From: Mobula hypostoma
Taxonomy: Eukaryota
DNA length: 64,000 nucleotides
NCBI RefSeq assembly: GCF_963921235.1
Contig: NC_086097.1
Span: forward strand, 121,150,001 to 121,214,000
Reading direction: 5' to 3'
Shown here: positions 1-64,000 of the stretch, one piece after another
How positions within the stretch are numbered: the first letter of the stretch is position 1
Layout: each line of letters starts with the position of its first letter
Program-made: the position numbers and the translations under genes
Notes under the pieces: model-generated
Database searches by the model: none
Seen by the model: the letters and a program-made list of their open reading frames with translations, nothing else
Told to the model about the DNA's origin: nothing

Positions 1-1780
1 TGCCATCAGGGTCCTTTTACCCCTGCGATTTCTCAGCTCAACCCATAAAGATTCTGCACCTTCTGATCCTATATCACTTCTTTCTAACGATTTAATATCA
101 TTTCTTCCCAATAAAGCTACGCCTCCCCCTCTGCCCACCTTCCTATCCTTCCGATACACCGTGTATCCTTGGACGTTCAGCTCCCAGAGACATGCATCCT
201 TTAGCCACGTCTCAGTGATGGCCACAATATCATACCTGCCAATCTGTAGCTGTACGACAAGATCATCCACCTTATTCCTTACGCTGCGTGCATTTGAGTA
301 TAACACCTTAAGACCAGTATTAGGTACTGTTCACTTTGATTTCACTGCAACTTCATTGCACTGCAACTCATCCCAATGGCTGCAAATTTGCCCCACCACC
401 TGCCTGTCTTTCCTGACATCTTTACTGCTCACTATCTTAGATTTAATTCTGTTTTCCCCTTCCTCTGCTCTATCATTCCGGTTCCCATCCCCCTGCCAAA
501 ATAGTTTAAACCCTCCCTAACAGCTCTATTAAACCTTCCCGCCTCCCAGAAGAGATCCCAATGATCCAGGAATCTGAAGCCCTGCCCCTGCACCAGTCTC
601 TCAGCCATGCATTCATCTGCCTGATCCTACCATTCTTGCCCTCGCTAGCACGTGGCACAGGTAGCAATCCCGAGATTACTGCCCTGGACGTCCTGCTTCT
701 CAGCTTCCTTCCTAACTCCTGGAAATCTCTCTTCAGGACTTCCTCCCTTGTCCTATCTATGTCATTGGTACCAACATGTACCAAGACAACTGGCTGCTCA
801 CCCTTCCCCTTCAGAACATTCAGGACCTGATCCGAGACATCCCGTACCTTGGCATCTGGGAGGCAACACACCATGCGGGTATCTCTATCAGGCTCACAGA
901 ATCTCCTGTTTGTTCCCCTGACTATGAAATCCCCTATAACTACCGCATTCCTCTTCTCCCTCCTTCACAACAGTGTCACGTTCAGTGCCAGAGACCCGGT
1001 CACCGTGGGTGTCCCCTGTCAGGTCATCCCCCTCAACAGCATCCAGAACAAGATACCTGTTGCTGAGCGGGACAGCCACAGGTGTGCTCTCCACTATCCG
1101 GGTAGTTTCCTTCTCTCTCCTGACAGTCACCTAATTTTCTGACCCCTGTAGCCTAGGGATGACTACCTGCCTGTTGCTCCTGTCTATCACCTCTTCCCAC
1201 CGATAATAATATACTTATTGTTGGTGGGAACAGCCACAGGGGTGCTCTGCTCATTGCGTCTATTCCCCTCCCCTCTCTTGACAGTCACCCAGCTACCTGT
1301 CTCCTGACTCTTAGGGGTGACTATCTCCCTGTAACTCCTCTCTATTTCTGCCTCTGCCTCCTGAATGATCCGAAGTTCATCCAGCTCCAGCTCCAGTTCC
1401 CTAACTCGGTTTGTCAGGAGCTGTAGCTGGATGCACCTTTCACAGGTGTAGTTATCAGAGACAATTGTGCTGGCCCTGACTTCCCACATACTGCAAACAG
1501 AGCACTTGACTGCCCTAACTGATGCCTCCATTACCTACTCCTAAGGTAATTAAATTAATTTAAGGAACTTACCTGGTCTTACCTCACTTGGAGTGAAGCC
1601 AGTCCTCAGCCTCTGCTCACTGAAGTCTCTCAAGCCAAAGCCTTCCTACTCTGTCTCCCTCTGCTCCATTGTCCACTACAATATCACCCACTCCGTTAAC
1701 CTGCTCGCTTTTTAAATCTCTCGCTGCCTCACGGTTCAACTTCCATGTGCTTGCGCAGTCGTGCCCCGTTCAACTGCCAA
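1..1780 (-). mobile_element. CR1-clade LINE, 5' portion: 5'UTR, disrupted ORF1 (Zn-finger, coiled coil, SGNH esterase) and start of ORF2 APE endonuclease
   Basis: ORF 1187-1531 has CSVCSMWE..CERC plus heptads. ORF 506-874 has the esterase motif VLVHVGTNDI. Minus strand below ~315 reads LKVLYSNARSVRNK..DIVAITETW (APE). Frameshifts, and a deletion near 540. Confidence 0.9.
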
Positions 1781-1831
1781 AGTTATTCTGCAGAATCTCA
1801 TGTTTAACATTACAATCATATTTATTGTTTT

Positions 1832-2050
1832 ATAGATAGATAGATATACTTTATTAATCCCAAGGGAAATTTGGTTTCGTTACAGCCGCACCAACCAAGA
1901 ATAGAGCGTAAATATAGCAATACAAAAAACCCCAACAATCAAACAACAAAATACAAACTATGCCAGATGGAAAGTAAGTCCAGGACCAGTCTATTGGCTC
2001 AGGGTGTCTGACCCTCCACGGGAGTAGCTGCACGTTCGATGACTACAGGA
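1832..2050 (-). mobile_element. Rex1/Babar LINE 3' end fragment
   Basis: Reverse-complement similarity to the 3' end of the Rex copy at ~4580-4775; (TAGA)n tail on + strand. Confidence 0.7.
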
Positions 2051-2319
2051 TAACCTACAAGTTTCTATCAGACTTTGACCCCCCAATGAACAATCTGCTG
2101 TATCCTGGAACTGGTTACAAGCCAAGCTTCCTTTTATAAGAGAGCTGTGAAGAAAGGAGCTACATCATTTCAGCAGAAACAGATAAGCAATTAAGTTATG
2201 CTACATTTTAACTCCACAATTAATCTTGATAATCTACTTTCCGCCATGGGTTAAACTTTCAACCATCTCAGAAAGCAACTGATTTCAGTTCTGCTAAAAG
2301 ATGGCTCGTATGTGCATGA

Positions 2320-3330
2320 GTAACACACACAAAATGCCGGAGGAACTCAGCAGGTCAAACACCATCTATGGAGAGGAATAAACAGTCGACATTTTGGGCC
2401 AAAACCAAGACCCTTCATAAGAGGTTGGGGGGAGGGGGAGGAATGAGTACAAGCTGAAGGTGATAGGGGCAAAGGTAGGTGGGTGGAGGAGGGGAATGAA
2501 GTGAGAATCCAAGAGGTGCTGGATGGAAAAGGTAAAGGGCTCAAGCAGAAGAATCTGATAAACGAGATAGACCATAGACCATGGAAGAGAGGGAAGGAGC
2601 AGGTGATCAGTAGGTGAGGATGAGGAGTAAAGCCTGGTTTATACTTTTGCGTCAACACGTCGCCGTAAGGTCTCCGTCACCGCAAACCCTATGCAAAGCC
2701 GACGCGGAACCCTACGCGAGAGCCTGCGTTGCTGCGACATGCACCTCTCCCAAAATGTAACCGCGCGTCGCTGCAACGCAGAATGCAACAGCTGTGATTG
2801 GTCCGCTTGGTAACATCGCATTTCATCCTACACTGCAATAGTTTCCCATTGGGCGATTGAAGGGCAGGGAAGGAACTCTGGCTGCAATGCTTTCCATTAA
2901 GCTTTACAGACCTCCGAAATTATGGAGGACACATTTGCTTTTACGAAAAAAGACGCTCGCTTCTTGTTTACCCCAAGAAAGACTACCATGACCATGAAGC
3001 CTTGCGCGGGCAGGTGAGTGCACATGTGTGACGTGCGCAAATTGCAGAGCAGTGCAGACACACCAATGCACAAGTATAAATGCTCACAACGCGCGTAAGT
3101 CACTTGCGTAGGTTACGGCGTCCAGTTAACGCAGAAGCAGGCTTAAGAGGGCCTTATCGGGGAATGAGGAATCAAAAAACAGAAGAGGAAAGAGGGAAAA
3201 ATTACCGGAAGCTAGAGAAATTGATGCTCATGCCATCAGACTGAAGTCCACCCAGAAAGAATGAAAGGTGTTGTTCCTCCAGGCCGAGGATGACCAACTT
3301 TTTCAACAACTGCAGAATCTCATGTTTATG
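2320..3330 (-). mobile_element. Old Penelope-like 3' fragment, split by a Harbinger MITE
   Basis: Similar to the reverse complement of ~13400-13865; degenerate hammerhead region at ~2383-2422; short + strand tail remnant near 3310-3330. Confidence 0.75.
2631..3143. mobile_element. PIF/Harbinger-type non-autonomous DNA transposon (MITE)
   Basis: Termini AGCCTG..CTTTTGCGTCAAC / GTTAACGCAGAAG..CAGGCT; TAA at 2628-2630 and 3144-3146 (3-bp TSD); CpG-rich interior. Confidence 0.75.
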
Positions 3331-3665
3331 ATTTTCCAGTTAAGACATAGCCCACTGCACTGCATATTCAAGTGCAACTTATGGTCAAACAATATCTTTT
3401 TCACACAATTTACAAGTGTCCAGCATTACAAATTTAAACAAAGGAATTAGCTATAATTTTGTAAGCTTGCTGTCAACTTGCTCTCTGCAATAATGCTTTT
3501 GGAAAAACAAAATGTGCAGAAGAGATTAGAGAAACAAATGTCTCAAACTTCTTCCATGATTTAACGCTTAAATTCTGTGCTAATTATGGCATGTGATAAA
3601 GAAACAGGCTTTTAAACATCCATCCCACCTTTTCAGAATAAAAACTAGCTGCAAGCCAATTCAAT

Positions 3666-4778
3666 ATGTTTTTTGACTTCTCCAGTGCGTTCAACACAAT
3701 CCACCCTGCTCTCCTGGGGGAGAAGCTGACAGCGATGCAGGTGGATGCTTCCCTGGTATCATGGATTCTTGATTACCTGACTGGCAGACCACAGTACGTG
3801 TGCTTGCAACACTGTGTGCCCGACAGAGTGATCAGCAGCACTGGGGCTCCACAGGGGACTGTCTTGTCTCCTTTTCTCTTCACCATTTACACCTCGGACT
3901 TCAACTACTGCACAGAGTCTTGTCATCTTCAGAAGTTTTCGGATGACTCTGCCATAGTTGGATGCATCAGCAAGGGAGATGAGGTTGAGTACAGGGCTAC
4001 GGCAGGAAACTTTGTCACATGGTGTGAGCAGAATTATCTGCAGCTTAATGTGTAAAAGACTAAGGAGCTGTTGGTAGACCTGAGGAGAGCTAAGGTACCG
4101 GTGACCCCTGTTTCCATCCAGGGGGTCAGAGTGGACATGGTGGAGGATTACAAATACTTGGGGATACGAATTGGCAATAAACTGGACTGGTCTAAGAACA
4201 CTGAGACCGTCTCCAAGAAGGGTCAGAGGCGTCTCTATTCCCTGAGGAGACTGAGGTCCTTTAACATCTGCCGGATGATGCTGAGGATGTTCTACGAGTC
4301 TGTGGTGGCCAGTGCCATCATGTTTGCTGTTGTGTGCTGGGGCAGCAGGCTGAGGGTAGCAGACACCAACAGAATCAACAAACTCATTCGTAAGGCCAGT
4401 GATGTTGTAGGGATGGAACTGGACTCTCTCACGGTGGTGTCTGAAAAGAGGATGCTGTCTTAAGTTGCATGGCATCTTGGACAATGTCTCCCATCCACTA
4501 CATAATGTACTGGGTGGGCAGAGGAGTACATTCAGCCAGAAACTCATTCCTCCGAGATGCAGCACAGAGCATCATTCCTGCCTGTGGCCATCAAACTTTA
4601 CAATTCCTCCCTTGGAGGGTCAGACACCCTGAGCCGATAGGCTGGTCCTGGACTTATTTCATAATTTACTGGCATAATTTACATATTACTATTTAACTAT
4701 TTATGGTTCTATTACTATTTATTATTTATGGTGCAACTGTAACGAAAACCAATTTCCCCCGGGATCAATAAAGTATAC
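3666..4778 (+). mobile_element. Rex1/Babar LINE, 5'-truncated RT and 3'UTR
   Basis: ORFs 3666-4055 (FFDFSSAFNTI, GAPQGTVLSP, KFSDD) and 4071-4463 (YKYLG); AATAAA near 4766. Confidence 0.92.
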
Positions 4779-5271
4779 TATGAAAATAATTCTCGCCTTT
4801 TCAAAAATGTAAATTACATAGCTTAGGTCGCAAGATATCCCAGATGACATTCTGGAAGCTCTTTTACATGCAAGCTTTTCTGGAAGAAAATAATGTATGT
4901 ACAACTTCAACAGGAACGTGAACTAGGACACAACCACTGTCAAATCACTGCAGGATATCGCCAGTTCCTTACACTCCTCTATAAACAACATTCCTGATGC
5001 AAGCACTCACAATTTCTAAACTTTATTCAATTATTATTTCAAAACTGATGCATTAATTGCAACATTCTATGTTTGGGGAAGCTTGAAATTTGAATATTTC
5101 AATCCCTCTTTTTAAAAAACACGAGAGACTTTACAAATTAGTTATTAGACAAAATAATCCCAGATTATGGAGGCTTTTGGACTAATTTGATCATTAAATC
5201 ATTATCCAAAAATCAACAACAAATTTGTGACATCCAAGGCTGTTGCTGCAGCATGGTTCCTGGAAGTTTAA

Positions 5272-7770
5272 TACATATTTCCCCCCCAGGCGGACGTGGA
5301 GCGTGCTTTGAACATACTGTATGCCAACATCAGTGAACTTGAGACCAGGTATCCGGAGGCTTTGCTCATTACAGAAGGGGACTTTAACCAGGCCAACCTC
5401 AGAAAGGCGCTGCCAAAGTTATACCAACATGTCTCCTACCCCACTAGAGGCCCGAATATACTTGACCACAGCTACACAGCAGTCAAGGATGCCTACCGTT
5501 CCGTCCCACGACCTCACTTCAGAAAATCCGACCATCAGGCCATATTCCTCCTCCCGGCTTACAAACAGAAACTGAAGGAGGAGGTAATGGCGTCAAAAGT
5601 GGTGTCGCATTGGACGGAGGAAACAGATGAAGTCCTCTGTGACTGCTTTGAATCGGTGGACTAGTTAGTATTCAAGGACTCTGCAGCTAACCTTGATGAG
5701 TATGCCTCAGCTGTCATGGACTTTATTTGGAAATGCACGGAGGGCTGTGTGTCTCGCAAGATGATCCAGATATTCCTTAACCGGAAACCTTGGATGAATT
5801 ATGAGGTCAAGTCCCTTTTAAAGGCTAGAGCTGCAGGTTTTAGGTCCGGGGATACCAGTCGCTACACGGAATCCAGGCGTGAACTCCGAAAAGCCATTAA
5901 GGGCGCCAAGAGTCAATATCGAGCCAAGTTGGAAGCCCAGGCTAACCAAAGGGATGCCAGTAGACTATGGCAGGGTCTAAATGAGATCACTGGGCGCTAA
6001 GAAAAGGCTGGGAATATCAATAACTGTGGTGCTTCTCTCCCTGACGAACTTAACGTATTCTACGCAAGATTTGAACAGAAGAGGAGCGTCCAGCTCCTTC
6101 CGGATGAACCGGACCTGGTGGCATCGAGATTCATCATCACCGAGGAGGATGTTAGAAGGGCCTTCCTGAAGATAAATCCAAGGAAGGCGACGGGCCCAGA
6201 TGGCGTCCCAGGACGGGGTCTCCGGGCCTGTGCTAGCTAGCTAGCTGGAGTGTTTGCTGACATCTTCAACTGCTCCTTGCTTCAGTCTAAGATCCCCTCA
6301 TGTTTGAAGAAGGCAATGATAATTCCAGTGCCAAAGAAGAGCAAGGTGGCATGCCTGAATGACTATCGACCTGTGGCTGTGACATCAATTGCTATAATGT
6401 GCTTCGAGAGATTGGTTATGGCACACATCAACAACAGCCTACCGGTCAACCTTGACGCTTTGCAATTCGCCTACTGGAGCAACAGGTCAACGGCAAAATT
6501 GATTTTTTAACATTCCTCCTTAGAACACCTGGAGAATAAAGACACATATATAAGGCTCCTTTTCATTGACTACAGCTCTGCCTTTAATACCATCATTCCA
6601 AATAAATTGATTCCTAAGCTCCGGAACCTGGGCCTTAGCACTCAGATCTGCAGCTAGATCTTCTACTTCCTCACAGACAGGACCCAGGCTGTAAAAATAG
6701 AGGACAAGCTCTCCTCTACAATCATTCTGAGCACTGGTGCCCCACAAGGCTGTGTACTCAGCCCCCTGCTGTACTCACTGTACACCCATGATTGTGTAGC
6801 CAAGTTTCTAAGTTTCCATCAAACTCAATATACAAGTTTGCTGATGACACAACAATTGTAGGCCGTATCTCAGGTAATGATGAGTTTGAGTACAGAGAGG
6901 AAATTAAGAACCCCGGCATGGTGTGAAGACAATAACCTCTCTCTCAATGTCAGCAAGACGAAGGAATTGGTTGTTGACTTCAGAAGGAGTAGCAGACCGC
7001 ACGACCCAATTTACATCAGTGGTGCGCAAGTGGAATAGGTCAAAAGCTTTAAGTTCCTCGGGGTCAATATCACAAATGACCTGACTTGGTCCAACCAAGC
7101 AGAGTTCACTGCCAAGAAGGCCCACCAGTGCCTTTACTTCCTGAGAAAACTGAAGACATTTGGCCTGTTCCCTAAAACCATCACTAATTTTTATAGATGC
7201 ACCGTAGAAAGCATTCTTCTAGGGTGCATCACAACCTGGTATGGAAGTTGTCCTGTCTAAGACCGAAAGAAGCTGCAGAAGATCGTGAACACAGCCCAGC
7301 ACATCACACAAGCCAATCTTCCATCCGCGGACTCACTTTACACCGCACGCTGTCAGGGCAGTGCTGTCAGGATACTCAAGGACACGACCCACCCAGCCAA
7401 CACAGGTTTCGTCCCTCTTCCCTCCCGGAGAAGGCTTAGGAGCTTGAAGACTCATACGGCCAGATTTGGGAACAGCTTCTTTCCAACTGTGATAAGACTG
7501 CTGAACGGATCCTGACCCAGATCTGGGCCGTATCCTCCAAATATCCGGACCTGCCTCTCGGTTTTTTTTGCACTACTTTACTTCCCATTGTTCTATTTTC
7601 TATTTATGATTTATAATTTAAATTTTTAATATTTACTAATTGTAACTATTTTAAATATTTTTAATATTTAATATTTGTAATCCAGGGAGTGGGAAGCGCA
7701 GAATCAGATATCGCTGTGATGATTGTACGTTCTAGTACCAATTGTTTGGCGACAATAAAGTACAAAGTAT
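5272..7770 (+). mobile_element. Rex1/Babar LINE, long disrupted ORF2 (APE C-terminus and RT)
   Basis: GDFNQAN, ILDH, SDH (APE); KPWM, GPDG, NDYRPVA, GAPQGCVLSP, KFADD, FKFLG (RT); several stops; ends AATAAAGTACAAAGTA. Confidence 0.95.
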
Positions 7771-8139
7771 TTGGCCTAAATGATATTGAAACTATCACAA
7801 ACAAGAACCAGCAAACAGTGTCAGTAACCACAATGTCCAGATTGTCAACATTTGGTTAGTTTAAAATTCACTGATATTTGCTGTGATTCAACAGGCCTCT
7901 ACTGGATGCACTTTTATAAACATTCTCTATTGCAATCCGAAAAGGACACAACAGCAGATGTCGTTTAGGATATTCATACAGCAGTTCCCTGAAATATTAT
8001 CCAGAAAATCCTATGCTTAATTAGTTGTATAAACAAATAATAATTACTGCAAACTACCTAAGAGCTAAATGAAAAAAATAGCAAATGTAAGTTCCCAACA
8101 TAAATACTTAAAAAAAAAATTTTTAAACATTGCGCTTGT

Positions 8140-8632
8140 AAGACAGAAAACAAACTAGTGCAGCACAGTACGTGCCCTTTGGCCATGATGCTGTGTGACC
8201 TTTAAACCCATTCCACAATCAATCTAACCCAACATAGCCCATAACCCTCCAATTTACTTTTATCTGGATGTCATCTAAGAGCCTCTTAACGATCCCTAAT
8301 GTATCTACCTCTACCACCACCCTTGGCAGTGCATTACAGGTCACCACTCTCTGTGTAAATAAAAACATCCTCCCCCAAACCTTCCTCCACTCACATTAAA
8401 AGGATATCTTCTAGTTTCAGCTATTGTATCCTCGGGAAAAAAGCTACTGACCGTCCTCTCCATGATGCTTCTTATAATCTCTATCAAGTCGTCTCTCATC
8501 CTTCTTCATTCCAAACAGAAAAGTTACAGCTCATTCAACACCTCTTCATAAGACATGCTCTCTAATCAAGCAACTAGAACTGAACAGAATATTCCAAGTG
8601 TGGCCTAATATAGAGGGTTTTATAGAGCTGCA
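8140..8632 (-). mobile_element. Old CR1 3' fragment; resumes at ~13913-14060 after nested insertions
   Basis: Reverse-complement similarity to the CR1 RT C-terminus and 3'UTR at ~24620-25290; interrupted at TATAGAGCTGCA. Confidence 0.7.
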
Positions 8633-10066
8633 TGTTTCCTTAAAGTTGTTATAGCTGTACGCCCTACCTATAGCTCCCCCTACCTATTAAAAGCTCCGAA
8701 TGGCACGCAATTCAAACAGCCTCTGACAACTAGGTCTAACACCTGGCCTTCACGGATGGCTTAGCAAACCTACTAAGCCCAGCAGAACTGTTTCTACTGA
8801 CAGAAGAGGCAAAGGTGGAATACTGGTGCCTTAAAACCAGTTCCTTCAGGCAGATGTGGCTTGTCAGCTGTGGTTGGCAGCTCATCTAGAAGAAAAACTC
8901 TGATCTCAAACCTCCGCTGCCTTGTGGCTATACCCACTCGTGGGGAAGGCTTCAGGAGTGAACCATCAGGGACAAGTCAGTGATGCTGCTAGTGCCGAAC
9001 TGTATCGGTCTCTGCCGTTCCTTTGGATTCATCATATGAGTGGAGAAGGGCAGCTTGCGACATATGCAACAGCTCGCTCTCCATATTGTACTACCCTGGC
9101 TCGGGTATCTAGACAGTGTTACGTACCCCGTAACTGGGTTGCCAAACTAGCAGAAATGGATCACTCAGTTGGAGTCTGGATTACTAGAACTAAGAAAGTT
9201 TTATTAAAGAAACAAGCAACACAGTACTCTAATCAAAAGGATAATAAATGCAACAGTTCAGCAATGATAAACACACATGTACACAGAATTAGGATAACAG
9301 GATCAATCAAGCTCTATCGTCGTCTAGGGGTAAATGACCAGTTTCAAAGTGACGCAAAATTCAGTTCAATTGAATTCAGTTCAGTTCGCAGTAATCACTG
9401 CCGTGGGAGATGGACAGTGGGGGGGAAGGAGAGAGAGCGCAAAACAAATGAACATTCAAACGGCTTCCACACAGACCTTCGATATTCTTCGCAGTCAGCT
9501 TTCGGGCGAGCCCTTTGTGATGTCTTCTGAGGTCACCGACCGTGACCCCTCCGTTTCCAGATACGATCATTTCTCTGCGGTGAACCTGGCACCCAGGCAA
9601 GGGCGGACACACACAGGTTCCCGCCGATCGTGCCTTTCCACCCTGTGCGTCTATGGCTTAGTCCCGCAACCAGCCTTCCAAAACTTCCCACCGACTTGTG
9701 GGAGACGCACCGCTTCCAGGGTCTCGTTTCCTCGGGATGTTGTGTGTGCCTTGCCTTAGCGAACCTGTCCCTTTTTATCCCCCTGCTGGGGTATCGCCTG
9801 TCCATCACTTCAAACAGTTCAGGGTTCAAAGGGGAAGCCGATCTTGACAGCTCTCCTTCCGTTACTCTCTCCCGTCCCTTCATTAACATCTCCAAATGCT
9901 GCTCCATTGTTTTCCTTATCTCTCTCTCTCCTGAAGACAGGTGGCAGACCAACTGCTAATCCCACTGGTGCCAGCACAGGACAGCTAACATCTCAATCTG
10001 TGTGTATTCTCGTCACAACAGCTAGGATACAATAGCCATGGTCAACCCTGACCAATTTAGCCCTCA
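8633..10066 (+). mobile_element. Non-coding interspersed repeat (SINE-like, possibly derived from an RTE 5'UTR), split by a solo LTR
   Basis: Second copy at ~50600-51185; flanked by TATAGAGCTGCA at 8621-8632 and 10067-10078. Confidence 0.7.
9117..10017 (-). mobile_element. Solo LTR, 901 bp, 4-bp TSD (Gypsy- or ERV-type)
   Basis: TGTTACG...CGTCACA termini; ACAG at 9113-9116 and 10018-10021; minus-strand GATAAAAA (9772-9779) and AATAAA (9200-9205). Confidence 0.85.
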
Positions 10067-10119
10067 TATAGAGCTGCAAATGAACGCAGCAGGCCAGGCA
10101 GCATCTGTAGGAAGAGGTG

Positions 10120-10161
10120 CAGTCGACGTTTCAGGCCGAGACCCTTCGTCAGGACTAACTG
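10120..10161 (-). ncRNA. Minimal type I hammerhead ribozyme, intact core
   Basis: Minus strand CAGUUAGUC-CUGACGA-AGGGUCUCGGCCU-GAAAC-GUC-GACUG: CUGANGA and GAAA core, stem II, palindromic ACGU stem III, GUC cleavage triplet, stem I. Confidence 0.85.
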
Positions 10162-11754
10162 AAGGAAGAGTGAGTAAGGGATTTGAAAGTTGGAGGGGGA
10201 GGGGGAGATCCAAAATGATAGGAGAAGACAGGAGGGGGAGGGATGGAGCCAAGAGCTGGACAGGTGATAGGCAAAAGGGGATACGAGAGGATCATGGGAC
10301 AGGAGGTCCGGGAAGAAAGACAAAGGGAGGGGACCCAGAGGATGGGCAAGAGGTATATTCAGAGGGACAGAGGGAGAAAAAGGAAAGTGAGAGAAAGAAT
10401 GGGTGCATAAAAATAAGTAACAGATGGGGTACGAGGGGGAGGTGGGGCATTAGCGGAAGTTAGAGAAGTCGATGTTCATGCCATCAGTTTGGAGGCTACC
10501 CAGACGGAATATAAGGTGTTGTTCCTCCAACCTGAGTGTGGCTTCATCTTTACAGTAGAGGAGGCAGTGGATAGACATGTCAGAATGGGAATGGGATGGG
10601 GAATTGAAATGTGTGGCCACTGGGAGATCCTGCTTTCTCTGGCGGACAGAGCGTAGATGTTCAGCAAAGCAGTCTCCCAGTCTGCGTCGGGTCTCGCCAA
10701 TATATAAAAGGCCACATTGGGAGCACCGGACGCAGTATATCACCCCAGTCGACTCACAGGTGAAGTGTTGCCTCACCTGAAGGACTGTTTGGGGCCCTGC
10801 ATGGTGGTAAGGGAGTAAGTGTAAGGGCATGTGTAGCACTTGTTCCGCTTACACGGATAAGTGCCAGGAGGGAGATCAGTGCCCTGAGGTGTTGGAGCCG
10901 GCGAGATCAATGGCAGGAGCCGCAATCTGAAGTTCATGCCTGCTAGTTTCAGGGCCAGCAGGCTCTGGAGTCCGTAGATGTAGGCCGGCTCCAACACCTC
11001 AGGGCATATTCAAAACCCGGACTCCAGCAACGACCATGGCCACCTTCACAGCGATTGCGCAACCACCAACTGCAACTCCAGCCTTGAACTCCAGGCCGGG
11101 TCTTTATGTGCTGCTGTTGTGACTCCCGTCTCCCCTTCCCCCACCACCACTCCACAGCCCCGTCTTCCTCAGATCCCACTGTCAACTCCTGGGCCCTCAG
11201 AGGCTCCATCTTCCTCTCACCCCAACCCTCCCCTCTCCATTGACACCCCCAGCCTCCCCCCTCCGATCCCAGCTCTCATCCGTGCCGGGTCTTTACCATC
11301 CCCTCTGACTTTCAACTGTCGGAGGCAGAACGCTCTGTTCTCAGTAAGGGCCTCACGTTTGTCCCCCTTCACCCACACCTCAGCGAGTTCCGTGTTTGCC
11401 ACGATGCGGAACTTTTCTTCCGCCGTCTCCGTCTCCGAACCTACTACTTCGACAAGGACTCTTCCACCCCCACCGATGATCCCTTCTCCCGTCTTCAACC
11501 CTCCTCTTCTTCATGGACACCCCGCTCTGGTCTTCTGCCTGCTCTGGATCTCTTTATCGCTAACTGCCGACGGGACATCAACCGTCTCGACTTCACCGCA
11601 CCTTGTCCCCATTCCAACCTCACTCCTTCGGAACGCTCTGCTCTCCACTCCCTCCGCACTAATCCTAACCCCATTATTAAACCCGCCGATGAGGGGGTCT
11701 GCTGTTGTAGTCTGGCGTACTGACCTCTACCTTGCCGAGGCACAGTGACAACTC

Positions 11755-13479
11755 GTGGATACCTCCTCTTATTTACCCCTCTATCGTGACCCCACTAAGG
11801 AGCACCAGGCCATTGTCTCCCACACCATCACCGACTTTATCCGCTCAGGGGATCTCCCATCCACTGCTACCAACCTTATAGTTCCCACACCCCGCACTTC
11901 CCGTTTCTACCTCCTACCCAAGATCCACAAACCTGCCTATCCTGGCCCACCTATTGTCTCAACTTGCTCCTGCCCCACCGAACTCGTTTCTGCATACCTC
12001 GACACGGTTTTATCACCCCTTGTTCAATCCCTTCTCACCTATGTTCGTGACACTTCTCACGCTCTTAAACTTTTCGATGATTTTAAGTTCCCTGGCCCCC
12101 ACCGCTTTATTTTCACCATGGATGTCCAGTCCTTATATACTTCCATCCCCCATCAGGATGGTCTCAAAGCTCTACGCTTCTTTTTGGATTCCAGACCTAA
12201 TCAGTTCCCCTCTACCACCACTCTGCTCCGTCTAGCGGAATTAGTCCTTACTCTTAATAATTTCTCCTTTGGCTCCTCCCACTTCCTCCAAACTAAAGGT
12301 GCAGCTATGGGCACTCGTATGGGTCCTAGCTATGCCTGCCTTTTTGTTGGGTTTGTGGAACAATCTATGTTCCATGCCTATTCTGGTATCCGTCCCCCAC
12401 TTTTCCTTTGCTACATCGACGACTGCACTGGCGCTGCTTCCTGCACGCATGCAGAACTCGTTGACTTTACTAACTTTGCCTCCAACTTTCACCCTGCCCT
12501 CAAGTTTACCTGGTCCATTTCCGACACCTCCCTCCCCTTTCTAGATCTTTCTGTCTCTGTCTCTGGAGACAGCTTATCCACTGATGTCTACTATAAGCCT
12601 ACTGACTCTCACAGCTATCTGGACTATTCCTCTTCTCACCCTGTCTCTTGCAAAAACGCCATCCCCTTCTCGCAATTCCTCCGTCTCCGCCGCATCTGCT
12701 CTCAGGATGAGGCTTTTCATTCTAGGACGAGGGAGATGTCTTCCTCTTTTAAAGAAAGGGGCTTCCCTTCCTCCACTATCAACTCTGCTCTTAAACACAT
12801 CTCCCCCCTTTCACGTACATCTGCTCTCACTCCATTCTCCCGCCACCCCACTAGGAATAGGGTTCCCCTGGTCCTCACCTACCACCCCACCAGCCTCCGG
12901 GTCCAACATATTATTCTCCGTAACTTCCGCCACCTCCAACGGGATCCCACCACTAAGCACATCTTTCCCTCCCCCGCTCTCTCTGCATTCCGCAGGGATC
13001 GCTCCCTCCTCAACTCCCTTGTCCATTCGTCCTCCCCATCCCTCCCCACTGATCTCTCTCCTGGCACTTATCCGTGTAAGCGGAACAAGTGCTACACATG
13101 CCCTTACACTTCCTCCCTTACCACCATTCAGGGCCACAAACAGTCCTTCCAGGTGAGGCAACACTTCACCTGTGAGTCGACTGGGGTGATATATTGCGTC
13201 CGGTGCTCCCGATGTGGCCTTTTATATATTGGCGAGACCCGACGCAGACTGGGAGACCGCTTTGCTGAACATCTACGCTCTGTCTGCCAGAGAAAGCAGG
13301 ATCTCCCAGTGGCCACACATTTTAATTCCACATCCCATTCCCATTCTGACATGTCTATCCACCGCCTCCTCTACTGTAAAGATGAAGCCACACTCAGGTT
13401 GGAGGAACAACACCTTATATTCCGTCTGGGTAGCCTCCAACCTGATGGCATGAACATCGACTTCTCTAACTTCCGCTAA
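11755..13479 (+). CDS. Penelope-like reverse transcriptase plus GIY-YIG endonuclease; open for 574 codons, N-terminus upstream broken by a frameshift and a stop
   Basis: FYLLPKIHK, TMDVQSLYT, GAAMG, YIDD, FLDL, YYKPT; Cys linker CKRNKCYTC; VIYCVRCSRCGLLYIGET..RFAEH..VATHF; IIKPAD in another frame near 11680. Confidence 0.93.
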   Translation: MDTSSYLPLYRDPTKEHQAIVSHTITDFIRSGDLPSTATNLIVPTPRTSRFYLLPKIHKPAYPGPPIVSTCSCPTELVSAYLDTVLSPLVQSLLTYVRDTSHALKLFDDFKFPGPHRFIFTMDVQSLYTSIPHQDGLKALRFFLDSRPNQFPSTTTLLRLAELVLTLNNFSFGSSHFLQTKGAAMGTRMGPSYACLFVGFVEQSMFHAYSGIRPPLFLCYIDDCTGAASCTHAELVDFTNFASNFHPALKFTWSISDTSLPFLDLSVSVSGDSLSTDVYYKPTDSHSYLDYSSSHPVSCKNAIPFSQFLRLRRICSQDEAFHSRTREMSSSFKERGFPSSTINSALKHISPLSRTSALTPFSRHPTRNRVPLVLTYHPTSLRVQHIILRNFRHLQRDPTTKHIFPSPALSAFRRDRSLLNSLVHSSSPSLPTDLSPGTYPCKRNKCYTCPYTSSLTTIQGHKQSFQVRQHFTCESTGVIYCVRCSRCGLLYIGETRRRLGDRFAEHLRSVCQRKQDLPVATHFNSTSHSHSDMSIHRLLYCKDEATLRLEEQHLIFRLGSLQPDGMNIDFSNFR

Positions 13480-13762
13480 TGCCCCACCTCCCCCTCGTAC
13501 CCCATCTGTTACTTATTTTTATGCACACATTCTTTCTCTCACTCTCCTTTTTCTCCCTCTGTCCCTCTGAATATACCTCTTGCCCATCCTCTGGGTCCCC
13601 CCCACCCCTTGTCTTTCTTCCCGGACCTCCTGTCCCATGATCCTCTCGTATCCCCTTTTGCCTATCACCTGTCCAGCTCTTCCCTCCCCCTCCTGTCTTC
13701 TCCTATCATTTTGGATCTCCCCCTCCCCCTCCAACTTTCAAATCCCTTACTCACTCTTCCTT

Positions 13763-13804
13763 CAGTTAGTCCTGACGAAGGGTCTCGGCCTGAAACATCG
13801 ACTG
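13763..13804 (+). ncRNA. Minimal type I hammerhead ribozyme with stem III G>A change (GAAACAUC)
   Basis: CAGTTAGTC CTGACGA AGGGTCTCGGCCT GAAAC ATC GACTG. Confidence 0.75.
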
Positions 13805-14404
13805 CACCTCTTCCTACAGATGCTGCCTGGCCTGCTGCGTTCACCAGCAACTTTTATGCGTGTTGCTTGAATTTCCAGCATCTGCAGAATTCCTGTTGTT
13901 TATAGAGCTGCAATGTTACTTCGTGGGTCTTGAACTTGATTCCCCAAATAATGAAGGCTAACAAAGCCAACGCCTTCTCAAACACCCTATCAATTTGCAC
14001 AACTTTCAGTGTATCCCCTTCTTCACACAGCTAAGAATTCTGCCATTAACATTGTATTCTGCTTCTGTATTAATCAAATATTTTTTTTATTCTGGTTAGA
14101 AAGCTATTAAAAACTGCTTTGTCCTATTTAAACTCTGGACTGAGTATGGCTAGCTGACCAGAAGCCTGATGATATTACAGGTGGTGGGCTCCCTTGAACT
14201 GATGCATGAAGTTCTTGTCACAGATTCTGCTAGATCTTTGTGGCAGAGTTTTCTCACATTCAGAAGCAAAGTGACAGCTGGCACTATTCATTGCAATTTT
14301 TGACTCAATGAATTTTTTATCTGATTGATTTTTTTTCCAGCTATCAGTGCACCAGTCCTAAGATCTGTTTGAATCTATATCACCTGAAATACTTATTATA
14401 ATTG

Positions 14405-15085
14405 TGGGTAACATAATGCTGTTACAGCACCAGTGAATTGGGATCAATTTTTCTGATGCCTGTAAGTAGTTTGTACGTTCTCCCTGTTGTAACGTGAACA
14501 ATATCACCTGACAGACACTAAAGCTAGTGGACATAGAAGTATTTTATTCAACAAAAACGAGCAACAGGCATAATATTGAGACACTCTTGGAGGAAGAGGC
14601 CTCTTGACCCAACATTACATGACTTTTATTATGCTAAAAGGTCAAAAGTAACAGCAGGACAATTCTATAGTTACAATGCTTCCTTTGAATTACATATAGT
14701 TCTTGCACACTTCCTTCTTCGCACCCACACTGCAGACACGCAAAATTGATGTTAATCAGCATTGCCTGGTTTGCAATCAACTCCATCCACAGATCCGGAA
14801 AAACTACTGTTCAGGGCTGCATTTTAAAATCAGGCTACAATCTACATTCATGTTTGAAGAGTGGTTGCTGGTGAAGTTAATATTTGCTATCTATCCTAAC
14901 TCCAGAATATTTCCTAACACTCCCTGTGACCATGTAGATTTTCTCCAGATGTTCTGATTTCCTCCCACATTCCAAAGACATACGGTTAGGGGTAGTAAAT
15001 TATGAGCATGCTATGTTGGCACCGGAAGTTTGGTGACACTTGTGGGCTGCCCCCAGCACAATCCTTGCTGATTTGATTTGACCCA
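14405..15085 (+). mobile_element. tRNA-derived V-domain SINE, split by a solo LTR
   Basis: GTTTGTACGTTCTCCC|TGTGACC..TTCCTCCCACATTCCAAAGAC V-domain; related copies at ~18160, ~54055 and ~57200. Confidence 0.7.
14485..14919 (-). mobile_element. Solo LTR, 435 bp, 5-bp TSD
   Basis: TGTT...AACA termini; CTCCC at 14480-14484 and 14920-14924; minus-strand AATAAA at 14543-14548. Confidence 0.8.
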
Positions 15086-15186
15086 CAGACAGCACCTGAA
15101 GTCAGATCAAGACCACACGTGGAAGGGCATTCAAAGCACTCACCCTGCTCTATGTAAAAAAAAACAACTTGCCTCTGACATCTTGC

Positions 15187-15840
15187 AAACACAAGGAAAT
15201 CTGCAGATGCTGGACCCAACGTAGACTGGGAGATCGTTTCGCTGAACACCTACGCTCTGTCCGCCACAGAAAACAGGATCTCCCAGTGGCCATACATTTT
15301 AATTCCGCATCCCATTCCCATTCTGATATGTCTATCCACAGCCTCCTCTACTGTAAAGATGAAGCCACACTCAGGTTGGAGGAACAACACCTTATATTCC
15401 GTCTGGGTAGCCTCCAACCTGATGGCATGAACATTGACTTCTCTAACTTCCGCTAATGCCCCACCTCCCCCTCATACCCCATCCGTTATTTATTTATTTA
15501 TTTACACATTCTTTTTCTTTCTCTCCTTTTTCTCCCTCTGTCCCTCTCACTATACCCCTTGCCCATTCTCTGGGTTTCCCCCCTCCCCCTTTTCTTTCTC
15601 TCTAGGCCTCCTGTCCCATGATCCTCTCATACCCCTTTTGCCAATCAACTGTCCAGCTCTTGGCTCCATCCCTCCCCCTCCTGTCTTCTCCTATCATTTT
15701 GGATCTCCCCCTCCCCCTTCCACTTTCAAATCTCTTACTAGCTCTTCCTTCAGTTAGTCCTGACGAAGAGTCTCAGCTCGACTGTACCTCTGCCTAGAGA
15801 TGCTGCCGGGCCTGCTGTGTTCACCAGCAACTTTGATGTG
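15187..15840 (+). mobile_element. Penelope-like 3' fragment (EN C-terminus and 3'UTR) with a short inverted 5' cap
   Basis: RRLGDRFAEH..MNIDFSNFR; TSD TCTGACATCTTGC (15174-15186) / TCTGACATACTGC (15841-15853); its hammerhead has lost GAAAC. Confidence 0.9.
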
Positions 15841-16534
15841 TCTGACATACTGCCTATACTCTCCTCCAATCACCTTAAAATTATGCCCTCTCGTATGAAC
15901 AACTACTGCTTTGGGAAAAAGTCTCTGGCAAAACACACAATCTATGCGTCTTATCTTGTACATCTCTAAAAAATCATCTTTCATCCGCCTTCACTCAAAA
16001 GAGAAAAGCCCAATAAGACATGCACATATAGAATGTACCTTTATGAAAGGTACATTCAGGAAGTTAAATGCTCCATATTTCAATTTAAACTCACGGAATA
16101 AAGCTGCAGGCCAACCAGACTATTCTCAGTTTCCACAGGTTCAAGGCTTTTTATTCTTCCATGCTGCTCTGAGCAACTTACTTTCAGTTTAACTAACAAA
16201 GATTCCACTGCCATTTGGCAAGGTTTCCCAGCAATAAAGCTATTTCAGCATACTATGCACCCATGATAAAATGAACAATTAATAACACAGATGTTGTGCT
16301 ACAATCAGAAGAAAGCATGACAAAATAAACACACAAAATTCTCTACGCTTTTGGAGATCAGCACAAATTTGTATATGAAGCTTTTTCATAGAAACACATT
16401 GTTAATATTATTTATGGCATAAACAGATAATCATTACCTTTCCTAAATTACACCAATGATGACACTTCCTTCGTTGGCAACAAAATGCTTTAGAATGACT
16501 TCTTGTAATAAAAGATGCTACAATGAACGTATAC

Positions 16535-16597
16535 CTTGATCTCCTTCACATATTCCAGCTTATTCCTGAAAGCCCCGTCAGAGGAAGAACTACACTT
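16535..16597 (-). CDS. Candidate 63-nt phase-0 coding exon (KCSSSSDGAFRNKLEYVKEIK), gene unknown
   Basis: Minus strand ttttactttaacataacag|AAG...ATCAAG|gtatac; only one open frame; donor is weak. Confidence 0.3.
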
Positions 16598-18159
16598 CTG
16601 TTATGTTAAAGTAAAATTATTATCAAAGTACATATATGTCATCATATTCTACCCTGAAATAAATTTTCTTGTAGGTATTTGCATTAGAAAGAAATATAAT
16701 GGAATCAGTGAAAAGCTACACACAGAGACTGACAAGCAACCAATGTGCAAAAGAAGACAAATTGCAAATACTGGATGGATGGATAGATATTGGATAGATA
16801 AATATTAGTTACACTAGCTAGGCTTAAATAGAGTACAGACTCTTATTCTGGATTGTTCTCAGGCAGTCTGTTGGGATAGAGGATAACTTCCTTGCATCCT
16901 GGTTTTTGGGTGGCCAATGCAGGAACCAGGGTGCAACTACTTCAAATGGGGCTTAAAGTGTCTGACAGAGCAGTCGGTAAAGTACTGCACTACTGCCTTT
17001 CAAGCTGGGCATTTCAGATACTGCATCAATAAACTGCTGTCCCAAAAGGTACAAATTAAATTTACTAGAATGGTACCTGGAAAGAGAGACTTCAGAAATG
17101 TTAATCTGGGAATCTTCTCATCAGAGAATGTTAAGTACAGATTTTATGAACACTTATACAATCTATGAAGGACTTTGACAGAAAATGATACCTTAGACCT
17201 ATTCTTGTTCTCAGTTTCTATAAGGCATCATTTATTACATCAATAGGAAACAGAATTAATTTAATGATACACTAGAGTAAAGCACCAAGGAGAATGCACT
17301 AGTTTTGGATCACTGTTTGATTCAGAAATGAGAAAATTATTTTTTACTTAATAATGTAGATTAAGTCACACGGATGAAAGAAAAATGGAGAGCTATGTAG
17401 GAAGGTAGCGTTAGATTGATCTTCCAGTAGGTTAAAAAGTTGAGGCAGCATCATGACCTGAACAGCCTGTATTGTACTGCAGTGTTCCACTACATATACC
17501 AGTTTGAAATACCACTCTGGTAAGCTCATAACACAACAAAGCATTAGAATGGAACTTTCAATTCCCTGTACAGTAGCTTCTTATCTTTCATGCACAAATA
17601 ATACCAAAACTCTGAATTGTCACAATAAGCTAATGAAAAAGAAAACTTAAAAATAAACATTTCAAAAATAAACTGAATGTCATGCAGGTCTGAGTTTCAG
17701 CCAAATTGTCTGGAATCCAGGAAATGCTCAGTGGCTGCAGGAACCAGAATGAGAAGGTCACAGGGCCCTGAGCATTATAATCAACTTTACCTCTATTTAT
17801 GTATGTATCAGTGTATTTATTAATTAATTACAACTGCACTAACCAATCATTGCTGTGAGCATAAATGTGTTTATTTTTATATATTGGCCTGAAAAACTGT
17901 GTGGCAACAAAGGCTATGTACGCGAGAGCATTTCAGTTACTGCGTGGCCATGCACCCACACAGTGTAAAGGGAACAGTGATTATAATCGGGACTGACATT
18001 GCATTGCTCAGGATGCCATCCCTCAGATAACCCATATAACCAAATGCCCTCCTACTTGTGAAAATTATTATAAAAGATCCAAGGAAAAGCACAACTTCTA
18101 TTTCTCAATAATGTCCCAGATTTATTAGTCATTACTACAATGCTGTTCAGTAGACTGGA

Positions 18160-18375
18160 CCGCATGGTAGTGTCGTGGTTGGCATAGCACTATTACAGCA
18201 CTAGTGACATGGGTTCAATTCCCACCACTGTCCGTAAGGAATTCTCCCCGGGACCATGTGGTTTTCCTCCAGGTGCCCCAATTTCCTCCCACATTCCAAA
18301 GGTGTGCAGGTTAGTAGATTAATTGGTCACATGTTAGTAATTGGGAAGCGTGAACTCGTTGGGTCTGTTATCCTG
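18160..18375 (+). mobile_element. tRNA-derived V-domain SINE
   Basis: Box A-like TGGTAGTGTCGTGG, box B GGTTCAATTCC, V-domain TTTCCTCCCACATTCCAAAG. Confidence 0.8.
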
Positions 18376-21300
18376 CCTTACCACAAAATAAATTTTAAAA
18401 AATACACTTTTCTATCGTATTTAACATCAGTAAGGGCTGGATCTCCCCAGTGATATAACTGTTACTTTGGTACATCTCCGGGACCCAAAAGGCATTTTAT
18501 CAACGCACTTCCCTCCTCAAACGATTTCTTTTGCCAACAGAACATAATTTGTGGCTATTATTAGCAGCTCTAGCAGAGATACTTGTAAAATTCATTTAAA
18601 GAGAAGAGGTATAATCATGAAGATAGCCCTTAAAGACTAAAAATCAGGAATTAAAAATAGCCAGGGAAGTACTTCAGCCATCAGCAAAACCTTTAACTCA
18701 AGTGGTCAGAACAAACTGCCACTAACATCCTTACTCATTATTGGTCACAACGCAGTTTCTGGGGGAACATATGGTGCAGATTTGAACAATATGTCAATTT
18801 ACTTGGCTCACATGAAAGTTGCTTTATCTTGAGGAATTTTGCTATGCTTTATAAACACAAACTATTATGTTAAAAAGTTATGTTTCCTGCACAGGTAACA
18901 GTTAAAAGGAAAGCTATAACTACAAGCCAACTCCCTCATTACAGCCTGCTCCAAAGGAAAAAAAACAATATGATCTCATTGGAATATGAAAGCATATATT
19001 TCACCTGTAGTGACATCAAGATAATCCTAATCCGCCGCTAACTGGTGTTTTGATTGTAAAACTGCAGGGTGTTTTAAATTCTTGGTGTTCTAATTCCCAG
19101 CTGCTGATCAGGACTCAAGTATGCTTTTAATCCTCCCTCAGAGATACAACATAAACAGAAATAACTTCGAAAGACAAATGTTGTGGAATTAAATTCAAAG
19201 AGTTTTAAGTTCAGCAACTGTGACCAAATGGAATAAAAATGTGCCACAAACCGGTGATTAGCATGATATATTTACCCCTGCTATATGTTACAAACAACAG
19301 AAACACCACAGGGCCAAAAGTCTGATTTTCTAACTGGAAATCACTTCACACTCCAACAATGTGAACGGTCATTATCAACTTCTTTCACCAATCCTGTCGA
19401 AGTCCCAGCAGGAGAACCCTCCAGGACCTTCTCTTGGACCAGGTTACTAAATACTCACATTATCAACCACAGGGTCATACTGTTGCCATTACACATTTGT
19501 ACAGCCATCTGTCTTATGTGCAAAATTGAAACTTACATCCGAAAAACTGATAACAAATAACTAATGGTAAGGTGGAATAAAAATCAACAATCAAGTATTT
19601 CTAAAGAGTTCCAAAAGGCAGATGCTAACAGTACCCACGGGGCGGGGGTATAGCAACCAACTGATTTTTTTTTTAAACTTAGTTTCTCATGTTTGTGAAC
19701 TTAATTTTCTATTTAAGCCGAGTACCACTACCACAAATTTTTTGTTTGAGTGAAACCAAAAATAGAAGCACTCAACCACAAAGGAGTAACCTCTGCTTCA
19801 AGCATGAACAGTTCCATATTTCACAAAAGTACCAAAATTAACCACTAGAATACACATGGCCTGATAATATTTCTACCACTTACCCAGTTATTTGAAATTC
19901 AATACACTGGGATCCAATGCATAAGAGCTTTAAATTTGTTCACCAAAGGTGTTGTTTTTCAGAGATGTGATATATCAATAGATAGAATCTGCACCGTAAA
20001 CTCATACCATCCTTTTCTCATTTATATACGACTTCATGCTTATGACAAGCCCATTTACTGCCCACATTTATGTTATAAATCAAACTAAGATTTCCCATTC
20101 ATCAATCTGAGTCACTCTTATCACTTACCGGAATACAAAACTAAGATGTGTTTACATAACCCTTTGGATCGAACGTTAGGCTTAGTCCACACTAAGTGCT
20201 GTACTCACAATTCCAACACTTTGAGTCACCAGATATTAATCTGTAAGATGTTTGCACAAAACAGCACAGCTAATAGCAACTGTGTGTAACAGAAGCAAGA
20301 TCCTTGCTAAAACATACTCACTGGGACAATAGTTAGAAAAAGACTTTCATTTATATAGCACATGGCATTTACCTTTCAGCCAATGTATTCTCAAGTCATC
20401 ATTGCTAACACAGTAAATGCAGCAGCCAATTTGCATGGAACAAACTCCCACCAACAGCAACACGGTAATCACCATCTGTTTTAGTAATATTAATTGAGGA
20501 ATGAATAATGGTTTGGATTTACTTTAAACTCATAGGTTCCTACATTATATCAAAATGAGTAGACATAACCACAATTCAACATCTCACAAAAGGCAGTGAT
20601 CAACATTCCACTGTAGTTTCTCTAGATTATTGTACTCAGAAGAATCCTACCAATTGAAACACAGCCGATACTCTGATACTAGGGGCAAAATAGTCAGGTT
20701 ACATAGATAAATGTTCCATTCTCTTGAATATTGAAGATTAAGTGGTGATTGAACTCTAAAGCAGTTTGACAGATTTTATATGGTAGAGGGAATCTAATCC
20801 TTAGATTTGAGACTCCAGAACAAAGAAGCATAACCTGTTGAAGGGTGAGATATTGAAAAAAGACTTCGCACAGAGTGATAGAAATCTGGACCTCTGTCCA
20901 GTGAAAAATTATATGATCAAGCACACTTATGCCATAATGTTTTTCAATATGATAATGCAATTAAATTTGCAGAAACTTTTTAAAACATTGAGAATATTCC
21001 AATAGTTGCTTTACTTAGGATGCTTTTGGCCTATTTTTGAGTTTTCAGATTGTCGTATTTGACCGTATTATATTACCAGTTTTAATTGAACCATGAATTC
21101 TTGATGAAGGTTTTCTATGCCACTACCTGTCCATTTGCGATGTCTACTCTTTTGTTTAGTTCTTTTTTTAAAAATTAAAATCACAATCTCAGTTCCAGCT
21201 ATGCCATCACTCATCCTTTCTGGACTCTCCCCAACAGGAATACATAAGCTCACTGGATTCCAAAGCTAAAATTAGCCAGTTAAACAGGGATGAAGGCCCA

Positions 21301-21420
21301 AATCAAGAAAACCTTCCTACTTGAAAGGGATGTGGAAACAGATTCAAGTAAAAACCTTCAAGACAATGTCTTAAGGGATAACAAGTGGAGGTAAAAGATC
21401 AGAGAAGTAGAGCTACTTAT

Positions 21421-21578
21421 AAACACAAGTGATTCTGCAGATGCTGGAAACTCAGAACAACACACAATTTGGGCTGAGACTCTTGGTCAGTCAACGATTT
21501 GGGCTTCATCAATTGTCTGTTTATTCCTCTCCAGAGATGTTGCCTGACCTGCTGAGTACCTCCAGTATTTTGTGTTGC
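21421..21578. mobile_element. Short Penelope-derived foldback insertion
   Basis: Inverted terminal tail followed by forward 3' end; degenerate TSD AGTAGAGCTACTTAT / AGTAGATCGACTTAT. Confidence 0.65.
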
Positions 21579-22104
21579 AGTAGATCGACTTATGTTTTTC
21601 AAAGAGATGGCACAGAACAATGGACCACATTTTCTATTATGCGGCATCATATTATGTTGCTAATAATTGCTGCAAAATAGGCTACTTAAAGGGTGGCATA
21701 AGGAATCTGATGTGATTATAAGAACCGATGATAATAAAAGGCCTGATTATGCCATGGGAAAACAAAAGAATGCCTGCACAATGGAATTTAACTCAAGGCC
21801 CATTGGTTCAGCAACTGAGCTTCAGAAGTCTCAATAAAATGTGTTTATCATACAATTTCACATTTTGACAGAACATTTATAACAAGAGCTTAGAGAAACA
21901 CACTTGATATAGACTGTGCAAGTACAAGAAGTGACAGACAGTAATCATTAGCAATAACAGGGTTTCAGTTTACAATCCAAAAGCAGCCTGCGGCCCAATC
22001 AACTGCATTATAATTAGTTAATGAACATTTGAAAGATTATCACATTCAAATGATAACGTGAAGCCTGGAGTCATTACTAAGCTGATCTATTATTTATTAC
22101 CATT

Positions 22105-23705
22105 ACTTGAACAGACCAACTGGCAGACACTCAAGGAGGCTACCACAAATAGAACAGACACAGATCTTGAGGAATATGCCTCATCTGTCAGGAGCAACAT
22201 TAGTAAGTGTGTAGATGACTTTGGTACCTCAAGAATGGGCAGCTCACAACCCAGCCAGAAGCACCGGCTGAATGCAGAGGTGCGCTCCCTAGTAAAGGCC
22301 TGGCACGCAGCCTTCTAGTCCGGTGACAGAACAGCTCTCAGAGCAGCCTGGAGAAGACAGTCTGCACACAAGAAATTCAGGAAAACTTGTCTGATAACCA
22401 TCCCTGGGTATGTGGCTGGGTATCAAGGGCATTACTGACTACACAAGGAAAATCAGCGTCGGCTGAACCAGTGATGCCCCCCTCTCTAATGCTCTACCAA
22501 CTGTTATGCATGCTTCGAGGCACGCAACACAATGCCAGATACAAAAGCCAGCCTCCTCTCCTGTGAGCAGCCACTATCTGTGACAGCAGCAGACGTGACA
22601 GGGACTGTGTAGAATCAACCCCTGTAAGGCAACTGAGCCAAACAACATCCCGGGGGGTGCACAACAGCTCACTGACTTCTTCATGGACATCATCTCCCTC
22701 CCGAACATCCTCAAAATGGGTGTCCTTGCAGCACAGTGTGCTGAGTCCATTTTGTTCACGTATGACTGCATGGCCAAAGACCAGAGCAATCACATTGTCA
22801 AGTTCACTGATGACAGGACAGTGGTCACACTCATCACCAACAATGATGAGACAGCCTACAGAGAGGAGGTGGAAGAGCATGAGGCTTGGTGCCAGGCAAA
22901 TAACCTCTTCCTTAATGTCAACAAGACAAAAGAGATGGTTATCGACTTCAGAAGAACTCACACCATTTACATCCCTCTTTATATTGGTGACACAGCAGTG
23001 AAAACTGTAAGTAGTTTCAAACTCCTGGGAGTACACATCACACACACCCTCTCATGATCCCAGTAGTTAAGAAATCTCACCAACAACTCTACTTTCTGAC
23101 GAGGCTGAAGACAGCCAGACTATGCACATCAATACGCACATCATTCTACAGATGCGCAGTAGCAAGCATTCCAACAAGCTGCATCACTGCATGGTTTGGA
23201 AACTGCACTGTGGCAGACAGGAATACTCTACAACAGGTAGTCAAAATTGCCCAATGCACTACTGGCACCTGCCTACCCACTATCAAGGACATATGTACAG
23301 AAAAGGTGTCGGAAAAGGGCCAGTAACATCATGAAGGACCCCCACATCCAGCTCATGGACTGTTTGTCCCACTCCCATCAGGGCAGAGGCTACGTAGCAT
23401 TGACACCAGGACCACCAGACTCAAAAACAGATACTTTCAACACCTCTACCCACTAACTCTACCCTCTACCACTACTTCTTTTATTTCCCGTCAGGCACTT
23501 TATGTATATCCTAGCCTCACTTTATGGACATACAATCAATCTACGTCTATAAGCTATCTTATGTATTTACATTTATTGCGTTTTTTAAATTATTATTGTG
23601 TTCATTATATTGTGGGTTATTTTGTGGGGTTTTTTGTGCTGTGCCGGATCCGGAGTAACAATTCTTTCATTCTCCTTGCACTTGTAATAATATTGAATTC
23701 TTGAA
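22105..23705 (+). mobile_element. Old, internally deleted Rex1/Babar LINE
   Basis: KFTDD, LNVNKTKEMVIDFR, FKLLG, FYRCAV motifs; T-rich 3'UTR. Confidence 0.85.
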
Positions 23706-23921
23706 TTAACTTGAAAGTTCTTACCATAATATAAAGGGATTTAACTACTAAAATTACACATCATTCTCAGGGCTAAAGCTATCATCATCATCGAGGACAC
23801 TTTCAATGGGTGATGCCTCAATAAGGCGGTATCCATCTTTAAGGACCCTCACCATCCAGGACACGACCCGTTCTCAAAGTTCAAAGTAAAATTTATTATC
23901 ATTGTACAAACATGTCACCAC

Positions 23922-25290
23922 ATGCTAGAGTCAGTTATCAAAGATGTGATAACAGCACATTTGGAAAGCGGTGAAATCACCAGACAAAGTCATCACGGAT
24001 TTATGAAAGGAAAATCATGTCTGACAAATCTCATAGAATTTTTTGAGGATGTAACTAGTAGAGTGGATAGGGGAGAACCAGTGGATGTGGTATATCTGGA
24101 TTTTCAAAAGGCTTTTGACAAGGTCCCACACAGGAGATTAGTGTGCAAACTTAAAGCACACGGTATTGGGGGTATGGTATTGATGTGGATAGAGAATTGG
24201 TTAGCAGACAGGAAGCAAAGAGTGGGAATAAATGGGACCTTTTCAGAATGGCAGGCAGTGACTAGTGGGGTACCGCAAGGCTCAGTGCTGGGACCCCAGT
24301 TGATTACAATATATATCAATGATTTAGACGAGGGAATTAAATGCAGCATCTCCAAGTTTGCGGATGACATGAAGCTGGGCGGCAGTGTTAGCTGTGAGGA
24401 GGACGCTAAGAGAATGCAGGGTGACTTGGATAGGTTAGGTGAGTGGGCAAATTCATGGCAGATGCAATTTAATGCGGATAAATGTGAGGTTATCAACTTT
24501 GGTGGCAAGAACAGGAAAACAGATTATTATCTGAATGGTGGCCGATTAGGAAAAGGAGAGGTGCAACGAGGCCTGGGTGTCATTGTACACCAGTCATTGA
24601 AAGTGGGCATGCAGGTACAGCAGGCGGTGAAAAAGGCAAATGGTACGCTGGCATTCATAGCATGAGGATTCGAGTACAGGAGCAGGGAGGTACTACTGCA
24701 GTTGTACAAGGCCTTGGTGAGACCACACCTGGAGTATTGTGTGCGGCTTTGGTCCCCTAATCTGAGGAAAGACATTCTTGCCATAGTGGGAGTACAAAGA
24801 AGATTCACCAGATTGATTCATGGGATGGCAGGACTTTCATATGAAGAAAGACTGGATGAACTAGGCTTGTACTCATTGGAATTTAGAAGATTGAGGGGGG
24901 ATCTGATTGAAACGTATAAAATCCTAAAGGGATTGGACAGGCTAGATGCAGGAAGATTGTTCCCGATGTTGGGAAGTCCAGAATGAGGGGTCACAGTTTA
25001 AGGATAAAGGAGAAGCCTTTTAGGACCGAGATTAGGAAATACTTCTTCACACAGAGAGTGGTGAATTTGTGGAATTCTCTGCCACAGGAAACAGTTGAGG
25101 CCAGTTCATTGGCTGTATTTAAGAGGGAGTTAGATATGGCCCTTGTGGCTAAAGGGATCAGGGGGTATGGAGGGAAGGCTGGTACAGGGTTCTGAGTTGG
25201 ATGATCAGCCATGATCATACTGAATGGCGGTGCAAGCTCGAAGGGCCGAATGGCCTACTCCCACACCTATTTTCTATGTTTCTATGTTTC
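23922..25290 (+). mobile_element. Young 5'-truncated CR1 LINE (RT and 3'UTR)
   Basis: YLDFQKAFDKV, GVPQGSVLGP, KFADD; (TTTCTATG)n tail; close paralogue at 61181-62736. Confidence 0.95.
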
Positions 25291-26494
25291 ATACAACCCA
25301 GAGATTAGTTTTCTACTGGCATACTTAACAAATCTATAGAACAGTAACTGCAAACAGGATCTATAAACTGTAAACAAACTGCTTACAGATAATAAATAAA
25401 TGGCAATAAATAATGAGCATAAAATGACATGGTAAGACTCGTTAAATAAGTATAGCTTTGTTCAAGAGCCTGATGGTTGAGGGGTAGCGACTGTTCTTGA
25501 ACTTGGTGGTGTGAGTTCTGAGGTTCTTGTATCTTCTATCTGATGGCAGCAGCAAGAAAAGAGTCTGGCCTCGGAGTTGAGCATCTTTGCATCAGGGAGC
25601 AGATGGAGGAACCTGAAGCACACACTCAATACTTTAACAACAGCTTCTTCCCCTCTCTGTCAGATTTTTGAATAGATCATGAAACACTAACTCCATGACA
25701 GACCGTCAGTGATAATCAAAGTAATTGATTTTGCAAAACACTTCAAAACTGTAACTTGACCCTGCACTATGTTGTCCAAATAGAGCCATCAAAAAATTAC
25801 CAAAACTCTAAACAAGAAACAGAAAAGGCTTGAATGGGATAGAAGCACATTATGTGTTGCTTTAAGAACATTCAAAAGCACATGTCAAGAGTTTTGAAAT
25901 ATAGTCATGTGAACACTATGAAGTAAGGACACCAAGGTCCCAAAAATACACAGGATGTATACCCAAATCTATTGGGTAGAACTCTCCTAATCATGAATAC
26001 CCACTTAACCACAAAAACAAAGTATCATTTTTTTTCACAAATGCCTGCAACTGCAATACTCATCAATGTATCAGGCTACCTCATTGTACTCAGCTTCTGG
26101 CTTGGCAGTAATCCTGTTAGTTGAGCTCCAAATGGCTGACCCTCCCTCCCATTCAAAGCGAAGAACGACTTGAGGTTCGGACAATTTGAGCGCCAGGCCA
26201 GAGTGAAATGGTCACGATGTTGGGGTCAGAGGCGAGAGACGGGCCGGTTTGGCTCACTGCGCTGCTGGGTTCACTTGTCTCTGTGCTGGACTGAGGCTAT
26301 GGCCTGAAACTAGTGGACTTCTGGTTGCAGTGATGCCTAGCTTTGTGAACTGTTATCATTTACTTCTATTGTTTGCACGATCTGTGTTTTTGTTCTTTCT
26401 CTGCACACTGGACTTCCTTTGTTTTTAATGGATTCCATTGGGGTTCTCTGGTTCCTGGCTGCCTGTAAGGAGGTGAATCTCAAGGTTGTATACA

Positions 26495-26812
26495 GCGCTG
26501 AAAAAGGAGGAATCTGATTGGAAAGGAGAGTGGATCATGGGAGAAAGGGGAAGAGGAGGTACCCCAGAGGGAGGTGATAGGCAGGTGAGAAGCAGAGAAA
26601 GTTTCAGAGGGGAGCCAGAATATGGAATGGAAAAGGAGAGAAGGGGGAAGGGGGAGCAATTACCACAAGTTGGAGAAATCAATAAGGTTGGAGGCTATCC
26701 AAACGGAAAATGGAGTTGCTCCACCAACCTGAGAGTGGCAGCATCACGGCAGTAGAGGAGGCCATGGACCGACATGATGAAATGGGAATGGGGAGTAGAA
26801 TTAGAATGGCTG
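26495..26812 (-). mobile_element. Old Penelope-like fragment (EN C-terminus and 3'UTR)
   Basis: Similar to ~10300-10620. Confidence 0.7.
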
Positions 26813-27344
26813 GCTTTTGGGCCTTCTCCTCAGGCAGTCTGTTGGGTTTGAGGATGATTTGATTTCACACAATTTTTTTGGAAATGAACACAGTAATATA
26901 CAAATTTTTTTAACAAGAGCCAGTCACCACAGTTCACACAGACCCCCTAGGTTCTGGAAAACAAACCAACATCAACATTCTCTCCCAGAACACCATCTCG
27001 AACATTGACACCCCCATTACACTCACCAGGCCTCGTCATTTAGATGCTAAAACCAGATTCATAAAACTGCGCTCTACTTCAGGTTCTATAGTAGGAAGAG
27101 ATTATGTTGCAGTCAAAGGAAAAGATTCAAGGACATTCTGGGAAGCTTCTTGAAAAAAAATACAATGACCCAAACTACTCATGGGAATTTCAAGCCCGTG
27201 ACACTCAAAATGAAGAAACAGCATTTGGTATTAAAATCCCGAAGTTCATGCCTTGGGGGTACACAGCATGACAAAATAATAACATAACACACCAGCATTA
27301 ATAACATAAGTACCACTTCATCTTTCAACCCACTGCTTACCGGC

Positions 27345-27839
27345 ATCTCCTTACAATATTACTCAAGTATTACAGAAATGTTAAATACACAACAGCTACC
27401 TTCAAATTTTTCATAGTTCCTGAGTTGTTCAAGTAGTTTCATTTTCACTACTGACCATTTCTGGCATCCCAAAGCCTGAAAGCTTGACACTGTAGTGAGC
27501 AAACCAGTTCAGAACTGTCTTGCTGCTCTTTCCTCTCCAACTATCAGAGACAACAAACACTGCTTTTTGACAAAAAACACATGCAACTGGTGCTACTTAA
27601 AAACTATACCCTCGAAGTACAGTGTAGTGTCCAACAGCCACACAAGTGCCCACAACTGATACTAGTTAGAACCAGTTCTGCAAAAGTCTCCTGCTCCAAT
27701 TAAGCAGCATAGTATCCAAAATAAATGAAGGAAAGGAATTCTGGCAATTTTCTTTGTTTAGTTTTGGTACTTTAAGAGTTATCCCAATCAAGCAGTTGCC
27801 CCTATTAACCAATGGCCAAATTAACCAGAATCCAAAGTA
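27345..27839 (-). mobile_element. Tigger/pogo-type non-autonomous DNA transposon fragment
   Basis: Reverse-complement similarity to ~44852-45290, including the terminal repeat. Confidence 0.65.
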
Positions 27840-30094
27840 CTTTGAAATATTAGGTGCTTTTACAACAACTTATAAATTATTTTTTGCCAAATATGTCAGG
27901 AATAATTATATAAAATTGAAATATACTATCATTTTTCTCACCATCTTTTTCCAATGTACTTAAAAACTTGGGATGTGGAAAGAACTGTAGTTCTTGCTTA
28001 CCTATGCCTTCCATAGAAGTAACCATACTAACTAAAGCAGCTGAGAAGTTGTAACACATACAAAAACGCACGTAAGACAGCAGTCATGGAGAGGAATAAG
28101 CAGTTGATGTTTTTTTATGCTGAGACCCTTCATCGTGACCTGAAATGCCTTGGCCCGAAATGTTGACTGTTTATTCCTCTTCATAAATGTTGCCTGACCT
28201 GCTGAGTTCCTTCAGCATTCTGCGTGTGTTTCTCAAGATTACCAGCAACTGGAGAATCTCTTGTGTTTATGAACATTTGTAATGATATGACAATGACAGT
28301 AGTGAAATAAAAACTTACATATGAGTAGCATCTTTCATGGCCTCGGATTTGATGACTCAGGAACCTCTCGGTGGACAGAAACCTCAACACTATAGGACCT
28401 TGCAAGATGAATATTTGTACCATTATGGGCTTGATATTGAATTTCAGTCCACAACTTTTAAATGACTTTCTAGTCTCAACTAGTAACAATAATGCTCCCT
28501 AAAAAGAGAAAAAAATACCAGGCTGCAACATGCTTTGCATTGCCTTTAAAAATTTTTTACTTGTTAGCTAAATGTCCTGTTAGGAGATGTCCAGATGTTG
28601 CCATCCCAATTCTTTTGGTCAAATGATGCAGTATAATCTTGCACAATTATTGTGCCAAAACTGGTTAAAAAAGTTACAATAAATTCATGGTAGAAAAAGA
28701 TAGAGTCCCACAAAGTAGGGATCCTACACATCTGAAGTGAAAGAAATGTTAATCTGGGTAGGATTTGTGGCTGTGGCAATCAATGCACAATAATATTCTC
28801 TGATTAACAAATGAACAATAAGCTCTCCACAATGGAAAAATACAGTGAAGTTGCTGGAATTGACTTTCAACTTAAAGATTCCACATGCACCAGCTTCCCA
28901 TTTTTAGACATGGGATTTTTAAAGAAATACATGGAGATCATTTAGGGATAAATTTACAACAGTTGAATCAACCAATCCCAGAGGAGCTACATTTAGCGTT
29001 AGATTCAAGATTCAATCTATTGTTTGTTTTATCAACCCAGACTGAAAATGGCAGAGGCAAAGTATAGACAGAAAAAAAAATGCAAAGCAATATTAAATTA
29101 GTAGGGATAAGGGACTCATAAAATAATTATCATGATTTCCAGTCTGAATTGCTGTCACCTGATATGCATTGAAGAGGAATAATACTAGTACATTTTCATT
29201 CCCATTATGGCGCAAGTTTGTAAAAGAAACCAACTATACAGCAATAAGTTCATAAATATTGCAATAGCTAATATAGATTACAAATAAAACCTGTACTTCC
29301 ACAATTTAAGCCGTTGAAATTCTGCAGTGCCACTACATGTCCTACATTTTGTGCCCAATTCAATTTTCACAGTAAACAATCTATCATTGATTATCAACCA
29401 CAATATCACTCTTTTAAGCTCAGCACACAGAATATCTCTGTGCTCCCAAGGAAAAACAGATTGCTCTGGATGCCTCTTATCCCTTGCACTTCAATTAAAT
29501 GGCTTAGGCAGCAAAATCAAAGATGCTCCCAGCACTGCAGAAAGCAATTTCTTCCGTTCGGATACACTACTTCTGCCAAGCCAATAATCATGCATGATCA
29601 TCTCCATATGTATAATGCTCCACAATGATCTGAATCAAAGCATATGAAGTGTCGATATGGGAACAGAAACCACAATGAAGTTACTATAATAGTTCACTGG
29701 TACGTTCAGCAGGCAAGGGACAACCGGACTTGGTCAAACAAATTGATCACTGTTTTCTGCTCAGATTGTATGGAATACTTGTATACTTTATTGCAGTCAA
29801 TCAATATACTCCCCACCACACATCTATAGAAGTTTGTCAAAGTTTTAGATGGTATGCCAAATTGTCGCAAACTTCTGAAGAAGACAGCTACATTTGAATA
29901 AGTCCGTTTTAAAACTGTACTAATTACTTTTAGAATTATGTTAACATTACAATATCCTTACAATTGCTGAAGTGGCTAAGGGGAAGACCTGATAACTGTC
30001 TGGCTTCCTTTGCCAATGTAAAGTCTAATATAAGATAAATCTACAGTTGGAGGAAAGGTGAAATATTTTGGTTGGTTAAAGGTACTTAATTCTA

Positions 30095-31000
30095 GTCAAA
30101 AATGGCCCAACGCATCACTGGCACCAGCCCACCCTCCATCAAGTACAAGTATACAGAAAGGTACCCGAAAAGGGCCAGTAACATCATGAAGGATTCAACA
30201 CACCCTGCTCATGGACTGTTTGTCCCACTCCAGTCAGGGAAGAGGCTATGTAGCATCCGTGCCAGTACCACCAGAGTCAAAACCAGTGAAGCTGCTCAAT
30301 GCCTCCACCCACCAATTCCACCACCACTTTTTTTTATTTCTTTATGTACACTTTATGTACAACCTAGTCTCACTTTATGGACATACAAGCAATGTATATA
30401 AGCTATCTTATATAATTATATTTATTGAGATTTTTTTTAATTGTTACTGTGTTATCTTCTGCGGTTTTTTTATGCTGCAATGGATCCGCACTAACAATTA
30501 TTTTGTTCCTCTTACACTTCTGTACAGGAAATGATATTAAACAATCCTGAATTTTGATTAGTTTATAAATTAGGGTTATCAAGAACACCAACTACCTCAC
30601 CATTTTCAACATATTTCACTATATTTTATAATTAATAATCGAGGAGGAAGTACAGAGGCCTTAGGTCCCACGACAGCAGGTTCAGGAACAGTTATTACCT
30701 TACAACCATCAGGCTCCTGAACCAGCATGGGTAACTTCGCTCACCTCAACACTGAACGAATGCACAACCTATAAAGGACTCTACAACTCATGTTCTCAAA
30801 ATTATTATTTATTTATTCATTATTACTGTTTGTTTTGTATTTGCACTGTTTGATTTCCTTTGCACACTGGCTTTTGCCCATCTTCGTGTGTAGTATTTCA
30901 TCGACTCTGTCGTGTATCGACTGTGAATGCCTGCAAGGAAATGAATCTCAGGGACATTTACTATATGCACTTTTACAATAAACTTATTTTGAACTTTGAG
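30095..31000 (+). mobile_element. Two short Rex1/Babar 3' fragments in tandem
   Basis: AQRITG..RASNIMKDSTHPAHGLF; second copy has the AATAAA..TTTGAACTTTGA tail also seen at ~57530-57910. Confidence 0.7.
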
Positions 31001-31435
31001 TCATCCTTACAGTCACTCCAAGGAAGACTGCCAACTTCTGTACAACATTGTGTTGAAAAGTGAAGTGAGACTATGCTGTTTTCTCAATTTAAAAGCCTCA
31101 AGAAAATGTCAGTGGGTTCAATACCACCGCTTGGTAATATAATTTGTTTTTTTAAAATAAAATGAGAGTATATTCAAAGTTTAAACAGAATAACCTATAT
31201 TTCCCATGAAAAAAATCCTCCTAGTCAGGAAAAGAGATTGTTAATTTTGCAGCAAGTGTAGCATGATACTTTCAATACCAAATTCAACCTCAAAGCAGAT
31301 TAGGCTCTTATAAAATGACTATAATAGATGATACCTCCATGAGTTATATAAATATACTCAGGGACCAGGCTATTTTTAAAACTGCTGAGCAAGCCAAGAG
31401 CTTAAGTGCATTTTTCTTTGAAGTACCTCTCCATA

Positions 31436-32148
31436 CTTAGTGGCCACTCTATTAGGTACAACTGTACTGCTACTCGTTAATGCAAATAACTAATCAATCA
31501 TGTGGTGGTAATTCAATGCATAAAAGCATGCAAACATGGTCAAGAGATTCAGTCAACACACACAAAAAATGCTGGTGAACACAGCAGGCCAGGCAGCATC
31601 TATAGGAAGAGGTACAGTCAACGTTTCGGGCCAAGACCCTTCGTCAAGAGATTCAGTTATTGTTCAGATCGAACAACAGAATGGGAAAGAAATGTCATCT
31701 AAGTGACTTTGACTGTGGAATGATGGTGCCAGATGGGGAGGTTTAAGCATCTCAGAAACTGCTGATCTCCTGGAATTTTCATGCACAACAGTCTCTAGAG
31801 TTGACAGAAAATGAAGCAGAAAACACAAAAAAATCCAGTGAGCTGCAGTTCTGTGGGTGAAAATGCCTTGTTAACGGGAGAGGTTGGAGGCAAATGGCCA
31901 GACTGGTTCAAGCTGACAGGAAGGTGGCAGTAACTCAAATAACCTTAAGACTATAAGACCATAAAACAAAGGAGTAGAAATCGGCCATTCGGCCCATCGC
32001 GTCTGCTCTGCCATTTTATCATGAGCTGATCCTTGCATTACAACAGTGGTGTGCAAAATAACATCTCTGAATACAGAAAACATTGAAGCTATAGCAGCAG
32101 AAAACTACACTGGGGTGAAAACGGCACCTAATAATGTGGCCACTGATT
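31436..32148 (+). mobile_element. Tc1-type non-autonomous DNA transposon carrying Penelope and CR1-tail insertions
   Basis: TIR AGTGGCCACTCTATTAGGT / ACCTAATAATGTGGCCACT, TA on the left; second copy at 55712-56271. Confidence 0.8.
31554..31643 (-). mobile_element. ~90-bp Penelope 3'-terminal insertion truncated within the hammerhead core
   Basis: TSD CAAGAGATTCAGT at 31541-31553 and 31645-31657. Confidence 0.8.
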
Positions 32149-32679
32149 AAAAATGCTTCTCCTTCTTTCCTCAATGATTGCCCCACATCTTCACCGAGTC
32201 CATCATCACGGTCACCCTGAGCATGCAGGTTAGACATTAAAACAATGAAGCCTGGTCTCCTTACCAAGATAACAAATTACTTGCTCTCTGATTTCTCACT
32301 TCCCCAAAGGCACATGGTCAAAACTGGCAATGTGGTGGCAAAAGTAATCACACTAGCACAACTGCTGCTGCAAAGCGCCACAATCTAAGTAAATCTTTGT
32401 TAAGGCGATTCATTACATGGAAAGGAAACTATACTTGGCCATCAGCAATAAGGTCAAAGCTTACCCTGTTCTAGTCCCATAGGTTAGTTCAGTTGACCCA
32501 CCATTTGTACAGGGTGTCCACCACTAATCGGGAATGATTGGGACCTCTACAGTGCTGGATTAGTGATTTTGCTGAATCACAGGTGGTTAGGTTACGATTA
32601 AATAAATAAACACCTCTAACCCATTTGATGATCACCTCACCCTTGGATAAAGAAGAAAAAAAACAACAAATGAAAAGCA

Positions 32680-34535
32680 ATTCCTTCACAAATTCCTATA
32701 CTGGTCTGCCAGAATCAACTGCACTCAGCAGCTGCTTCATAAGCAGGGAGCAATATTTAGCCTTCAAAGAGCTAATATGCCATTGTCCAGGGATTGAATT
32801 AATGACGTACAGTTAGGTGGCAGGTAGATACTATACACATTATTCTTTACCAAGAGTTTGGCTTTTGGATGCGCAGAGCAATTATCTAAAATCAGCAGTA
32901 GCTTAAAATTTGTGTCCAGACCATCAGAGTCACAGAGAGCTCTTGCTTCTGGAATAAAGATCATTCCAACGTAAGCAACACACACTAAGTGCTGGAGGAA
33001 CACAGCAGGCCAGGCAACATCTATGGTAAAAATTACAGTCGACGTTTCGGGCTGAAACCCTTCAACAGGACTGAAGAAAAGAAACTGAGTAGATTTGAAA
33101 GGTGGGGGAAGGGGAGAGAGAAACACCTGGCAATAAGTGAAACAGAGGGGGAGGGGTGAAGCAAAGAAGCTGACTGGTGAAAGAGACAGAAGGCCATGGA
33201 AGAAGAAAGAAGGGGGGGGGGACGCACCAGAGGAGGCGATGGGCGGGCAAGGAGATAACATGAGGGAGGGACAGAGGGATGGGAAATAGTGATGGGGGGG
33301 TGGAGGCATTACGGGAAGTTTGAGAAATTGATGTTCATGCTATCTGGTTAGAGGCTACTCAAACGAAATATAAAGTATTGCTCCTCCAACCTAAGTGTGG
33401 CCCTATCCTGACAGTGGTGGAGGCCATGGATGGGCATATTGGAATAGGAATGGGAAATGGAATTAAAATGGGTGGCCACTGGGAGATCCCGCTTGTTCTG
33501 GCAGATGCTCAGCGAAGTGGTCTCCCAAGCTACATCGGGTCTCATCGATGTACAAGAGGCCACACCGGGTGCACCGAACACAATATATGACCCCAGCAGA
33601 CTCACAGGTGAAGTGCTGCCTCACCTGGAAGGACTGTTTGGGGCCATGAATGGTAGTGAGGGAGTCATCTACTGTATTTTTTTCCATACATGCTGCCTGG
33701 CCTGCTGAGTTCCTCCAGCATTTTGTATGTATTGCTTTGGATTTCCAGCACCTGCAGATATCCTCTTGTTTGTCATTCCAATGCAATGTCAGTTGTAATG
33801 CATCCTTTTCTGTTGGCATGATAATTTACTGGAAACTGCTTTGAAAGCTCTGGGATGTCAACTTTTGCTGATGACTAACAACTTACACCTGTGGGTTCCT
33901 GCAGCCCAACACAATGCCACGATCTTTGGATGCTTTATAGCCTGTTGGCAATTCTTCATCCTCGGTAGTCCACATTCGTCTTGGAGTACAGCGCCAATAT
34001 AACGCGGTTTCGTCCGCATTGCAGACTGACTCAGGACCTAAATTTTCATCAGAAACTAACTTAGCAAACCCAGCAGCTGCTTCCTTCTCTGCTGAACATG
34101 TTTCACAACACACTGCACAAAATGTTATGCTATGTCACTGCTTGAAACACTGAAGCCACCCTTCACTGTAGTCACACTCATAATCCAGTCCTAATTCTTC
34201 AGGACAAAATTTTGCTTGCTCATTCACCATTTCTCCTGACAGTTCTACCTTCACTGATGTGGATTTAAACCACTTTATGAGAACTTGATCTAGTTCTGAA
34301 CATCTTCCATCTTTCATCTTTCATTGTTTTCTTTATGGACATCTGTTTTTTTTTGATTTGCTGTCAGCAAAGAACTGAAGCAACTTTTCTTTTTGTTTCT
34401 TTATATCATAAACTGTGGAAGAGCCAATGTTATACAAGTCACATATGATTTTCACAGACACACCACTGTCAAGTTTTTTCAGAACTTCCACCTTATCTTG
34501 TATAAATAACATATGGTATTTGTGCTTCACACCAC
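32680..34535 (-). pseudogene. Degenerate Tigger/pogo (CENP-B/jerky-like) transposase
   Basis: Fragments 34333-34530 (HTH: KVEVLKKLD..IGSSTVYDIKK), 34135-34317 (LDQVLIKWF..SEGWL), 33883-34113 (NADETALYW), ~32764-32965 (LILDNCSAH, LPPNCTSLIQSLD); split by a PLE at 32975-33772. Confidence 0.9.
32975..33772 (-). mobile_element. Penelope-like foldback insertion: long minus arm with GIY-YIG remnant, short plus arm
   Basis: VIYCVRCTRCGLLYIDET; TSD TCATTCCAACGTAA (32961-32974) / TCATTCCAATGCAA (33773-33786). Confidence 0.88.
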
Positions 34536-34537
34536 AA

Positions 34538-34940
34538 TAAGACCATAAGACTAAGACAGAGGAGCAGAATTAGGCCATTGGGTCTATCGAGTCTGCTCCA
34601 CCATTTCATCATGGCTGATCTGATTTTCCTCTCAGCCCCAATCTCCATGCGTCCCCCTGTATCCCTTCATGCCCTGACCAATCAAGAATCTATCAACCTC
34701 TGCCTTAAATAAAGACCTGGCCTCCATAGCAGCCTGTGGCAATGAGTTTCACAGATTCACTACTCTCTGGCTAAAGAAATTCCTCCTCATCTCTGTTCTA
34801 AAAGGACACCCCTCTATTCTGAGGCTATGTCTTCTGGCCTTAGACTCTCCCACCATAGGAAACATCCTCTCCACATCTACCCTATCAAAGCCTTTCACCC
34901 CTCATTCTTCTGAATTCTAGTGAATACAGGCCCAGAGCTG
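34538..34940 (-). mobile_element. CR1 3' fragment
   Basis: TAAGACCA-type tail and reverse complement of the CR1 3'UTR. Confidence 0.8.
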
Positions 34941-37355
34941 CCCATGAAGCATAGGTCATGAAAATAAATGCAGAATAGCACAGAAGAACAACTTACTTCT
35001 TTTAAAGACCATGCCAATAGCTAACTCTGCTAATGGCACCACCAAAACAGAGGCAACGGATTGGCGCAGTGACATGGGAAATTTGAAATTCGGCTGGTGA
35101 AATTTATGTCCGAACCAGCGGTGGAACCGGATTGCTAGATTCGAGGCAGTCAAAGATGGCTCAACTGCAGGAGAATAATTGAACTAATTACCACACTATA
35201 ACTTAAAACCAACTCTCCCACCAAGTTCAGGCAATTAAGAGATGTGGTAATGAGTTGCAAAGTCACAAACTTACTGGTCAATATATATATGGCATTTGAT
35301 GGCATATAAATATATCTGCCTTTTCCTTCATACAGATAGCCCACAATCACAACTAACACTTAAGATGATCAAACCTGGTAGGAAAATGAAACTGACTGAT
35401 GCAAGTCTCCCAACAGATAACTGAAAGTATTCCAATAAAATTGAACACAATTGCCATCCTGAGGAAGAATGCCTTTTTATCAACAGAAGGTGATAGGGAA
35501 TTTTACCTTCCATATGTTGGATTTGGTAATACCCTGATACCATCAGATGAAGACAAGACAACGAAGGTCCAATATTATACATATCGGGTTGGAAAGGTTA
35601 GAGGCATTCACAGTATCAATCCTGGAATCTCAATTATTAGCAATCTGGTGAATCGTGGATACTGGTAGGTGACCCCACTGAAAAGGAATCACGGACCAGG
35701 CCATGGAAACTCCCCTCCGGATCCCTCAGGAAGATGGCTGAAAAGGTCTGGGAAGGTTTGGGCGCTCACAGTACAGGAGGTGGTGCAGCTGGGAAGGTGG
35801 GTGATTGAGTTGGGAGGATTTATGAAAAGGACAGGATCAGTGATATATTCGGGAGTGCAGAAGACTATTCAGGATTTTTTTTTACACTGAGAGTGATTGA
35901 TATCTGGAACATCCTGCCAGAGGTGGTAGTGAAATTGGATACAATATTTAAGCAGCATTTTATCAGACACTTAAATAGGCAAGGCATAGATGGATACACT
36001 CCTAATGCAGGCAAATGGGTTAGTGTGGATGGGAAAAATGGTAGTCATCAACATGGGACAAAGGGCCTGTTCCTGCACTTTACAACTCTATGGCTGTAAT
36101 GTTAATTAACCCTTCTTGCCAAGGAAGAGGCCAGTTCAATTGTCTCATTACTGCTTCATGGGGATTAAGATTTTTTAAATATTTCCATTGTCATTTTTCA
36201 CTCTTCTTCAAATCAATTTTCATATCTCTTTTTCTCACCAACTTGAAAACTAACTTACCTTGTGCATCCTACCTTCATTTCTCTCTCAGTCTTTAAGACT
36301 TAGCCGATAAGAAAATGCATTAGTGGTGCCAGGTTGCCCCAATATCCCAGTATCCTTGACACCCTCATGGAAATAAAAAGTTTCCACGGCCTCTGGTTAA
36401 CTGAGACCACTTTATTACCAGTGCAATCACATCTTTAATGGAACCAAACTCTTCAACGATTGACTAACACAAAACTGTCAAAAACAAGATAGTATTGATA
36501 CATTATGTTCATTACGTACTAAATATTGAACAAAATACCATGGATGCTTAGAGTAACATATACAAAACGCTGGAGGAACTCAGCAGATCAGGAACTGATG
36601 AAGAGTCTTGGCTCAAAGCATCAGCTCTTTATATCTCTTCAAAGACACCGCCTGAGTTCATCTAGTATTGTGTGTGTGTTACTCTGGAATTCCAGCATCT
36701 CCAGAATCTTTTGTGTGGATGCTTACTTGCTCTTTTATGAAATAATACCATTGAATCTTATGTCCGTTGTATGAGAGGGCTTTTGTTTAATACTTCATTC
36801 AAAAAATGGCACCTTTACATGTGCACAGCCTTGCAACTAGCAACAATATTTGACCAAATACATAAACATACACAATACTCTTGTTCTTTAAGATACCATA
36901 TTCTCCAAATATGCTCACCTCAAAAGCATCAATTGGCCTCAGTTTGGGTCAATTGCTGTCCACAGTCTACATACGTTTGTACTTCAGTAGACTCTTCACC
37001 TTAGGTTTCTTAGCTTAGAGCTGTAACCTTCAGGGTGAGATTTATTTTTCACAAGTCACTATTTACAAAAATTTATTTGGGCAAGACGCAGAGTATCTTA
37101 GAAAGTACTTTGGTGACTGCATAGCTTTGAGTACCATCATTCCAAAGCCAAATGCTGACCAAGAGTCCCAAGTTACAGGAGACACTTTCATGGAAACCAA
37201 GTTCCATATGATCAATGTAAAGACTTCTGGGTGGGCACTATGGTAAGAAACACACCATCAAGCACTAAAGATCATATTCTTACTCTAGAGATGTGTCCCT
37301 TGCATTGTACACGATATTATACCATTAGTTTCAACCAAACATACAGTACATTAAA

Positions 37356-37540
37356 ACAACACACACAAAATGCAGGAGGAACTCAGCAGGCCAGGCAGCA
37401 TCTATGGAAAATAGTAAACAGTCAACGTTTCGGGAAGGTCGACTGTTTACTCTGTTCCATAGATGCTGCCTGGCCTGCTGAGCTCCTCCAGCATTTTGTG
37501 TGTTGCTTGGATTTCTAGCATCTGCAGATTTTCTCCTGCA
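37356..37540. mobile_element. Palindromic Penelope-derived insertion
   Basis: ~37357-37426 pairs with ~37438-37505; TACATTAAA at 37347-37355 and 37551-37559. Confidence 0.8.
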
Positions 37541-37614
37541 GTGATTGGAATACATTAAACCTGCTTTTTGGAAATCTCAATGCAAGCAGCTTGGGCAATA
37601 GAACAACGGTATCC

Positions 37615-38192
37615 AAAGCACAAGAGATTCTGCAAATACCAAAAACTCCAAAGGAACACACACAACATGCTGTATGAATTTAGCAGGTCAGGCAGCATCT
37701 ATGGAGAGGAATACACAATCAATGATTCAGTGTGAGACCCTTCATCAAGACTGTAAGGAAGGGGAAGAAGTCAGAATAAGGTGGTGGAAGAGGAGGGAAG
37801 GAGTACAAGCTGGCAGCTGATAGCTGAGACCAGGTGAGCGAAAGGGGAAATTAAATCAGAAGCTGGGAGGTGATGGGTAGAAAAGATAAAGAGCTGAAGA
37901 AGAAACAATCTTGAATCAAGAGAAGAGTGAACCATGGAAGAAAAGGGAAGGAGGAGGGGTATCAGAGGGGAGCGGTAGGCAGGTTAGGAGAAGAGAAGGG
38001 TGAGAGGGGAGCCAGAATTCAGTTAGCTAGCTTTGGCTGAATAAACATTTGGCCAGAATGGCGAATGGAAAGAAGGGGAAAGGAGAAGAAATTACTGGAA
38101 ATTAGAAAACTCAATGTTCATGCCACCTCTAGCCTCAGGATAGATGCTAATCAGCCAGAATATGAGGTGTTGCTCCTCTAAACTGAGAGTGA
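37615..38192 (-). mobile_element. Old Penelope-like 3' fragment
   Basis: Reverse-complement similarity to ~13390-13900. Confidence 0.75.
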
Positions 38193-38627
38193 CTTGTCCA
38201 AAGTACTTCCAATAATTTGCCAATAGCATTAAGGAAAAGCCAATTTTCCTCCAAATTCAAAAGAAACAGATCCCAATGGAAAAGTTCATCCAGAAATTTC
38301 TGAAAACACACTGTTCTCCACTACACCAGAAAACAAAGTATATTATCATCAATTCTCTGCAAAGGAATTCAGAGGTTGACTATTTCAATCTCAACTCCCT
38401 GCAGAATCTCTAAGACCCTCAATCCTAAATGGTGCATACACTACTCTTTTAGAATCTCGAAAATCATTTTACTCATCACCTAGCGAAAGTCAACAAATAC
38501 AATTTGCATAGTTATTGTTAGGTCTGTACAACTACGTTTTAGGAGAGTTGCAGAAGCCAGTCTTATCATACGCCAAAGTAATATTTAGCCAATCAGCAGG
38601 TCAAGAAACTTGCCATATGTAGATTAG

Positions 38628-41035
38628 TTCAAAGTATAAAGTAAACTTGTTATCAAACTATGTATATGACACCATATACAACCATGAGATTCAGATTCTT
38701 GCAGATATACTCAATAAATGTATAAATAATCACCGTAACAGAATTAAAGAAAGATCACGCCACCGTGGGCACTCAGTGTGCAAAAGACAACAAACTGTGC
38801 AAATACAAAAAAAATAATAATTAAGCAATAGATATTTTGAACATGAGATTGGCTGTGGGAATATTTCAATGATGGGGCAAGTGAAGTTGAGTGAACTTAT
38901 CCCCTTTGGTTCAAGACCTTGATGGTTGAGGGGTAGAAACTGTTCCTGAACTTGCTGGTGTGAAGTCCTGAGACTCCTGCACTTTGCTCCTGATGGCAGC
39001 AGTGAGAAGAGAGCATGTCATGGGTGGCAGCAGTCCTTGATATTGGATGCTGCTTTCCTGTAACAGTGTTTCACATAGATGTGCTCAATGGGCCGTATCC
39101 ACTACTTTTTGTAGGATTTTTTGCTTAAGGGCTTTGGTGTTTCCGTACCAGGCTGTGATGCAGCCAGTCAATATACTCTCCACTACACATCCATAGACGT
39201 TTGTCAAAGTTTTAGATGTCATACCGAATCTTCGCAAACTCCAAAGGAAATAGAGGTGCTGTCGTGCTTTCTTCATAATTGCACATGTACTGGACCCAGG
39301 ACAGGTCCTCCAAAATAATAGCACTGAGGAATTTAAAGTTACTGACCCTCTCTACCTCTGATCATCCAATGAGGACTGGCTCATGGACCTCTGGTTTCCT
39401 TCTCCCAAAGTCAATAATCAGCACCTTAGTCTTGCTGACATTCAATAAAATGTTGTTGTTATGGCACCACTCAGCCCGATTTTCAACCTCCCTCTAATAT
39501 GCTGATTCATCACCACTTTTGATTCGGGTAACAACAGTGGCGGTCGCCAGCAAACACAAATATGACATTGGAATTGTGCTTAGCCTCACAGTCATAAGTG
39601 TAAAGCGTGTAGAGCAGGGGTATAAGCACAGTCTTGTGGTGCACCTGTTTTGATGGAGAACGTGGAGACGTTGCTGCCAATCTAAACAGACTAGGGTTTG
39701 CAAATGAAGAAATCAAGAATCCAATTGCACAAGGACATATTGAGGCCAAGGTTTCGGAGCTTATTGATTGGTTTTGAAGGGATTGTATTGAATACTCAGC
39801 TGTAGTCGATAAAGTGCATCCTGATGTATGTATCTTTGCAGTCCAGATGTTCCAGGGTTGAATGAAGAGTCAATGAGATGGCATCTGCTGTGGACCTGTT
39901 GTTCCATAAGGCAAATTGGAGCAGATCTCAAGTTGCTTAAGACAGGAGTTGATCTGTTTCACTACCAATCTCTCAAAACACATCATCACTTTGGATGCGA
40001 GGTCTACTGGCCGATAGTCATCGAGGCAGGTCACCACGTTTTTCTTGGGTACCGGTATAACTGAAGCCTGGTTGAAGCAGGTGAGTAGTACACACTGCCA
40101 AAGCGAGAATTGAAAGATCTTAGTGATCACTCCAGCCAGTTGATCAGCACAGGTCTTGGGGACTTGGCCAGGTACCCTGTTGGGCTGGATACTTCTTGTG
40201 GATTCAACCACCTGAAGGCTGCTTGTACGTCAGCCTCAGACTGAAATCGTAAGTTCATTGGGGGCGGTAGGAGTTCGCGATGGTTCGCCTATGTTTTGAA
40301 GGCCAAGGCAAGCATGGAAGGCATTGAGCTCATCCGGCAGCGAAGCCCTACTGTCGCCGATAAGATGTGATAGTATTCAAGCCCTGCCACAGCTCTCCAG
40401 CACCCTTCATTGATTCACTTAGTCCAGATTTGCCATTTCACCTATGAGATGACTTTTCAGAGATCGCACCTGAACCTCTTGTAACATCCCTGGTCATCAG
40501 AGCTGAATACCTCTCATCTGGCTTTCAGCAGATTGCAGATCTCATGGTGCAACTAGGGCTTCTGATTAGGGAAGACTCTCAATGATTTTGTGGGGGCACA
40601 CTCATCTACAAATGTTTTAATGAAGTGCGTGGCAACCATGGTGTATTCATTCAGATCCACAGATGAGTTCTTAAACACAGCCCAGTCCACAGACACAAAG
40701 CAATTCCACAGCCACTCTTCTGCCTCCCGCGACCAACTCTTTGTTGTCCTAATCTCTCGAGCTTTGCTCTTTAGCTTCTGCCTGTATGTGGGTAGGAGGG
40801 GAACAGCCAAGTTATCAGATTTACCAAAATGTGGTCTAGGCATGGAATGGGAGGCATTCCTTATCTTAGTATAACAGCGGTCTAGTGTGCTGGGACCTCT
40901 GGTGCTACAGGTTATTTGCTGATGGTAATTGGGCAGGATTTTCTTCAAACAAACCTGGTTGAAGTCCCCGACTATGATTTGAAATGCTTCAAGATGGACA
41001 ATTTCTTGTTTGGAGATGGCATCATGCAGTATCTA
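38628..41035 (-). mobile_element. Old Rex1/Babar LINE (APE C-terminus, RT, 3'UTR)
   Basis: ORFs 40553-40948 (PHFGKSD), 39870-40211 (DDYRPV), 39085-39324 (CVVESILTGCITAWYG). Confidence 0.92.
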
Positions 41036-41461
41036 TTATTAATAAATTAATATATAAAGGCTTGACCACAAGCCAATGCTCTCTTTGGTAAATATGATGC
41101 AAATATTTGAGAGCTGCTGGCTGTCAGAACACATAAAGCACAGTTGGAGCTCATCAAGTACTCAACCCCACAGCAACTTTCCCTCATTGCAAGCTTCTGT
41201 AGTGCTATGAATTCAATAAAAGATTTATTAGTCAGTTCTCAGCACCTCACTTCCTAAAATCCAACAAATTCCACTAAATATTCAGATAATATAAACCCTA
41301 ATCTAAAAATTAGGAGTTTATTACCCCTGTCAGTATCTAAGACATATAAATATATATATATAAATATATATATATATACTGCAGAAGAGTTCTCCGTAGC
41401 ACAGCATATTAGAAAGTTAAAGTTGATGTAGCTGCTATATAACAGTTTCTAGTAGTTAAGT

Positions 41462-41872
41462 GAAACAGATGCTGCAGATGCAGGAAATCCTGAGTAACAC
41501 ACACACTGAATGCTGGAGGAACTTAGCAAATCAGGCAGCATCAATGGAGGGAAATCAACAGTCAATGTCTCTGGTCGAGATCCTTCATTGGGACTGGATA
41601 GAAAAGGGCCAACAAATTCCTTCTTTTCAGCCCTTTGCCTCTTCCTCCTATCACCTCCTAGTTTGTCACATCATTCTCTTTCATCCCTCTTCCCCCACCC
41701 ACCCACCTACCTTCTCCCTCTCACCTACATCGTGCCAGCTTGTGCTCCTCCCTTTGCCTTTTTATTCTGGCTTCTGCCCCTTCATTTCCAGTCCTGATGA
41801 AGGGACGCAGCCCAAAATATCGAGCGTTTATTCCCCATTATGGGTGCTATGTGACTGCTGAGTTCCTTCAGC

Positions 41873-41910
<38 letters not shown>
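41462..41910. mobile_element. Old Penelope foldback insertion ending in an expanded (TG)n microsatellite
   Basis: Minus arm ~41462-41600, plus arm ~41620-41880 with degenerate CTGATGA hammerhead; (TG)n at 41875-41910. Confidence 0.75.
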
Positions 41911-41911
<1 letters not shown>

Positions 41912-42354
41912 TGCAGTAGTTCAGGAAAATTGCATTTAGTTTTCTGCTGCTGTCATTTACTGTCAAATTCAAGGGTTGGTACATGTTAACTGCCTCATGA
42001 CATTTACACCTTTAATGTAAGGGTCCTTTTTTGCAGCAAATTCAAAAGCCCCACGAAAGTCTGGGTCAATGATCTACAGACAGGATGAGGACATTGGTTT
42101 TTTGTAGTCAAGAATCCATTCAGAGAACAGAAACTAAAGAAATATCACATGATCATTGGTTATCTATTTTTTTAAAAATCAGGTTGAGAGAAATATTGAC
42201 AGATTAATCTCTGCTAACATCCTGGGTCCTGATCCTTTCTGGTCTCTTTTCTTGGGAAGGAAAATTTTAGCAGTCATATAACCTTAAATTAAGAGTACTT
42301 TATAGTCAACTAAAGGAAGTCTAAAATAGGAATATTCGACAATTATCAGAGATG

Positions 42355-44012
42355 TTATGATAATCAACTCTGGCACACCTCAAGGATGTGTGCTTGGCCA
42401 ACTACTCGACTCTGTCTACACTAGGGTTTCTCAACTGTGGTTTCATGGAATCCTAGGGTTCCGCGAGAGATCGTGATTTAAAAAAACATTGTTCTTTGAA
42501 CTTCGCGCAATGTGCAATGCTAGCGCTCGCAGTGGTAGGCAGCCCCTCTAGCAACCTCGCTCACAGTCTCTCAGCCCAGTATGGCAGTGCACAGCAGAAC
42601 CATGTTTATTAGGTGAGTCCATTCTCAGCTTTTGATGCAAGAGAGGGGAGGCCATTGATAATTGGTGAGTACGGTACTGCACAGAGGGAGGACTGTAGGC
42701 TGATTGTGAGCGCTATATTGCACGGAGAGAGGACGGTAGGCTGATGAAGAGCGTGAAATGCATTTCCCAAGCATTAAATAGACTTGCCCAACTTGAGCTG
42801 TGACACCAACCTTTCCCTCCCGAATTATCTCCCCCAACTTCCCCTTATATACCGCTGACTAACTTATTGGAGCAAACAAACTCTATCGGTGTAGTAAAAA
42901 ATTAAATCTAGTGTGCCTACCTTTAGAAAAATTAAATCCCACTTTGGCTTGCCAGTTATTTAACAGAAATTTATTATGTTTGTCTTATGAGTTTTTCAAA
43001 TTTATGAAAGGGAAAGAAAGAGAGATTAATTTCAAGAGAGGTAAGCTAAGCTTAACTACCTTCTATTTTTCAAGAAAGGATGGCTAAAAATTCATCCTCT
43101 ACTTAATTGAACATTGACAATTATTTTTGGATTATCATATCTACACCTTACTGATCTCGCTAGCGTGAACTGTAGATATAATAATTTTTAGAGCGGTTTC
43201 CTGAGACCTGAAAATTATCTCAAGGGTTCCTCCAGGGCAAAAAAGTTGAGAAAGGCTGGTATACACACATGACTGTGTGGCTAGGCACAGCTCAAATGCC
43301 ATCTATAAATTCACTGCCGACAAAACTATTGTTGGCAGAACTTCAGATGGTTACGAGAAAGCATCTAGTAATCAGATATATCAGCTAGTTGAGTGGTGGT
43401 GCAGCAACAATCTCGCACTCAATGTCAGTAAGACCAAAGAATTGACTGTGGACTTCAGAAGTGCACAATCAGTTCTTGGTCTTATGACAGTGGCGATATT
43501 TCATTAGGAGTTTCAGGAAATTTGGTATGTCACTAAAGACATTCACAAATTTCTACAGATGTACTGTGGAGAGCATTCTAACTAGCTACATCACTGAACC
43601 ACTGAACACGATCAAAATAAGCTGCAGGAAGTTATAAACTCAGCCATTGCCATCATGGGCACTACCCTCCCCAACATCCAAGACATCTTCAAGGAGTGAC
43701 GCCTCAAAAAGGCAGCATCCATCATGAAGGACCCCATGAGCCAGGACATGCCCTCTTCTCATTGCTATCATCAGACAGGAATCCAAGAGCCCGAAGACAC
43801 GCACTCAATGATTCAGGAACAGCATCAGATTTGTGAATGGACATTGAACCTATGAACACTACCTCACTTTTTTAAAACACTTTTTGCCCTACTTATTTAC
43901 AGTGTACATACATGTATACATCTTACTGTAACTTAGTTTTTATGTATTACAACATACTGCTGCTGCACAACAAATTACACAATGTATGCCAGTGATATTA
44001 AACCTGATTCTG
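42355..44012 (+). mobile_element. Old Rex1/Babar RT and 3' fragment split by a hAT element
   Basis: GTPQGCVL..YT|HDCVARHSSNAIYKF reads through when 42422-43266 is removed. Confidence 0.82.
42422..43258. mobile_element. hAT (Charlie-like) non-autonomous DNA transposon
   Basis: TIR TAGGGTTTCTCAAC / GTTGAGAAAGGCTG; 8-bp TSD GTCTACAC (42414-42421) / GTATACAC (43259-43266). Confidence 0.85.
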
Positions 44013-44851
44013 AAAAAAGTTGTTTTCTAACTCATTCAAGCAAAACAGCTTCACAGCAAAAATAATGACATCTAACTGAAAATTGCTACCTTGTTACTTC
44101 ACTAAATACTGTTTTAAGTTATTAAATGCAGAATAACATAACCAATGCTCATAATTTTCAGCAGTCCAAACCTTAAAATAATACTTTCAGATAACCTATG
44201 TATTTGCCTGCCAACTCAAAACCAGAAATGGCCCAACATGCTTGCTTCTAATTTTAAAGAAATGTGATATACACAAAATTGCTGCAACTTTTTAAAAAGC
44301 TGGATTCACGAAGAATATAGTCAAGGATAAGGCTTGCAAAGAAGGAACATTAAGCATGACAAAGTGAAGATTTTACTCTTAGCCCAGGTCACTGTTTAAA
44401 ACAGAGAGAAGCCTGATTATATTCCTGAAAAGCTTTATCTGACTCAGTGTGGCAAGGGCATAGTTTTATGATCCAAGTCATTTAACCAGAACGCGAAACA
44501 GGGTGGAGGAAAAACTGATAGAGGAGTTTTGAAATCAATATCTGAAATATTTAATTTTCTATGAACAGAACACAAAGCTTAAGAACAGACACTCGACTTC
44601 AATGACACACAACAGACTACCGTCACAGTCCGTGTGGCCCAAGTTTATTTTCCTTATGACCAGTCAAGTTCCTGTTACAAACACTGCTGCTAGAATTAAG
44701 TTATTCAGTACAGGGTTTTGCTCCCTCATTTCAAACATTCTTTCTGGGCCCCACTCACAGCTGTAACGTTTGATATTTGGACCCAGAATAAACCTCATAG
44801 AAAAAAAATATACCACCGATAGAAAAAAAACTCTCACAATGAAGTTAAATA

Positions 44852-45758
44852 CATTAGATTCCAGTCAATTGGGCCAGCGGCTAGTTGGGACAGCTGCTTA
44901 TTCGGGACAACTCTAACTAATCAAGAAGATTACTGGGATGTATTTGGAACATTATGCCACTTAGTTGGGGCAGGAGACTGTTGCCGAATGTTTTAACGGC
45001 CACACAAGTGCATGCAGACTAACCAGGGTATGTGGCCATTAGAGTGAACAGTTTTTCAAGTGTCAGTTATGTGTGTTTGTATTCAAAAAACAGTGATTTT
45101 TGTCACAGATAGTTGGCAAAAAATAAGCAGTGAGAGAATTCTGAACTTTTTTTACTCTCTGCAATTTCAAGCATTCAGGTTTAGAAGTACCTGAAACAGC
45201 CAGGAGAGAAAATGAAATGACTTCACTACTTCACTAGTTAAGTACTAAGAAATGTGAAGGTACTGACAATCATCTTGAATGTTACAACAAAAATAAAAAT
45301 TTGGAAGATGCAATTGTCAATAGCATTGCATGAAGACAGTCCATTATCTGCACTGATTTTGTTCATTATCTACACTGGATGAATTCCTCTGTTGATAACT
45401 ATTAGGAACTAATATACAGTCTTATAGTAAACCACAAACAAGAAAAAATCTGCAGATACTGGAAATCCCTTCGACTGGTTTCGGCCCGAAACGTCGACTG
45501 CTTTTTTCCATAGATGCTGCCTGGCCTGCTGAGTTCCTCCAGCACTTTGTGTGTGTTGCAGTCTTATAGTACTACTGGTAGTATTTTATTTTTTTTCTGT
45601 ATTTTATTTAAATACATAATTTGTTACTCAGTTAAACGGTAGTTTGTCTTCTTATACATTTTTTATCTACTTCCATGAAACTTTGACAAATGGAGCAGCC
45701 ACTTAATTGGGTCAAAACATACTGTTCCCGAAGTAGCCCAATTAACTATAATCCACGG
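44852..45758 (+). mobile_element. Tigger/pogo-type non-autonomous DNA transposon
   Basis: Imperfect 23-bp TIRs ending AATTGGGC, TA on both sides; partial copies at 27345-27839 and ~58218-58492. Confidence 0.72.
45430..45558 (+). mobile_element. 129-bp Penelope-derived insertion with inverted cap
   Basis: Perfect 13-bp TSD CAGTCTTATAGTA at 45417-45429 and 45559-45571. Confidence 0.85.
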
Positions 45759-45934
45759 TATTAAAATTGTGAGTAAAAACGAGGGTGGAAGGTTGGATGA
45801 ACTCACGTGGGCAGAGCTGCAACATTACTGAAATGTTTTAAGGGATTTCTCCCTCCACTCTGCACAAAGCAAAGAGCTAGAGTTTCCCCTCCCCCAGGGA
45901 ATTTTAACTCAAGGGCAAGAGTTGCATAACTTTA

Positions 45935-47050
45935 CTGCGAGCAAGCGGGGTCCCGGGGCGGAACCCCCTATCTCACAGGACCAGTCACTGAGCTGAGGGC
46001 CGATCCCAGCACCCACAGACCTCGACACCGATTTCCAGTGTATCGTCCTTTACCACCCCGACCCTTCTCCTAGCTCGGGCCAAACCTCTCCACCCCGTCT
46101 TGGGCCAAGGCTCTATCGGCTCCCCTTCCCCTTCTCGGGCCCAGTGTTCTCCTCTCCTCCCGTTCGTACCTCCCCCCAGTATACTGGCCCACCTCTGCTT
46201 CCCCGCTTCACCTGCCCTGCCACTCGGGTCGCCGAAACCCCTCTCCTCCCAACGCAAGCACACACACTTCCACTCGGGACCCAGCCCCTGGAACCACGGT
46301 CCTCCTCCCACCCCCGGATCCCAGCTCGCCCCCACTTCCACCCGGGACCCAGGCCCTCCTTCCTCTGCCTGATCCTCCCCCTGAGACCCAGACCCTTCCC
46401 CCCCCATCACACCCCAATTCCACAGGAGACTAGCCTCCCCCACTTTCCCTCATTCCCCTGCCCCTTCCCTCGGGACCTCGGCCCTGCCTTCCTGCGTTCG
46501 TCCCCCCAGGACCCAGGCCCCCTCTCCCGCCCTTCCTTCGGGATCTCGCCCCCGCTTCTCCCAGTTCCCAGTCTCTCCTTCCCCCTGGCTCCCAGCTCTC
46601 TTCCCCTCGCCCGCCGGAGACGTGCTGCCGTGTTGCGACGGATACCACCCCCCAGCACCACCATCATTCTCCCCGTGGGCCTGAGCCGAGTCCGCTCCAC
46701 GAGCTCCGGCGCCCCGGTTTGGCCAAGGCCGCTGAACGAACCAAGCCGGCCCAGGAGAAGGCCCCAGCCTTTCCCCATTTCCTCCCTGCACTCCGGATCA
46801 TCCACCCAGTCGCCACCTCCCCCTCGCTCCCGGCCTGCTCTCTTACCTCGGAACATCCGCAGCAGCTCGTCTGCGCCATCAGCGCGGCCGGTCCTGGAGC
46901 TGTGGAGGGGCGGAGACAGGCCCGGCCCGGCCTGGTCCGGGACACCCAGGCACTCCCAGCCCAGCAGCCCAAGTTGCAAAGGACCCGGAGCCACCGGACA
47001 CGGATTAATGAACCGACCGCCTCCCCCTCTCCTTGTTATCAATTCTCGCT
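45935..47050. promoter_or_regulatory. CpG island, probable promoter or 5' end of a minus-strand gene
   Basis: Non-repetitive, GC- and CpG-dense block in an otherwise CpG-poor window; GC box GGGGCGG at ~46907-46913; strong C skew on the + strand. Confidence 0.75.
46847..46879 (-). CDS. Candidate first coding segment MAQTSCCGCSE (exon possibly 46899-46847), gene unknown
   Basis: Minus strand ccctccacag|CTCCAGG..CTG ATG GCG..TCC GAG|gtaaga: near-consensus donor inside the CpG island. Confidence 0.45.
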
Positions 47051-47099
47051 ATTTCGTCCCTTTTCTCTTTACTGATTCTCTGCCATACTCTCTCAGAAA

Positions 47100-48170
47100 C
47101 TGACTGTCTGTCTCTCTCTCTCTCTCGCTCGCCCTCTCTAAGGCTGTTACTGATTCACTCACTCTCTCCCCCTCCCTGTTAACTGACTTCTCTCTGCACA
47201 ACTCTACAACTGACTCTATATCTCTATCTCCCCCCTCTCTCTCTCTCTCTCGCTCGCTCTTCCTGTTCCTATTCCCGTAACTGATTCTCCCTCTTAACTG
47301 ACTCTCTCTATTCCTGTTACTGATTTATTCCTCTATCCCGTTCACAGTTACCGATTCTCTCCACCCATCAAGTTACTATTCTCTCAATACCATTCACTCT
47401 GCCCACCCCGTTACGAAACCCTCTGTTACCCATTCCCTGTTTTGAAACTCTGTTACCCCCTTCCCTGTTACGAATCCCTCTGTTACCCCTTCCCTGTTAT
47501 GAATCCCTCTGTTCTCCCTCCCTGTTATGAATCCCTCTGTTCCCCCTCCCTGTTATGAAACCCTCTGTTCCCCTCCTCAATATGAATCCTTATGTCCCCC
47601 TTCCTGTTACAAATTCTTCTGTCCCTTCCTTTTATGAGTCCTGTCCCCCATTAAAAATCCTTTTCTGTGTCTTCACCAGTATGAAGCTGTCTTGTCCCAC
47701 CCACCATTATGGATCTTGCTTCCCTATTACGAATCCTTCTGTCCCCCATTCTAAATACCACAGACCCCTTCATGTTACGCATTCCTGTCCCCCTCCCTGT
47801 TACAATTCTGTGCCTGTTATGATTTTCTCCAACCCTCTCCCTGCCCTGAATCCCTCCATTCTTCCCTTTCCTAGTTCCTTCTGCCCCCTCCCTGTCATGA
47901 TTCCCCTTATCCCTCCATTACTGATTCTATCTCCCTTTCACCGAGCTTGTCCATCACCTAGCTACTATTTTTCATTCTTTGCTCTCTGTTAGTGATTCCC
48001 CCTCATTTCTCTGTTAGTGTTTTCCTCTCCTTCAGTTGCCCTGATTCTTTCCCCAATTTTTGTTTCTTCTTCATTCTCCTCTCTACATCTCTCCCTTTCA
48101 TTTCTCTCCTCTGATTGCTCTCTCTCTCTCTTTCATTTCTCTTCTCTGATCTCTCTCTCTCTCTCTCTTA
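47100..48170. repeat. Pyrimidine-rich tract with (CT)n runs and a degenerate ~28-bp minisatellite
   Basis: Unit CCCTGTTATGAATCCCTCTGTTCCCCCT repeats most clearly at ~47405-47620 and decays on both sides. Confidence 0.85.
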
Positions 48171-49149
48171 TTGCTCTGTTCTTATAACCTTTATAACCAT
48201 ACTGAAGAAGGCATATGTTGTCCATCTGCATGCAACAGTATTTTTTTCCTCTTGCCTCCCCCTGCTGGTTAACTACTTGTCAGCCAGCACACCAGCAATG
48301 CAGGGCAGACACAATAAATTGCAAATATACAACACTCCTCCCCTTTAAATCAAACTCTCCTCATGAAGTGTAGATAAAGTGGACAGCCAGGGCAGAAATG
48401 GCTAATATGAGAGGGCATAAATTTAGGGTGATTGGAGGAAAGTATAGGTGGGATGTCAGAGGTCACAGTGTTGGGTGTGCGGAATGTGCTGTCAAAGTTA
48501 TATGCATAGGGACATTAAGAGACTCTTGGACACATGAATGAAAAAAAAATGAAGGGCTCTGTGAGAGGGAAAGGTTAGGCTGATCTTGAAGTAAGTTAAA
48601 GGGTTGGTACAACGTCATTGGTCCAAAGGGCCTGCATTCTGCCATATTCTATGCCCATCAGTGCTGCAAATAACAGACACCTGGGACTGAAGTTTAGGCG
48701 CAGAACAAAATCAGGGAATTATTTTGTCTCATACTATTTTAGTTTGCCATCATGTTCAGCACCGACATCAGGGGCCAGAGGGCCTGCTCCTGTACTGTAC
48801 TGTACTGTACTGTTCCATGTTTATGTTCAGGCAAAACAAAATTAGATATCTCCAGTTTACTCTCTCTAGTGCCTAAGCTTGCCTTGTAGAGTTTGTGTTT
48901 GGGAGTAAGGGATGCTTACTAAAAATTCCACATGTATCTTGGATGTCTCTAATCACCCTCTTCTTGGTGCTGGATATAAGGCCAGACTGGTCGTCTTGCC
49001 GTGAGTTCACAGCAGATACATGGAAACAGTGGAGGACAAATCAGGTTTGATCTAGGCAGACTAATGGGAAGTTGCAGAAACAACCCAACAGGCGTCCTTT
49101 TGGTTGTGCAAGTAAGAGCCTTAGCCAACCTTTGGGAAGAAGAACTGGA

Positions 49150-49722
49150 GTGAGGCTTTATAAGGCATTGGTCAGATTTGTGAGCAGTGTTAGGCCCCTT
49201 ATCTAAGAAAGGATCTGCTGGCATTGGAGAGGGTCCAGTGGAGGTTCACGAGAATGACCCCAGGAATGAAAGGGTTAAAGTATGAGGAGCATTCAATGGA
49301 TCTGGGCATGTACTCATTGGAGTTTAGAAGAATGAGGGGGGATCTCAATAAAACCTATCGAACACTGAAAGGCCTAGATAGAGTGGGCGTGAAAGGGGAC
49401 ATTTCCTATCGGAGTCTAGGACCAGAGGGCACAGCTCAGCACAGAAGGATGTCTCTTATGAAGAGAGATGAGGAGGCATTTCTTTAGCCAGAGGGTGGAA
49501 AATCTGTAAAATTCATTACTACAAACGGCTGTGGAAGCTAAGTAATTAGGTATATTTAAAGAGGAGGTTGATAGGATCTTGATTAGTAAGAGCACCAAAA
49601 GTTATGGGGAGGAGGCAGAGGAATGAGGTTGAGAGGGATAATAAATCAGCCATGATGGAATGGCGGAGCAGACTTAATGAACCCAATAGCCTAATGCTGC
49701 TCCTATGACTTATCATCTTATG
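49150..49722 (+). mobile_element. CR1 3' fragment
   Basis: ERVQWRFTRM..YSLEFRRMRGDL; CR1 3'UTR. Confidence 0.85.
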
Positions 49723-49831
49723 GACCGAGAATCATAAATATTCTTGACAGTTTATGCATCTGCTCTAGTAATTGCAGCAAGATATGATGGGGGATCAAAT
49801 AAGACAGACCACACTTCATTTCAGGAAGGGT

Positions 49832-50422
49832 CCAAATTTCTACAGATGTACTGTGGAGAGCATTCTAACTGGTTGCATCACCGACTGGTATGGAAGGGCC
49901 AGTACACAGGATCAGAAAAAGCTGCAGAGGATTGTAAGTTTAGCCAGCTCCATCATGGCCATTAGCCACCGCACCATCAAAAGCATCTTCAACAGGCAAT
50001 GCATCAGGATGGAGAAGCAACACCTTATATTCCCTCTGGGTGGCCTCCAACCTGGTGGCATAAATCTCCTTACAATAAAAAAAAATCCTCTCCTTCCCCT
50101 TGTATTCTATTCCCCACTCTGGCCTTTTTACATTTTTTCACCCCCTATCACTTCCTCCTGGGTCCTCTTCTCCTCTGGTCGACTCTCCTCTTCTATCAGA
50201 TTCTTTCTTCTCCAGCCCTTTACCTTCCCCAGCGAACCTAGCTCCACCTTCTAGCTAGCGTCCTTTCCTCTTCCCCCCCCCCCCACAACCTTTTTATTCT
50301 GGTGTTTTCCCCCTTCCTTTTCAGTTCTGATGAAAAGTCTTGACCCAAAATGCCAACTGTTTATTCATTTCCATGGATGCTGCCTGACCTGCTGAGTTCC
50401 TCTAGCATTTTGTGTGTGTTGT
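49832..50422 (+). mobile_element. Rex fragment (to ~50005) abutting an old Penelope 3' fragment
   Basis: FYRCTVESILTGCI followed directly by EKQHLIFPLGGLQPGGIN. Confidence 0.75.
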
Positions 50423-50599
50423 CTTCTATATTTGTAAGTTTGCCTGCTGGTGCTCTTGGAGACCCCCTTCATTTATCTCTCTGTCCTACTTAATCTAACT
50501 GATTTTCTTCTCTATGCCAATCATTTTTATTAGTTTCCTTCACTATCCCTTTTACGTATTTTATATTATTCTCGTTCTTTTATCGGCAAGATTTTTATT

Positions 50600-51185
50600 C
50601 GTTCCTTAAGGTTAATATAGCAGGGAAAGGTAGTAGGGATAAGCTCCCACTACCTGTTAAATGCTCCCAATGGCGTGCAACTCAAATAGCCTCCGACAAC
50701 TAACTCCAGCTCTTGACCTTCACGTGTGGCTTACCTACTAAGCCCCACAGAACTGTTTCTACTGACTAGGGAAGGGGCAAAGGCGGGTTACTGGCACCTT
50801 AAATCCAGTTGCTTTAGGCAGATGGGGCTCATCAGCTGTGGTTGGCATCTCATCTAGCAGAAGGAAAACTCTGACCTCAAACCTCTCATGCCCACTCATG
50901 GGGAAGGCTTCGGGAGTAAACCCCAAGGAAAGAATCTGGAGCAGGAGTCCCTAAGGCAGTCTTATGTTATATTCAACACTGCCTGGCAACTCCTGTGTCA
51001 CCGCAGCTGCCAAATTGTATCGGTCTTGGCTGTTATCTTTGGATTCATCAACTGCTTGGAGCGGGGCAGCCTGCTGCATGGGCAGCAGTTTGCTCTGCAT
51101 GTCGTACTACCAGGCTTGTGTATCACATATTGGTGACATCTACAATGCAATATTCATGGTCAACCCCAACCAATGGAGGCCTCAC
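50600..51185 (+). mobile_element. Second, uninterrupted copy of the 8633-10066 repeat
   Basis: Collinear similarity, e.g. AGAACTGTTTCTACTGAC, GGGGAAGGCTTC, ATGGTCAACCC. Confidence 0.75.
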
Positions 51186-52763
51186 TCTTTTAACTGCATG
51201 AATTGGCATCGAGTGGCCACTTTTCACACACAACTAAACCGTCTCAGAAGTTTTTCACATCGCTTTCATGATATTAAAAAAAACACCCTGTGGCTCCAAC
51301 ACTGTCTGCTTTTGTTTACTCTCATGAGAAAAATAAGTGAATGCTTGTAAGCAGCAAGTTCTGAAACCTTTTTTATAAATAGTTTAGAGATCAATCTTTG
51401 CTGTGAGATACGTGTACTCAGTATATTTCTCATAGCTAAAGAGCCACATTGTATTGACTCACACATAGGAACAGAAAGAAAGTTCACAAACACAGTAAGA
51501 TATAGGAGCAGAATTAGGCCATTTTGCCCCAACGAGTCTGCTCCTCCATTCCATCATGGCTGATTTATTATCCCTCTCAGCCCTATTCTCCTGTCTTCTC
51601 CCCGTAACCTTTGATACACTTACTAATCAAGAACCAATCAATCTTTGCTTTAAATATACCCAATCACTTGGCCTCCACAGTTGTCTGTGGTAATGAATTC
51701 CACAGACTCACCAATCTCTGGCTAAAGAAATTCCTTTTCATCTCTGTCCTAAAGGACAAAAGAGATTCTGCAGATGATGGAATTTTTGAGCAGTAATCAC
51801 AAATGTTGGAGGAACTCACCAAGTGAGGCAGCATCTATGGAGGTGAATAAATAGGTGAAATTTCAGTCTGAGACCCTTCATCAGAGGCATTCAAACAAGA
51901 TACTTCCAGTTTATTCAAAGTTTCTTCACCGATTGCCTTTGGAAATTTCTATTCACACTGCTGCAGCCCGGATAGCAGTTGGTTTCCTGACATGATCTTT
52001 AAAGGCGTCACCGCCCTGAAGCGATAGTTATTGTTTGTTACCAATATTACATACACCAGAGGACAGATTGTTACGAAAGAAAGTGCAAAGAAATGACATT
52101 TTGAAAATGAATGAGTCATTTATCCTGATTCTTCTCTCCATGCTGCTAAATCAATGACTTTCTCACGGTTACTTTCATTTCCCCAGGTCCCCAGTCATCG
52201 TGCATTCTATGACACTGGAACCTGACCCTGATCTATCAAAGACCGTGTGGAGGCTACGGATGCATCAGCCTCCCCACGTTAAGCAAAGTCGTGCACAGGC
52301 ATTCTTCATTAAGGGAATCGACCCTGACATTACGGATTAAGTCCAGTGGCGATCAGCAAGTGGAGAAAGCGGCAGGATTGTGAGGTCTGGAACCCTGGAT
52401 CCACAGCCGCCGGAGACCTACCAACAGAGAACCCCTGAGGGGAAACTCATATTCAACTCAAGTGATCACAGGAGTACTATTACTACTATTACTTTCACTT
52501 CTACATTCTCTCATCTTTATTTCAAACTCTTATGTAGAATGTTTTCAAGTAATTTTGGAGAGCTTGTATGTACAACACATTTTGACTCTTCCATTCCTGT
52601 CATATAGAATGGCTGCTGTTCAAAGTCAAAGTAAAATTTATTATCATCATACATGCAGTATATGTTACCATGAACTGCAATGAGATTCAGTTTCTTGCAG
52701 GCATTTATAGGAAAACAAAGAAATGCTAAAGAATTTATGAAAAAAAACTAACATAAGCAAAGA

Positions 52764-53120
52764 CTAACAAACAACTGAAGTGCGAAAGAAGATGCTGTAG
52801 TTAGATTTATAGTGACAGGTTTTTGGTCTTAGAGTAATCTCAATTTTCTCTGCATTCATGTTAGTTTCTACTGTCATCTTCACAACTTCTTTTATTTTCT
52901 TAGGCCTCGGTTTATTCACTTCAGGACTATGAATGATTCTAAGTTGGCTCTTATATACTAAATCTAACATCTGGCTTGGCATTCTACTATGTGCAAACAA
53001 GAAAATATTTGCCGTCATTTCTTGCCCCACTAGATCTTTGTACTTTGCCTGTGGGATATTGAAATCCCATATGACTATCAAAATATGTTCTGTAGTTTCA
53101 TACATGCCTGGACAGCACAC
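52764..53120 (-). pseudogene. Possible ancient LINE APE-endonuclease relic
   Basis: HILIVIWDFN resembles the (I/L)xGDFN motif, with LDLV downstream. Confidence 0.35.
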
Positions 53121-54054
53121 TGGCTGATCTGTTCATCTGGTGCTGGCAGTTAACTGAGTCTATTGTGTCACTTTATCATTAATAATGTCAAGCCAAATTG
53201 TTTTTGCTGTCTCATTTCCAGGCAATATTCCTTCTCTTTGAGTACTTGTTATATTATCCTTTCTCTATAAATCCAATCCTTCAGATAGTAAGACCATAAG
53301 GCCATGAGACATAGGAGCAGAATTGGGCCATTTGGCCCATCGAACCTGTTCTGCCATCCCATCACGGTTGATTATTATTTGTGTGGGTGGGTGGGAGGTA
53401 GGGAAAGGGCTTATTTTGCTGCTGTTGTATTTTTGCTTTTTATGTTCTGTTTTGTTGTGTCCTGTGTTGTTCTGCTGAGTAATGAGGGCATGCTATGTTG
53501 GTGCTAGGATGTGTGGGCAACACTTGCTGGCTTCCCCCAGCACAATCTTAGGAAAAATAAGCCCTTTCCCTACCTCCCACCCACCCATATACAGTCCTCC
53601 AATTCCAGGACAGGCCTCTTGACTCCAGGCTGCAGTCACCGGGCTTCAAATTCTGGACTCCTGATTGACCGGCTGGCTTCAATCTCCAGTATCAACCCCC
53701 AGACTAGCTGAAGATGGCTCCCTGACTTCCAGTCTCAAACACTAGGCACACCAACTCGCTGGCCGCATGTCTCCGGCTTGCATGGATATTTGACCCCTGG
53801 GCCTACCGACCTGGGACAGCCCAACATTCACAGATGTCCTTTGTCCTTTGTCACTCTCCACGTAGCTGGCACTTGAGCGTGGGGCGGAGGTCTGAACTCA
53901 GCCGTGTCACTTGACTTCAAATGTGGAGCTCAGAGCGGAGCCCTAGATTCTGGCCAGACTACTAACTCCCCAGTCGCCGTCCCTAAATCTTAATCTGACC
54001 ACTAACTCTCTAGCAACTGTCCATCAACCCTAACTTGACTACTAACCCTCTCTA

Positions 54055-54325
54055 GGACACTACAGTAGTGTAGCTTTTATCATGATGCTATTACAGCTCA
54101 AGGTGTTAGAGTTTGGAGTTCAATTCCAGTGCCATCTGTAAGGAGTCTGTAAGTTCTCCCCATGGGCTTCCTCAGGATGCTCCAGATTCTTCCCACTATC
54201 CAAAGATGTACTGGGTTAGGAAGTTAATTGGTCATTGTAAATTGTCCTGTGATTAGGCTAGGGCTAAATAGGTGGGTTGCCAGGCATTACGGCTCATTGG
54301 GCCAGACCTACATAAATAAAAATAT
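54055..54325 (+). mobile_element. tRNA-derived V-domain SINE
   Basis: GAGTTCAATTCC box B and V-domain similar to 18160-18375. Confidence 0.72.
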
Positions 54326-55526
54326 AAATGAAAACCATCCCTACAAACTTAACGAAACAACTAAATCTGAGCCACAATCTTGACACAGGCCGCAGCTCAC
54401 CTCCATCTGACCAGAAGAAAAGGGCACTTCCCTGTTATACTGTGTAACTGTAACTTGTCCAAGAACTTTTAGGTTTTAAATACTTGTCTTGGTAAGGAAA
54501 TGAAAGTACGAGCTGATATGGTTAGATGAAAGGCAATAGGCTGTTTGTTCACAACCAAAACAAACAATTATGAAATGAACATTGCATAGACCATAAAGGA
54601 AGTAAATTTTTAAGGGGAGATGTATTCAATGTCTAACAGGCTACTGAGAAAGAAATACATTGATTAATAAAGGAGGGAGAAAAGAAACTGATGGAACCTA
54701 AAACATTAAATCATAAACATGAAAAATTCTGCAGATGCTGAAAATCCACAGTAACACACACAAAATGCTGGAGAAACTCAGCAGGTCAGGCAGCATCTGC
54801 GGAGATGAATAAAGAGTCTACATTTCTAGCCAAGACTCTTATTCTGGACTTGAAAGGAAGTGAGAAGATGCCAGGACCATTAACAGTTGAAGCATTAATT
54901 CTGTTTCTCTTTTCACTGCATTATTGACCTGCTGAGGTTTCCCAGTATTGTGTATTTTTCATTATACAAAAGCTGTCACTTTCTTTTGAATGTCTTTGTT
55001 GCAAATGAAGAATCTCCAGCAAAGGCTTCTTATCCTGACAGAGATAAATCTGGAATTCTCTGAAGGTCTGCACAATATTGAGGGTCGACCTTTTACAACA
55101 GAAGTAACGAGAAATGTTTTCACCAGTGAGTAGTGAATCTGTGGAATGCTCTGCCACAGATAGCGGTGGAGGCTAAATCTGTGGCTATATTTAAGGCAGA
55201 AATTGATTGTTTCCTGATCGGTCAGGGCATCAAAGAATATGGCGAGAAAGCAGGTGTATGGGGTTGAGTGGGATCTGAGATCAGACTTGATGGAATGGCA
55301 GAGCAGATTTGATGGGCTGAATGGCCTACTGTTTCTTTGTCTTATTGATCTGATGATATGCTTGTCTTTATTAGTGAAGACATTGAGTTCAAAAGTCAGG
55401 AAGTTATGTTGCAGCTTTATTAAACTTCAGTTAGGCCACATCTGGATTTTTGAATACAGTTCTGGTCGCTCATTATGGAAAGGATGTCGAGGATTTAGAG
55501 AGGGTGCAAAAAAAGTTTACTAGATT

Positions 55527-55608
55527 GGTCTCGGCCTGAAACGTCGACTGCACCTCGTCCTAGAGATGCTGCCTGGCCTGCTGCGTTCACCAGCAACTTT
55601 TATGTGTG
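55527..55608 (+). mobile_element. ~80-bp Penelope 3'-terminal insertion inside a CR1 fragment (~55365-55710)
   Basis: Begins in hammerhead stem II (GGTCTCGGCCTGAAACGTCGACTG); TTACTAG at 55517-55523 and 55609-55615. Confidence 0.8.
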
Positions 55609-55711
55609 TTACTAGGATGCTTCCTGGATTAGAGGGCATGTACAAGCTGAACAGACTTGGGTTATTTCCTCTGAGGCAGTGGAGGCTGAGGGGAGATCTA
55701 ACAGAGGTTTA

Positions 55712-56271
55712 TACTCAGTGGCCACTTTACCAGGTACCCCCTGTGGCCACGATTGTATGTTCGTGGTAGCCCATCCAGTTCAAGGTTTGATGTGTTGTGC
55801 ATTCAGTGATGCTTGTCTACACACCACTGTTGAAAAGTATGGATATTTGTGTTACTTTCACTTTCCCGTCAGCTTGAACCAGTCTGCCCATTCTCCTCTG
55901 ACTTCTCTTCCTTACAAGGCATTTTAGTCCACTACTCCTTACTGGACATTTTTTTGCTTTTTGCACCATTCGCTGTAAACTCTAGAGAATGTTGGGTGCA
56001 AAAACCCCAGGAGACCAGTAGTTTTTGAGATATTCACACCACCCCATTTTGGTACTGACACGGTCAAAGTCACTTTCCTTTCCCATTCTGATGTTTGGTG
56101 TTTCTCATTGCCTTTCTTCCCCATTCTGATGTTTGGTCTGAACAGCAACTGAATCTCTTGACCATGTCTGCATGCTTTTATGCACTGAGTTGCTGCCACG
56201 TGATTGGCTGATTAGATATTTGCATTAAGGAGCAGGTGCACAGGTATACATAAAAAAGGGGCCACTGAATG
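55712..56271 (-). mobile_element. Tc1-type non-autonomous DNA transposon
   Basis: TIR CTCAGTGGCCACTTT / AAAGGGGCCACTGAA; reverse-complement similarity to 31436-32148. Confidence 0.8.
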
Positions 56272-56525
56272 TATGTTGTCAGCAGTTACAGCACATTCAA
56301 CTTCCAGTAGTGAATGACATCAAATCTCCTCCAATTAAACTTACACCTCTTCATCAGAGAAAGGAATGTCATGATTTCAGCCTTGTCTTTTTATTCTCTG
56401 TCTCGTTTGTGTCAGTGTGGCACTGGTGTAATAATGTATACAATTTGAAGATTTTTAAAGATAAAGGTTAGCTTTATTTGTCACATATACATCAAAACAT
56501 CAAACATACAAAGAAATATGTTGTT

Positions 56526-57180
56526 CGGAGGGAGGAGAAGATGGCGGTGTGACGCAGCACGCGCGGCCGTTCCGAATGAATATAGATTATGTGTAACTAG
56601 GGGCCGTGCACAATCCGGATTTGATGGAGACAGCCGTGAGATGCGTAGAGGAACATCTGGAGTAACTTCTGAAATGCCTGCTTCACTGCCGCTGCTACTG
56701 TGCAATCGAGAATCTCCTGAGACAAAGGCCCCAAATCCTCGGCTTTGCGTATCGCCTGTTGCTGGGGCTGGGGTCAAAGCGCTCGGCAGAGATGGTGCTC
56801 GGTGCTCGGTGTCGAATAGGTGGTCGGAGGCTAGGAGTTTTTCGGATGGACTCGGAGTCGGACTGTGGTCGGATGCTTCCAGGATGCTGCACCGCAAGTT
56901 GGTCGTGCTGGAGGTTTACCGTCTGCGTGAGATGATGGGACTTTCGAGAGACTTTGAGACTTTTACTGTGCCATGGTCTGTTCTTATCAAATTACGGTAT
57001 TGCTTTGCACTGTTGTAACTATATGTTATAATTATGTGGTTTTTGTTACTTTTTTAAGTCGGATTATCCTGTGTTTTCGTGATATCATTCTGGAAAAACA
57101 TTTTATAATTTCTTAATGCATGCATTACTAAATGACAATAGAAGGGGACTGTGTATCCTCATAATCATAATAATAATAAC
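56526..57180 (+). mobile_element. CpG-rich non-autonomous retroposon inserted in a minus-strand SINE tail
   Basis: Starts GGAGGGAGGAGAAGATGGCGG; T-rich 3' part; (ATAATC)/(TAA)n tail; SINE sequence resumes at ~57200-57440. Confidence 0.55.
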
Positions 57181-59050
57181 AGTGCCAATAACTAACACAT
57201 TCCAAAGGCGGCCCACAAGTGCTACCACACACCCAGTGCCAACCTTGCATACCCACAGCTCACTAACCCTAACTATAAGTCCTTTTGGAATATGGGAGCG
57301 AACTGGAGCATCCAGTGGAACCCCACACGGTCATGGGGAGAACGTGAAGACTCCTTACAGATGGTGGCAGGAATCAAAACCGGATTGGTAAGTGCTGTTG
57401 CTGGTACTGTAAAGTGTTATACCAACCACTACTCCACCAAAACTGAAAGTGTACAGTTGATGGCTGCTCTCCTTCTAGTCAGGTGCTTTAGAGACTTATA
57501 GTGTGTCTCTTCTTCCTGCTGTCATTGCGAAGGAGGTACGGGAGCCTTACGTCCTTCCCCACAAGGATAAGGAACAGTTACTGCCTATCAACCATCAGGC
57601 TCCTGAACTAGTGTGAGTAAACTAAACTCTGAACTGATACCCCAACCCATGGACAATATAACTCATATTCTCAGTATTATTTATCTGTGCATGTACAGTT
57701 TTTATTTGCTTACGATTTATTTGTTCGTTTGTTTAAATTTTTGCAGCTTCTCTTCTTCAGCACATTGATTGTCAGTCTTTGTGTGTAGTTTTTCATTGAC
57801 TCTTTTGTATTTCTTTGTTCTACTGTGAATGCCTGCAAGAAAATAAATCTCAAGGCGCTATATGGTGAAATGTCTGTACTTTAATAATAAATTTACTTTG
57901 AACTTTGAATTTTACATTAAGGTTCATTCTTCAGGATGTTTATTTGCTTTATTCAAGACTGTGCTTCTCTGAAAACCTAGCCCTGTTATTGATCAACTGA
58001 AAGTATTCTGCTAAATTGCCACAGCTAATCTTTCCCTGTTACATAATTTGCTATGGTAATAGGAAGCAATATTCCTTGTTTACCATATGCACTGTGCACC
58101 CCATTTGCCCTAATTTCTGTAAAACTTCAGAATCAGAATCAGAGTCAAGTTTAATATAATTTGCATATGTTGTGAAATTTGTTGTTTATGGCAGCAAAAC
58201 ATAAAATACAATAATAAGTATGGATCCTGGATAATTGGGCCATTGGTTACTCGGGCATCAGTTTATTTGGGACAACTCTTAAAGAACAAAAATTAATTGT
58301 GAAAATTGCCAGGATTCCCTTTGTTTATTTGGGACACTATGCCACTTAATTGGGACAGAAAACTGTTGCCAAACAGTTTCTAAGTAGTGTCATATGCGCG
58401 CATTTGTGTGGTCATTAGACACTACGGCCTGCTTAGAGCGAACATTTTCTAAATAGCATCAGTTACTGTGTTTGTGTTCAAAACGCAGTGATCAAGGACC
58501 ATCAGCCTCCGACAACAATCGTGCTAAGCTCCGAGTTGAAGTTGATGAACAACATTCTGGCGTATGAGGCATCATTTTCTAGGTGGTTCAGGATGGATTG
58601 GAGGGGCCAGGTCTATGGCATCATCAGTGGACTGGTTTGAGTGGTAGATAAACTGGAACAGGACCAATGTAGCTGGAAGATGGCATTTTATGATCCATGA
58701 CCAACTGCTCAAAGCACTTCATGATTGTCGAGGTCAGTGCCACTGGGCAGTAATCGTATAGGCCAGTTACCATCACTCTCACTGGAATACAGGGCTACCT
58801 AGAAGCCTGCAGGCACTGTGAACTGTTTCAGAGAGATATGCAAGTTATCTGTTAAGACTTTGAAAGCTGGGCTGCACAGTCCTTCAGTACCTGATGAGGT
58901 ATGTTGTCCAACCCTGTGGCTTTGCTTGGGTTTACTCTGGCTTGGTTGGGCTACATTCCTCAAAACCAGTTACATTCAATAAAACCAGTTATTATATCTT
59001 GAACCATCTAACTCCTGAACCAGTGGATAACTTCACTCACCTCAACTCTG

Positions 59051-59214
59051 TACAGTCGACATTTCGGGCTGAGACCCTTCGTCCTGACGAAGGGTCTCGG
59101 CCCGAAACGTCGACTGTACCTCTTCCTAGAGATGCTACCTGGCCTGCTGCATTCACCAGCAACTTTGATGTGTGTTGCTTGAATTTCTAGCATCTGCAGA
59201 ATTCCTCGTGTTTA
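59051..59214 (+). mobile_element. 164-bp hammerhead foldback mini-element
   Basis: 59051-59083 is the reverse complement (2 mismatches) of 59086-59118; perfect TSD CACCTCAACTCTG at 59038-59050 and 59215-59227. Confidence 0.9.
59081..59116 (+). ncRNA. Minimal type I hammerhead core
   Basis: GTC CTGACGA AGGGTCTCGGCCC GAAAC GTC GACTG. Confidence 0.8.
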
Positions 59215-59689
59215 CACCTCAACTCTGAACTGATTCCACAACCAATGAACTCATGTTCAAAGACTGTACAACTCATGTTCTCAGTATTATTTATTTACTT
59301 GTCACTACACAATAATTGAGGGACTTCCTCACCCAACAAGGTCCCTCCCTCTCCAGTAGCAGAAGAACCCTACATTGTGGTCCTCCCCCATCAAGGCCTT
59401 GCAGTGGCTGTACTGAGCTTCAGTGTGTCCATCAGCATGTACTCCTGCAGCCTGGAATGGGCCAGTGGCCAGCATACCTCCACGGGCATCTCAATATGCC
59501 GGCAGACCAGCAAATTTTGGGCAGACCAAAGAGCCTCTTCCATTTTGAGCTTGGCTTTATAGCCTCACACTTTGCTACAGCTCTTTGCCACAGGGAGGAG
59601 GGAACATCGACTCAGACCTTGAGAGGCCTGCGTTGGGCATTTTCATACCTTACAAGGTGCAGATTGGAAGTCTGTGTGGGGCGCCACTC

Positions 59690-59810
59690 CAGAACAATGT
59701 GTGGTTAAGTGCCTTGCTCAAGGACATAAAGATACTGCCACAGCTAAGGCTCGAACTAGTGACCTTCAGATCACCAGACGAACGCCTTAACCACTTGGCA
59801 ATGTGCCCAA
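59690..59810 (-). mobile_element. tRNA-derived SINE head
   Basis: Minus strand TGCCAAGTGGTTAAGGCG (box A), GTTCGAGCC (box B), GTCCTTGAGCAAGGCACTTAAC. Confidence 0.65.
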
Positions 59811-61180
59811 CACTTTGCTACAGACTGATTGTTTAAAATATCAAAATAAAATGTATTCATAATAAAAATATTATTTTCAAGATTAAAATATGCAATACCT
59901 TTTCATTCTTATATTCATAGTCAATGCTTTAAGTCATGTTCTATTTCATTCATTAAAAGGAATAGGACTTGCGCCACCCCTGTGGCCCCCTGGAGTGACA
60001 CCCTACTACAATAAATGAGGGGCATCCTCACCCAGCCCAGCCTTTCCCTCTCCAGTAGCAGAAGAACGTCCTTCCCCACCAGGTTCTTGCGGTGGCTACA
60101 TCAAGCCTTAGTGTATCCCTCAGCGTGTACAACATTCCTGCACAGTGTCTTTAAAAAAAAGATAACTCTCCTTTCTCCTTCTATGTTGTCAGACAACCGA
60201 TGTGCCATTTACTTCTTGCCCAATCTACGTTAGGATTTTTTTTTTGTGCACAGATGTATTATTCTGGCTCTGACAGCATTGCTTTCTCCTTCAAATCTCC
60301 AGAATATTATTTCTTTTTCAAAGAAGTTCATTAATTTGTTAGACTAGTTAAATAATTTACAACCTTAACAGTACGTGCCTAGTCTTCAAGCACAGCCAGC
60401 AGGAGCAGCCAAGCTACCTTTCAATTCAGCTTCTAGAGGGTGCATATGTTAATGCAGTGATATCAAAATGATGTTGTCCCTTGCTACTGTAGTGTGCTTT
60501 TTATGCACTGTTGTCAGTACACATAAAAGATTCTATATTAATGGTTGGAGAAAATACTGCTAAAATCACTTTTTGATGCTTCATAGCCGCAATCATCAAG
60601 TCCTTCAACGAATCCGGAGTAAAAATGGCTTCATCATCACCAATAAGCCTTCGGAATCTATCAAGACATAGCAAATATAGATCAAAGGCATTGATTTACC
60701 AGGCAGCACATTTACCATTTACATGTTGCTGCAAATGAATGTATCTGATTGTGAAGGATTAGTCTGTTTATGAAGTAGACACACCACATAATTCTGCTGT
60801 CCAATGTGTTCACAATATAAACACATCTACAGAAACAAAGTAGATAATATGATTTATACTTAAAATTACATTACAGACTCCTATCCATGAGAGTACCGAC
60901 TTCAAATTCTACTTGGATTGGATTATTTAATGGATGTATTATCTTGTTTTCTGCAGTCAAAGCTCTACAATCCAGTGTTTAACTTCAAATCTTATTCTAA
61001 AAATATATGGGAATGACAGTCTAGAATTCTTTCCCATCAGTTAATATTTTATACAGGCCTTACCCATTGCATGTAGGTTTACTGTTTTAATAATCAGTGA
61101 TCCAGTGAGTCTTCAAAACTTTAAACTGCATAAGAATTCTGACATAGAATAGTAAGTTTCTCCGCATCCATTCACATAGA

Positions 61181-62736
61181 GTGCTTAAGGAAGTAGCCCA
61201 AGAAATAGTGGATGCATTAGTGATAATTTTTCAAAACTCGTTAGATTCTGGACTAGTTCCTGAGGATTGGAGGGTGGCTAATGTAACCCCACTTTTTAAA
61301 AAAGGAGGGACAGAGAAACCGGGGAATTATAGACCGGTTAGCCTAACGTCGGTGGTGGGGAAACTGCTGGAGTCAGTTATCAAGGATGTGATAACAGCAC
61401 ATTTGGAAAGCGGTGAAATCATCGGACAAAGTCAGCATGGATTTGTGAAAAGAAAATCATGTCTGACGAATCTCATAGAATTTTTTGAGGATGTAACTAG
61501 TAGAGTGGATAGGGGAGAACCAGTGGATGTGGTATATTTGGATTTTCAAAAGGCTTTTGACAAGGTCCCACACAGGAGATTAGTGTGCAAACTTAAAGCA
61601 CACGGTATTGGGGGTAAGGTATTGGTGTGGGTGGAGAATTGGTTAGCAGACAGGAAGCAAAGAGTGGGAATAAACAGGACCTTTTCAGAATGGCAGGCGG
61701 TGACTAGTGGGGTACCGCAATGCTCAGTGCTGGGACCCCAGTTGTTTACAATATATATTAATGACTTGGATGAGGGAATTAAATGCAGCATCTCCAAGTT
61801 TGTGGATGACACGAAGCTGGGTGGCAGTGTTAGCAGTGAGGAGGATGTTAAGAGGATGCAGGGTGACTTGGATAGGTTGGGTGAGTGGGCAAACTCATGG
61901 CAGATGCAATTTAATGTGGATAAATGTGAAGTTATCCACTTTGGTGGCAAAAATAGGAAAACAGATTATTATCTGAATGGTGGCCGATTAGGAAAAGGGG
62001 AGGTGCAACGAGACCTGGGTGTCATTATACACCAGTCATTGAAAGTGGGCATGTAGGTACAGCAGGCGGTGAAAAAGGCGAATGGTATGCTGGCATTTAT
62101 AGCGAGAGGATTCGAGTACAGGAGCAGCGAGGTACTACTGCAGTTGTACAAGGCCTTGGTGAGACCACACCTGGAGTATTGTGTGCAGTTTTGGTCCCCT
62201 AATCTGAGGAAAGACATCTTTGCCATAGAGGGAGTACAAAGAAGGTTCACCAGATTGATTCCTGGGATGGCAGGACTTTCATATGAAGAAAGACTGGATG
62301 AACTGGGCTTGTACTCGTTGGAATTTAGAAGATTGAGGGGGGATCTGATTGAAACGTATAAGATCCTAAAGGGATTGGACAGGCTAGATGCAGGAAGATT
62401 GTTCCCGATGTTGGGGACGTCCAGAACGAGGGGTCACAGTTTGAGGATAGAGGGGAAGCCTTTTAGGACCGAGATTAGGAAAAACTTCTTCACACAGAGA
62501 GTGGTGAATCTGTGGAATTCTCTGCCACAGCAAACAGTTGAGGCCAGTTCATTGGCTATGTTTAAGAGGGAGTTAGATATGGCCCTTGTGGCTACAGGGG
62601 TCAGGGGGTACGGAGGGAAGGCTGGGGCGGTGTTCTGAGTTGGATGATCAGCCATGATCATAATAAATGGCGGTGCAGGCTCGAAGGGCCGAATGGCCTA
62701 CTCCTGCACCTATTTTCTATGTTTCTATGTTTCTAT
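61181..62736 (+). mobile_element. Young 5'-truncated CR1 LINE (RT with one premature stop at 62054-62056)
   Basis: ORFs 61181-62056 and 62069-62638 in the same frame; NYRPVSLTS, YLDFQKAFD, KFVDD; (TTTCTATG)n tail. Confidence 0.96.
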
Positions 62737-62849
62737 AACTTTTCCCCACTAACTGCTGCTTTCCCAAACTTCAAATACACTATTTATTCTTAGAATGGTC
62801 TACCATTTACAAACATTGCAACTTTTTGCATCTTAGAAATATATACTCA

Positions 62850-63110
62850 TTTGGTTACTGCCTATTATGCCACTGGCATTCAGGGCAGCAAGAAGGATCT
62901 CCATCTCTGTCTGTTCTTGGCTATCTTCTCTATTGTGTCCTCATGTGATTCAGGGTCCTCCTTTCTTCCTCTAAGGTATGGTGCCAAATTGTCTTTGTCT
63001 CCCAAATTTCCTCTGTCCTTCAGGGTCCAATGAAGAGCTGTCTTGATGATGAAGTTGGCCTCTCTTGTCATCATGTGCCCAACCCATCTCCAATGTTTCC
63101 TCATGATAAT
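62850..63110 (-). mobile_element. RTE-clade LINE 3' fragment
   Basis: WRWVGHMM..KTALHWT..AKNRQRWR, typical of an RTE C-terminus. Confidence 0.75.
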
Positions 63111-63114
63111 TATG

Positions 63115-64000
63115 GCTGAGAATCTGGTGCAGGGGCCAGGGCTTCAGGCTCTGGGATCACTGGGATCTCTTCTGGGGGAGGTATGACCTGTACAAAAGGG
63201 ATGGGGTGCACCTGAACCTAAGGGGGACCAATATTCTTGTGAGCAGGTTTGTTAGAGCTGTTGGGGAGGGTTTAAAGTAATTTGGTAGGGGGGTGGGAAC
63301 TGGAATGATAGGACTCAGGATAGACGGATGGTAAATAAGCAAAGATAACATGCAGTCAGACTGTCAGGAAGGGCAGGCAGATGATAGGACAAAATTGCAG
63401 CCAGCAGGGTGAGTATTAGTGCATTAGGGATTCAAAATCAAAAAGGGTAGCAAATACAGTATTCAAAATGATATCTCTCTGTACACGGAGTATAAGAAAT
63501 AAGGTGGCTGATCTTGTTGCACTTTCACAGATTGTCGGGGATGATGTGGCCATCACTGAATTGAAGCTGAAGGATGGTTATAGTTGAGAGCCGAATGTCC
63601 AAGGTTACACATTGTATTGGAGGGATGGGAAGTTAGGCAGAGGGGTTGGCAGGGCTCTGCTGGCCAAGAATTACATCAAATCATCAGAAAGATGTGCCAG
63701 GATCAGAAGATGTTGAATCCTTGTGGGTTGAGTTAAGAAACTGCAAGGGAAAAAAGACCCTTGCAGTTGGGATGTGGAATACAGATTACAATGGGAAACA
63801 GTAGAGGCGTGTCTAAAGGGCAATATTATGATAGTCATGGGAGATTCTAACAGGTAGATTCTAGCAGGTAGATCGTGAAAATAGATCTTAAGAGGGTGAA
63901 TTTGTTGAATGCCTATGAGATCACTTTTTAGAACAGTGTTCAGCCTACTAGGGGATCAGCTATACTGGATTGGGTGTTAGGCAATGAACCAGAGAAGGTC
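63115..64000 (+). mobile_element. Old CR1 fragment: ORF1 esterase C-terminus and degenerate APE
   Basis: WCRGQGF..DLYKRDGVHLN; RNKVADL..DVAITE; ESLWVELRN; ILDWVL. Confidence 0.85.

Follow-up and report, generated by a model that had tools for sequence, protein, structure and literature searches.

A dead, probably Neptune-type Penelope-like element with minimal hammerhead motifs on both strands in Mobula hypostoma

Introduction

Why does one Penelope-like element (PLE) in the genome of Mobula hypostoma carry hammerhead ribozyme motifs on both strands? The element occupies 10080-13900 of the 64,000-nt stretch that was analysed (the window; contig NC_086097.1, positions 121,150,001 to 121,214,000). 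A preliminary description had presented it as a recently inserted Neptune-type element, as a recently active reverse transcriptase (RT)/endonuclease/ribozyme system, and as potentially novel. The novelty of a ribozyme-bearing Neptune element fails, because minimal hammerheads (min-HHRs) of fish Neptune PLEs are already in print: Cervera and De la Pena (2014, PMC4209133) described them for fish elements of the Neptune, Poseidon and Xena types. What our analysis supports is a canonical PLE in which the endonuclease is C-terminal, the linker is rich in Cys and the 3' UTR contains a minimal type I hammerhead motif. Judged by its sequence, the element is probably a Neptune-type PLE with a min-HHR, a known class.

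Layout of the insertion

The insertion is a composite of two arms in opposite orientation:

10067-10079, no strand: left target-site duplication (TSD), TATAGAGCTGCAA, a perfect 13/13 direct repeat with 13901-13913
10082-10880, minus strand: inverted arm, a reverse-complement duplicate of 13047-13843
10880-10984, minus strand: junction segment, the reverse complement of 105 nt found in forward orientation in other copies
10984-13900, plus strand: forward copy, 5'-truncated by comparison with other copies
13901-13913, no strand: right TSD, TATAGAGCTGCAA, paired with 10067-10079

The perfect 13-bp TSD described earlier around 10080-13900 was thus borne out at both ends. In the repeat analysis of the element, no TSD bracketed either arm separately; the single 13-bp duplication encloses the whole composite. 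No (TA)n target was seen at this insertion. Between the left TSD and the inverted arm lie 2 nt, 10080-10081, that are unaccounted for.

The inverted arm contains the end of the linker and the GIY-YIG coding region together with most of the 3' UTR, and its 3' limit corresponds to 13843, 57 nt short of the 3' end of the forward arm. Four inverted repeats between the arms (I1-I4) are 95-98% complementary, and global alignment of arm against arm over ~794 bp gave 17 substitutions (5 of them CpG transitions) and 3 indel events, or 2.1%. A minus-strand ORF fragment in the inverted arm (10450-10848) matches Pfam GIY-YIG with an E of 5.7e-3. At the junction, the first 23 nt of the segment (10880-10902) form a perfect inverted repeat (I5) with 10984-11006, and the matches of 10903-10984 to other copies are all on the opposite strand from those of the adjoining piece. 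This orientation was absent from all 27 other loci having the anchor. A weak Rfam mir-671 match (E 0.46, from a search of 9900-14100 at E<=10) corresponds to the hairpin of the junction segment, 10880-11006.

The forward copy is without ~505 nt of the 5' region, and a further 82 nt are present in inverted form only, giving a total of ~590 bp. A direct upstream 3' end was found in 13/29 family loci, stopping ~505 nt before the equivalent of 10984, and an inverted one in 3/29. Pseudo-LTRs, inverted 5'-truncated copies and a 3' tail all occur in the family; the window copy has the inverted arm and the tail, with no direct upstream pseudo-LTR. Since the 82 nt at 10903-10984 are confined to the inverted arm and ~2 kb are confined to the forward arm, neither arm is a plain copy of the other.

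The hammerheads in both orientations, as previously noted, are indeed present on both strands, but only because 10082-10880 is an inverted duplicate of 13047-13843; they are not a designed feature but a consequence of the inverted 800-bp duplicate of the 3' region. Inverted, 5'-truncated layouts are reported as typical of PLE insertions (PMC8557442), and the layout of 10080-13900 is ordinary for the known PLE class. We also considered whether two independent insertions in opposite orientation came to abut by chance. The family is dense, with 15 further 3' fragments in the 64-kb window, and PLEs reportedly insert into or beside earlier copies (PMC6765202). A coincidence of this kind is nevertheless highly improbable, given the one perfect duplication around the composite and none around a single arm, the 23-nt overlap of the arms at the junction, and the recurrence of inverted pairs in the family (7/40 sampled places).

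Coding region and its decay

The coding region of the forward copy falls into two parts:

10984-11748, plus strand: broken N-terminal coding part, with indels and a stop relative to other copies
11749-13479, plus strand: open frame for RT, linker and GIY-YIG, 576 codons from stop to stop

Relative to five of five compared copies, the N-terminal part has a 7-nt deletion at ~11265 and a 1-nt insertion at ~11698, so that 11266-11697 is read in a different frame. The 7-nt deletion is common to 3/29 other copies. An in-frame TGA stands at 11746-11748, a site with a sense codon in 29/29 other copies. The start codon falls in the missing ~590 bp of the 5' region; the open frame of a full-length copy begins ~230 codons further upstream, and its N-terminal domain is common to relatives. 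The open RT-linker-GIY-YIG frame given earlier as 574 codons does contain these domains, but it is 576 codons long and only the portion of a broken gene that follows the in-frame stop.

Within this frame, RT motifs (PKIHKP, 11917-11934; FTMDV, 12112-12126; YIDD, 12412-12423) precede a CX4CX2C linker (CKRNKCYTC, 13075-13101), whose Cys columns are conserved, with few exceptions, in the 16 sequences covering them. The GIY-YIG region (13183-13236, GVIY-CVRCSRC-GLLYIGE) has two Cys between GIY and YIG and shows the CCHH arrangement; FAEH, THFN, EQHLI and DGMN follow, with H, E and N residues. Pfam searches gave matches of the 576-codon frame to RVT_1 (E 3e-4) and GIY-YIG (E 1e-3), both under Pfam's own cut-offs, and a protein search with the 576-aa frame returned 939 relatives (best E 5e-224). 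The closest proteins are ray and shark gene models, nameless or wrongly named. Alignment with 16 relatives was colinear across all 576 aa, as a single ORF with RT followed by a C-terminal GIY-YIG.

With the C-terminal EN+ PLEs of the Neptune group (Arkhipova 2006, cited in Craig et al. 2021, PMC8557442), the element shares CCHH with two Cys between GIY and YIG. Also in common with Neptune as described there are the CX2-5CxxC linker upstream of GIY-YIG and the vertebrate host, as well as pseudo-LTRs formed by partial tandems, copies that are inverted and 5'-truncated, and a tail that may be present at one end (PMC8557442). The Cys-rich linker, taken earlier as the mark of Neptune, is present, but Nematis has it too (PMC8557442). 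We infer the Neptune placement of the window element from this linker, which is equally found in Nematis, and Neptune itself is paraphyletic in Craig et al. 2021 (PMC8557442).

The idea that the window copy is an active RT/endonuclease/ribozyme system had to be abandoned: the ~590 bp and the start codon are gone, two frameshifts and a stop interrupt the gene, and the sense hammerhead has lost G16.2. The window copy is dead.

Hammerhead motifs in the window

The pattern CTGANGA-N10-16-GAAACRTC occurs three times in the window (10125-10152 minus, 13772-13799 plus, 59084-59111 plus), against 0.02 matches expected from shuffled windows, none of 100 of which reached three. Core pattern and family comparison delimit the two motifs of the composite:

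10120-10157, minus strand: minimal hammerhead, the family's majority form; stem I 5' strand 10157-10153, CUGACGA 10152-10146, bulged A 10145, stem II and loop 10144-10133, GAAA-C-G-U-C 10132-10125, stem I 3' strand 10124-10120
13767-13804, plus strand: minimal hammerhead, decayed; stem I 5' strand 13767-13771, CUGACGA 13772-13778, bulged A 13779, stem II GGGU 13780-13783, loop CUCG 13784-13787, GCCU 13788-13791 (U at 11.1), GAAA 13792-13795, C15.2 13796, A at 16.2 13797 (G in the family), U 13798, C17 13799, stem I 3' strand 13800-13804

The minus motif is predicted to be cut between 10125 and 10124, and over 55 nt the sequence here is identical to 16 of 36 instances from 30 other loci. The plus motif lies 293 nt downstream of the ORF stop codon and ~100 nt before the 3' end. 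A motif ending in GUC, previously stated for both strands, is true of the minus copy, but the plus copy reads GAAAC-AUC. The AUC form was found in 6 of the 36 instances, GUC being the family majority. The palindrome 15.2-16.2 is accordingly ACGU in the minus copy and ACAU in the plus copy, a CpG-type change of the window copy.

Both copies have the core C3-U-G-A-N-G-A9, G12-A-A14, A15.1/U16.1 and H17, and these columns are invariant in 24 aligned sequences and in 9 copies of at least 5 families. Position 11.1 is U in both window copies, and with G10.1 and the extra A present it would form a G-U pair in place of G10.1-C11.1; older subfamilies have C11.1, as do 20 of the 24 aligned sequences. 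Stem II has just 4 bp, two being wobble pairs. The minimum-energy fold of the monomer pairs the core GACG with CGUC.

In topology, the motif agrees with the metazoan PLE min-HHRs (PMC4209133): both are type I and lack loop III, so that helix III could form only between two copies, through the 15.1-16.1 palindrome. Further features in common are the extra nucleotide between A9 and G10.1, the short helix I (5 bp in the window), the position in a terminal repeat downstream of the ORF, and the occurrence mostly as solo motifs or opposite-strand pairs 100-700 bp apart (PMC4209133). Helix II of the window family has 4 bp as opposed to 7-8 bp in Schistosoma, and U11.1 (G-U) departs from the G10.1-C11.1 pair called 'highly conserved' in that work (PMC4209133). 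The proposed check with Rfam Hammerhead_1 returned nothing, and no Rfam hammerhead model matched at the gathering score over the whole window or at E<=10 over 9900-14100. Such a result is expected because the motif has no stem III hairpin loop; Cervera and De la Pena needed a special descriptor for min-HHRs (PMC4209133).

Conservation of the hammerhead block

In 80 metagenome loci of relatives (32-63% aa identity), a core-only pattern gave 20 matches, compared to none in reversed sequence. Behind a 1-nt bulge, 19 of the 20 matches form a stem II of 3 bp or more, and a stem I of this minimum length is present in 18. Where at least 200 nt of room was available, the motif was located on the coding strand in 9/22 loci, 66-309 nt downstream of where the ORF ends. 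Stem I/II covariation, for which the preliminary description had asked across copies, was found in distant relatives: in 24 sequences, 90.5% of cells were paired, compared to 67.5% after shuffling (0/500 reached the observed value) and 25-43% when slid, although 16 of the 24 rows were drawn by a regex requiring paired stems and the unfiltered 80-locus core-only count is the fairer test. Two-sided changes were seen in 5/5 stem I pairs and 3/4 stem II pairs of this set. Within the families of this genome, stems I and II are conserved and not covarying.

In 9 copies that represent at least 5 families, block 13770-13802 hardly varies, while the 65 nt upstream are unalignable; no other non-coding piece is as conserved between families as the hammerhead block. 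Many contigs in four public runs from four organisms share 13768-13804 only. In these four runs, G at 13797 makes up 92, 82, 59 and 51% of contig depth and C at 13791 makes up 19, 40, 37 and 67%. The 22 listed runs are all contigs, none of them recorded as RNA, and so speak neither for nor against cleavage. The exact 25-nt core with U11.1 occurs 48,865 times in the genome as opposed to 0 for the reversed control, its C11.1 form 10,762 times (control 0), and the U7/C11.1 pattern 7,575 times (control 41). On these comparisons, the assignment of the motif to the min-HHRs holds as a reading of sequence.

3' ends and the mode of insertion

13480-13900, plus strand: 3' UTR and pseudo-LTR part, from the alignment of 9 copies of at least 5 families

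Within this part, 13480-13766 is unalignable between families. Behind the hammerhead block follow a moderately conserved block (13812-13868) and an optional tail (~13869-13900, ~32 nt), the latter inside the 30-40 bp given for PLEs (PMC8557442). Arms from 40 sampled places terminate at 13899-13900 (22 arms), at 13858-13875 (23) or elsewhere (3). One arm is tailed and the other untailed in 6 of the 7 inverted pairs among these places. These one-tailed pairs match both the tail that PLE copies bear at just one of their ends (PMC8557442) and the behaviour of PAc, the Poseidon element of Anolis carolinensis, which cuts both target strands and extends them from two internal RT start sites whose spacing equals the genomic tail (Frangieh et al. 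2024, PMC11167929). In the window family, 3' ends likewise fall into two classes, and there are inverted pairs that combine a tailed with an untailed arm. PAc is from another clade, which lacks the Cys linker present in the window family, and its HHR sits at the pLTR-ORF junction, overlapping the start codon (PMC11167929), whereas the window HHR follows the stop codon.

We consider it very probable that the locus represents a highly abundant Neptune-type PLE in a dead, 5'-truncated copy with an inverted 3' duplicate at its left, likely from a single insertion primed on two strands, and that each arm carries a min-HHR predicted to cleave only in pairs. Both strands of a 13-bp staggered target cut would have primed reverse transcription in one event. 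The forward arm would have been copied from the tail-containing start site, primed off one target strand, and the inverted arm primed off the other and joined at the 23-nt overlap in the manner of twin priming. In L1 twin priming, reportedly described by Ostertag and Kazazian in 2001, an inverted 5' part and a direct 3' part share one TSD with a short duplication at the junction. The window copy is similar in its 23-nt junction duplication within one TSD. The second primer of L1 twin priming anneals internally, whereas the inverted arm of the window also starts in the 3' region of the element, so that both arms carry 3' UTR.

As an alternative origin of the inverted arm, a single cDNA could have snapped back and primed its own hairpin synthesis, or a long palindrome could have been rearranged later. 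In the family, many short insertions form near-perfect palindromes with arms ending at an equal coordinate (13751/13749 at L185, 13742/13742 at L195, 13760/13759 at L214), and the mini-insertion at ~59050-59212 of the window, with a 13-bp duplication read by eye, has an inner arm of only ~33 nt. Moreover, a later deletion in an unstable palindrome could explain the ~2 kb missing inside the inverted arm. We regard this origin as rather unlikely, as each arm has sequence that the other lacks and the combination of tailed and untailed arms fits two start sites on two strands. Priming on both strands, which we prefer, needs in its simple form an extra template jump or a later deletion, because the inverted arm stops at 13843, which falls 25 nt before the place where tail-less arms usually end, and is without the ~2 kb between its pieces.

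Role of the hammerhead block

In head-to-tail source elements, helix III would form between two sense hammerheads by pairing of the palindrome A15.1-C-G-U16.1, and cutting after C17 would trim unit-length RNA. Coding-strand dimer cleavage would be impossible in the window copy because it has a single sense motif and G16.2 is lost.

The block may instead be kept mainly as a recognition or folding element of an RT-bound 3' module, with self-cleavage dispensable or residual. The commonest form has the weakened G10.1-U11.1 pair (48,865 exact cores versus 10,762 with C11.1), although the higher number of exact copies may merely reflect a younger burst. The block is always accompanied by the second conserved block, which reaches the tail-less terminus at ~13868. 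PLE min-HHRs cleave poorly in vitro, dimers included (PMC4209133), and PAc inserts in vitro without HHR activity, its insertion being unimpaired by HHR mutants and no RNA-seq reads ending at the cut site (PMC11167929). Naiads proliferate without canonical HHRs (PMC8557442). However, the invariant positions are exactly the catalytic ones (CUGA.GA, GAAA, U16.1, H17), none of which a mere protein-binding hairpin would need, and variation falls at positions that active hammerheads leave free (N7, loop 2, compensated stem sequences). We therefore hold a mainly structural role to be possible, though on balance doubtful.

A broader and still less likely speculation is that the conserved 3' module of all PLE families in this elasmobranch genome, consisting of the hammerhead block and the ~65 nt to the tail-less terminus, is a handle for the RT on both target strands, that the main amplifier (~49,000 cores) had a hammerhead weakened by G10.1-U11.1, and that catalysis is secondary to structure. 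If so, thousands of tailed/untailed inverted pairs would be genomic footprints of two-strand, two-start-site priming.

Abundance and age of the family

As a single locus, the insertion is of little importance, being a dead copy of a known class whose 'two ribozymes' are a by-product of PLE insertion. The family is a useful natural data set, with a dominant G-U variant beside older G-C subfamilies, 3' ends of two classes and frequent inverted pairs. It has at least 67,202 exact-pattern cores (the sum over the counted forms) in one vertebrate genome, far more than the ~4,000 of coelacanth and ~9,000 of Xenopus called 'remarkable' by Cervera and De la Pena (PMC4209133), and its 3' ends number in the tens of thousands. 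Its genomic footprints mirror the two-strand, two-start-site reverse transcription that to date has been demonstrated for a single lizard element, in vitro only, and the family could serve to test how important hammerhead catalysis is for PLE spread.

Retention of CpGs in the element was confirmed, with an observed/expected ratio of 0.50 against 0.35 for the window. The window copy is 96.1-96.6% identical to 11 other copies, which are mutually 98.35% identical on average; with the 2.1% between its arms, it is young, not new, and 'recently inserted' applies only in a relative sense. In line with the intact master copy suggested before, copies with long open frames do exist elsewhere in the genome: all 75 other best matches span 575-576 of the 576 aa at 94-95% identity, 72 of the 75 are free of stops in this region, and 16 have open frames of at least 990 codons.

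Layout and origin of the insertion

The Penelope-like element (PLE) lies in a genome of 3.48 Gb as a 3.8-kb composite of three pieces, enclosed by a perfect 13-bp direct repeat, TATAGAGCTGCAA (10067-10079 and 13901-13913), which bears out the target-site duplication reported in the preliminary description.

Pieces of the composite
10082-10880, minus strand: inverted arm, reverse complement of 13047-13843
10880-10984: junction piece between the inverted arm and the forward copy
10984-13900, plus strand: forward element copy

The arms 10082-10880 and 13047-13843 differ by 17 substitutions, five of which are CpG transitions, and by three indel events. Compared with all other copies examined (27 of 27 loci), the 82 nt at 10903-10984 lie in the opposite orientation, and a perfect 23-nt inverted repeat flanks them. 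On the minus strand, the left part starts from this 5' segment and, after skipping about 2 kb, continues to 13843; the right part, on the plus strand, begins 23 nt inside the same segment and ends at 13900. One copy of the target-site duplication adjoins the 3' end of each arm, and this layout is the expected product of two-strand priming, in which both strands of a staggered target cut would prime reverse transcription and leave a pair of arms in opposite orientation. For PAc, the Poseidon PLE of Anolis carolinensis, in vitro reverse transcription primed on both strands of the cut is described, as are two internal RT start sites, the distance between which is the "tail" (PMC11167929).

Sampling 40 places in genome order showed 22 arms of the family ending at 13899-13900, 23 at 13858-13875, and three elsewhere; one arm was tailed and the other untailed in six of the seven inverted pairs. 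Snap-back synthesis remains a rival for the origin of the inverted arm, favored by the many short insertions of the family that are nearly perfect palindromes, whereas the two classes of 3' ends and the tailed/untailed pairs support two-strand priming. Because the inverted arm in the window ends at 13843, 25 nt before the usual tail-less end, and lacks about 2 kb, the two-strand model in its simple form has to be supplemented by a further template jump or a subsequent deletion.

Identity between the forward copy and 11 other copies is 96.1-96.6%. Substitutions amount to about 2.8%, and one in four is a CpG transition; the mean identity among those 11 copies is 98.35%. The observed/expected CpG ratio is 0.50 in the element versus 0.35 in the window. 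The copy described as recently inserted is indeed young, yet older than the latest burst of its family. The two arms diverge by 2.1%, which would give an insertion age of the order of 10 million years if one RNA gave rise to both arms and if an assumed rate of about 1e-9 per site per year holds.

The hammerhead motif

The motif consists of CUGACGA, one extra A, a 4-bp helix II with a CUCG loop, GAAA, C-G-U-C, and a 5-bp helix I, the same anatomy as described for the minimal type I hammerheads (min-HHRs) of Cervera and De la Pena 2014 (PMC4209133). As no loop follows C-G-U-C, helix III is possible only between two copies. Hammerheads had been noted in both orientations; the motif does lie on both strands, but as a single 3'-UTR motif present once per arm, because 10082-10880 is an inverted duplicate of 13047-13843. 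The Rfam covariance models, suggested as a check, gave no hammerhead match. They expect a stem III hairpin, which is absent here, so their silence is a property of the models rather than counter-evidence.

A chance origin of the motif matches is excluded, the window containing three against 0.02 expected. Genome-wide, the exact core occurred 48,865 times versus none in the reversed control, a one-letter core variant 10,762 times versus none, and the U7/C11.1 pattern 7,575 times versus 41. In 80 metagenome loci encoding relatives, a core-only pattern without any stem requirement was found 20 times, versus none when reversed; helix II had at least 3 bp with a 1-nt bulge in 19 of these 20 motifs and helix I at least 3 bp in 18. 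The motif was located 66-309 nt 3' of the ORF, on the coding strand, in nine of the 22 metagenome loci with room for it. Across 24 aligned motifs, 90.5% of the pairing cells were paired, versus 67.5% in shuffles (0 of 500 reached the value) and 25-43% when slid, and nine of 11 pairs had changed on both sides, although 16 of the 24 had been preselected by a stem filter and the core-only count is the cleaner support. The covariation anticipated across copies is seen among relatives, whereas within the Mobula hypostoma genome the stems are conserved instead.

The block 13770-13802 is nearly invariant in nine copies of at least five families, in which the 65 nt upstream are not alignable, and many records, on contigs from four organisms, share only 13768-13804. 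Folding of the monomer gave an alternative minimum free energy structure, not the hammerhead. The assignment as a hammerhead of the min-HHR type holds on these sequence patterns, and self-cleavage is predicted. A diverged hammerhead of another family was also seen at a different locus (L071:3892-3933), about 360 nt 3' of a family copy; its stem I has A-U in place of the window's U-A, which is a compensatory change, its bulged nucleotide is U, and its loop reads CACG.

Both motif copies of the element carry U at 11.1, forming a G-U pair. C at this position, the state in older subfamilies, accounts for 19-67% of contig depth in four of the 22 runs listed, all of them Logan contigs with no RNA run among them; the U is a CpG transition carried by the dominant young lineage. 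The plus copy has A at 16.2 (13797), where G makes up 51-92% of depth (four runs) and is found in 30 of 36 sampled instances. The A breaks the helix III palindrome, and the GAAAC-GUC motif originally described is therefore retained by the minus copy but not by the plus copy. Since the coding strand of the element contains a single sense motif, itself decayed, together with an antisense one, a hammerhead dimer would be impossible within one transcript of the locus. Published min-HHRs are described as cleaving poorly in vitro (PMC4209133; review PMC6765202), and PAc insertion is reported to proceed without HHR activity (PMC11167929).

Coding part and condition of the copy

The open frame at 11749-13479 (576 codons) is colinear with 16 relatives over the alignment (45-70% identity) and contains YIDD, the linker CKRNKCYTC, GVIY-CVRCSRC-GLLYIGE, and downstream H, E, and N residues. 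Pfam matched RVT_1 and GIY-YIG in the frame, both below its own cut-offs. Craig et al. 2021 (PMC8557442) describe two Cys between GIY and YIG as a mark of every canonical EN+ PLE, and the CX2-5CxxC linker as one that Neptune shares with Nematis. The Cys-rich linker is thus present as stated, but as a mark common to both groups. The class assignment is right, and the element may be called Neptune-type on its motifs and vertebrate host.

The closest proteins are ray and shark gene models (Mobula, 93% identity; Hypanus, 76-87%), and public gene models with likeness to the PLE ORF include P0001, P0004, and P0103. Two models, "divergent protein kinase domain 1C isoform X2" (Hypanus) and "chitinase domain-containing protein 1 isoform X1" (Mobula), match 65-79% of the PLE ORF at 76-86% identity and therefore likely contain mis-annotated PLE exons. 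In a Stegostoma model, the stop codon is read through into the 3' UTR, and the final residues, LMKGLRPKRQ, resemble the translation of a hammerhead core.

The copy in the window is dead. Other copies reach about 505 nt further 5', and upstream of them a direct partial copy ending at the equivalent of 13900 was found in 13 of 29 loci and an inverted one in three. In one full-length copy the frame stays open for at least 1,076 codons and includes an N-terminal domain common to distant relatives; the forward copy in the window begins about 230 codons into that protein. Compared with five of five other copies, it carries two frameshifts, a 7-nt deletion near 11265 and, near 11698, a 1-nt insertion. 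An in-frame TGA occupies 11746-11748, a codon that is sense in 29 of 29 other copies. The long frame, given earlier as 574 codons, is real but merely the part 3' of this TGA.

Outside this locus the family appears to be in good condition. Each of the other 75 best matches spans 575-576 of the 576 residues, with 94-95% identity; 72 are free of stops and 16 have open frames of at least 990 codons, in line with the suggestion that an intact copy may exist elsewhere in the genome. The locus itself is ordinary: the preliminary description was largely right on the sequence and overstated novelty as well as function, the copy being broken. The family is a good resource, with copies in very large number, a G-U variant that dominates, and a clear tailed/untailed arm asymmetry.

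Descent of the window's copy from an already frameshifted master was considered and rejected: three of 29 copies (L032, L034, and L039) carry the same 7-nt deletion but, at 3.3-3.6% substitutions, are no closer to the window than the rest. As the deletion also sits in a C/T-rich short direct repeat, recurrent slippage is as likely an explanation for these three as an old defective source.

Short copies and neighboring PLE ends

Loose contig ends at 13768 had suggested that 5' truncation might have a sharp hotspot where the hammerhead begins. Of about 52 hammerhead-bearing arms in a sample selected by the core, 24 begin at 13740-13772, at most 32 nt upstream of the core. Among 27 independent copies picked only by 13806-13900, however, 11 have starts spread over 13735-13801, some inside the motif, and the hotspot was rejected; the very short copies form a broad excess without a sharp stop. 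They may reflect RT drop-off, template switching at the folded motif, or snap-back. They dominate among the sampled loci L183-L252, and the arms of inverted pairs often have an identical stop coordinate.

A mini-insertion of the same lineage lies at 59050-59212 between copies of a 13-bp duplication (CACCTCAACTCTG); an inner inverted arm of about 33 nt adjoins a 135-nt forward arm, which extends from the hammerhead core to the tail and has C at 11.1. Fifteen more PLE 3'-end fragments (71-94% identity) occur at 3201-55613, and PLE tails are a major component of the region.

PLE 3' ends near the element
15213-15841: PLE 3'-end fragment
31544-31649: PLE 3'-end fragment, hammerhead with T at C3
32973-33770: older inverted pair of PLE 3' ends

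Three sampled loci (L225, L226, and L227, on contigs C116 and C108) share the same element ends and the same secondary matches at equal offsets. They probably represent a single segmental duplication, or assembly copies left uncollapsed, and were tallied as one.

Follow-up and report, generated by a model that had tools for sequence, protein, structure and literature searches.

Target-site duplications with a preferred length near 13 bp at putative Neptune-type Penelope-like insertions in a ray genome

Independent insertions of a Penelope-like element (PLE) in a 64,000-nucleotide stretch of the Mobula hypostoma genome, hereafter the window, are bounded by genuine target-site duplications (TSDs), most of them 13-15 bp long. 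Flanking repeats, empty paralogues, a cluster of lengths, a tail on one arm only and a base skew in the flanks were all observed. We consider it probable (about 60%) that a single ribonucleoprotein nicks both target strands with a preferred spacing of ~13 nt, favors T-rich sites, and primes from both ends. The recurring ~13-bp repeat reported in a preliminary description of the window was confirmed, and the interpretation given there was partly supported.

Identity of the element

Judged by its predicted protein, the repeat-flanked element of this ray genome is probably a Neptune-type PLE with reverse transcriptase (RT), cysteine linker, and GIY-YIG endonuclease. Domain matches and motifs place RT, a CX4CxxC linker, and, at the C terminus, a GIY-YIG domain in one frame, the open part of which covers 576 amino acids (11749..13479, + strand); upstream of 11749, the frame is interrupted by one frameshift and one stop. 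Both domain matches are weak and under the curated cut-off (RVT_1, E = 3e-4; GIY-YIG, E = 1e-3), and the RT and nuclease motifs YIDD, QxxGxxMG, and VIY..YIG are present. Cys-483 and Cys-486 lie within VIY...YIG and, with His-508 and His-524 downstream (the histidines assigned by position), make up a CCHH arrangement. The linker, CKRNKCYTC at residue 443, is conserved in an alignment (A1) and fits the CX2-5CxxC pattern. Such a linker between RT and endonuclease rules out Penelope/Poseidon and marks Neptune/Nematis (PMC8557442), and membership in Penelope/Poseidon is therefore excluded; the linker covers Neptune and Nematis jointly, the two being distinguishable by RT phylogeny with named reference elements. 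Vertebrates are described as carrying Neptune and Poseidon (preprint 10.64898/2026.07.22.740005). The protein has 939 homologues, the best of which come from rays.

In endonuclease-containing (EN+) Neptune/Nematis PLEs, the RT is likewise followed by a CX2-5CxxC linker and, C-terminally, by a GIY-YIG domain whose GIY and YIG have two cysteines between them; 5' truncation, an inverted arm, a 30-40 bp tail at one end, and a hammerhead motif in the pseudo-LTR are described for them as well (PMC8557442). An inverted 5'-truncated arm and a 30-40 bp tail at one end were likewise found here. Unlike the insertions described in that source, those in the window lie outside microsatellites, which is why their TSDs can be read. 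A putative minimal hammerhead ribozyme motif was located by pattern match in the 3' pseudo-LTR of the insertion termed unit A (13766..13806, + strand), with pattern matches in the pseudo-LTR at 13772, 59084, and 10152 (- strand); Rfam did not report the motif, and its 2 matches both fell under the gathering scores. The window holds no full-length copy in which a partial tandem with an upstream direct pseudo-LTR could show, unit A being 5'-truncated.

Searches outside the window were performed with the protein profile and with the element 3' motif. The profile had no match among solved structures. Scanned as a DNA pattern, the 3' motif was absent from viral contigs (0 loci) and from metagenomes (0 loci), and 1 match came from a bacterial assembly. 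The protein-profile scan yielded 80 metagenome loci, all distant relatives, and 0 in viral contigs. Among 12 inverted-repeat candidates in 11 loci of these relatives, 11 were without a convincing TSD. A 14-bp repeat at one metagenome locus (L076) was dropped as a Penelope TSD, having no connection to a Penelope end.

Insertion units and their duplications

TSDs were called at 11 of the 17 insertion units in the window by a caller anchored at the element ends. Unit A has identical 13-bp copies at 10067..10079 and 13901..13913 (both + strand; 13/13). Its inverted 3' arm (10081..10881, - strand) is a tail-less copy of 13047-13843 with 96.4% identity over 805 nt, and the ~35-nt tail, detected with a tail HMM, is found on the right arm only (13867..13900, + strand). 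The TSD and right flank of unit A also align to another host repeat near 55400. Unit B (15174..15853) is bounded by 15174-15186 and 15841-15853 (11/13); its inverted left arm consists of the tail only, and its right arm is without a tail. Two-armed insertions with further TSDs lie at 32961..33786 (32961-32974/33773-33786, 12/14), 45417..45571 (mini insertion; 45417-45429/45559-45571, 13/13), and 59038..59227 (mini insertion; 59038-59050/59215-59227, 13/13). A single-arm insertion at 31539..31657 (- strand) has a 15/15 TSD (31539-31553/31643-31657), with at most 4 TSD bases common to the element at its 5' junction.

These six sites were those of the preliminary description, and all six adjoin PLE ends. 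Its four perfect 13-mer pairs (10067/13901, 31541/31645, 45417/45559, and 59038/59215) occur where described, with no further occurrence on the window's + strand; its near-matches at 15174/15841 and 32961/33773 were reproduced. The repeat at 31541/31645 is real, and its length of 13 had to be corrected to 15 bp, since the match begins two bases earlier (31539/31643). Element-shared bases had been dropped at this pair yet retained at 13901, 45559, and 59050, and the range given for the feature began at 15174, thus omitting its own first example at 10067. The targets had been called unrelated, which holds: the duplicated words share 3-8 bases pairwise at the best offset.

Five calls are additional. 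They comprise a 15-bp TSD of a two-armed mini insertion at 21406..21593 (21406-21420/21579-21593, 13/15); a perfect 10-bp TSD of a two-armed insertion at 36541..36725 (36541-36550/36716-36725, 10/10); a 10-bp TSD of an old two-armed insertion with a (GT)n expansion at 41451..41924 (41451-41460/41915-41924, 9/10), called only once the boundary had been shifted past the (GT)n run after inspection; a 7-bp TSD of a young single-arm copy inserted into a host LINE at 55517..55615 (+ strand; 55517-55523/55609-55615, 7/7, p = 0.033); and a weak 13-bp TSD of an old two-armed insertion at 28042..28282 (28042-28054/28270-28282, 10/13, p = 0.033). In total, four unit boundaries were revised following inspection, and the caller outputs at 21406 (17 to 15) and 59038 (16 to 13) were trimmed because the extension had entered element bases. 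No TSD was called in 6 of the 17 units (2322-3329, 37353-37538, 37613-38196, 50004-50423, 51753-51887, and 54711-54954). The second of these, a two-armed insertion (37347..37559 with flanks), was not counted owing to ambiguous flanks, with a 9-bp match 12 nt beyond the element end. The fragment 26682-26814, which is without a 3' end, was left out of the count.

It is extremely improbable that the pairs arose by chance or were repeats already in place and chosen by eye. The window does contain 71 exact repeats of at least 13 nt within 4 kb, mainly in repeats and microsatellites, and two of the 11 calls (28042 and 55517) reach only the p value given above. Against this, the control anchored at element ends, for which 272 left and right flanks were paired wrongly, never exceeded a score of 8, whereas the six earlier pairs scored 9-15 and 9 of the 11 calls scored 8-15, at or above the control maximum. 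In addition, an empty paralogue is present in the window for 4 of the 11 called sites, where removal of the element and one TSD copy gives a colinear match and the TSD word occurs once. Alignment placed these paralogous empty copies near 48392-48470 (- strand) for unit B, at 56113-56235 (- strand) for the 31539 site, at 17048-17081 and 62226-62265 for the 55517 site, and at 30689-30815 and 57590-57684 for the 59038 site. The chance reading is refuted for the four perfect pairs, and the anchored caller and the empty paralogues uphold the view of independent PLE insertions with genuine TSDs.

Target flanks, arms, and duplication length

The preliminary description had assumed cleavage without sequence specificity, which does not agree with the flanks. 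In a post hoc discovery, both strands proved to be T-rich over the 10 bases that lie 3' of each inferred nick (82/180 versus ~52 expected; p <= 5e-5). The skew is symmetric (40/90 on the top strand, 42/90 on the bottom), is also seen at the six sites described earlier (49/120, p = 0.01), and is missing in the two weakest calls (12/40). T-rich landing sites on both sides hint at one enzyme complex that cuts both strands. The ~35-nt tail is likewise distributed regularly, each of the 11 two-armed units having it on exactly one of its arms (0.0005 if the arms are independent at 50%). The two arms of most of these units cover overlapping sequence, which requires two RNAs, a tandem RNA, or strand displacement. 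Priming microhomology was not significant (8/11 by eye, p = 0.057), and a scripted recount, whose reference consisted in part of the units' own arms, serves as a rough guide only.

The called lengths were 7, 10, 10, 13, 13, 13, 13, 13, 14, 15, and 15 bp (n = 11, one window; median 13, range 7-15, SD 2.4). Thirteen bp was found in 5 of 11 calls and 13-15 bp in 8 of 11 (p = 0.011 versus a flat 7-18 distribution). Thirteen is thus the mode and not a constant: a preferred length, mostly 13-15 bp. Chance extension amounts to ~0.7 base per site, so that the 14- and 15-bp calls can be 13 bp plus microhomology. The mode is biased upward because TSDs of 7 bp or less are indistinguishable from chance (99th percentile of the null, 7); 6 of 17 units were uncalled. 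An invariant length, as in DDE transposons and LTR elements, was not found.

The proposal of a nearly fixed stagger of ~13 nt could therefore not be maintained. In its strict form, with a 13-nt stagger set by GIY-YIG, no sequence preference, and deviations ascribed to later mutation or microhomology, it is improbable. It would account for the five 13-bp calls and for the 14- and 15-bp calls, which overlap the element ends by 1-4 bases; GIY-YIG homing enzymes also normally space their cuts at a fixed 2 nt (PMC3664794). It conflicts with the clean 7-bp TSD at 55517, a young copy with 93% identity to unit A and with empty paralogues, with the perfect 10-bp TSD at 36541, with the T-rich flanks, and with rotifer Penelope TSDs of 8, 9, or 10 bp or none (PMC3846280).

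A broad, L1-like distribution of ~7-18 bp, in which an uncoupled later second nick is made by the element or the host and the pile-up at 13 reflects the small sample and undetected short TSDs, is unlikely, though less so than a strictly fixed stagger. According to the literature, PLE TSDs vary because the second cut falls at a variable distance from the first (10.1101/2021.04.23.441226), the observed 7-15 bp falls within the L1 range of 7-18 bp, and short calls are censored in detection. However, nothing longer than 15 bp was called even though length makes a TSD easier to see, the lengths cluster relative to the flat expectation, and the symmetric flank skew and the 11/11 tail asymmetry point to one enzyme acting in coordination and alike on both strands.

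The spacing could also be set by host chromatin or repair, with both nicks, whatever the nuclease, placed on the side of nucleosomal or bent DNA that lies exposed, one helical turn plus 2-3 nt apart; we regard this as very improbable. The helical repeat of DNA is 10.5 bp, and by our own arithmetic 2 nt + 10.5 bp gives ~13. Unrelated nucleases peak similarly (L1, 13-15 bp; PMC4245944). In one host cell, however, L1 gives 15-bp and ZfL2-1 gives 5-bp TSDs, so TSD length follows the element (PMC4245944).

The supposed contrast to APE LINEs does not hold either, since these also show peaks by clade: 13-15 bp for L1, 10-12 for RTE, and 3-5 for L2/CR1 (PMC4245944, PMC6007223). L1 TSDs range over 7-18 bp with that peak (PMC6007223), and those of full-length human L1 peak at 14-16 (PMC2912911). 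The preference near 13 is much like that of human L1, and a modal TSD alone is ordinary for target-primed retroelements.

A probable two-nick mechanism and related systems

In the favored reading, the element ribonucleoprotein would cut both target strands and leave 3' overhangs for which a length near 13 nt is preferred. Preferred sites would be T-rich in the 10 nt 3' of each nick, with no fixed sequence read. In two-armed copies, both 3'-OH ends would act as primers for reverse transcription: the tailed arm would begin at the distal RNA start, and the tail-less arm at the proximal one or at a point upstream of it. Both cDNAs would then be joined internally, and gap filling would duplicate the overhang. 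The 7-10 bp TSDs may stem from trimmed overhangs or from a second nick that is placed less strictly, and junction microhomology may contribute 1-2 apparent bases. We infer the maker of the second nick, the coupling of the nicks, and the trimming; both nicks would presumably be made by the GIY-YIG domain.

Poseidon of Anolis carolinensis (PAc) resembles the window element in its AT-rich targets, in two RT starts bounding the tail, and in the cutting and extension of both strands, and is predicted to be a dimer (PMC11167929). According to the same source, Penelope/Poseidon protein cleaves and extends both strands in vitro and starts at two RNA sites that bound the tail. This support comes from Poseidon, whereas the window element is probably Neptune-type; PAc belongs to the Penelope/Poseidon clade, is without the Cys linker, and has a 5'-ATT-3' cut motif, its nick-to-nick distance and TSD length not being given in the accessible part of the source (PMC11167929). 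Penelope of Adineta vaga is similar in having inverted pseudo-LTR units within one TSD, one tailed repeat, and proof from empty sites, and its TSDs are below the mode found here (PMC3846280). Twin-primed (5'-inverted) L1 shares a modal TSD of 13-16 bp, a length distribution that tails off toward short values, and priming of cDNA from both target ends (PMC4245944, PMC2912911, PMC6007223). Such inserts retain 10-20 bp TSDs, and short TSDs accompany simple 5' truncation (PMC4245944, PMC2912911), which the 7-bp TSD on a single-arm copy parallels. L1 differs in its APE nuclease and poly(A) priming, whereas the arms of the window element usually overlap. RTE insertions show a stretch of T close to the site as a signature (PMC4245944, PMC2912911, PMC6007223); the L1 and RTE signatures are one-sided, whereas the window element has a T-rich tract 3' of the nick on both strands. 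Searches of the open literature yielded neither a distribution of TSD lengths nor a logo of the flanks, whether for a Neptune family or for PLEs in general; subscription papers, Repbase entries, and bioRxiv supplements may hold such data. TSDs are unmentioned in PMC12602865, the supplements of PMC11167929 gave no match, and PLE TSD lengths are absent from the accessible parts of PMC9977147, PMC8969392, PMC9004415, and PMC5718144.

A more specific model is tentative. A Neptune dimer would nick both strands in concert on the same helix face, at a spacing of 13 nt made up of the GIY-YIG stagger of 2 nt and one turn. Each protomer would read the T-rich tract just 3' of its own nick, with the two RT domains assigned to the two RNA start sites. 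If true, this concerted complex would account for the mode at 13 bp, for the target skew and its symmetry, and for the presence of the tail at exactly one end.

Second-strand cutting and the origin of inverted one-tailed PLE insertions are described as unresolved in PMC8557442 and PMC11167929. A high-copy vertebrate family that avoids microsatellites provides readable junctions, which opens the way to genome-wide counts of TSD length, target logo, and tail side and to their comparison with maps of the nicks. Of interest are the target skew, with its symmetry, and the strictness of the one-tail rule, both of which make the concerted two-nick model testable.

Identity of the element at the duplicated ends

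All six duplications in the preliminary description lie at the ends of one repeat type. The four perfect 13-mers (10067/13901, 31541/31645, 45417/45559 and 59038/59215) each occur exactly twice on the forward strand at these positions, and the near-matches at 15174/15841 and 32961/33773 were also as described. At 31541/31645 the repeat itself stood and the length of 13 did not. It is 15 bp at 31539/31643; two bases shared with the element had been omitted there, and such bases had been retained at other sites. The observation was confirmed, and its interpretation was partly supported.

The longest copy (unit A, 10080-13900) contains an open stretch of 576 codons with reverse transcriptase (RT) and GIY-YIG matches, both weak. 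Its closest homologues were found in Mobula hypostoma (93%) and Hypanus sabinus, followed by sharks and marine invertebrates (939 homologous proteins in 8000 scored), which makes a myliobatiform ray the most probable host. With YIDD, a CX4CxxC linker at residue 443 and two cysteines between GIY and YIG, the predicted protein is that of a Neptune or Nematis element and not of Penelope/Poseidon, by the definitions in an excerpt of PMC8557442. Neptune is the preferred candidate, on vertebrate occurrence rather than a tree, because the available part of a preprint (10.64898/2026.07.22.740005) reports Neptune and Poseidon in vertebrates. The 3' end matches a minimal hammerhead pattern and carries a tail of ~35 nt. 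Two fold-backs are of note among the metagenome loci of distant relatives that a protein-profile scan gave. In L016 (50-207), 158 bp fold back around a motif resembling a hammerhead, which precedes a related ORF, and no flanking duplication was seen. In L076 (544-699), a 14-bp direct repeat bounds a fold-back of 106 bp with a further 28 nt, and no link to a Penelope end was found.

Lengths of the target-site duplications

Seventeen insertion units were set by an HMM of the element 3' end. Three callers of target-site duplications (TSDs) were applied, and four boundaries were changed after sequence reading. With the last caller, nine of the 17 units scored 8-15, mismatched left/right pairs (n = 272) reached 8 at most, and chance matches are hardly credible as an explanation. 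Two further units were called at p = 0.033, and six gave no call; the latter show 71-84% identity to the 3'-end copy (arm) of unit A, a figure that mixes age with subfamily. Anchored to the element end, the 11 lengths were 7, 10, 10, 13, 13, 13, 13, 13, 14, 15 and 15 (median 13, SD 2.4), two raw outputs having been cut (17 to 15, 16 to 13) where the match entered element bases. Eight lie at 13-15, which occurred in 1.1% of trials under a flat 7-18 distribution. Because chance extension adds ~0.7 base per site, the 14- and 15-bp TSDs are compatible with 13. On the other hand, repeats of ≤7 bp are at noise level, and the low side of the distribution is therefore censored. The 7-bp TSD belongs to a young insertion with 93% identity to unit A, so short duplications do occur. 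An uncoupled, L1-like spread of lengths is unlikely but deserves consideration.

Two flanking repeats can be read in more than one way. The flanks 37341-37359/37539-37559 match over 12 bp on the assumption of a 9-base insertion in the right copy, or alternatively as a 9-bp word 12 nt beyond the element end. An exact, tail-like 19-bp repeat (1788-1806/3310-3328) flanks a 1.5-kb block with an old Penelope arm (2322-3281) and can be read as a duplication of 19 bp or as a pair of tail fragments.

The proposed contrast with APE LINEs was wrong. In the available parts of PMC4245944 and PMC6007223, both following a 2008 paper, LINE clades also have TSD peaks, at 13-15 bp for L1, 10-12 for RTE and 3-5 for L2/CR1. 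Full-length human L1 peaks at 14-16, with short TSDs linked to 5' truncation (PMC2912911, in part). For Penelope-like elements (PLEs), excerpts of two sources call TSDs variable (10.1101/2021.04.23.441226; PMC9977147), and a third gives lengths of 8-10 bp, or no TSD at all, for rotifers (PMC3846280, in part). No PLE TSD length distribution or logo was found in the literature searched, most subscription papers and Repbase being outside its scope.

Sequence around the insertion sites

Comparison of the duplicated words confirmed that they are unrelated. A complete lack of sequence specificity was not borne out: in the first 10 bases on the 3' side of every inferred nick, on the nicked strand, 82 of 180 were T at nine sites, against 51-53 in random draws (20,000, global or local; p ≤ 5e-5 allowing any base). 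The excess was present on both strands (40/90 and 42/90), and position +8 was T in 14/18 once every long call was taken as 13. The six sites described initially gave 49/120 (p = 0.01) and all eleven 94/220; the two weakest calls showed no excess (12/40). The signal is a post hoc lead from a small sample. A strict 13-nt stagger lacking target preference is distinctly unlikely.

To see whether the repeats are genuine duplications, modelled empty sites (12 queries) were searched against the window only, where matches are paralogues, not orthologous alleles. Four aligned to uninterrupted host-repeat copies with no indel at the site: 31539 to 56113-56235, 59038 to 30689-30815, 55517 to both 17048 and 62226, and 15174 near 48400. 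For unit A, the pieces aligned only separately. Two LINE copies with RT frames (23814-25270 and 61148-62713) share 93-95% identity over 300-nt blocks, and one of them acts as empty paralogue of the insertion at 55517. A tandem array with a 28-bp period and ~8.7 copies lies at 47402-47641.

Insertion structure and a proposed model of integration

Eleven units are two-armed, their 3' arms pointing outward, with the tail on exactly one arm in 11/11; the count leaves out a possible twelfth unit that is old and ambiguous (2322-3329). In unit B (15174-15853) and the unit at 45417, there is no overlap between the arm with the tail and its partner, the arrangement known from L1 twin priming; most other two-armed units have overlapping arms. 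Unit A contains a 23-bp perfect inverted repeat (10880-10902/10984-11006) at the internal point where its 5'-truncated body joins the inverted arm. A Penelope arm with a GT-rich 3' end has given rise, at that end, to a (TG)18 microsatellite (41875-41910).

In vitro, a Poseidon protein cleaves and extends both strands, and two RNA start sites delimit the tail (PMC11167929, in part). We infer, with a probability of roughly 0.6, that one ribonucleoprotein nicks both target strands ~13 nt apart and that both ends prime cDNA. The nicks would leave 3' overhangs, each 3' end would prime one cDNA, the two ends using different RNA starts, and the two cDNAs would be joined, with filling of the gaps; shorter TSDs would come from trimming. 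According to an excerpt of PMC3664794, the overhangs of a single GIY-YIG homing nuclease are 2 nt long, so a spacing of 13 nt would take binding at two positions; that 2 nt plus one helical turn makes ~13 is arithmetic, not evidence. A spacing set by the host is highly improbable.

At the tail-less junctions 10067-10079 and 31539-31553, the duplicated word resembles the element interior sequence that it replaces (by eye, ~7/10 bases at 31544-31553), a picture that imperfect annealing of the overhang to the RNA would give. The element is of a known kind and its modal duplication length is ordinary; the two leads that merit testing genome-wide are the one-tail rule and the symmetry of the T-rich flanks.

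Follow-up and report, generated by a model that had tools for sequence, protein, structure and literature searches.

Head-to-head pairs of Penelope-like element 3' ends in a ray genome and their two recurrent end sites

Penelope-like elements (PLEs) that carry an endonuclease leave characteristic insertions. As excerpts of PMC3846280 and PMC8557442 describe them, the element has an adjacent inverted, 5'-truncated copy and a tail of 30-40 bp on one side only. The inverted, one-tailed pair architecture is thus already described for PLEs, and the structure itself is not new. The same excerpts lean towards self-priming or resolution by the endonuclease and contain no counts, and that of PMC8557442 calls the origin of the inverted structures undefined. 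The Poseidon protein of Anolis carolinensis was found to cleave and extend both strands in vitro from two internal RNA start sites that flank the tail, with no target homology and with hammerhead cleavage dispensable (PMC11167929); the words 'inversion' and 'head-to-head' occur 0 times in that text, which does not discuss inversions. In L1 twin priming, according to excerpts of PMC2912911 and PMC12350158, the second nick primes internally and yields an inverted 5' part within one TSD, with short homology at the inner junction. The sites used are variable and chosen by microhomology (about 70% with 2-5 bp, 28 of 605 free of it), and inverted copies make up 30.9% of recent L1 copies.

Here, we analyzed a window of 64 kb of Mobula hypostoma DNA. 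Its PLE insertions agree with the published ones, as excerpted, in their head-to-head arms, one-end tail, palindromic junctions and heavy 5' truncation; both also have a single TSD round the unit, of about 8-10 bp in the published cases. Unlike those, the units in the window are mostly ORF-less stubs of 130-800 bp, and pairs are in the majority.

The element and its hammerhead motif

The element is a Penelope-like element with an RT, a CX4CX2C linker, a GIY-YIG domain and a minimal hammerhead. Its longest arm serves as the coordinate reference for all others (Table 1). A single ORF holds the RT and, after it, a GIY-YIG endonuclease at the C terminus, the arrangement of endonuclease-bearing PLEs, with the motifs YIDD, GVIY and YIG; the Pfam matches, RVT_1 (E=3e-4) and GIY-YIG (E=1e-3), are both below curated cut-offs. 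Upstream of this frame, the reading frame is disrupted by stops and frameshifts. The ORF has 1089 homologues, the nearest in rays and sharks. The CCHH motif, defined for endonuclease-bearing PLEs in the excerpt of PMC8557442, is present as GVIYCVRCSRC-GLL-YIG, with two Cys between GIY and YIG and histidines downstream. Between RT and endonuclease, at residue 442, the linker CKRNKCYTC corresponds to the CX2-5CxxC linker of Neptune and Nematis, a trait that excerpted descriptions report as missing from Penelope and Poseidon, and by this motif we tentatively assign the element to the Neptune type. The optional one-end tail of 30-40 bp, the inverted truncated copy and the TSD are all present. We found no direct (tandem) pseudo-LTR 5' of the ORF, the one long copy having an inverted arm only, as expected because that copy is 5'-truncated.

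A putative minimal hammerhead sits in the terminal repeat, as in endonuclease-bearing PLEs; the descriptor scan gave two matches in the window and 0 in 200 shuffles. The motif resembles the metazoan PLE minimal hammerheads in the excerpt of PMC4209133 in its short helix I, absent helix III stem and palindromic 15.2-16.2 pair, and differs in that helix II has 3-5 bp and in that most copies either have decayed or are truncated within the motif. In Schistosoma, the same excerpt reports dual hammerhead motifs on opposite strands, with about 100-700 bp between them. Non-LTR retrozymes, as excerpted (bioRxiv 10.64898/2026.07.22.740005), likewise have a PLE-derived, hammerhead-bearing terminal sequence, but form head-to-tail tandem arrays, of which there are none among the 29 window arms. 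An Rfam search found no hammerhead family; two sub-threshold, weak miRNA matches were the hairpin pairs themselves. Folding of a hammerhead dimer predicted no active conformation, which carries no weight either way. A predicted helix between 13818-13826 and the tail is 87.5% paired, with covariation not above shuffles.

Table 1. Features of the element, pairs and solo copies in the window (window coordinates)
Feature	Position	Strand	Details
Near-full-length PLE arm, ends at distal tail	10903..13900	+	coordinate reference
Open frame, stop to stop	11749..13479	+	RT (YIDD), CX4CX2C linker, GIY-YIG endonuclease
Putative minimal hammerhead motif	13767..13804	+	descriptor scan; 5-bp helix I, CTGACGA, helix II, GAAA; predicted cut after 13799
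Second hammerhead motif copy	10120-10157	-	descriptor scan; palindromic CG retained
Proximal end site TGTGTGTTGC	13860..13868	+	13/29 arm ends
Tail, about 35 nt, up to distal end site	13869..13901	+	14/29 arm ends, at 13895-13904
Near-full-length pair, 3.8 kb, ORF-bearing	10080-13900	- then +
Its inverted short arm	10081..10881	-	reference 13843 to 13047; tail-less, outer end off-site; 17 mismatches to right arm over 793 aligned positions
Its 23-nt junction piece	10880..10902	-	reverse complement of 10984-11006
Its 13-bp TSD	10067..10079 and 13901-13913		left and right; 13/13, p<=0.009 vs both nulls
Additional pair	2320..3327	- then +	long proximal-site arm (2320-2627 and 3147-3299, interrupted by later TIR element), 28-nt tail-only arm (3300-3327); TSD not significant
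Pair, 654 bp	15187..15840	- then +	28-nt tail-only arm, 626-nt arm ending near proximal site; TSD 13 bp, 11/13
Pair, 158 bp	21421..21578	- then +	45-nt tail arm, proximal-site arm; inverted hammerhead pieces as filler between arms; TSD 15 bp, 13/15
Hairpin pair, 215 bp	28055..28269	- then +	proximal arm, tailed arm; apex in hammerhead core; TSD marginal, 10/13
Pair, 798 bp	32975..33772	- then +	proximal arm of about 690 bp, 107-nt tailed arm; TSD 14 bp, 12/14
Pair, 165 bp	36551..36715	- then +	43-nt proximal arm, tailed arm; TSD 10/10
Hairpin pair, 195 bp	37356..37550	- then +	arms of 69 nt, complementary to 91%; about 12 bases ahead of right TSD unexplained; TSD 9/9
Pair, 457 bp	41458..41914	- then +	tailed arm, proximal arm of about 300 bp with end expanded into (GT)n; TSD 7/7
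Pair, 129 bp	45430..45558	- then +	35-nt tail-only arm, short filler, proximal arm; TSD 13/13
Probable additional pair	54714..54954	- then +	tailed arm, decayed proximal arm; no TSD found
Hairpin pair, 164 bp	59051..59214	- then +	34-nt short arm, off-site end 13807; apex in hammerhead core; TSD 13/13
Solo copy, proximal end	31556..31643	-	inner end in hammerhead core; TSD at least 12 bp
Solo copy, distal end	37619..38196	-	TSD 7 bp
Solo copy, proximal end	50004..50421	+	no TSD found
Solo copy, distal end	51754..51882	-	no TSD found
Solo copy, proximal end	55524..55608	+	TSD 7 bp

Paired arms, end sites and junctions

Searching with a profile of the 3' end yielded 38 matches at E<=10, of which we retained the 29 with E<0.6 and discarded the 9 with E>1. 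These 29 arms comprise 24 in 12 pairs and 5 solo copies, and head-to-head pairs account for 12 of the 17 insertions in the window (71%). In every pair, a minus-strand copy of the PLE 3' end precedes a plus-strand one, both 5'-truncated; arm ends were placed by hand from alignments to about +/-3 nt. A sequence-only reading had named nine insertions, each with two opposed pieces of the PLE terminus. All nine are real and have that structure, the one placed at about 28078 starting some 23 bp further left, at 28055, and three pairs were added to them (10080-13900, 2320-3327 and the weak 54714-54954). The size range of 80-800 bp proposed there is too wide: TSD-to-TSD spans of the nine measure 129-798 bp, none as small as 80 bp. 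When the 29 arms were placed at random, adjacent head-to-head pairs averaged 0.22 and never exceeded 5 in 200,000 trials. Among neighbouring matches less than 1 kb apart, 11 are head-to-head, 2 tail-to-tail and 1 same-strand, at 561 bp.

Nearly all arms (27/29) end at one of two sites about 35 nt apart, the proximal one upstream. As had been proposed, arm end points are not random: 13 of the 15 non-distal ends fall inside one 9-nt window (p<1e-7, window position allowed for). Solo copies use both sites (3 proximal, 2 distal). The arms of a pair are staggered as first described, with exactly one tailed arm in 12/12 pairs (p=2.4e-4 under a free 50:50 choice per arm) and the partner ending at the TGTGTGTTG(C) site in 10; the other two short arms end at reference 13843 and 13807. 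That either side can be the long arm, once offered as evidence, is mere symmetry, since an insertion may lie either way round in the genome. In 4/12 pairs, the tailed arm breaks off no more than about 10 nt from the proximal site (expected 1.5, p=0.058). In contigs of the sequencing runs, loose ends appeared behind 13901/13902 in runs X1, X5 and X9; none of the loose ends listed (with 12,398 further rows beyond them) marks the proximal site, which thus rests on this window. A hand-scaled last depth bin suggests that 41-51% of copies reach the distal end, but depth is no copy number and we do not use it as evidence.

One TSD of 7-15 bp spans both arms, as opposed to one TSD per arm, and exceeds both nulls in 9 of the 11 pairs tested (9/12 overall; 8 of the nine named); it is absent for 54714, not significant for 2320 and marginal for 28055. 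Primer homology at the arm ends is 0-2 nt (mean 1.0, n=10), with p=0.016 against a one-sided null and 0.24 once boundary ambiguity is allowed for, so that target microhomology, suggested as a check, is weak at most. Primers end in A in 12/20 cases (p=0.004); boundary assignment favours A, hence this carries no weight.

The arms share 34-797 nt in 8/12 pairs and abut within about 12 nt in 4/12. The term 'foldback' therefore suits some pairs and not others, the arms of 2320, 15187 and 45430 having no overlap and those of 21421 about 10 nt. In 6/12 pairs the short arm lies wholly within the long arm; in 6/12 each arm contains sequence missing from its partner, which means that no arm of these pairs can be a plain copy of its partner. 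Inner ends cluster within the hammerhead motif, away from its cut site, and pairs 28055 and 59051, of different subfamilies, have a common apex at its GTC-nn-GAC dyad. Folded as DNA, the hairpin pairs reach -29 to -75 kcal/mol. Junctions between arms show neither a spacer nor a second TSD; the 10880..10902 piece may be either a template jump or a snap-back. A snap-back origin of the 32975 junction was examined and found unsupported. At least three PLE subfamilies occur among the pairs, breakpoints vary, and no two pairs have both in common. Arms within pairs differ by 2-40%, and partners are more similar than re-paired arms (0.79 vs 0.70, p=0.0003; 8 overlapping pairs). The arms of 10080-13900 carry the same allele at 5/5 checked sites that vary among copies in the runs, and in six older pairs the partner is mostly not the nearest neighbour (ranks 1-22; permutation p=0.017).

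How the pairs may have arisen

The sequence itself shows the single TSD, the two sites at which arms end, the restriction of the tail to one arm of each pair, partner arms of the same subfamily and scant primer homology. A pair is probably one integration in which both nicks prime, one at each of two RNA sites. Both outer edges are element 3' ends, which is where TPRT primers attach. In such an event, the RT-endonuclease complex would nick the target strands with a stagger of 7-15 bp, and both 3'-OH ends would prime reverse transcription on PLE RNA, pairing with it barely or not at all; the distal site would serve one of them and the proximal site, about 35 nt further upstream, the other. Both cDNAs would commonly end early, often at the hammerhead region, their 3' ends would be joined head to head via 0-3 nt homology or short templated fillers, and fill-in would yield the single TSD. 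Nicking of both strands with extension from two internal sites has been seen in vitro for a Poseidon PLE; by analogy, the same chemistry may have made the window copies. Poseidon resembles our element in having two sites that bound the tail and no target homology, but belongs to a different clade from an element with the Neptune/Nematis linker, and its start sites are described as an AC-rich stem loop, whereas the sense strand of those in the window is GT-rich. The pairs are like excerpted L1 inversions in their single TSD and inverted segment. They differ from them in a second site fixed in 10/12, homology of 0-2 nt, a share of 71% inverted and arms that often overlap widely; a variable second site set by 2-5 nt microhomology, as in L1, was not what we found.

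Priming by both nicks at two sites was the mechanism of the sequence-only reading and remains the best supported, but six of the pairs also fit a fold-back, and two short arms are off-site (10081, 59051) and lie wholly within the long arm, as a fold-back predicts. The overlaps of 34-797 nt in eight pairs would require strand displacement, sequential copying or a second RNA. Both the coupling of the two primings and the cause of the cDNA stops are our inference. A tentative form of such coupling is programmed twin priming, in which a dimeric PLE complex would sit on a single RNA with RT sites at both ends of the 35-nt tail. Each nick would be given its own start site, making inversion the default product; the tail would be the footprint of dimer spacing, and tail-only arms would be collisions with the second primer. 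Strand displacement would give overlapping arms, with cDNAs running off or stalling at the hammerhead.

Fold-back self-priming, in which a single nick starts a single cDNA, or else an antisense template primes itself, seems unlikely to us. The cDNA 3' end would snap back at a short dyad and be copied into the inverted arm, the tail-less end would be set by an endonuclease or polymerase stop, and later central deletions would produce the asymmetric pairs. This accords with the excerpts of PMC3846280, where palindromic inverted junctions are taken as a sign of self-priming, and PMC8557442, which ascribes the tail to endonuclease resolution, as well as with the apex common to two subfamilies, the contained and off-site short arms and the possible snap-back at 10880-10902. 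However, each of the six pairs with mutually exclusive arms would need an extra deletion, in 4/12 pairs the tailed arm halts no further than about 10 nt from the proximal site (against 1.5 expected, p=0.058), solo copies have proximal-site ends without any hairpin, and the cDNA end at the 59051 apex is not predicted to fold back as DNA. A non-autonomous foldback mini-element, MITE-like or retrozyme-like and copied as a unit, would explain the numerous short copies, the common apex and the stable DNA hairpins, but is very improbable: breakpoint pairs never repeat, several subfamilies contribute, TSD length varies and the 3.8-kb ORF-bearing copy is laid out in the same way. With fixed termini, internal structure and TSD length not common to the copies, a MITE or foldback family is largely refuted, and the mini-insertions first described are not a separate, self-copying family.

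That each site holds two independent insertions, the later one in or next to the earlier, is a reading to which we give hardly any credence. In its favour, PMC11167929 notes that the element's own pLTR is nicked, the window is dense in copies (29 arms in 64 kb), and the opposite-strand joint 13423-13901, present in all 4 runs (the joints listed being 15 of about 4,050), may reflect nesting. Against this reading, both arms lie in one TSD with uninterrupted junctions, adjacency is far over chance, the arms are of the same subfamily and the one-tail rule is strict. Rearrangement after insertion, gene conversion or an assembly artefact is scarcely credible either; inverted repeats are unstable and hard to assemble, as the excerpt of PMC8557442 notes, but here the arms have diverged, junctions carry fillers, the end sites are two and fixed, and TSDs are intact.

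What the window adds

To the known architecture the window adds a strict coupling of tail and no-tail arms, primer homology of only 0-2 nt and inner ends massed in the ribozyme motif rather than at its cut site. PMC11167929 provides two start sites and two-strand extension without connecting them to inversions, and our literature search, which older subscription papers lay outside, found none linking two start sites to PLE inversions. A mostly paired family with a strict one-tail rule makes a simple prediction at the level of molecules, testable by the existing assay or in any ray genome. If the coupling is true, it would be a second route to twin priming, governed by RNA sites rather than target homology, and one that occurs in telomerase's sister group. 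Pattern scans of metagenome and genome contigs returned 0, 32 and 8 loci, and we judge these 40 to be chance matches, since in none did the similarity to the profile or to the window extend far past the 20 nt of the pattern (34 nt in the longest BLAST match). PLE stubs also seed the genome with hairpins that resemble miRNA precursors, as in the weak Rfam matches, or MITEs.

The source element and its inverted insertions

The DNA of the window is repeat-rich, vertebrate and 43% GC. Its near-full-length Penelope-like element (PLE), on the plus strand, supplies the reference coordinates for all arm ends. The nearest named relatives of the encoded protein are from Mobula (86-93% identity) and Hypanus (76-87%), with sharks next, a ranking that makes a ray the probable host. 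The protein has a CX4CX2C linker and two cysteines between GIY and YIG; by the clade-defining features of endonuclease-bearing PLEs given in PMC8557442, its sequence places the source element among them as Neptune/Nematis type, not Penelope/Poseidon. The family is very abundant in contigs of four sequencing runs: in run X1, cover climbs ~80-fold toward the PLE 3' end, and loose ends lie at 13901/13902 in runs X1, X5 and X9. A joint between opposite strands at 13423/13901 turns up in each of the four runs, which carry three organism labels, and may mark an amplified derivative in which a tail end has inserted within the endonuclease region. A minus-strand PLE fragment at 26490-26821 spans the end of the endonuclease and some of the 3' UTR, without hammerhead and tail.

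Elements and motifs by window position
Position	Feature	Detail
2631-3143	TIR element flanked on either side by a TAA repeat; presumably PIF/Harbinger-like	Inserted in a PLE arm of the pair at 2320
10903-13900	Source PLE	Open frame 11749-13479 with RT and GIY-YIG domains
13767-13804	Predicted minimal hammerhead motif	Descriptor scan: 2 matches, 0 in 200 shuffles
23874-25290 and 61365-62733	Related RT-bearing LINE copies, one at each position; presumably CR1-like	Copy at 61365-62733 matches Pfam RVT_1 at E=5.7e-31
31434-32149	DNA element with 24-nt inverted repeats; assumed Tc1/mariner-like	Encloses solo PLE stub 31556-31643

Two further stretches are not in the table. At 53384-53587, a perfect 34-nt inverted repeat, not PLE-derived, flanks 136 bp of unrelated repeat sequence, and a GC-rich stretch at 45985-47100, where each strand has long open frames, is probably a CpG island or promoter.

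A profile search with the PLE 3' end returned 38 matches, from which we retained 29 at E<0.6 and discarded 9 at E>1. The retained arms form 12 head-to-head pairs of 5'-truncated arms and 5 solo copies, making pairs 12 of 17 insertions (71%). In 200,000 trials of random placement, adjacent head-to-head pairs averaged 0.22 and never exceeded 5, so the paired feature is real. All nine sites listed by an earlier sequence-only reading are among the pairs (129-798 bp), which also include 10080-13900, 2320-3327 and 54714-54954, the last one weak. At 37356-38196, PLE insertions from two different subfamilies stand tail to tail with 68 bp between them.

One event per pair

A single direct repeat (TSD) of 7-15 bp encloses the whole pair, reaching p<=0.03 in 9 of 11 pairs tested against a mismatched-flank null and a random null alike; the pair at 28055 was marginal (p=0.09), that at 54714 was negative against the same two nulls, and that at 2320 had no significant TSD. 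Partner arms were more similar than re-paired arms (0.79 vs 0.70, p=0.0003, 8 pairs), and likewise in six older pairs (p=0.017), where the nearest neighbour of an arm is usually not its partner. In the young large insertion (10080-13900), the arms mismatch at 17 of 793 positions and carry the same allele at 5/5 polymorphic sites checked. These sequence comparisons indicate that both arms of a pair share an origin. Two separate insertions per pair, a mini-element that copies itself, or artefact would each be very improbable, and MITE and tandem retrozyme identities for the pairs were rejected.

Outer and inner ends of the arms

Outer ends, set by hand to ~+/-3 nt, fall at a distal site (13895-13904) in 14/29 arms and a proximal site (13860-13868) in 13/29; the other two are at 13843 and 13807. 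The ~35-nt gap between the sites is what the literature calls the PLE tail, and both sites are in use among solo copies. Exactly one arm is tailed, reaching the distal site, in 12/12 pairs (p=2.4e-4 if choice were free at 50:50). That either side can be the long arm, as previously remarked, is uninformative, since reading the opposite strand swaps the sides. Where the short arm ends, target and template shared 0-2 nt of homology (mean 1.0, 10 pairs), above a one-sided null (p=0.016) and not above one allowing for boundary ambiguity (p=0.24). The tail contains an 8-nt palindrome. Within 13818-13889, AGATGCTG is predicted to pair with CAGCATCT of the tail in all subfamilies and is conserved, with no covariation found across subfamilies. 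The proximal end motif seeds a (GT)n microsatellite at 41885-41912.

Each arm carries sequence absent from the other in 6/12 pairs, and the short arm is contained in the long arm in the other 6. In 4/12, the tailed arm barely exceeds the tail and ends near the proximal site (1.5 expected, p=0.058). Junctions have overlaps of 0-3 nt or short templated fillers. Inner ends lie within the 38-nt hammerhead motif in 14/29 arms, where a smooth length distribution would put 3.9 (p=0.00065 for any window); the two arms of a hairpin are not independent of each other, and the hammerhead region was also the seed of the profile. Seven inner ends lie at 13769-13774 and could reflect structure stalling, annealing of a GTC-nn-GAC dyad, or candidate run-off from RNA starting there. 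No inner end among the 29 coincides with the predicted cleavage site, so the template does not seem to be self-cleaved RNA, in agreement with in vitro PLE data (PMC11167929).

Priming models and known systems

What the sequence itself shows is a TSD shared by both arms, two end sites, a tail on just one arm of each pair and a common arm origin. We think it fairly probable that both nicks would prime reverse transcription, one at each end site, the truncated cDNAs then being joined head to head. In vitro, an anole Poseidon protein, a predicted dimer, cleaves and extends both strands and initiates reverse transcription, with no target homology, at two internal positions bounding the tail (PMC11167929). 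A programmed form of twin priming, with a dimer acting on one RNA, is a more tentative proposal. Self-priming followed by resolution through the endonuclease, the route published earlier (PMC3846280, PMC8557442), accounts for the symmetric hairpins as well as the two arms that end off-site but requires extra deletions for half of the pairs, and we consider it unlikely as the explanation; two-nick priming and self-priming may both operate.

An inverted truncated copy, one-sided tail, one TSD and palindromic junction are typical of PLEs according to PMC3846280 and PMC8557442, and in Schistosoma hammerhead pairs lie close together on opposite strands (PMC4209133, in part). L1 twin priming is similar in working, yet the PLE pairs depart from that model; for L1, PMC2912911 gives variable priming sites via microhomology, with 30.9% of recent copies inverted. 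A literature search, with older papers and some supplements outside its reach, found no paper tying two start sites to inversions. What is added here is a count for a Neptune-type element, in which a majority of insertions are inverted, a tailed arm is strictly coupled to a tail-less one, and inner ends fall within the ribozyme.
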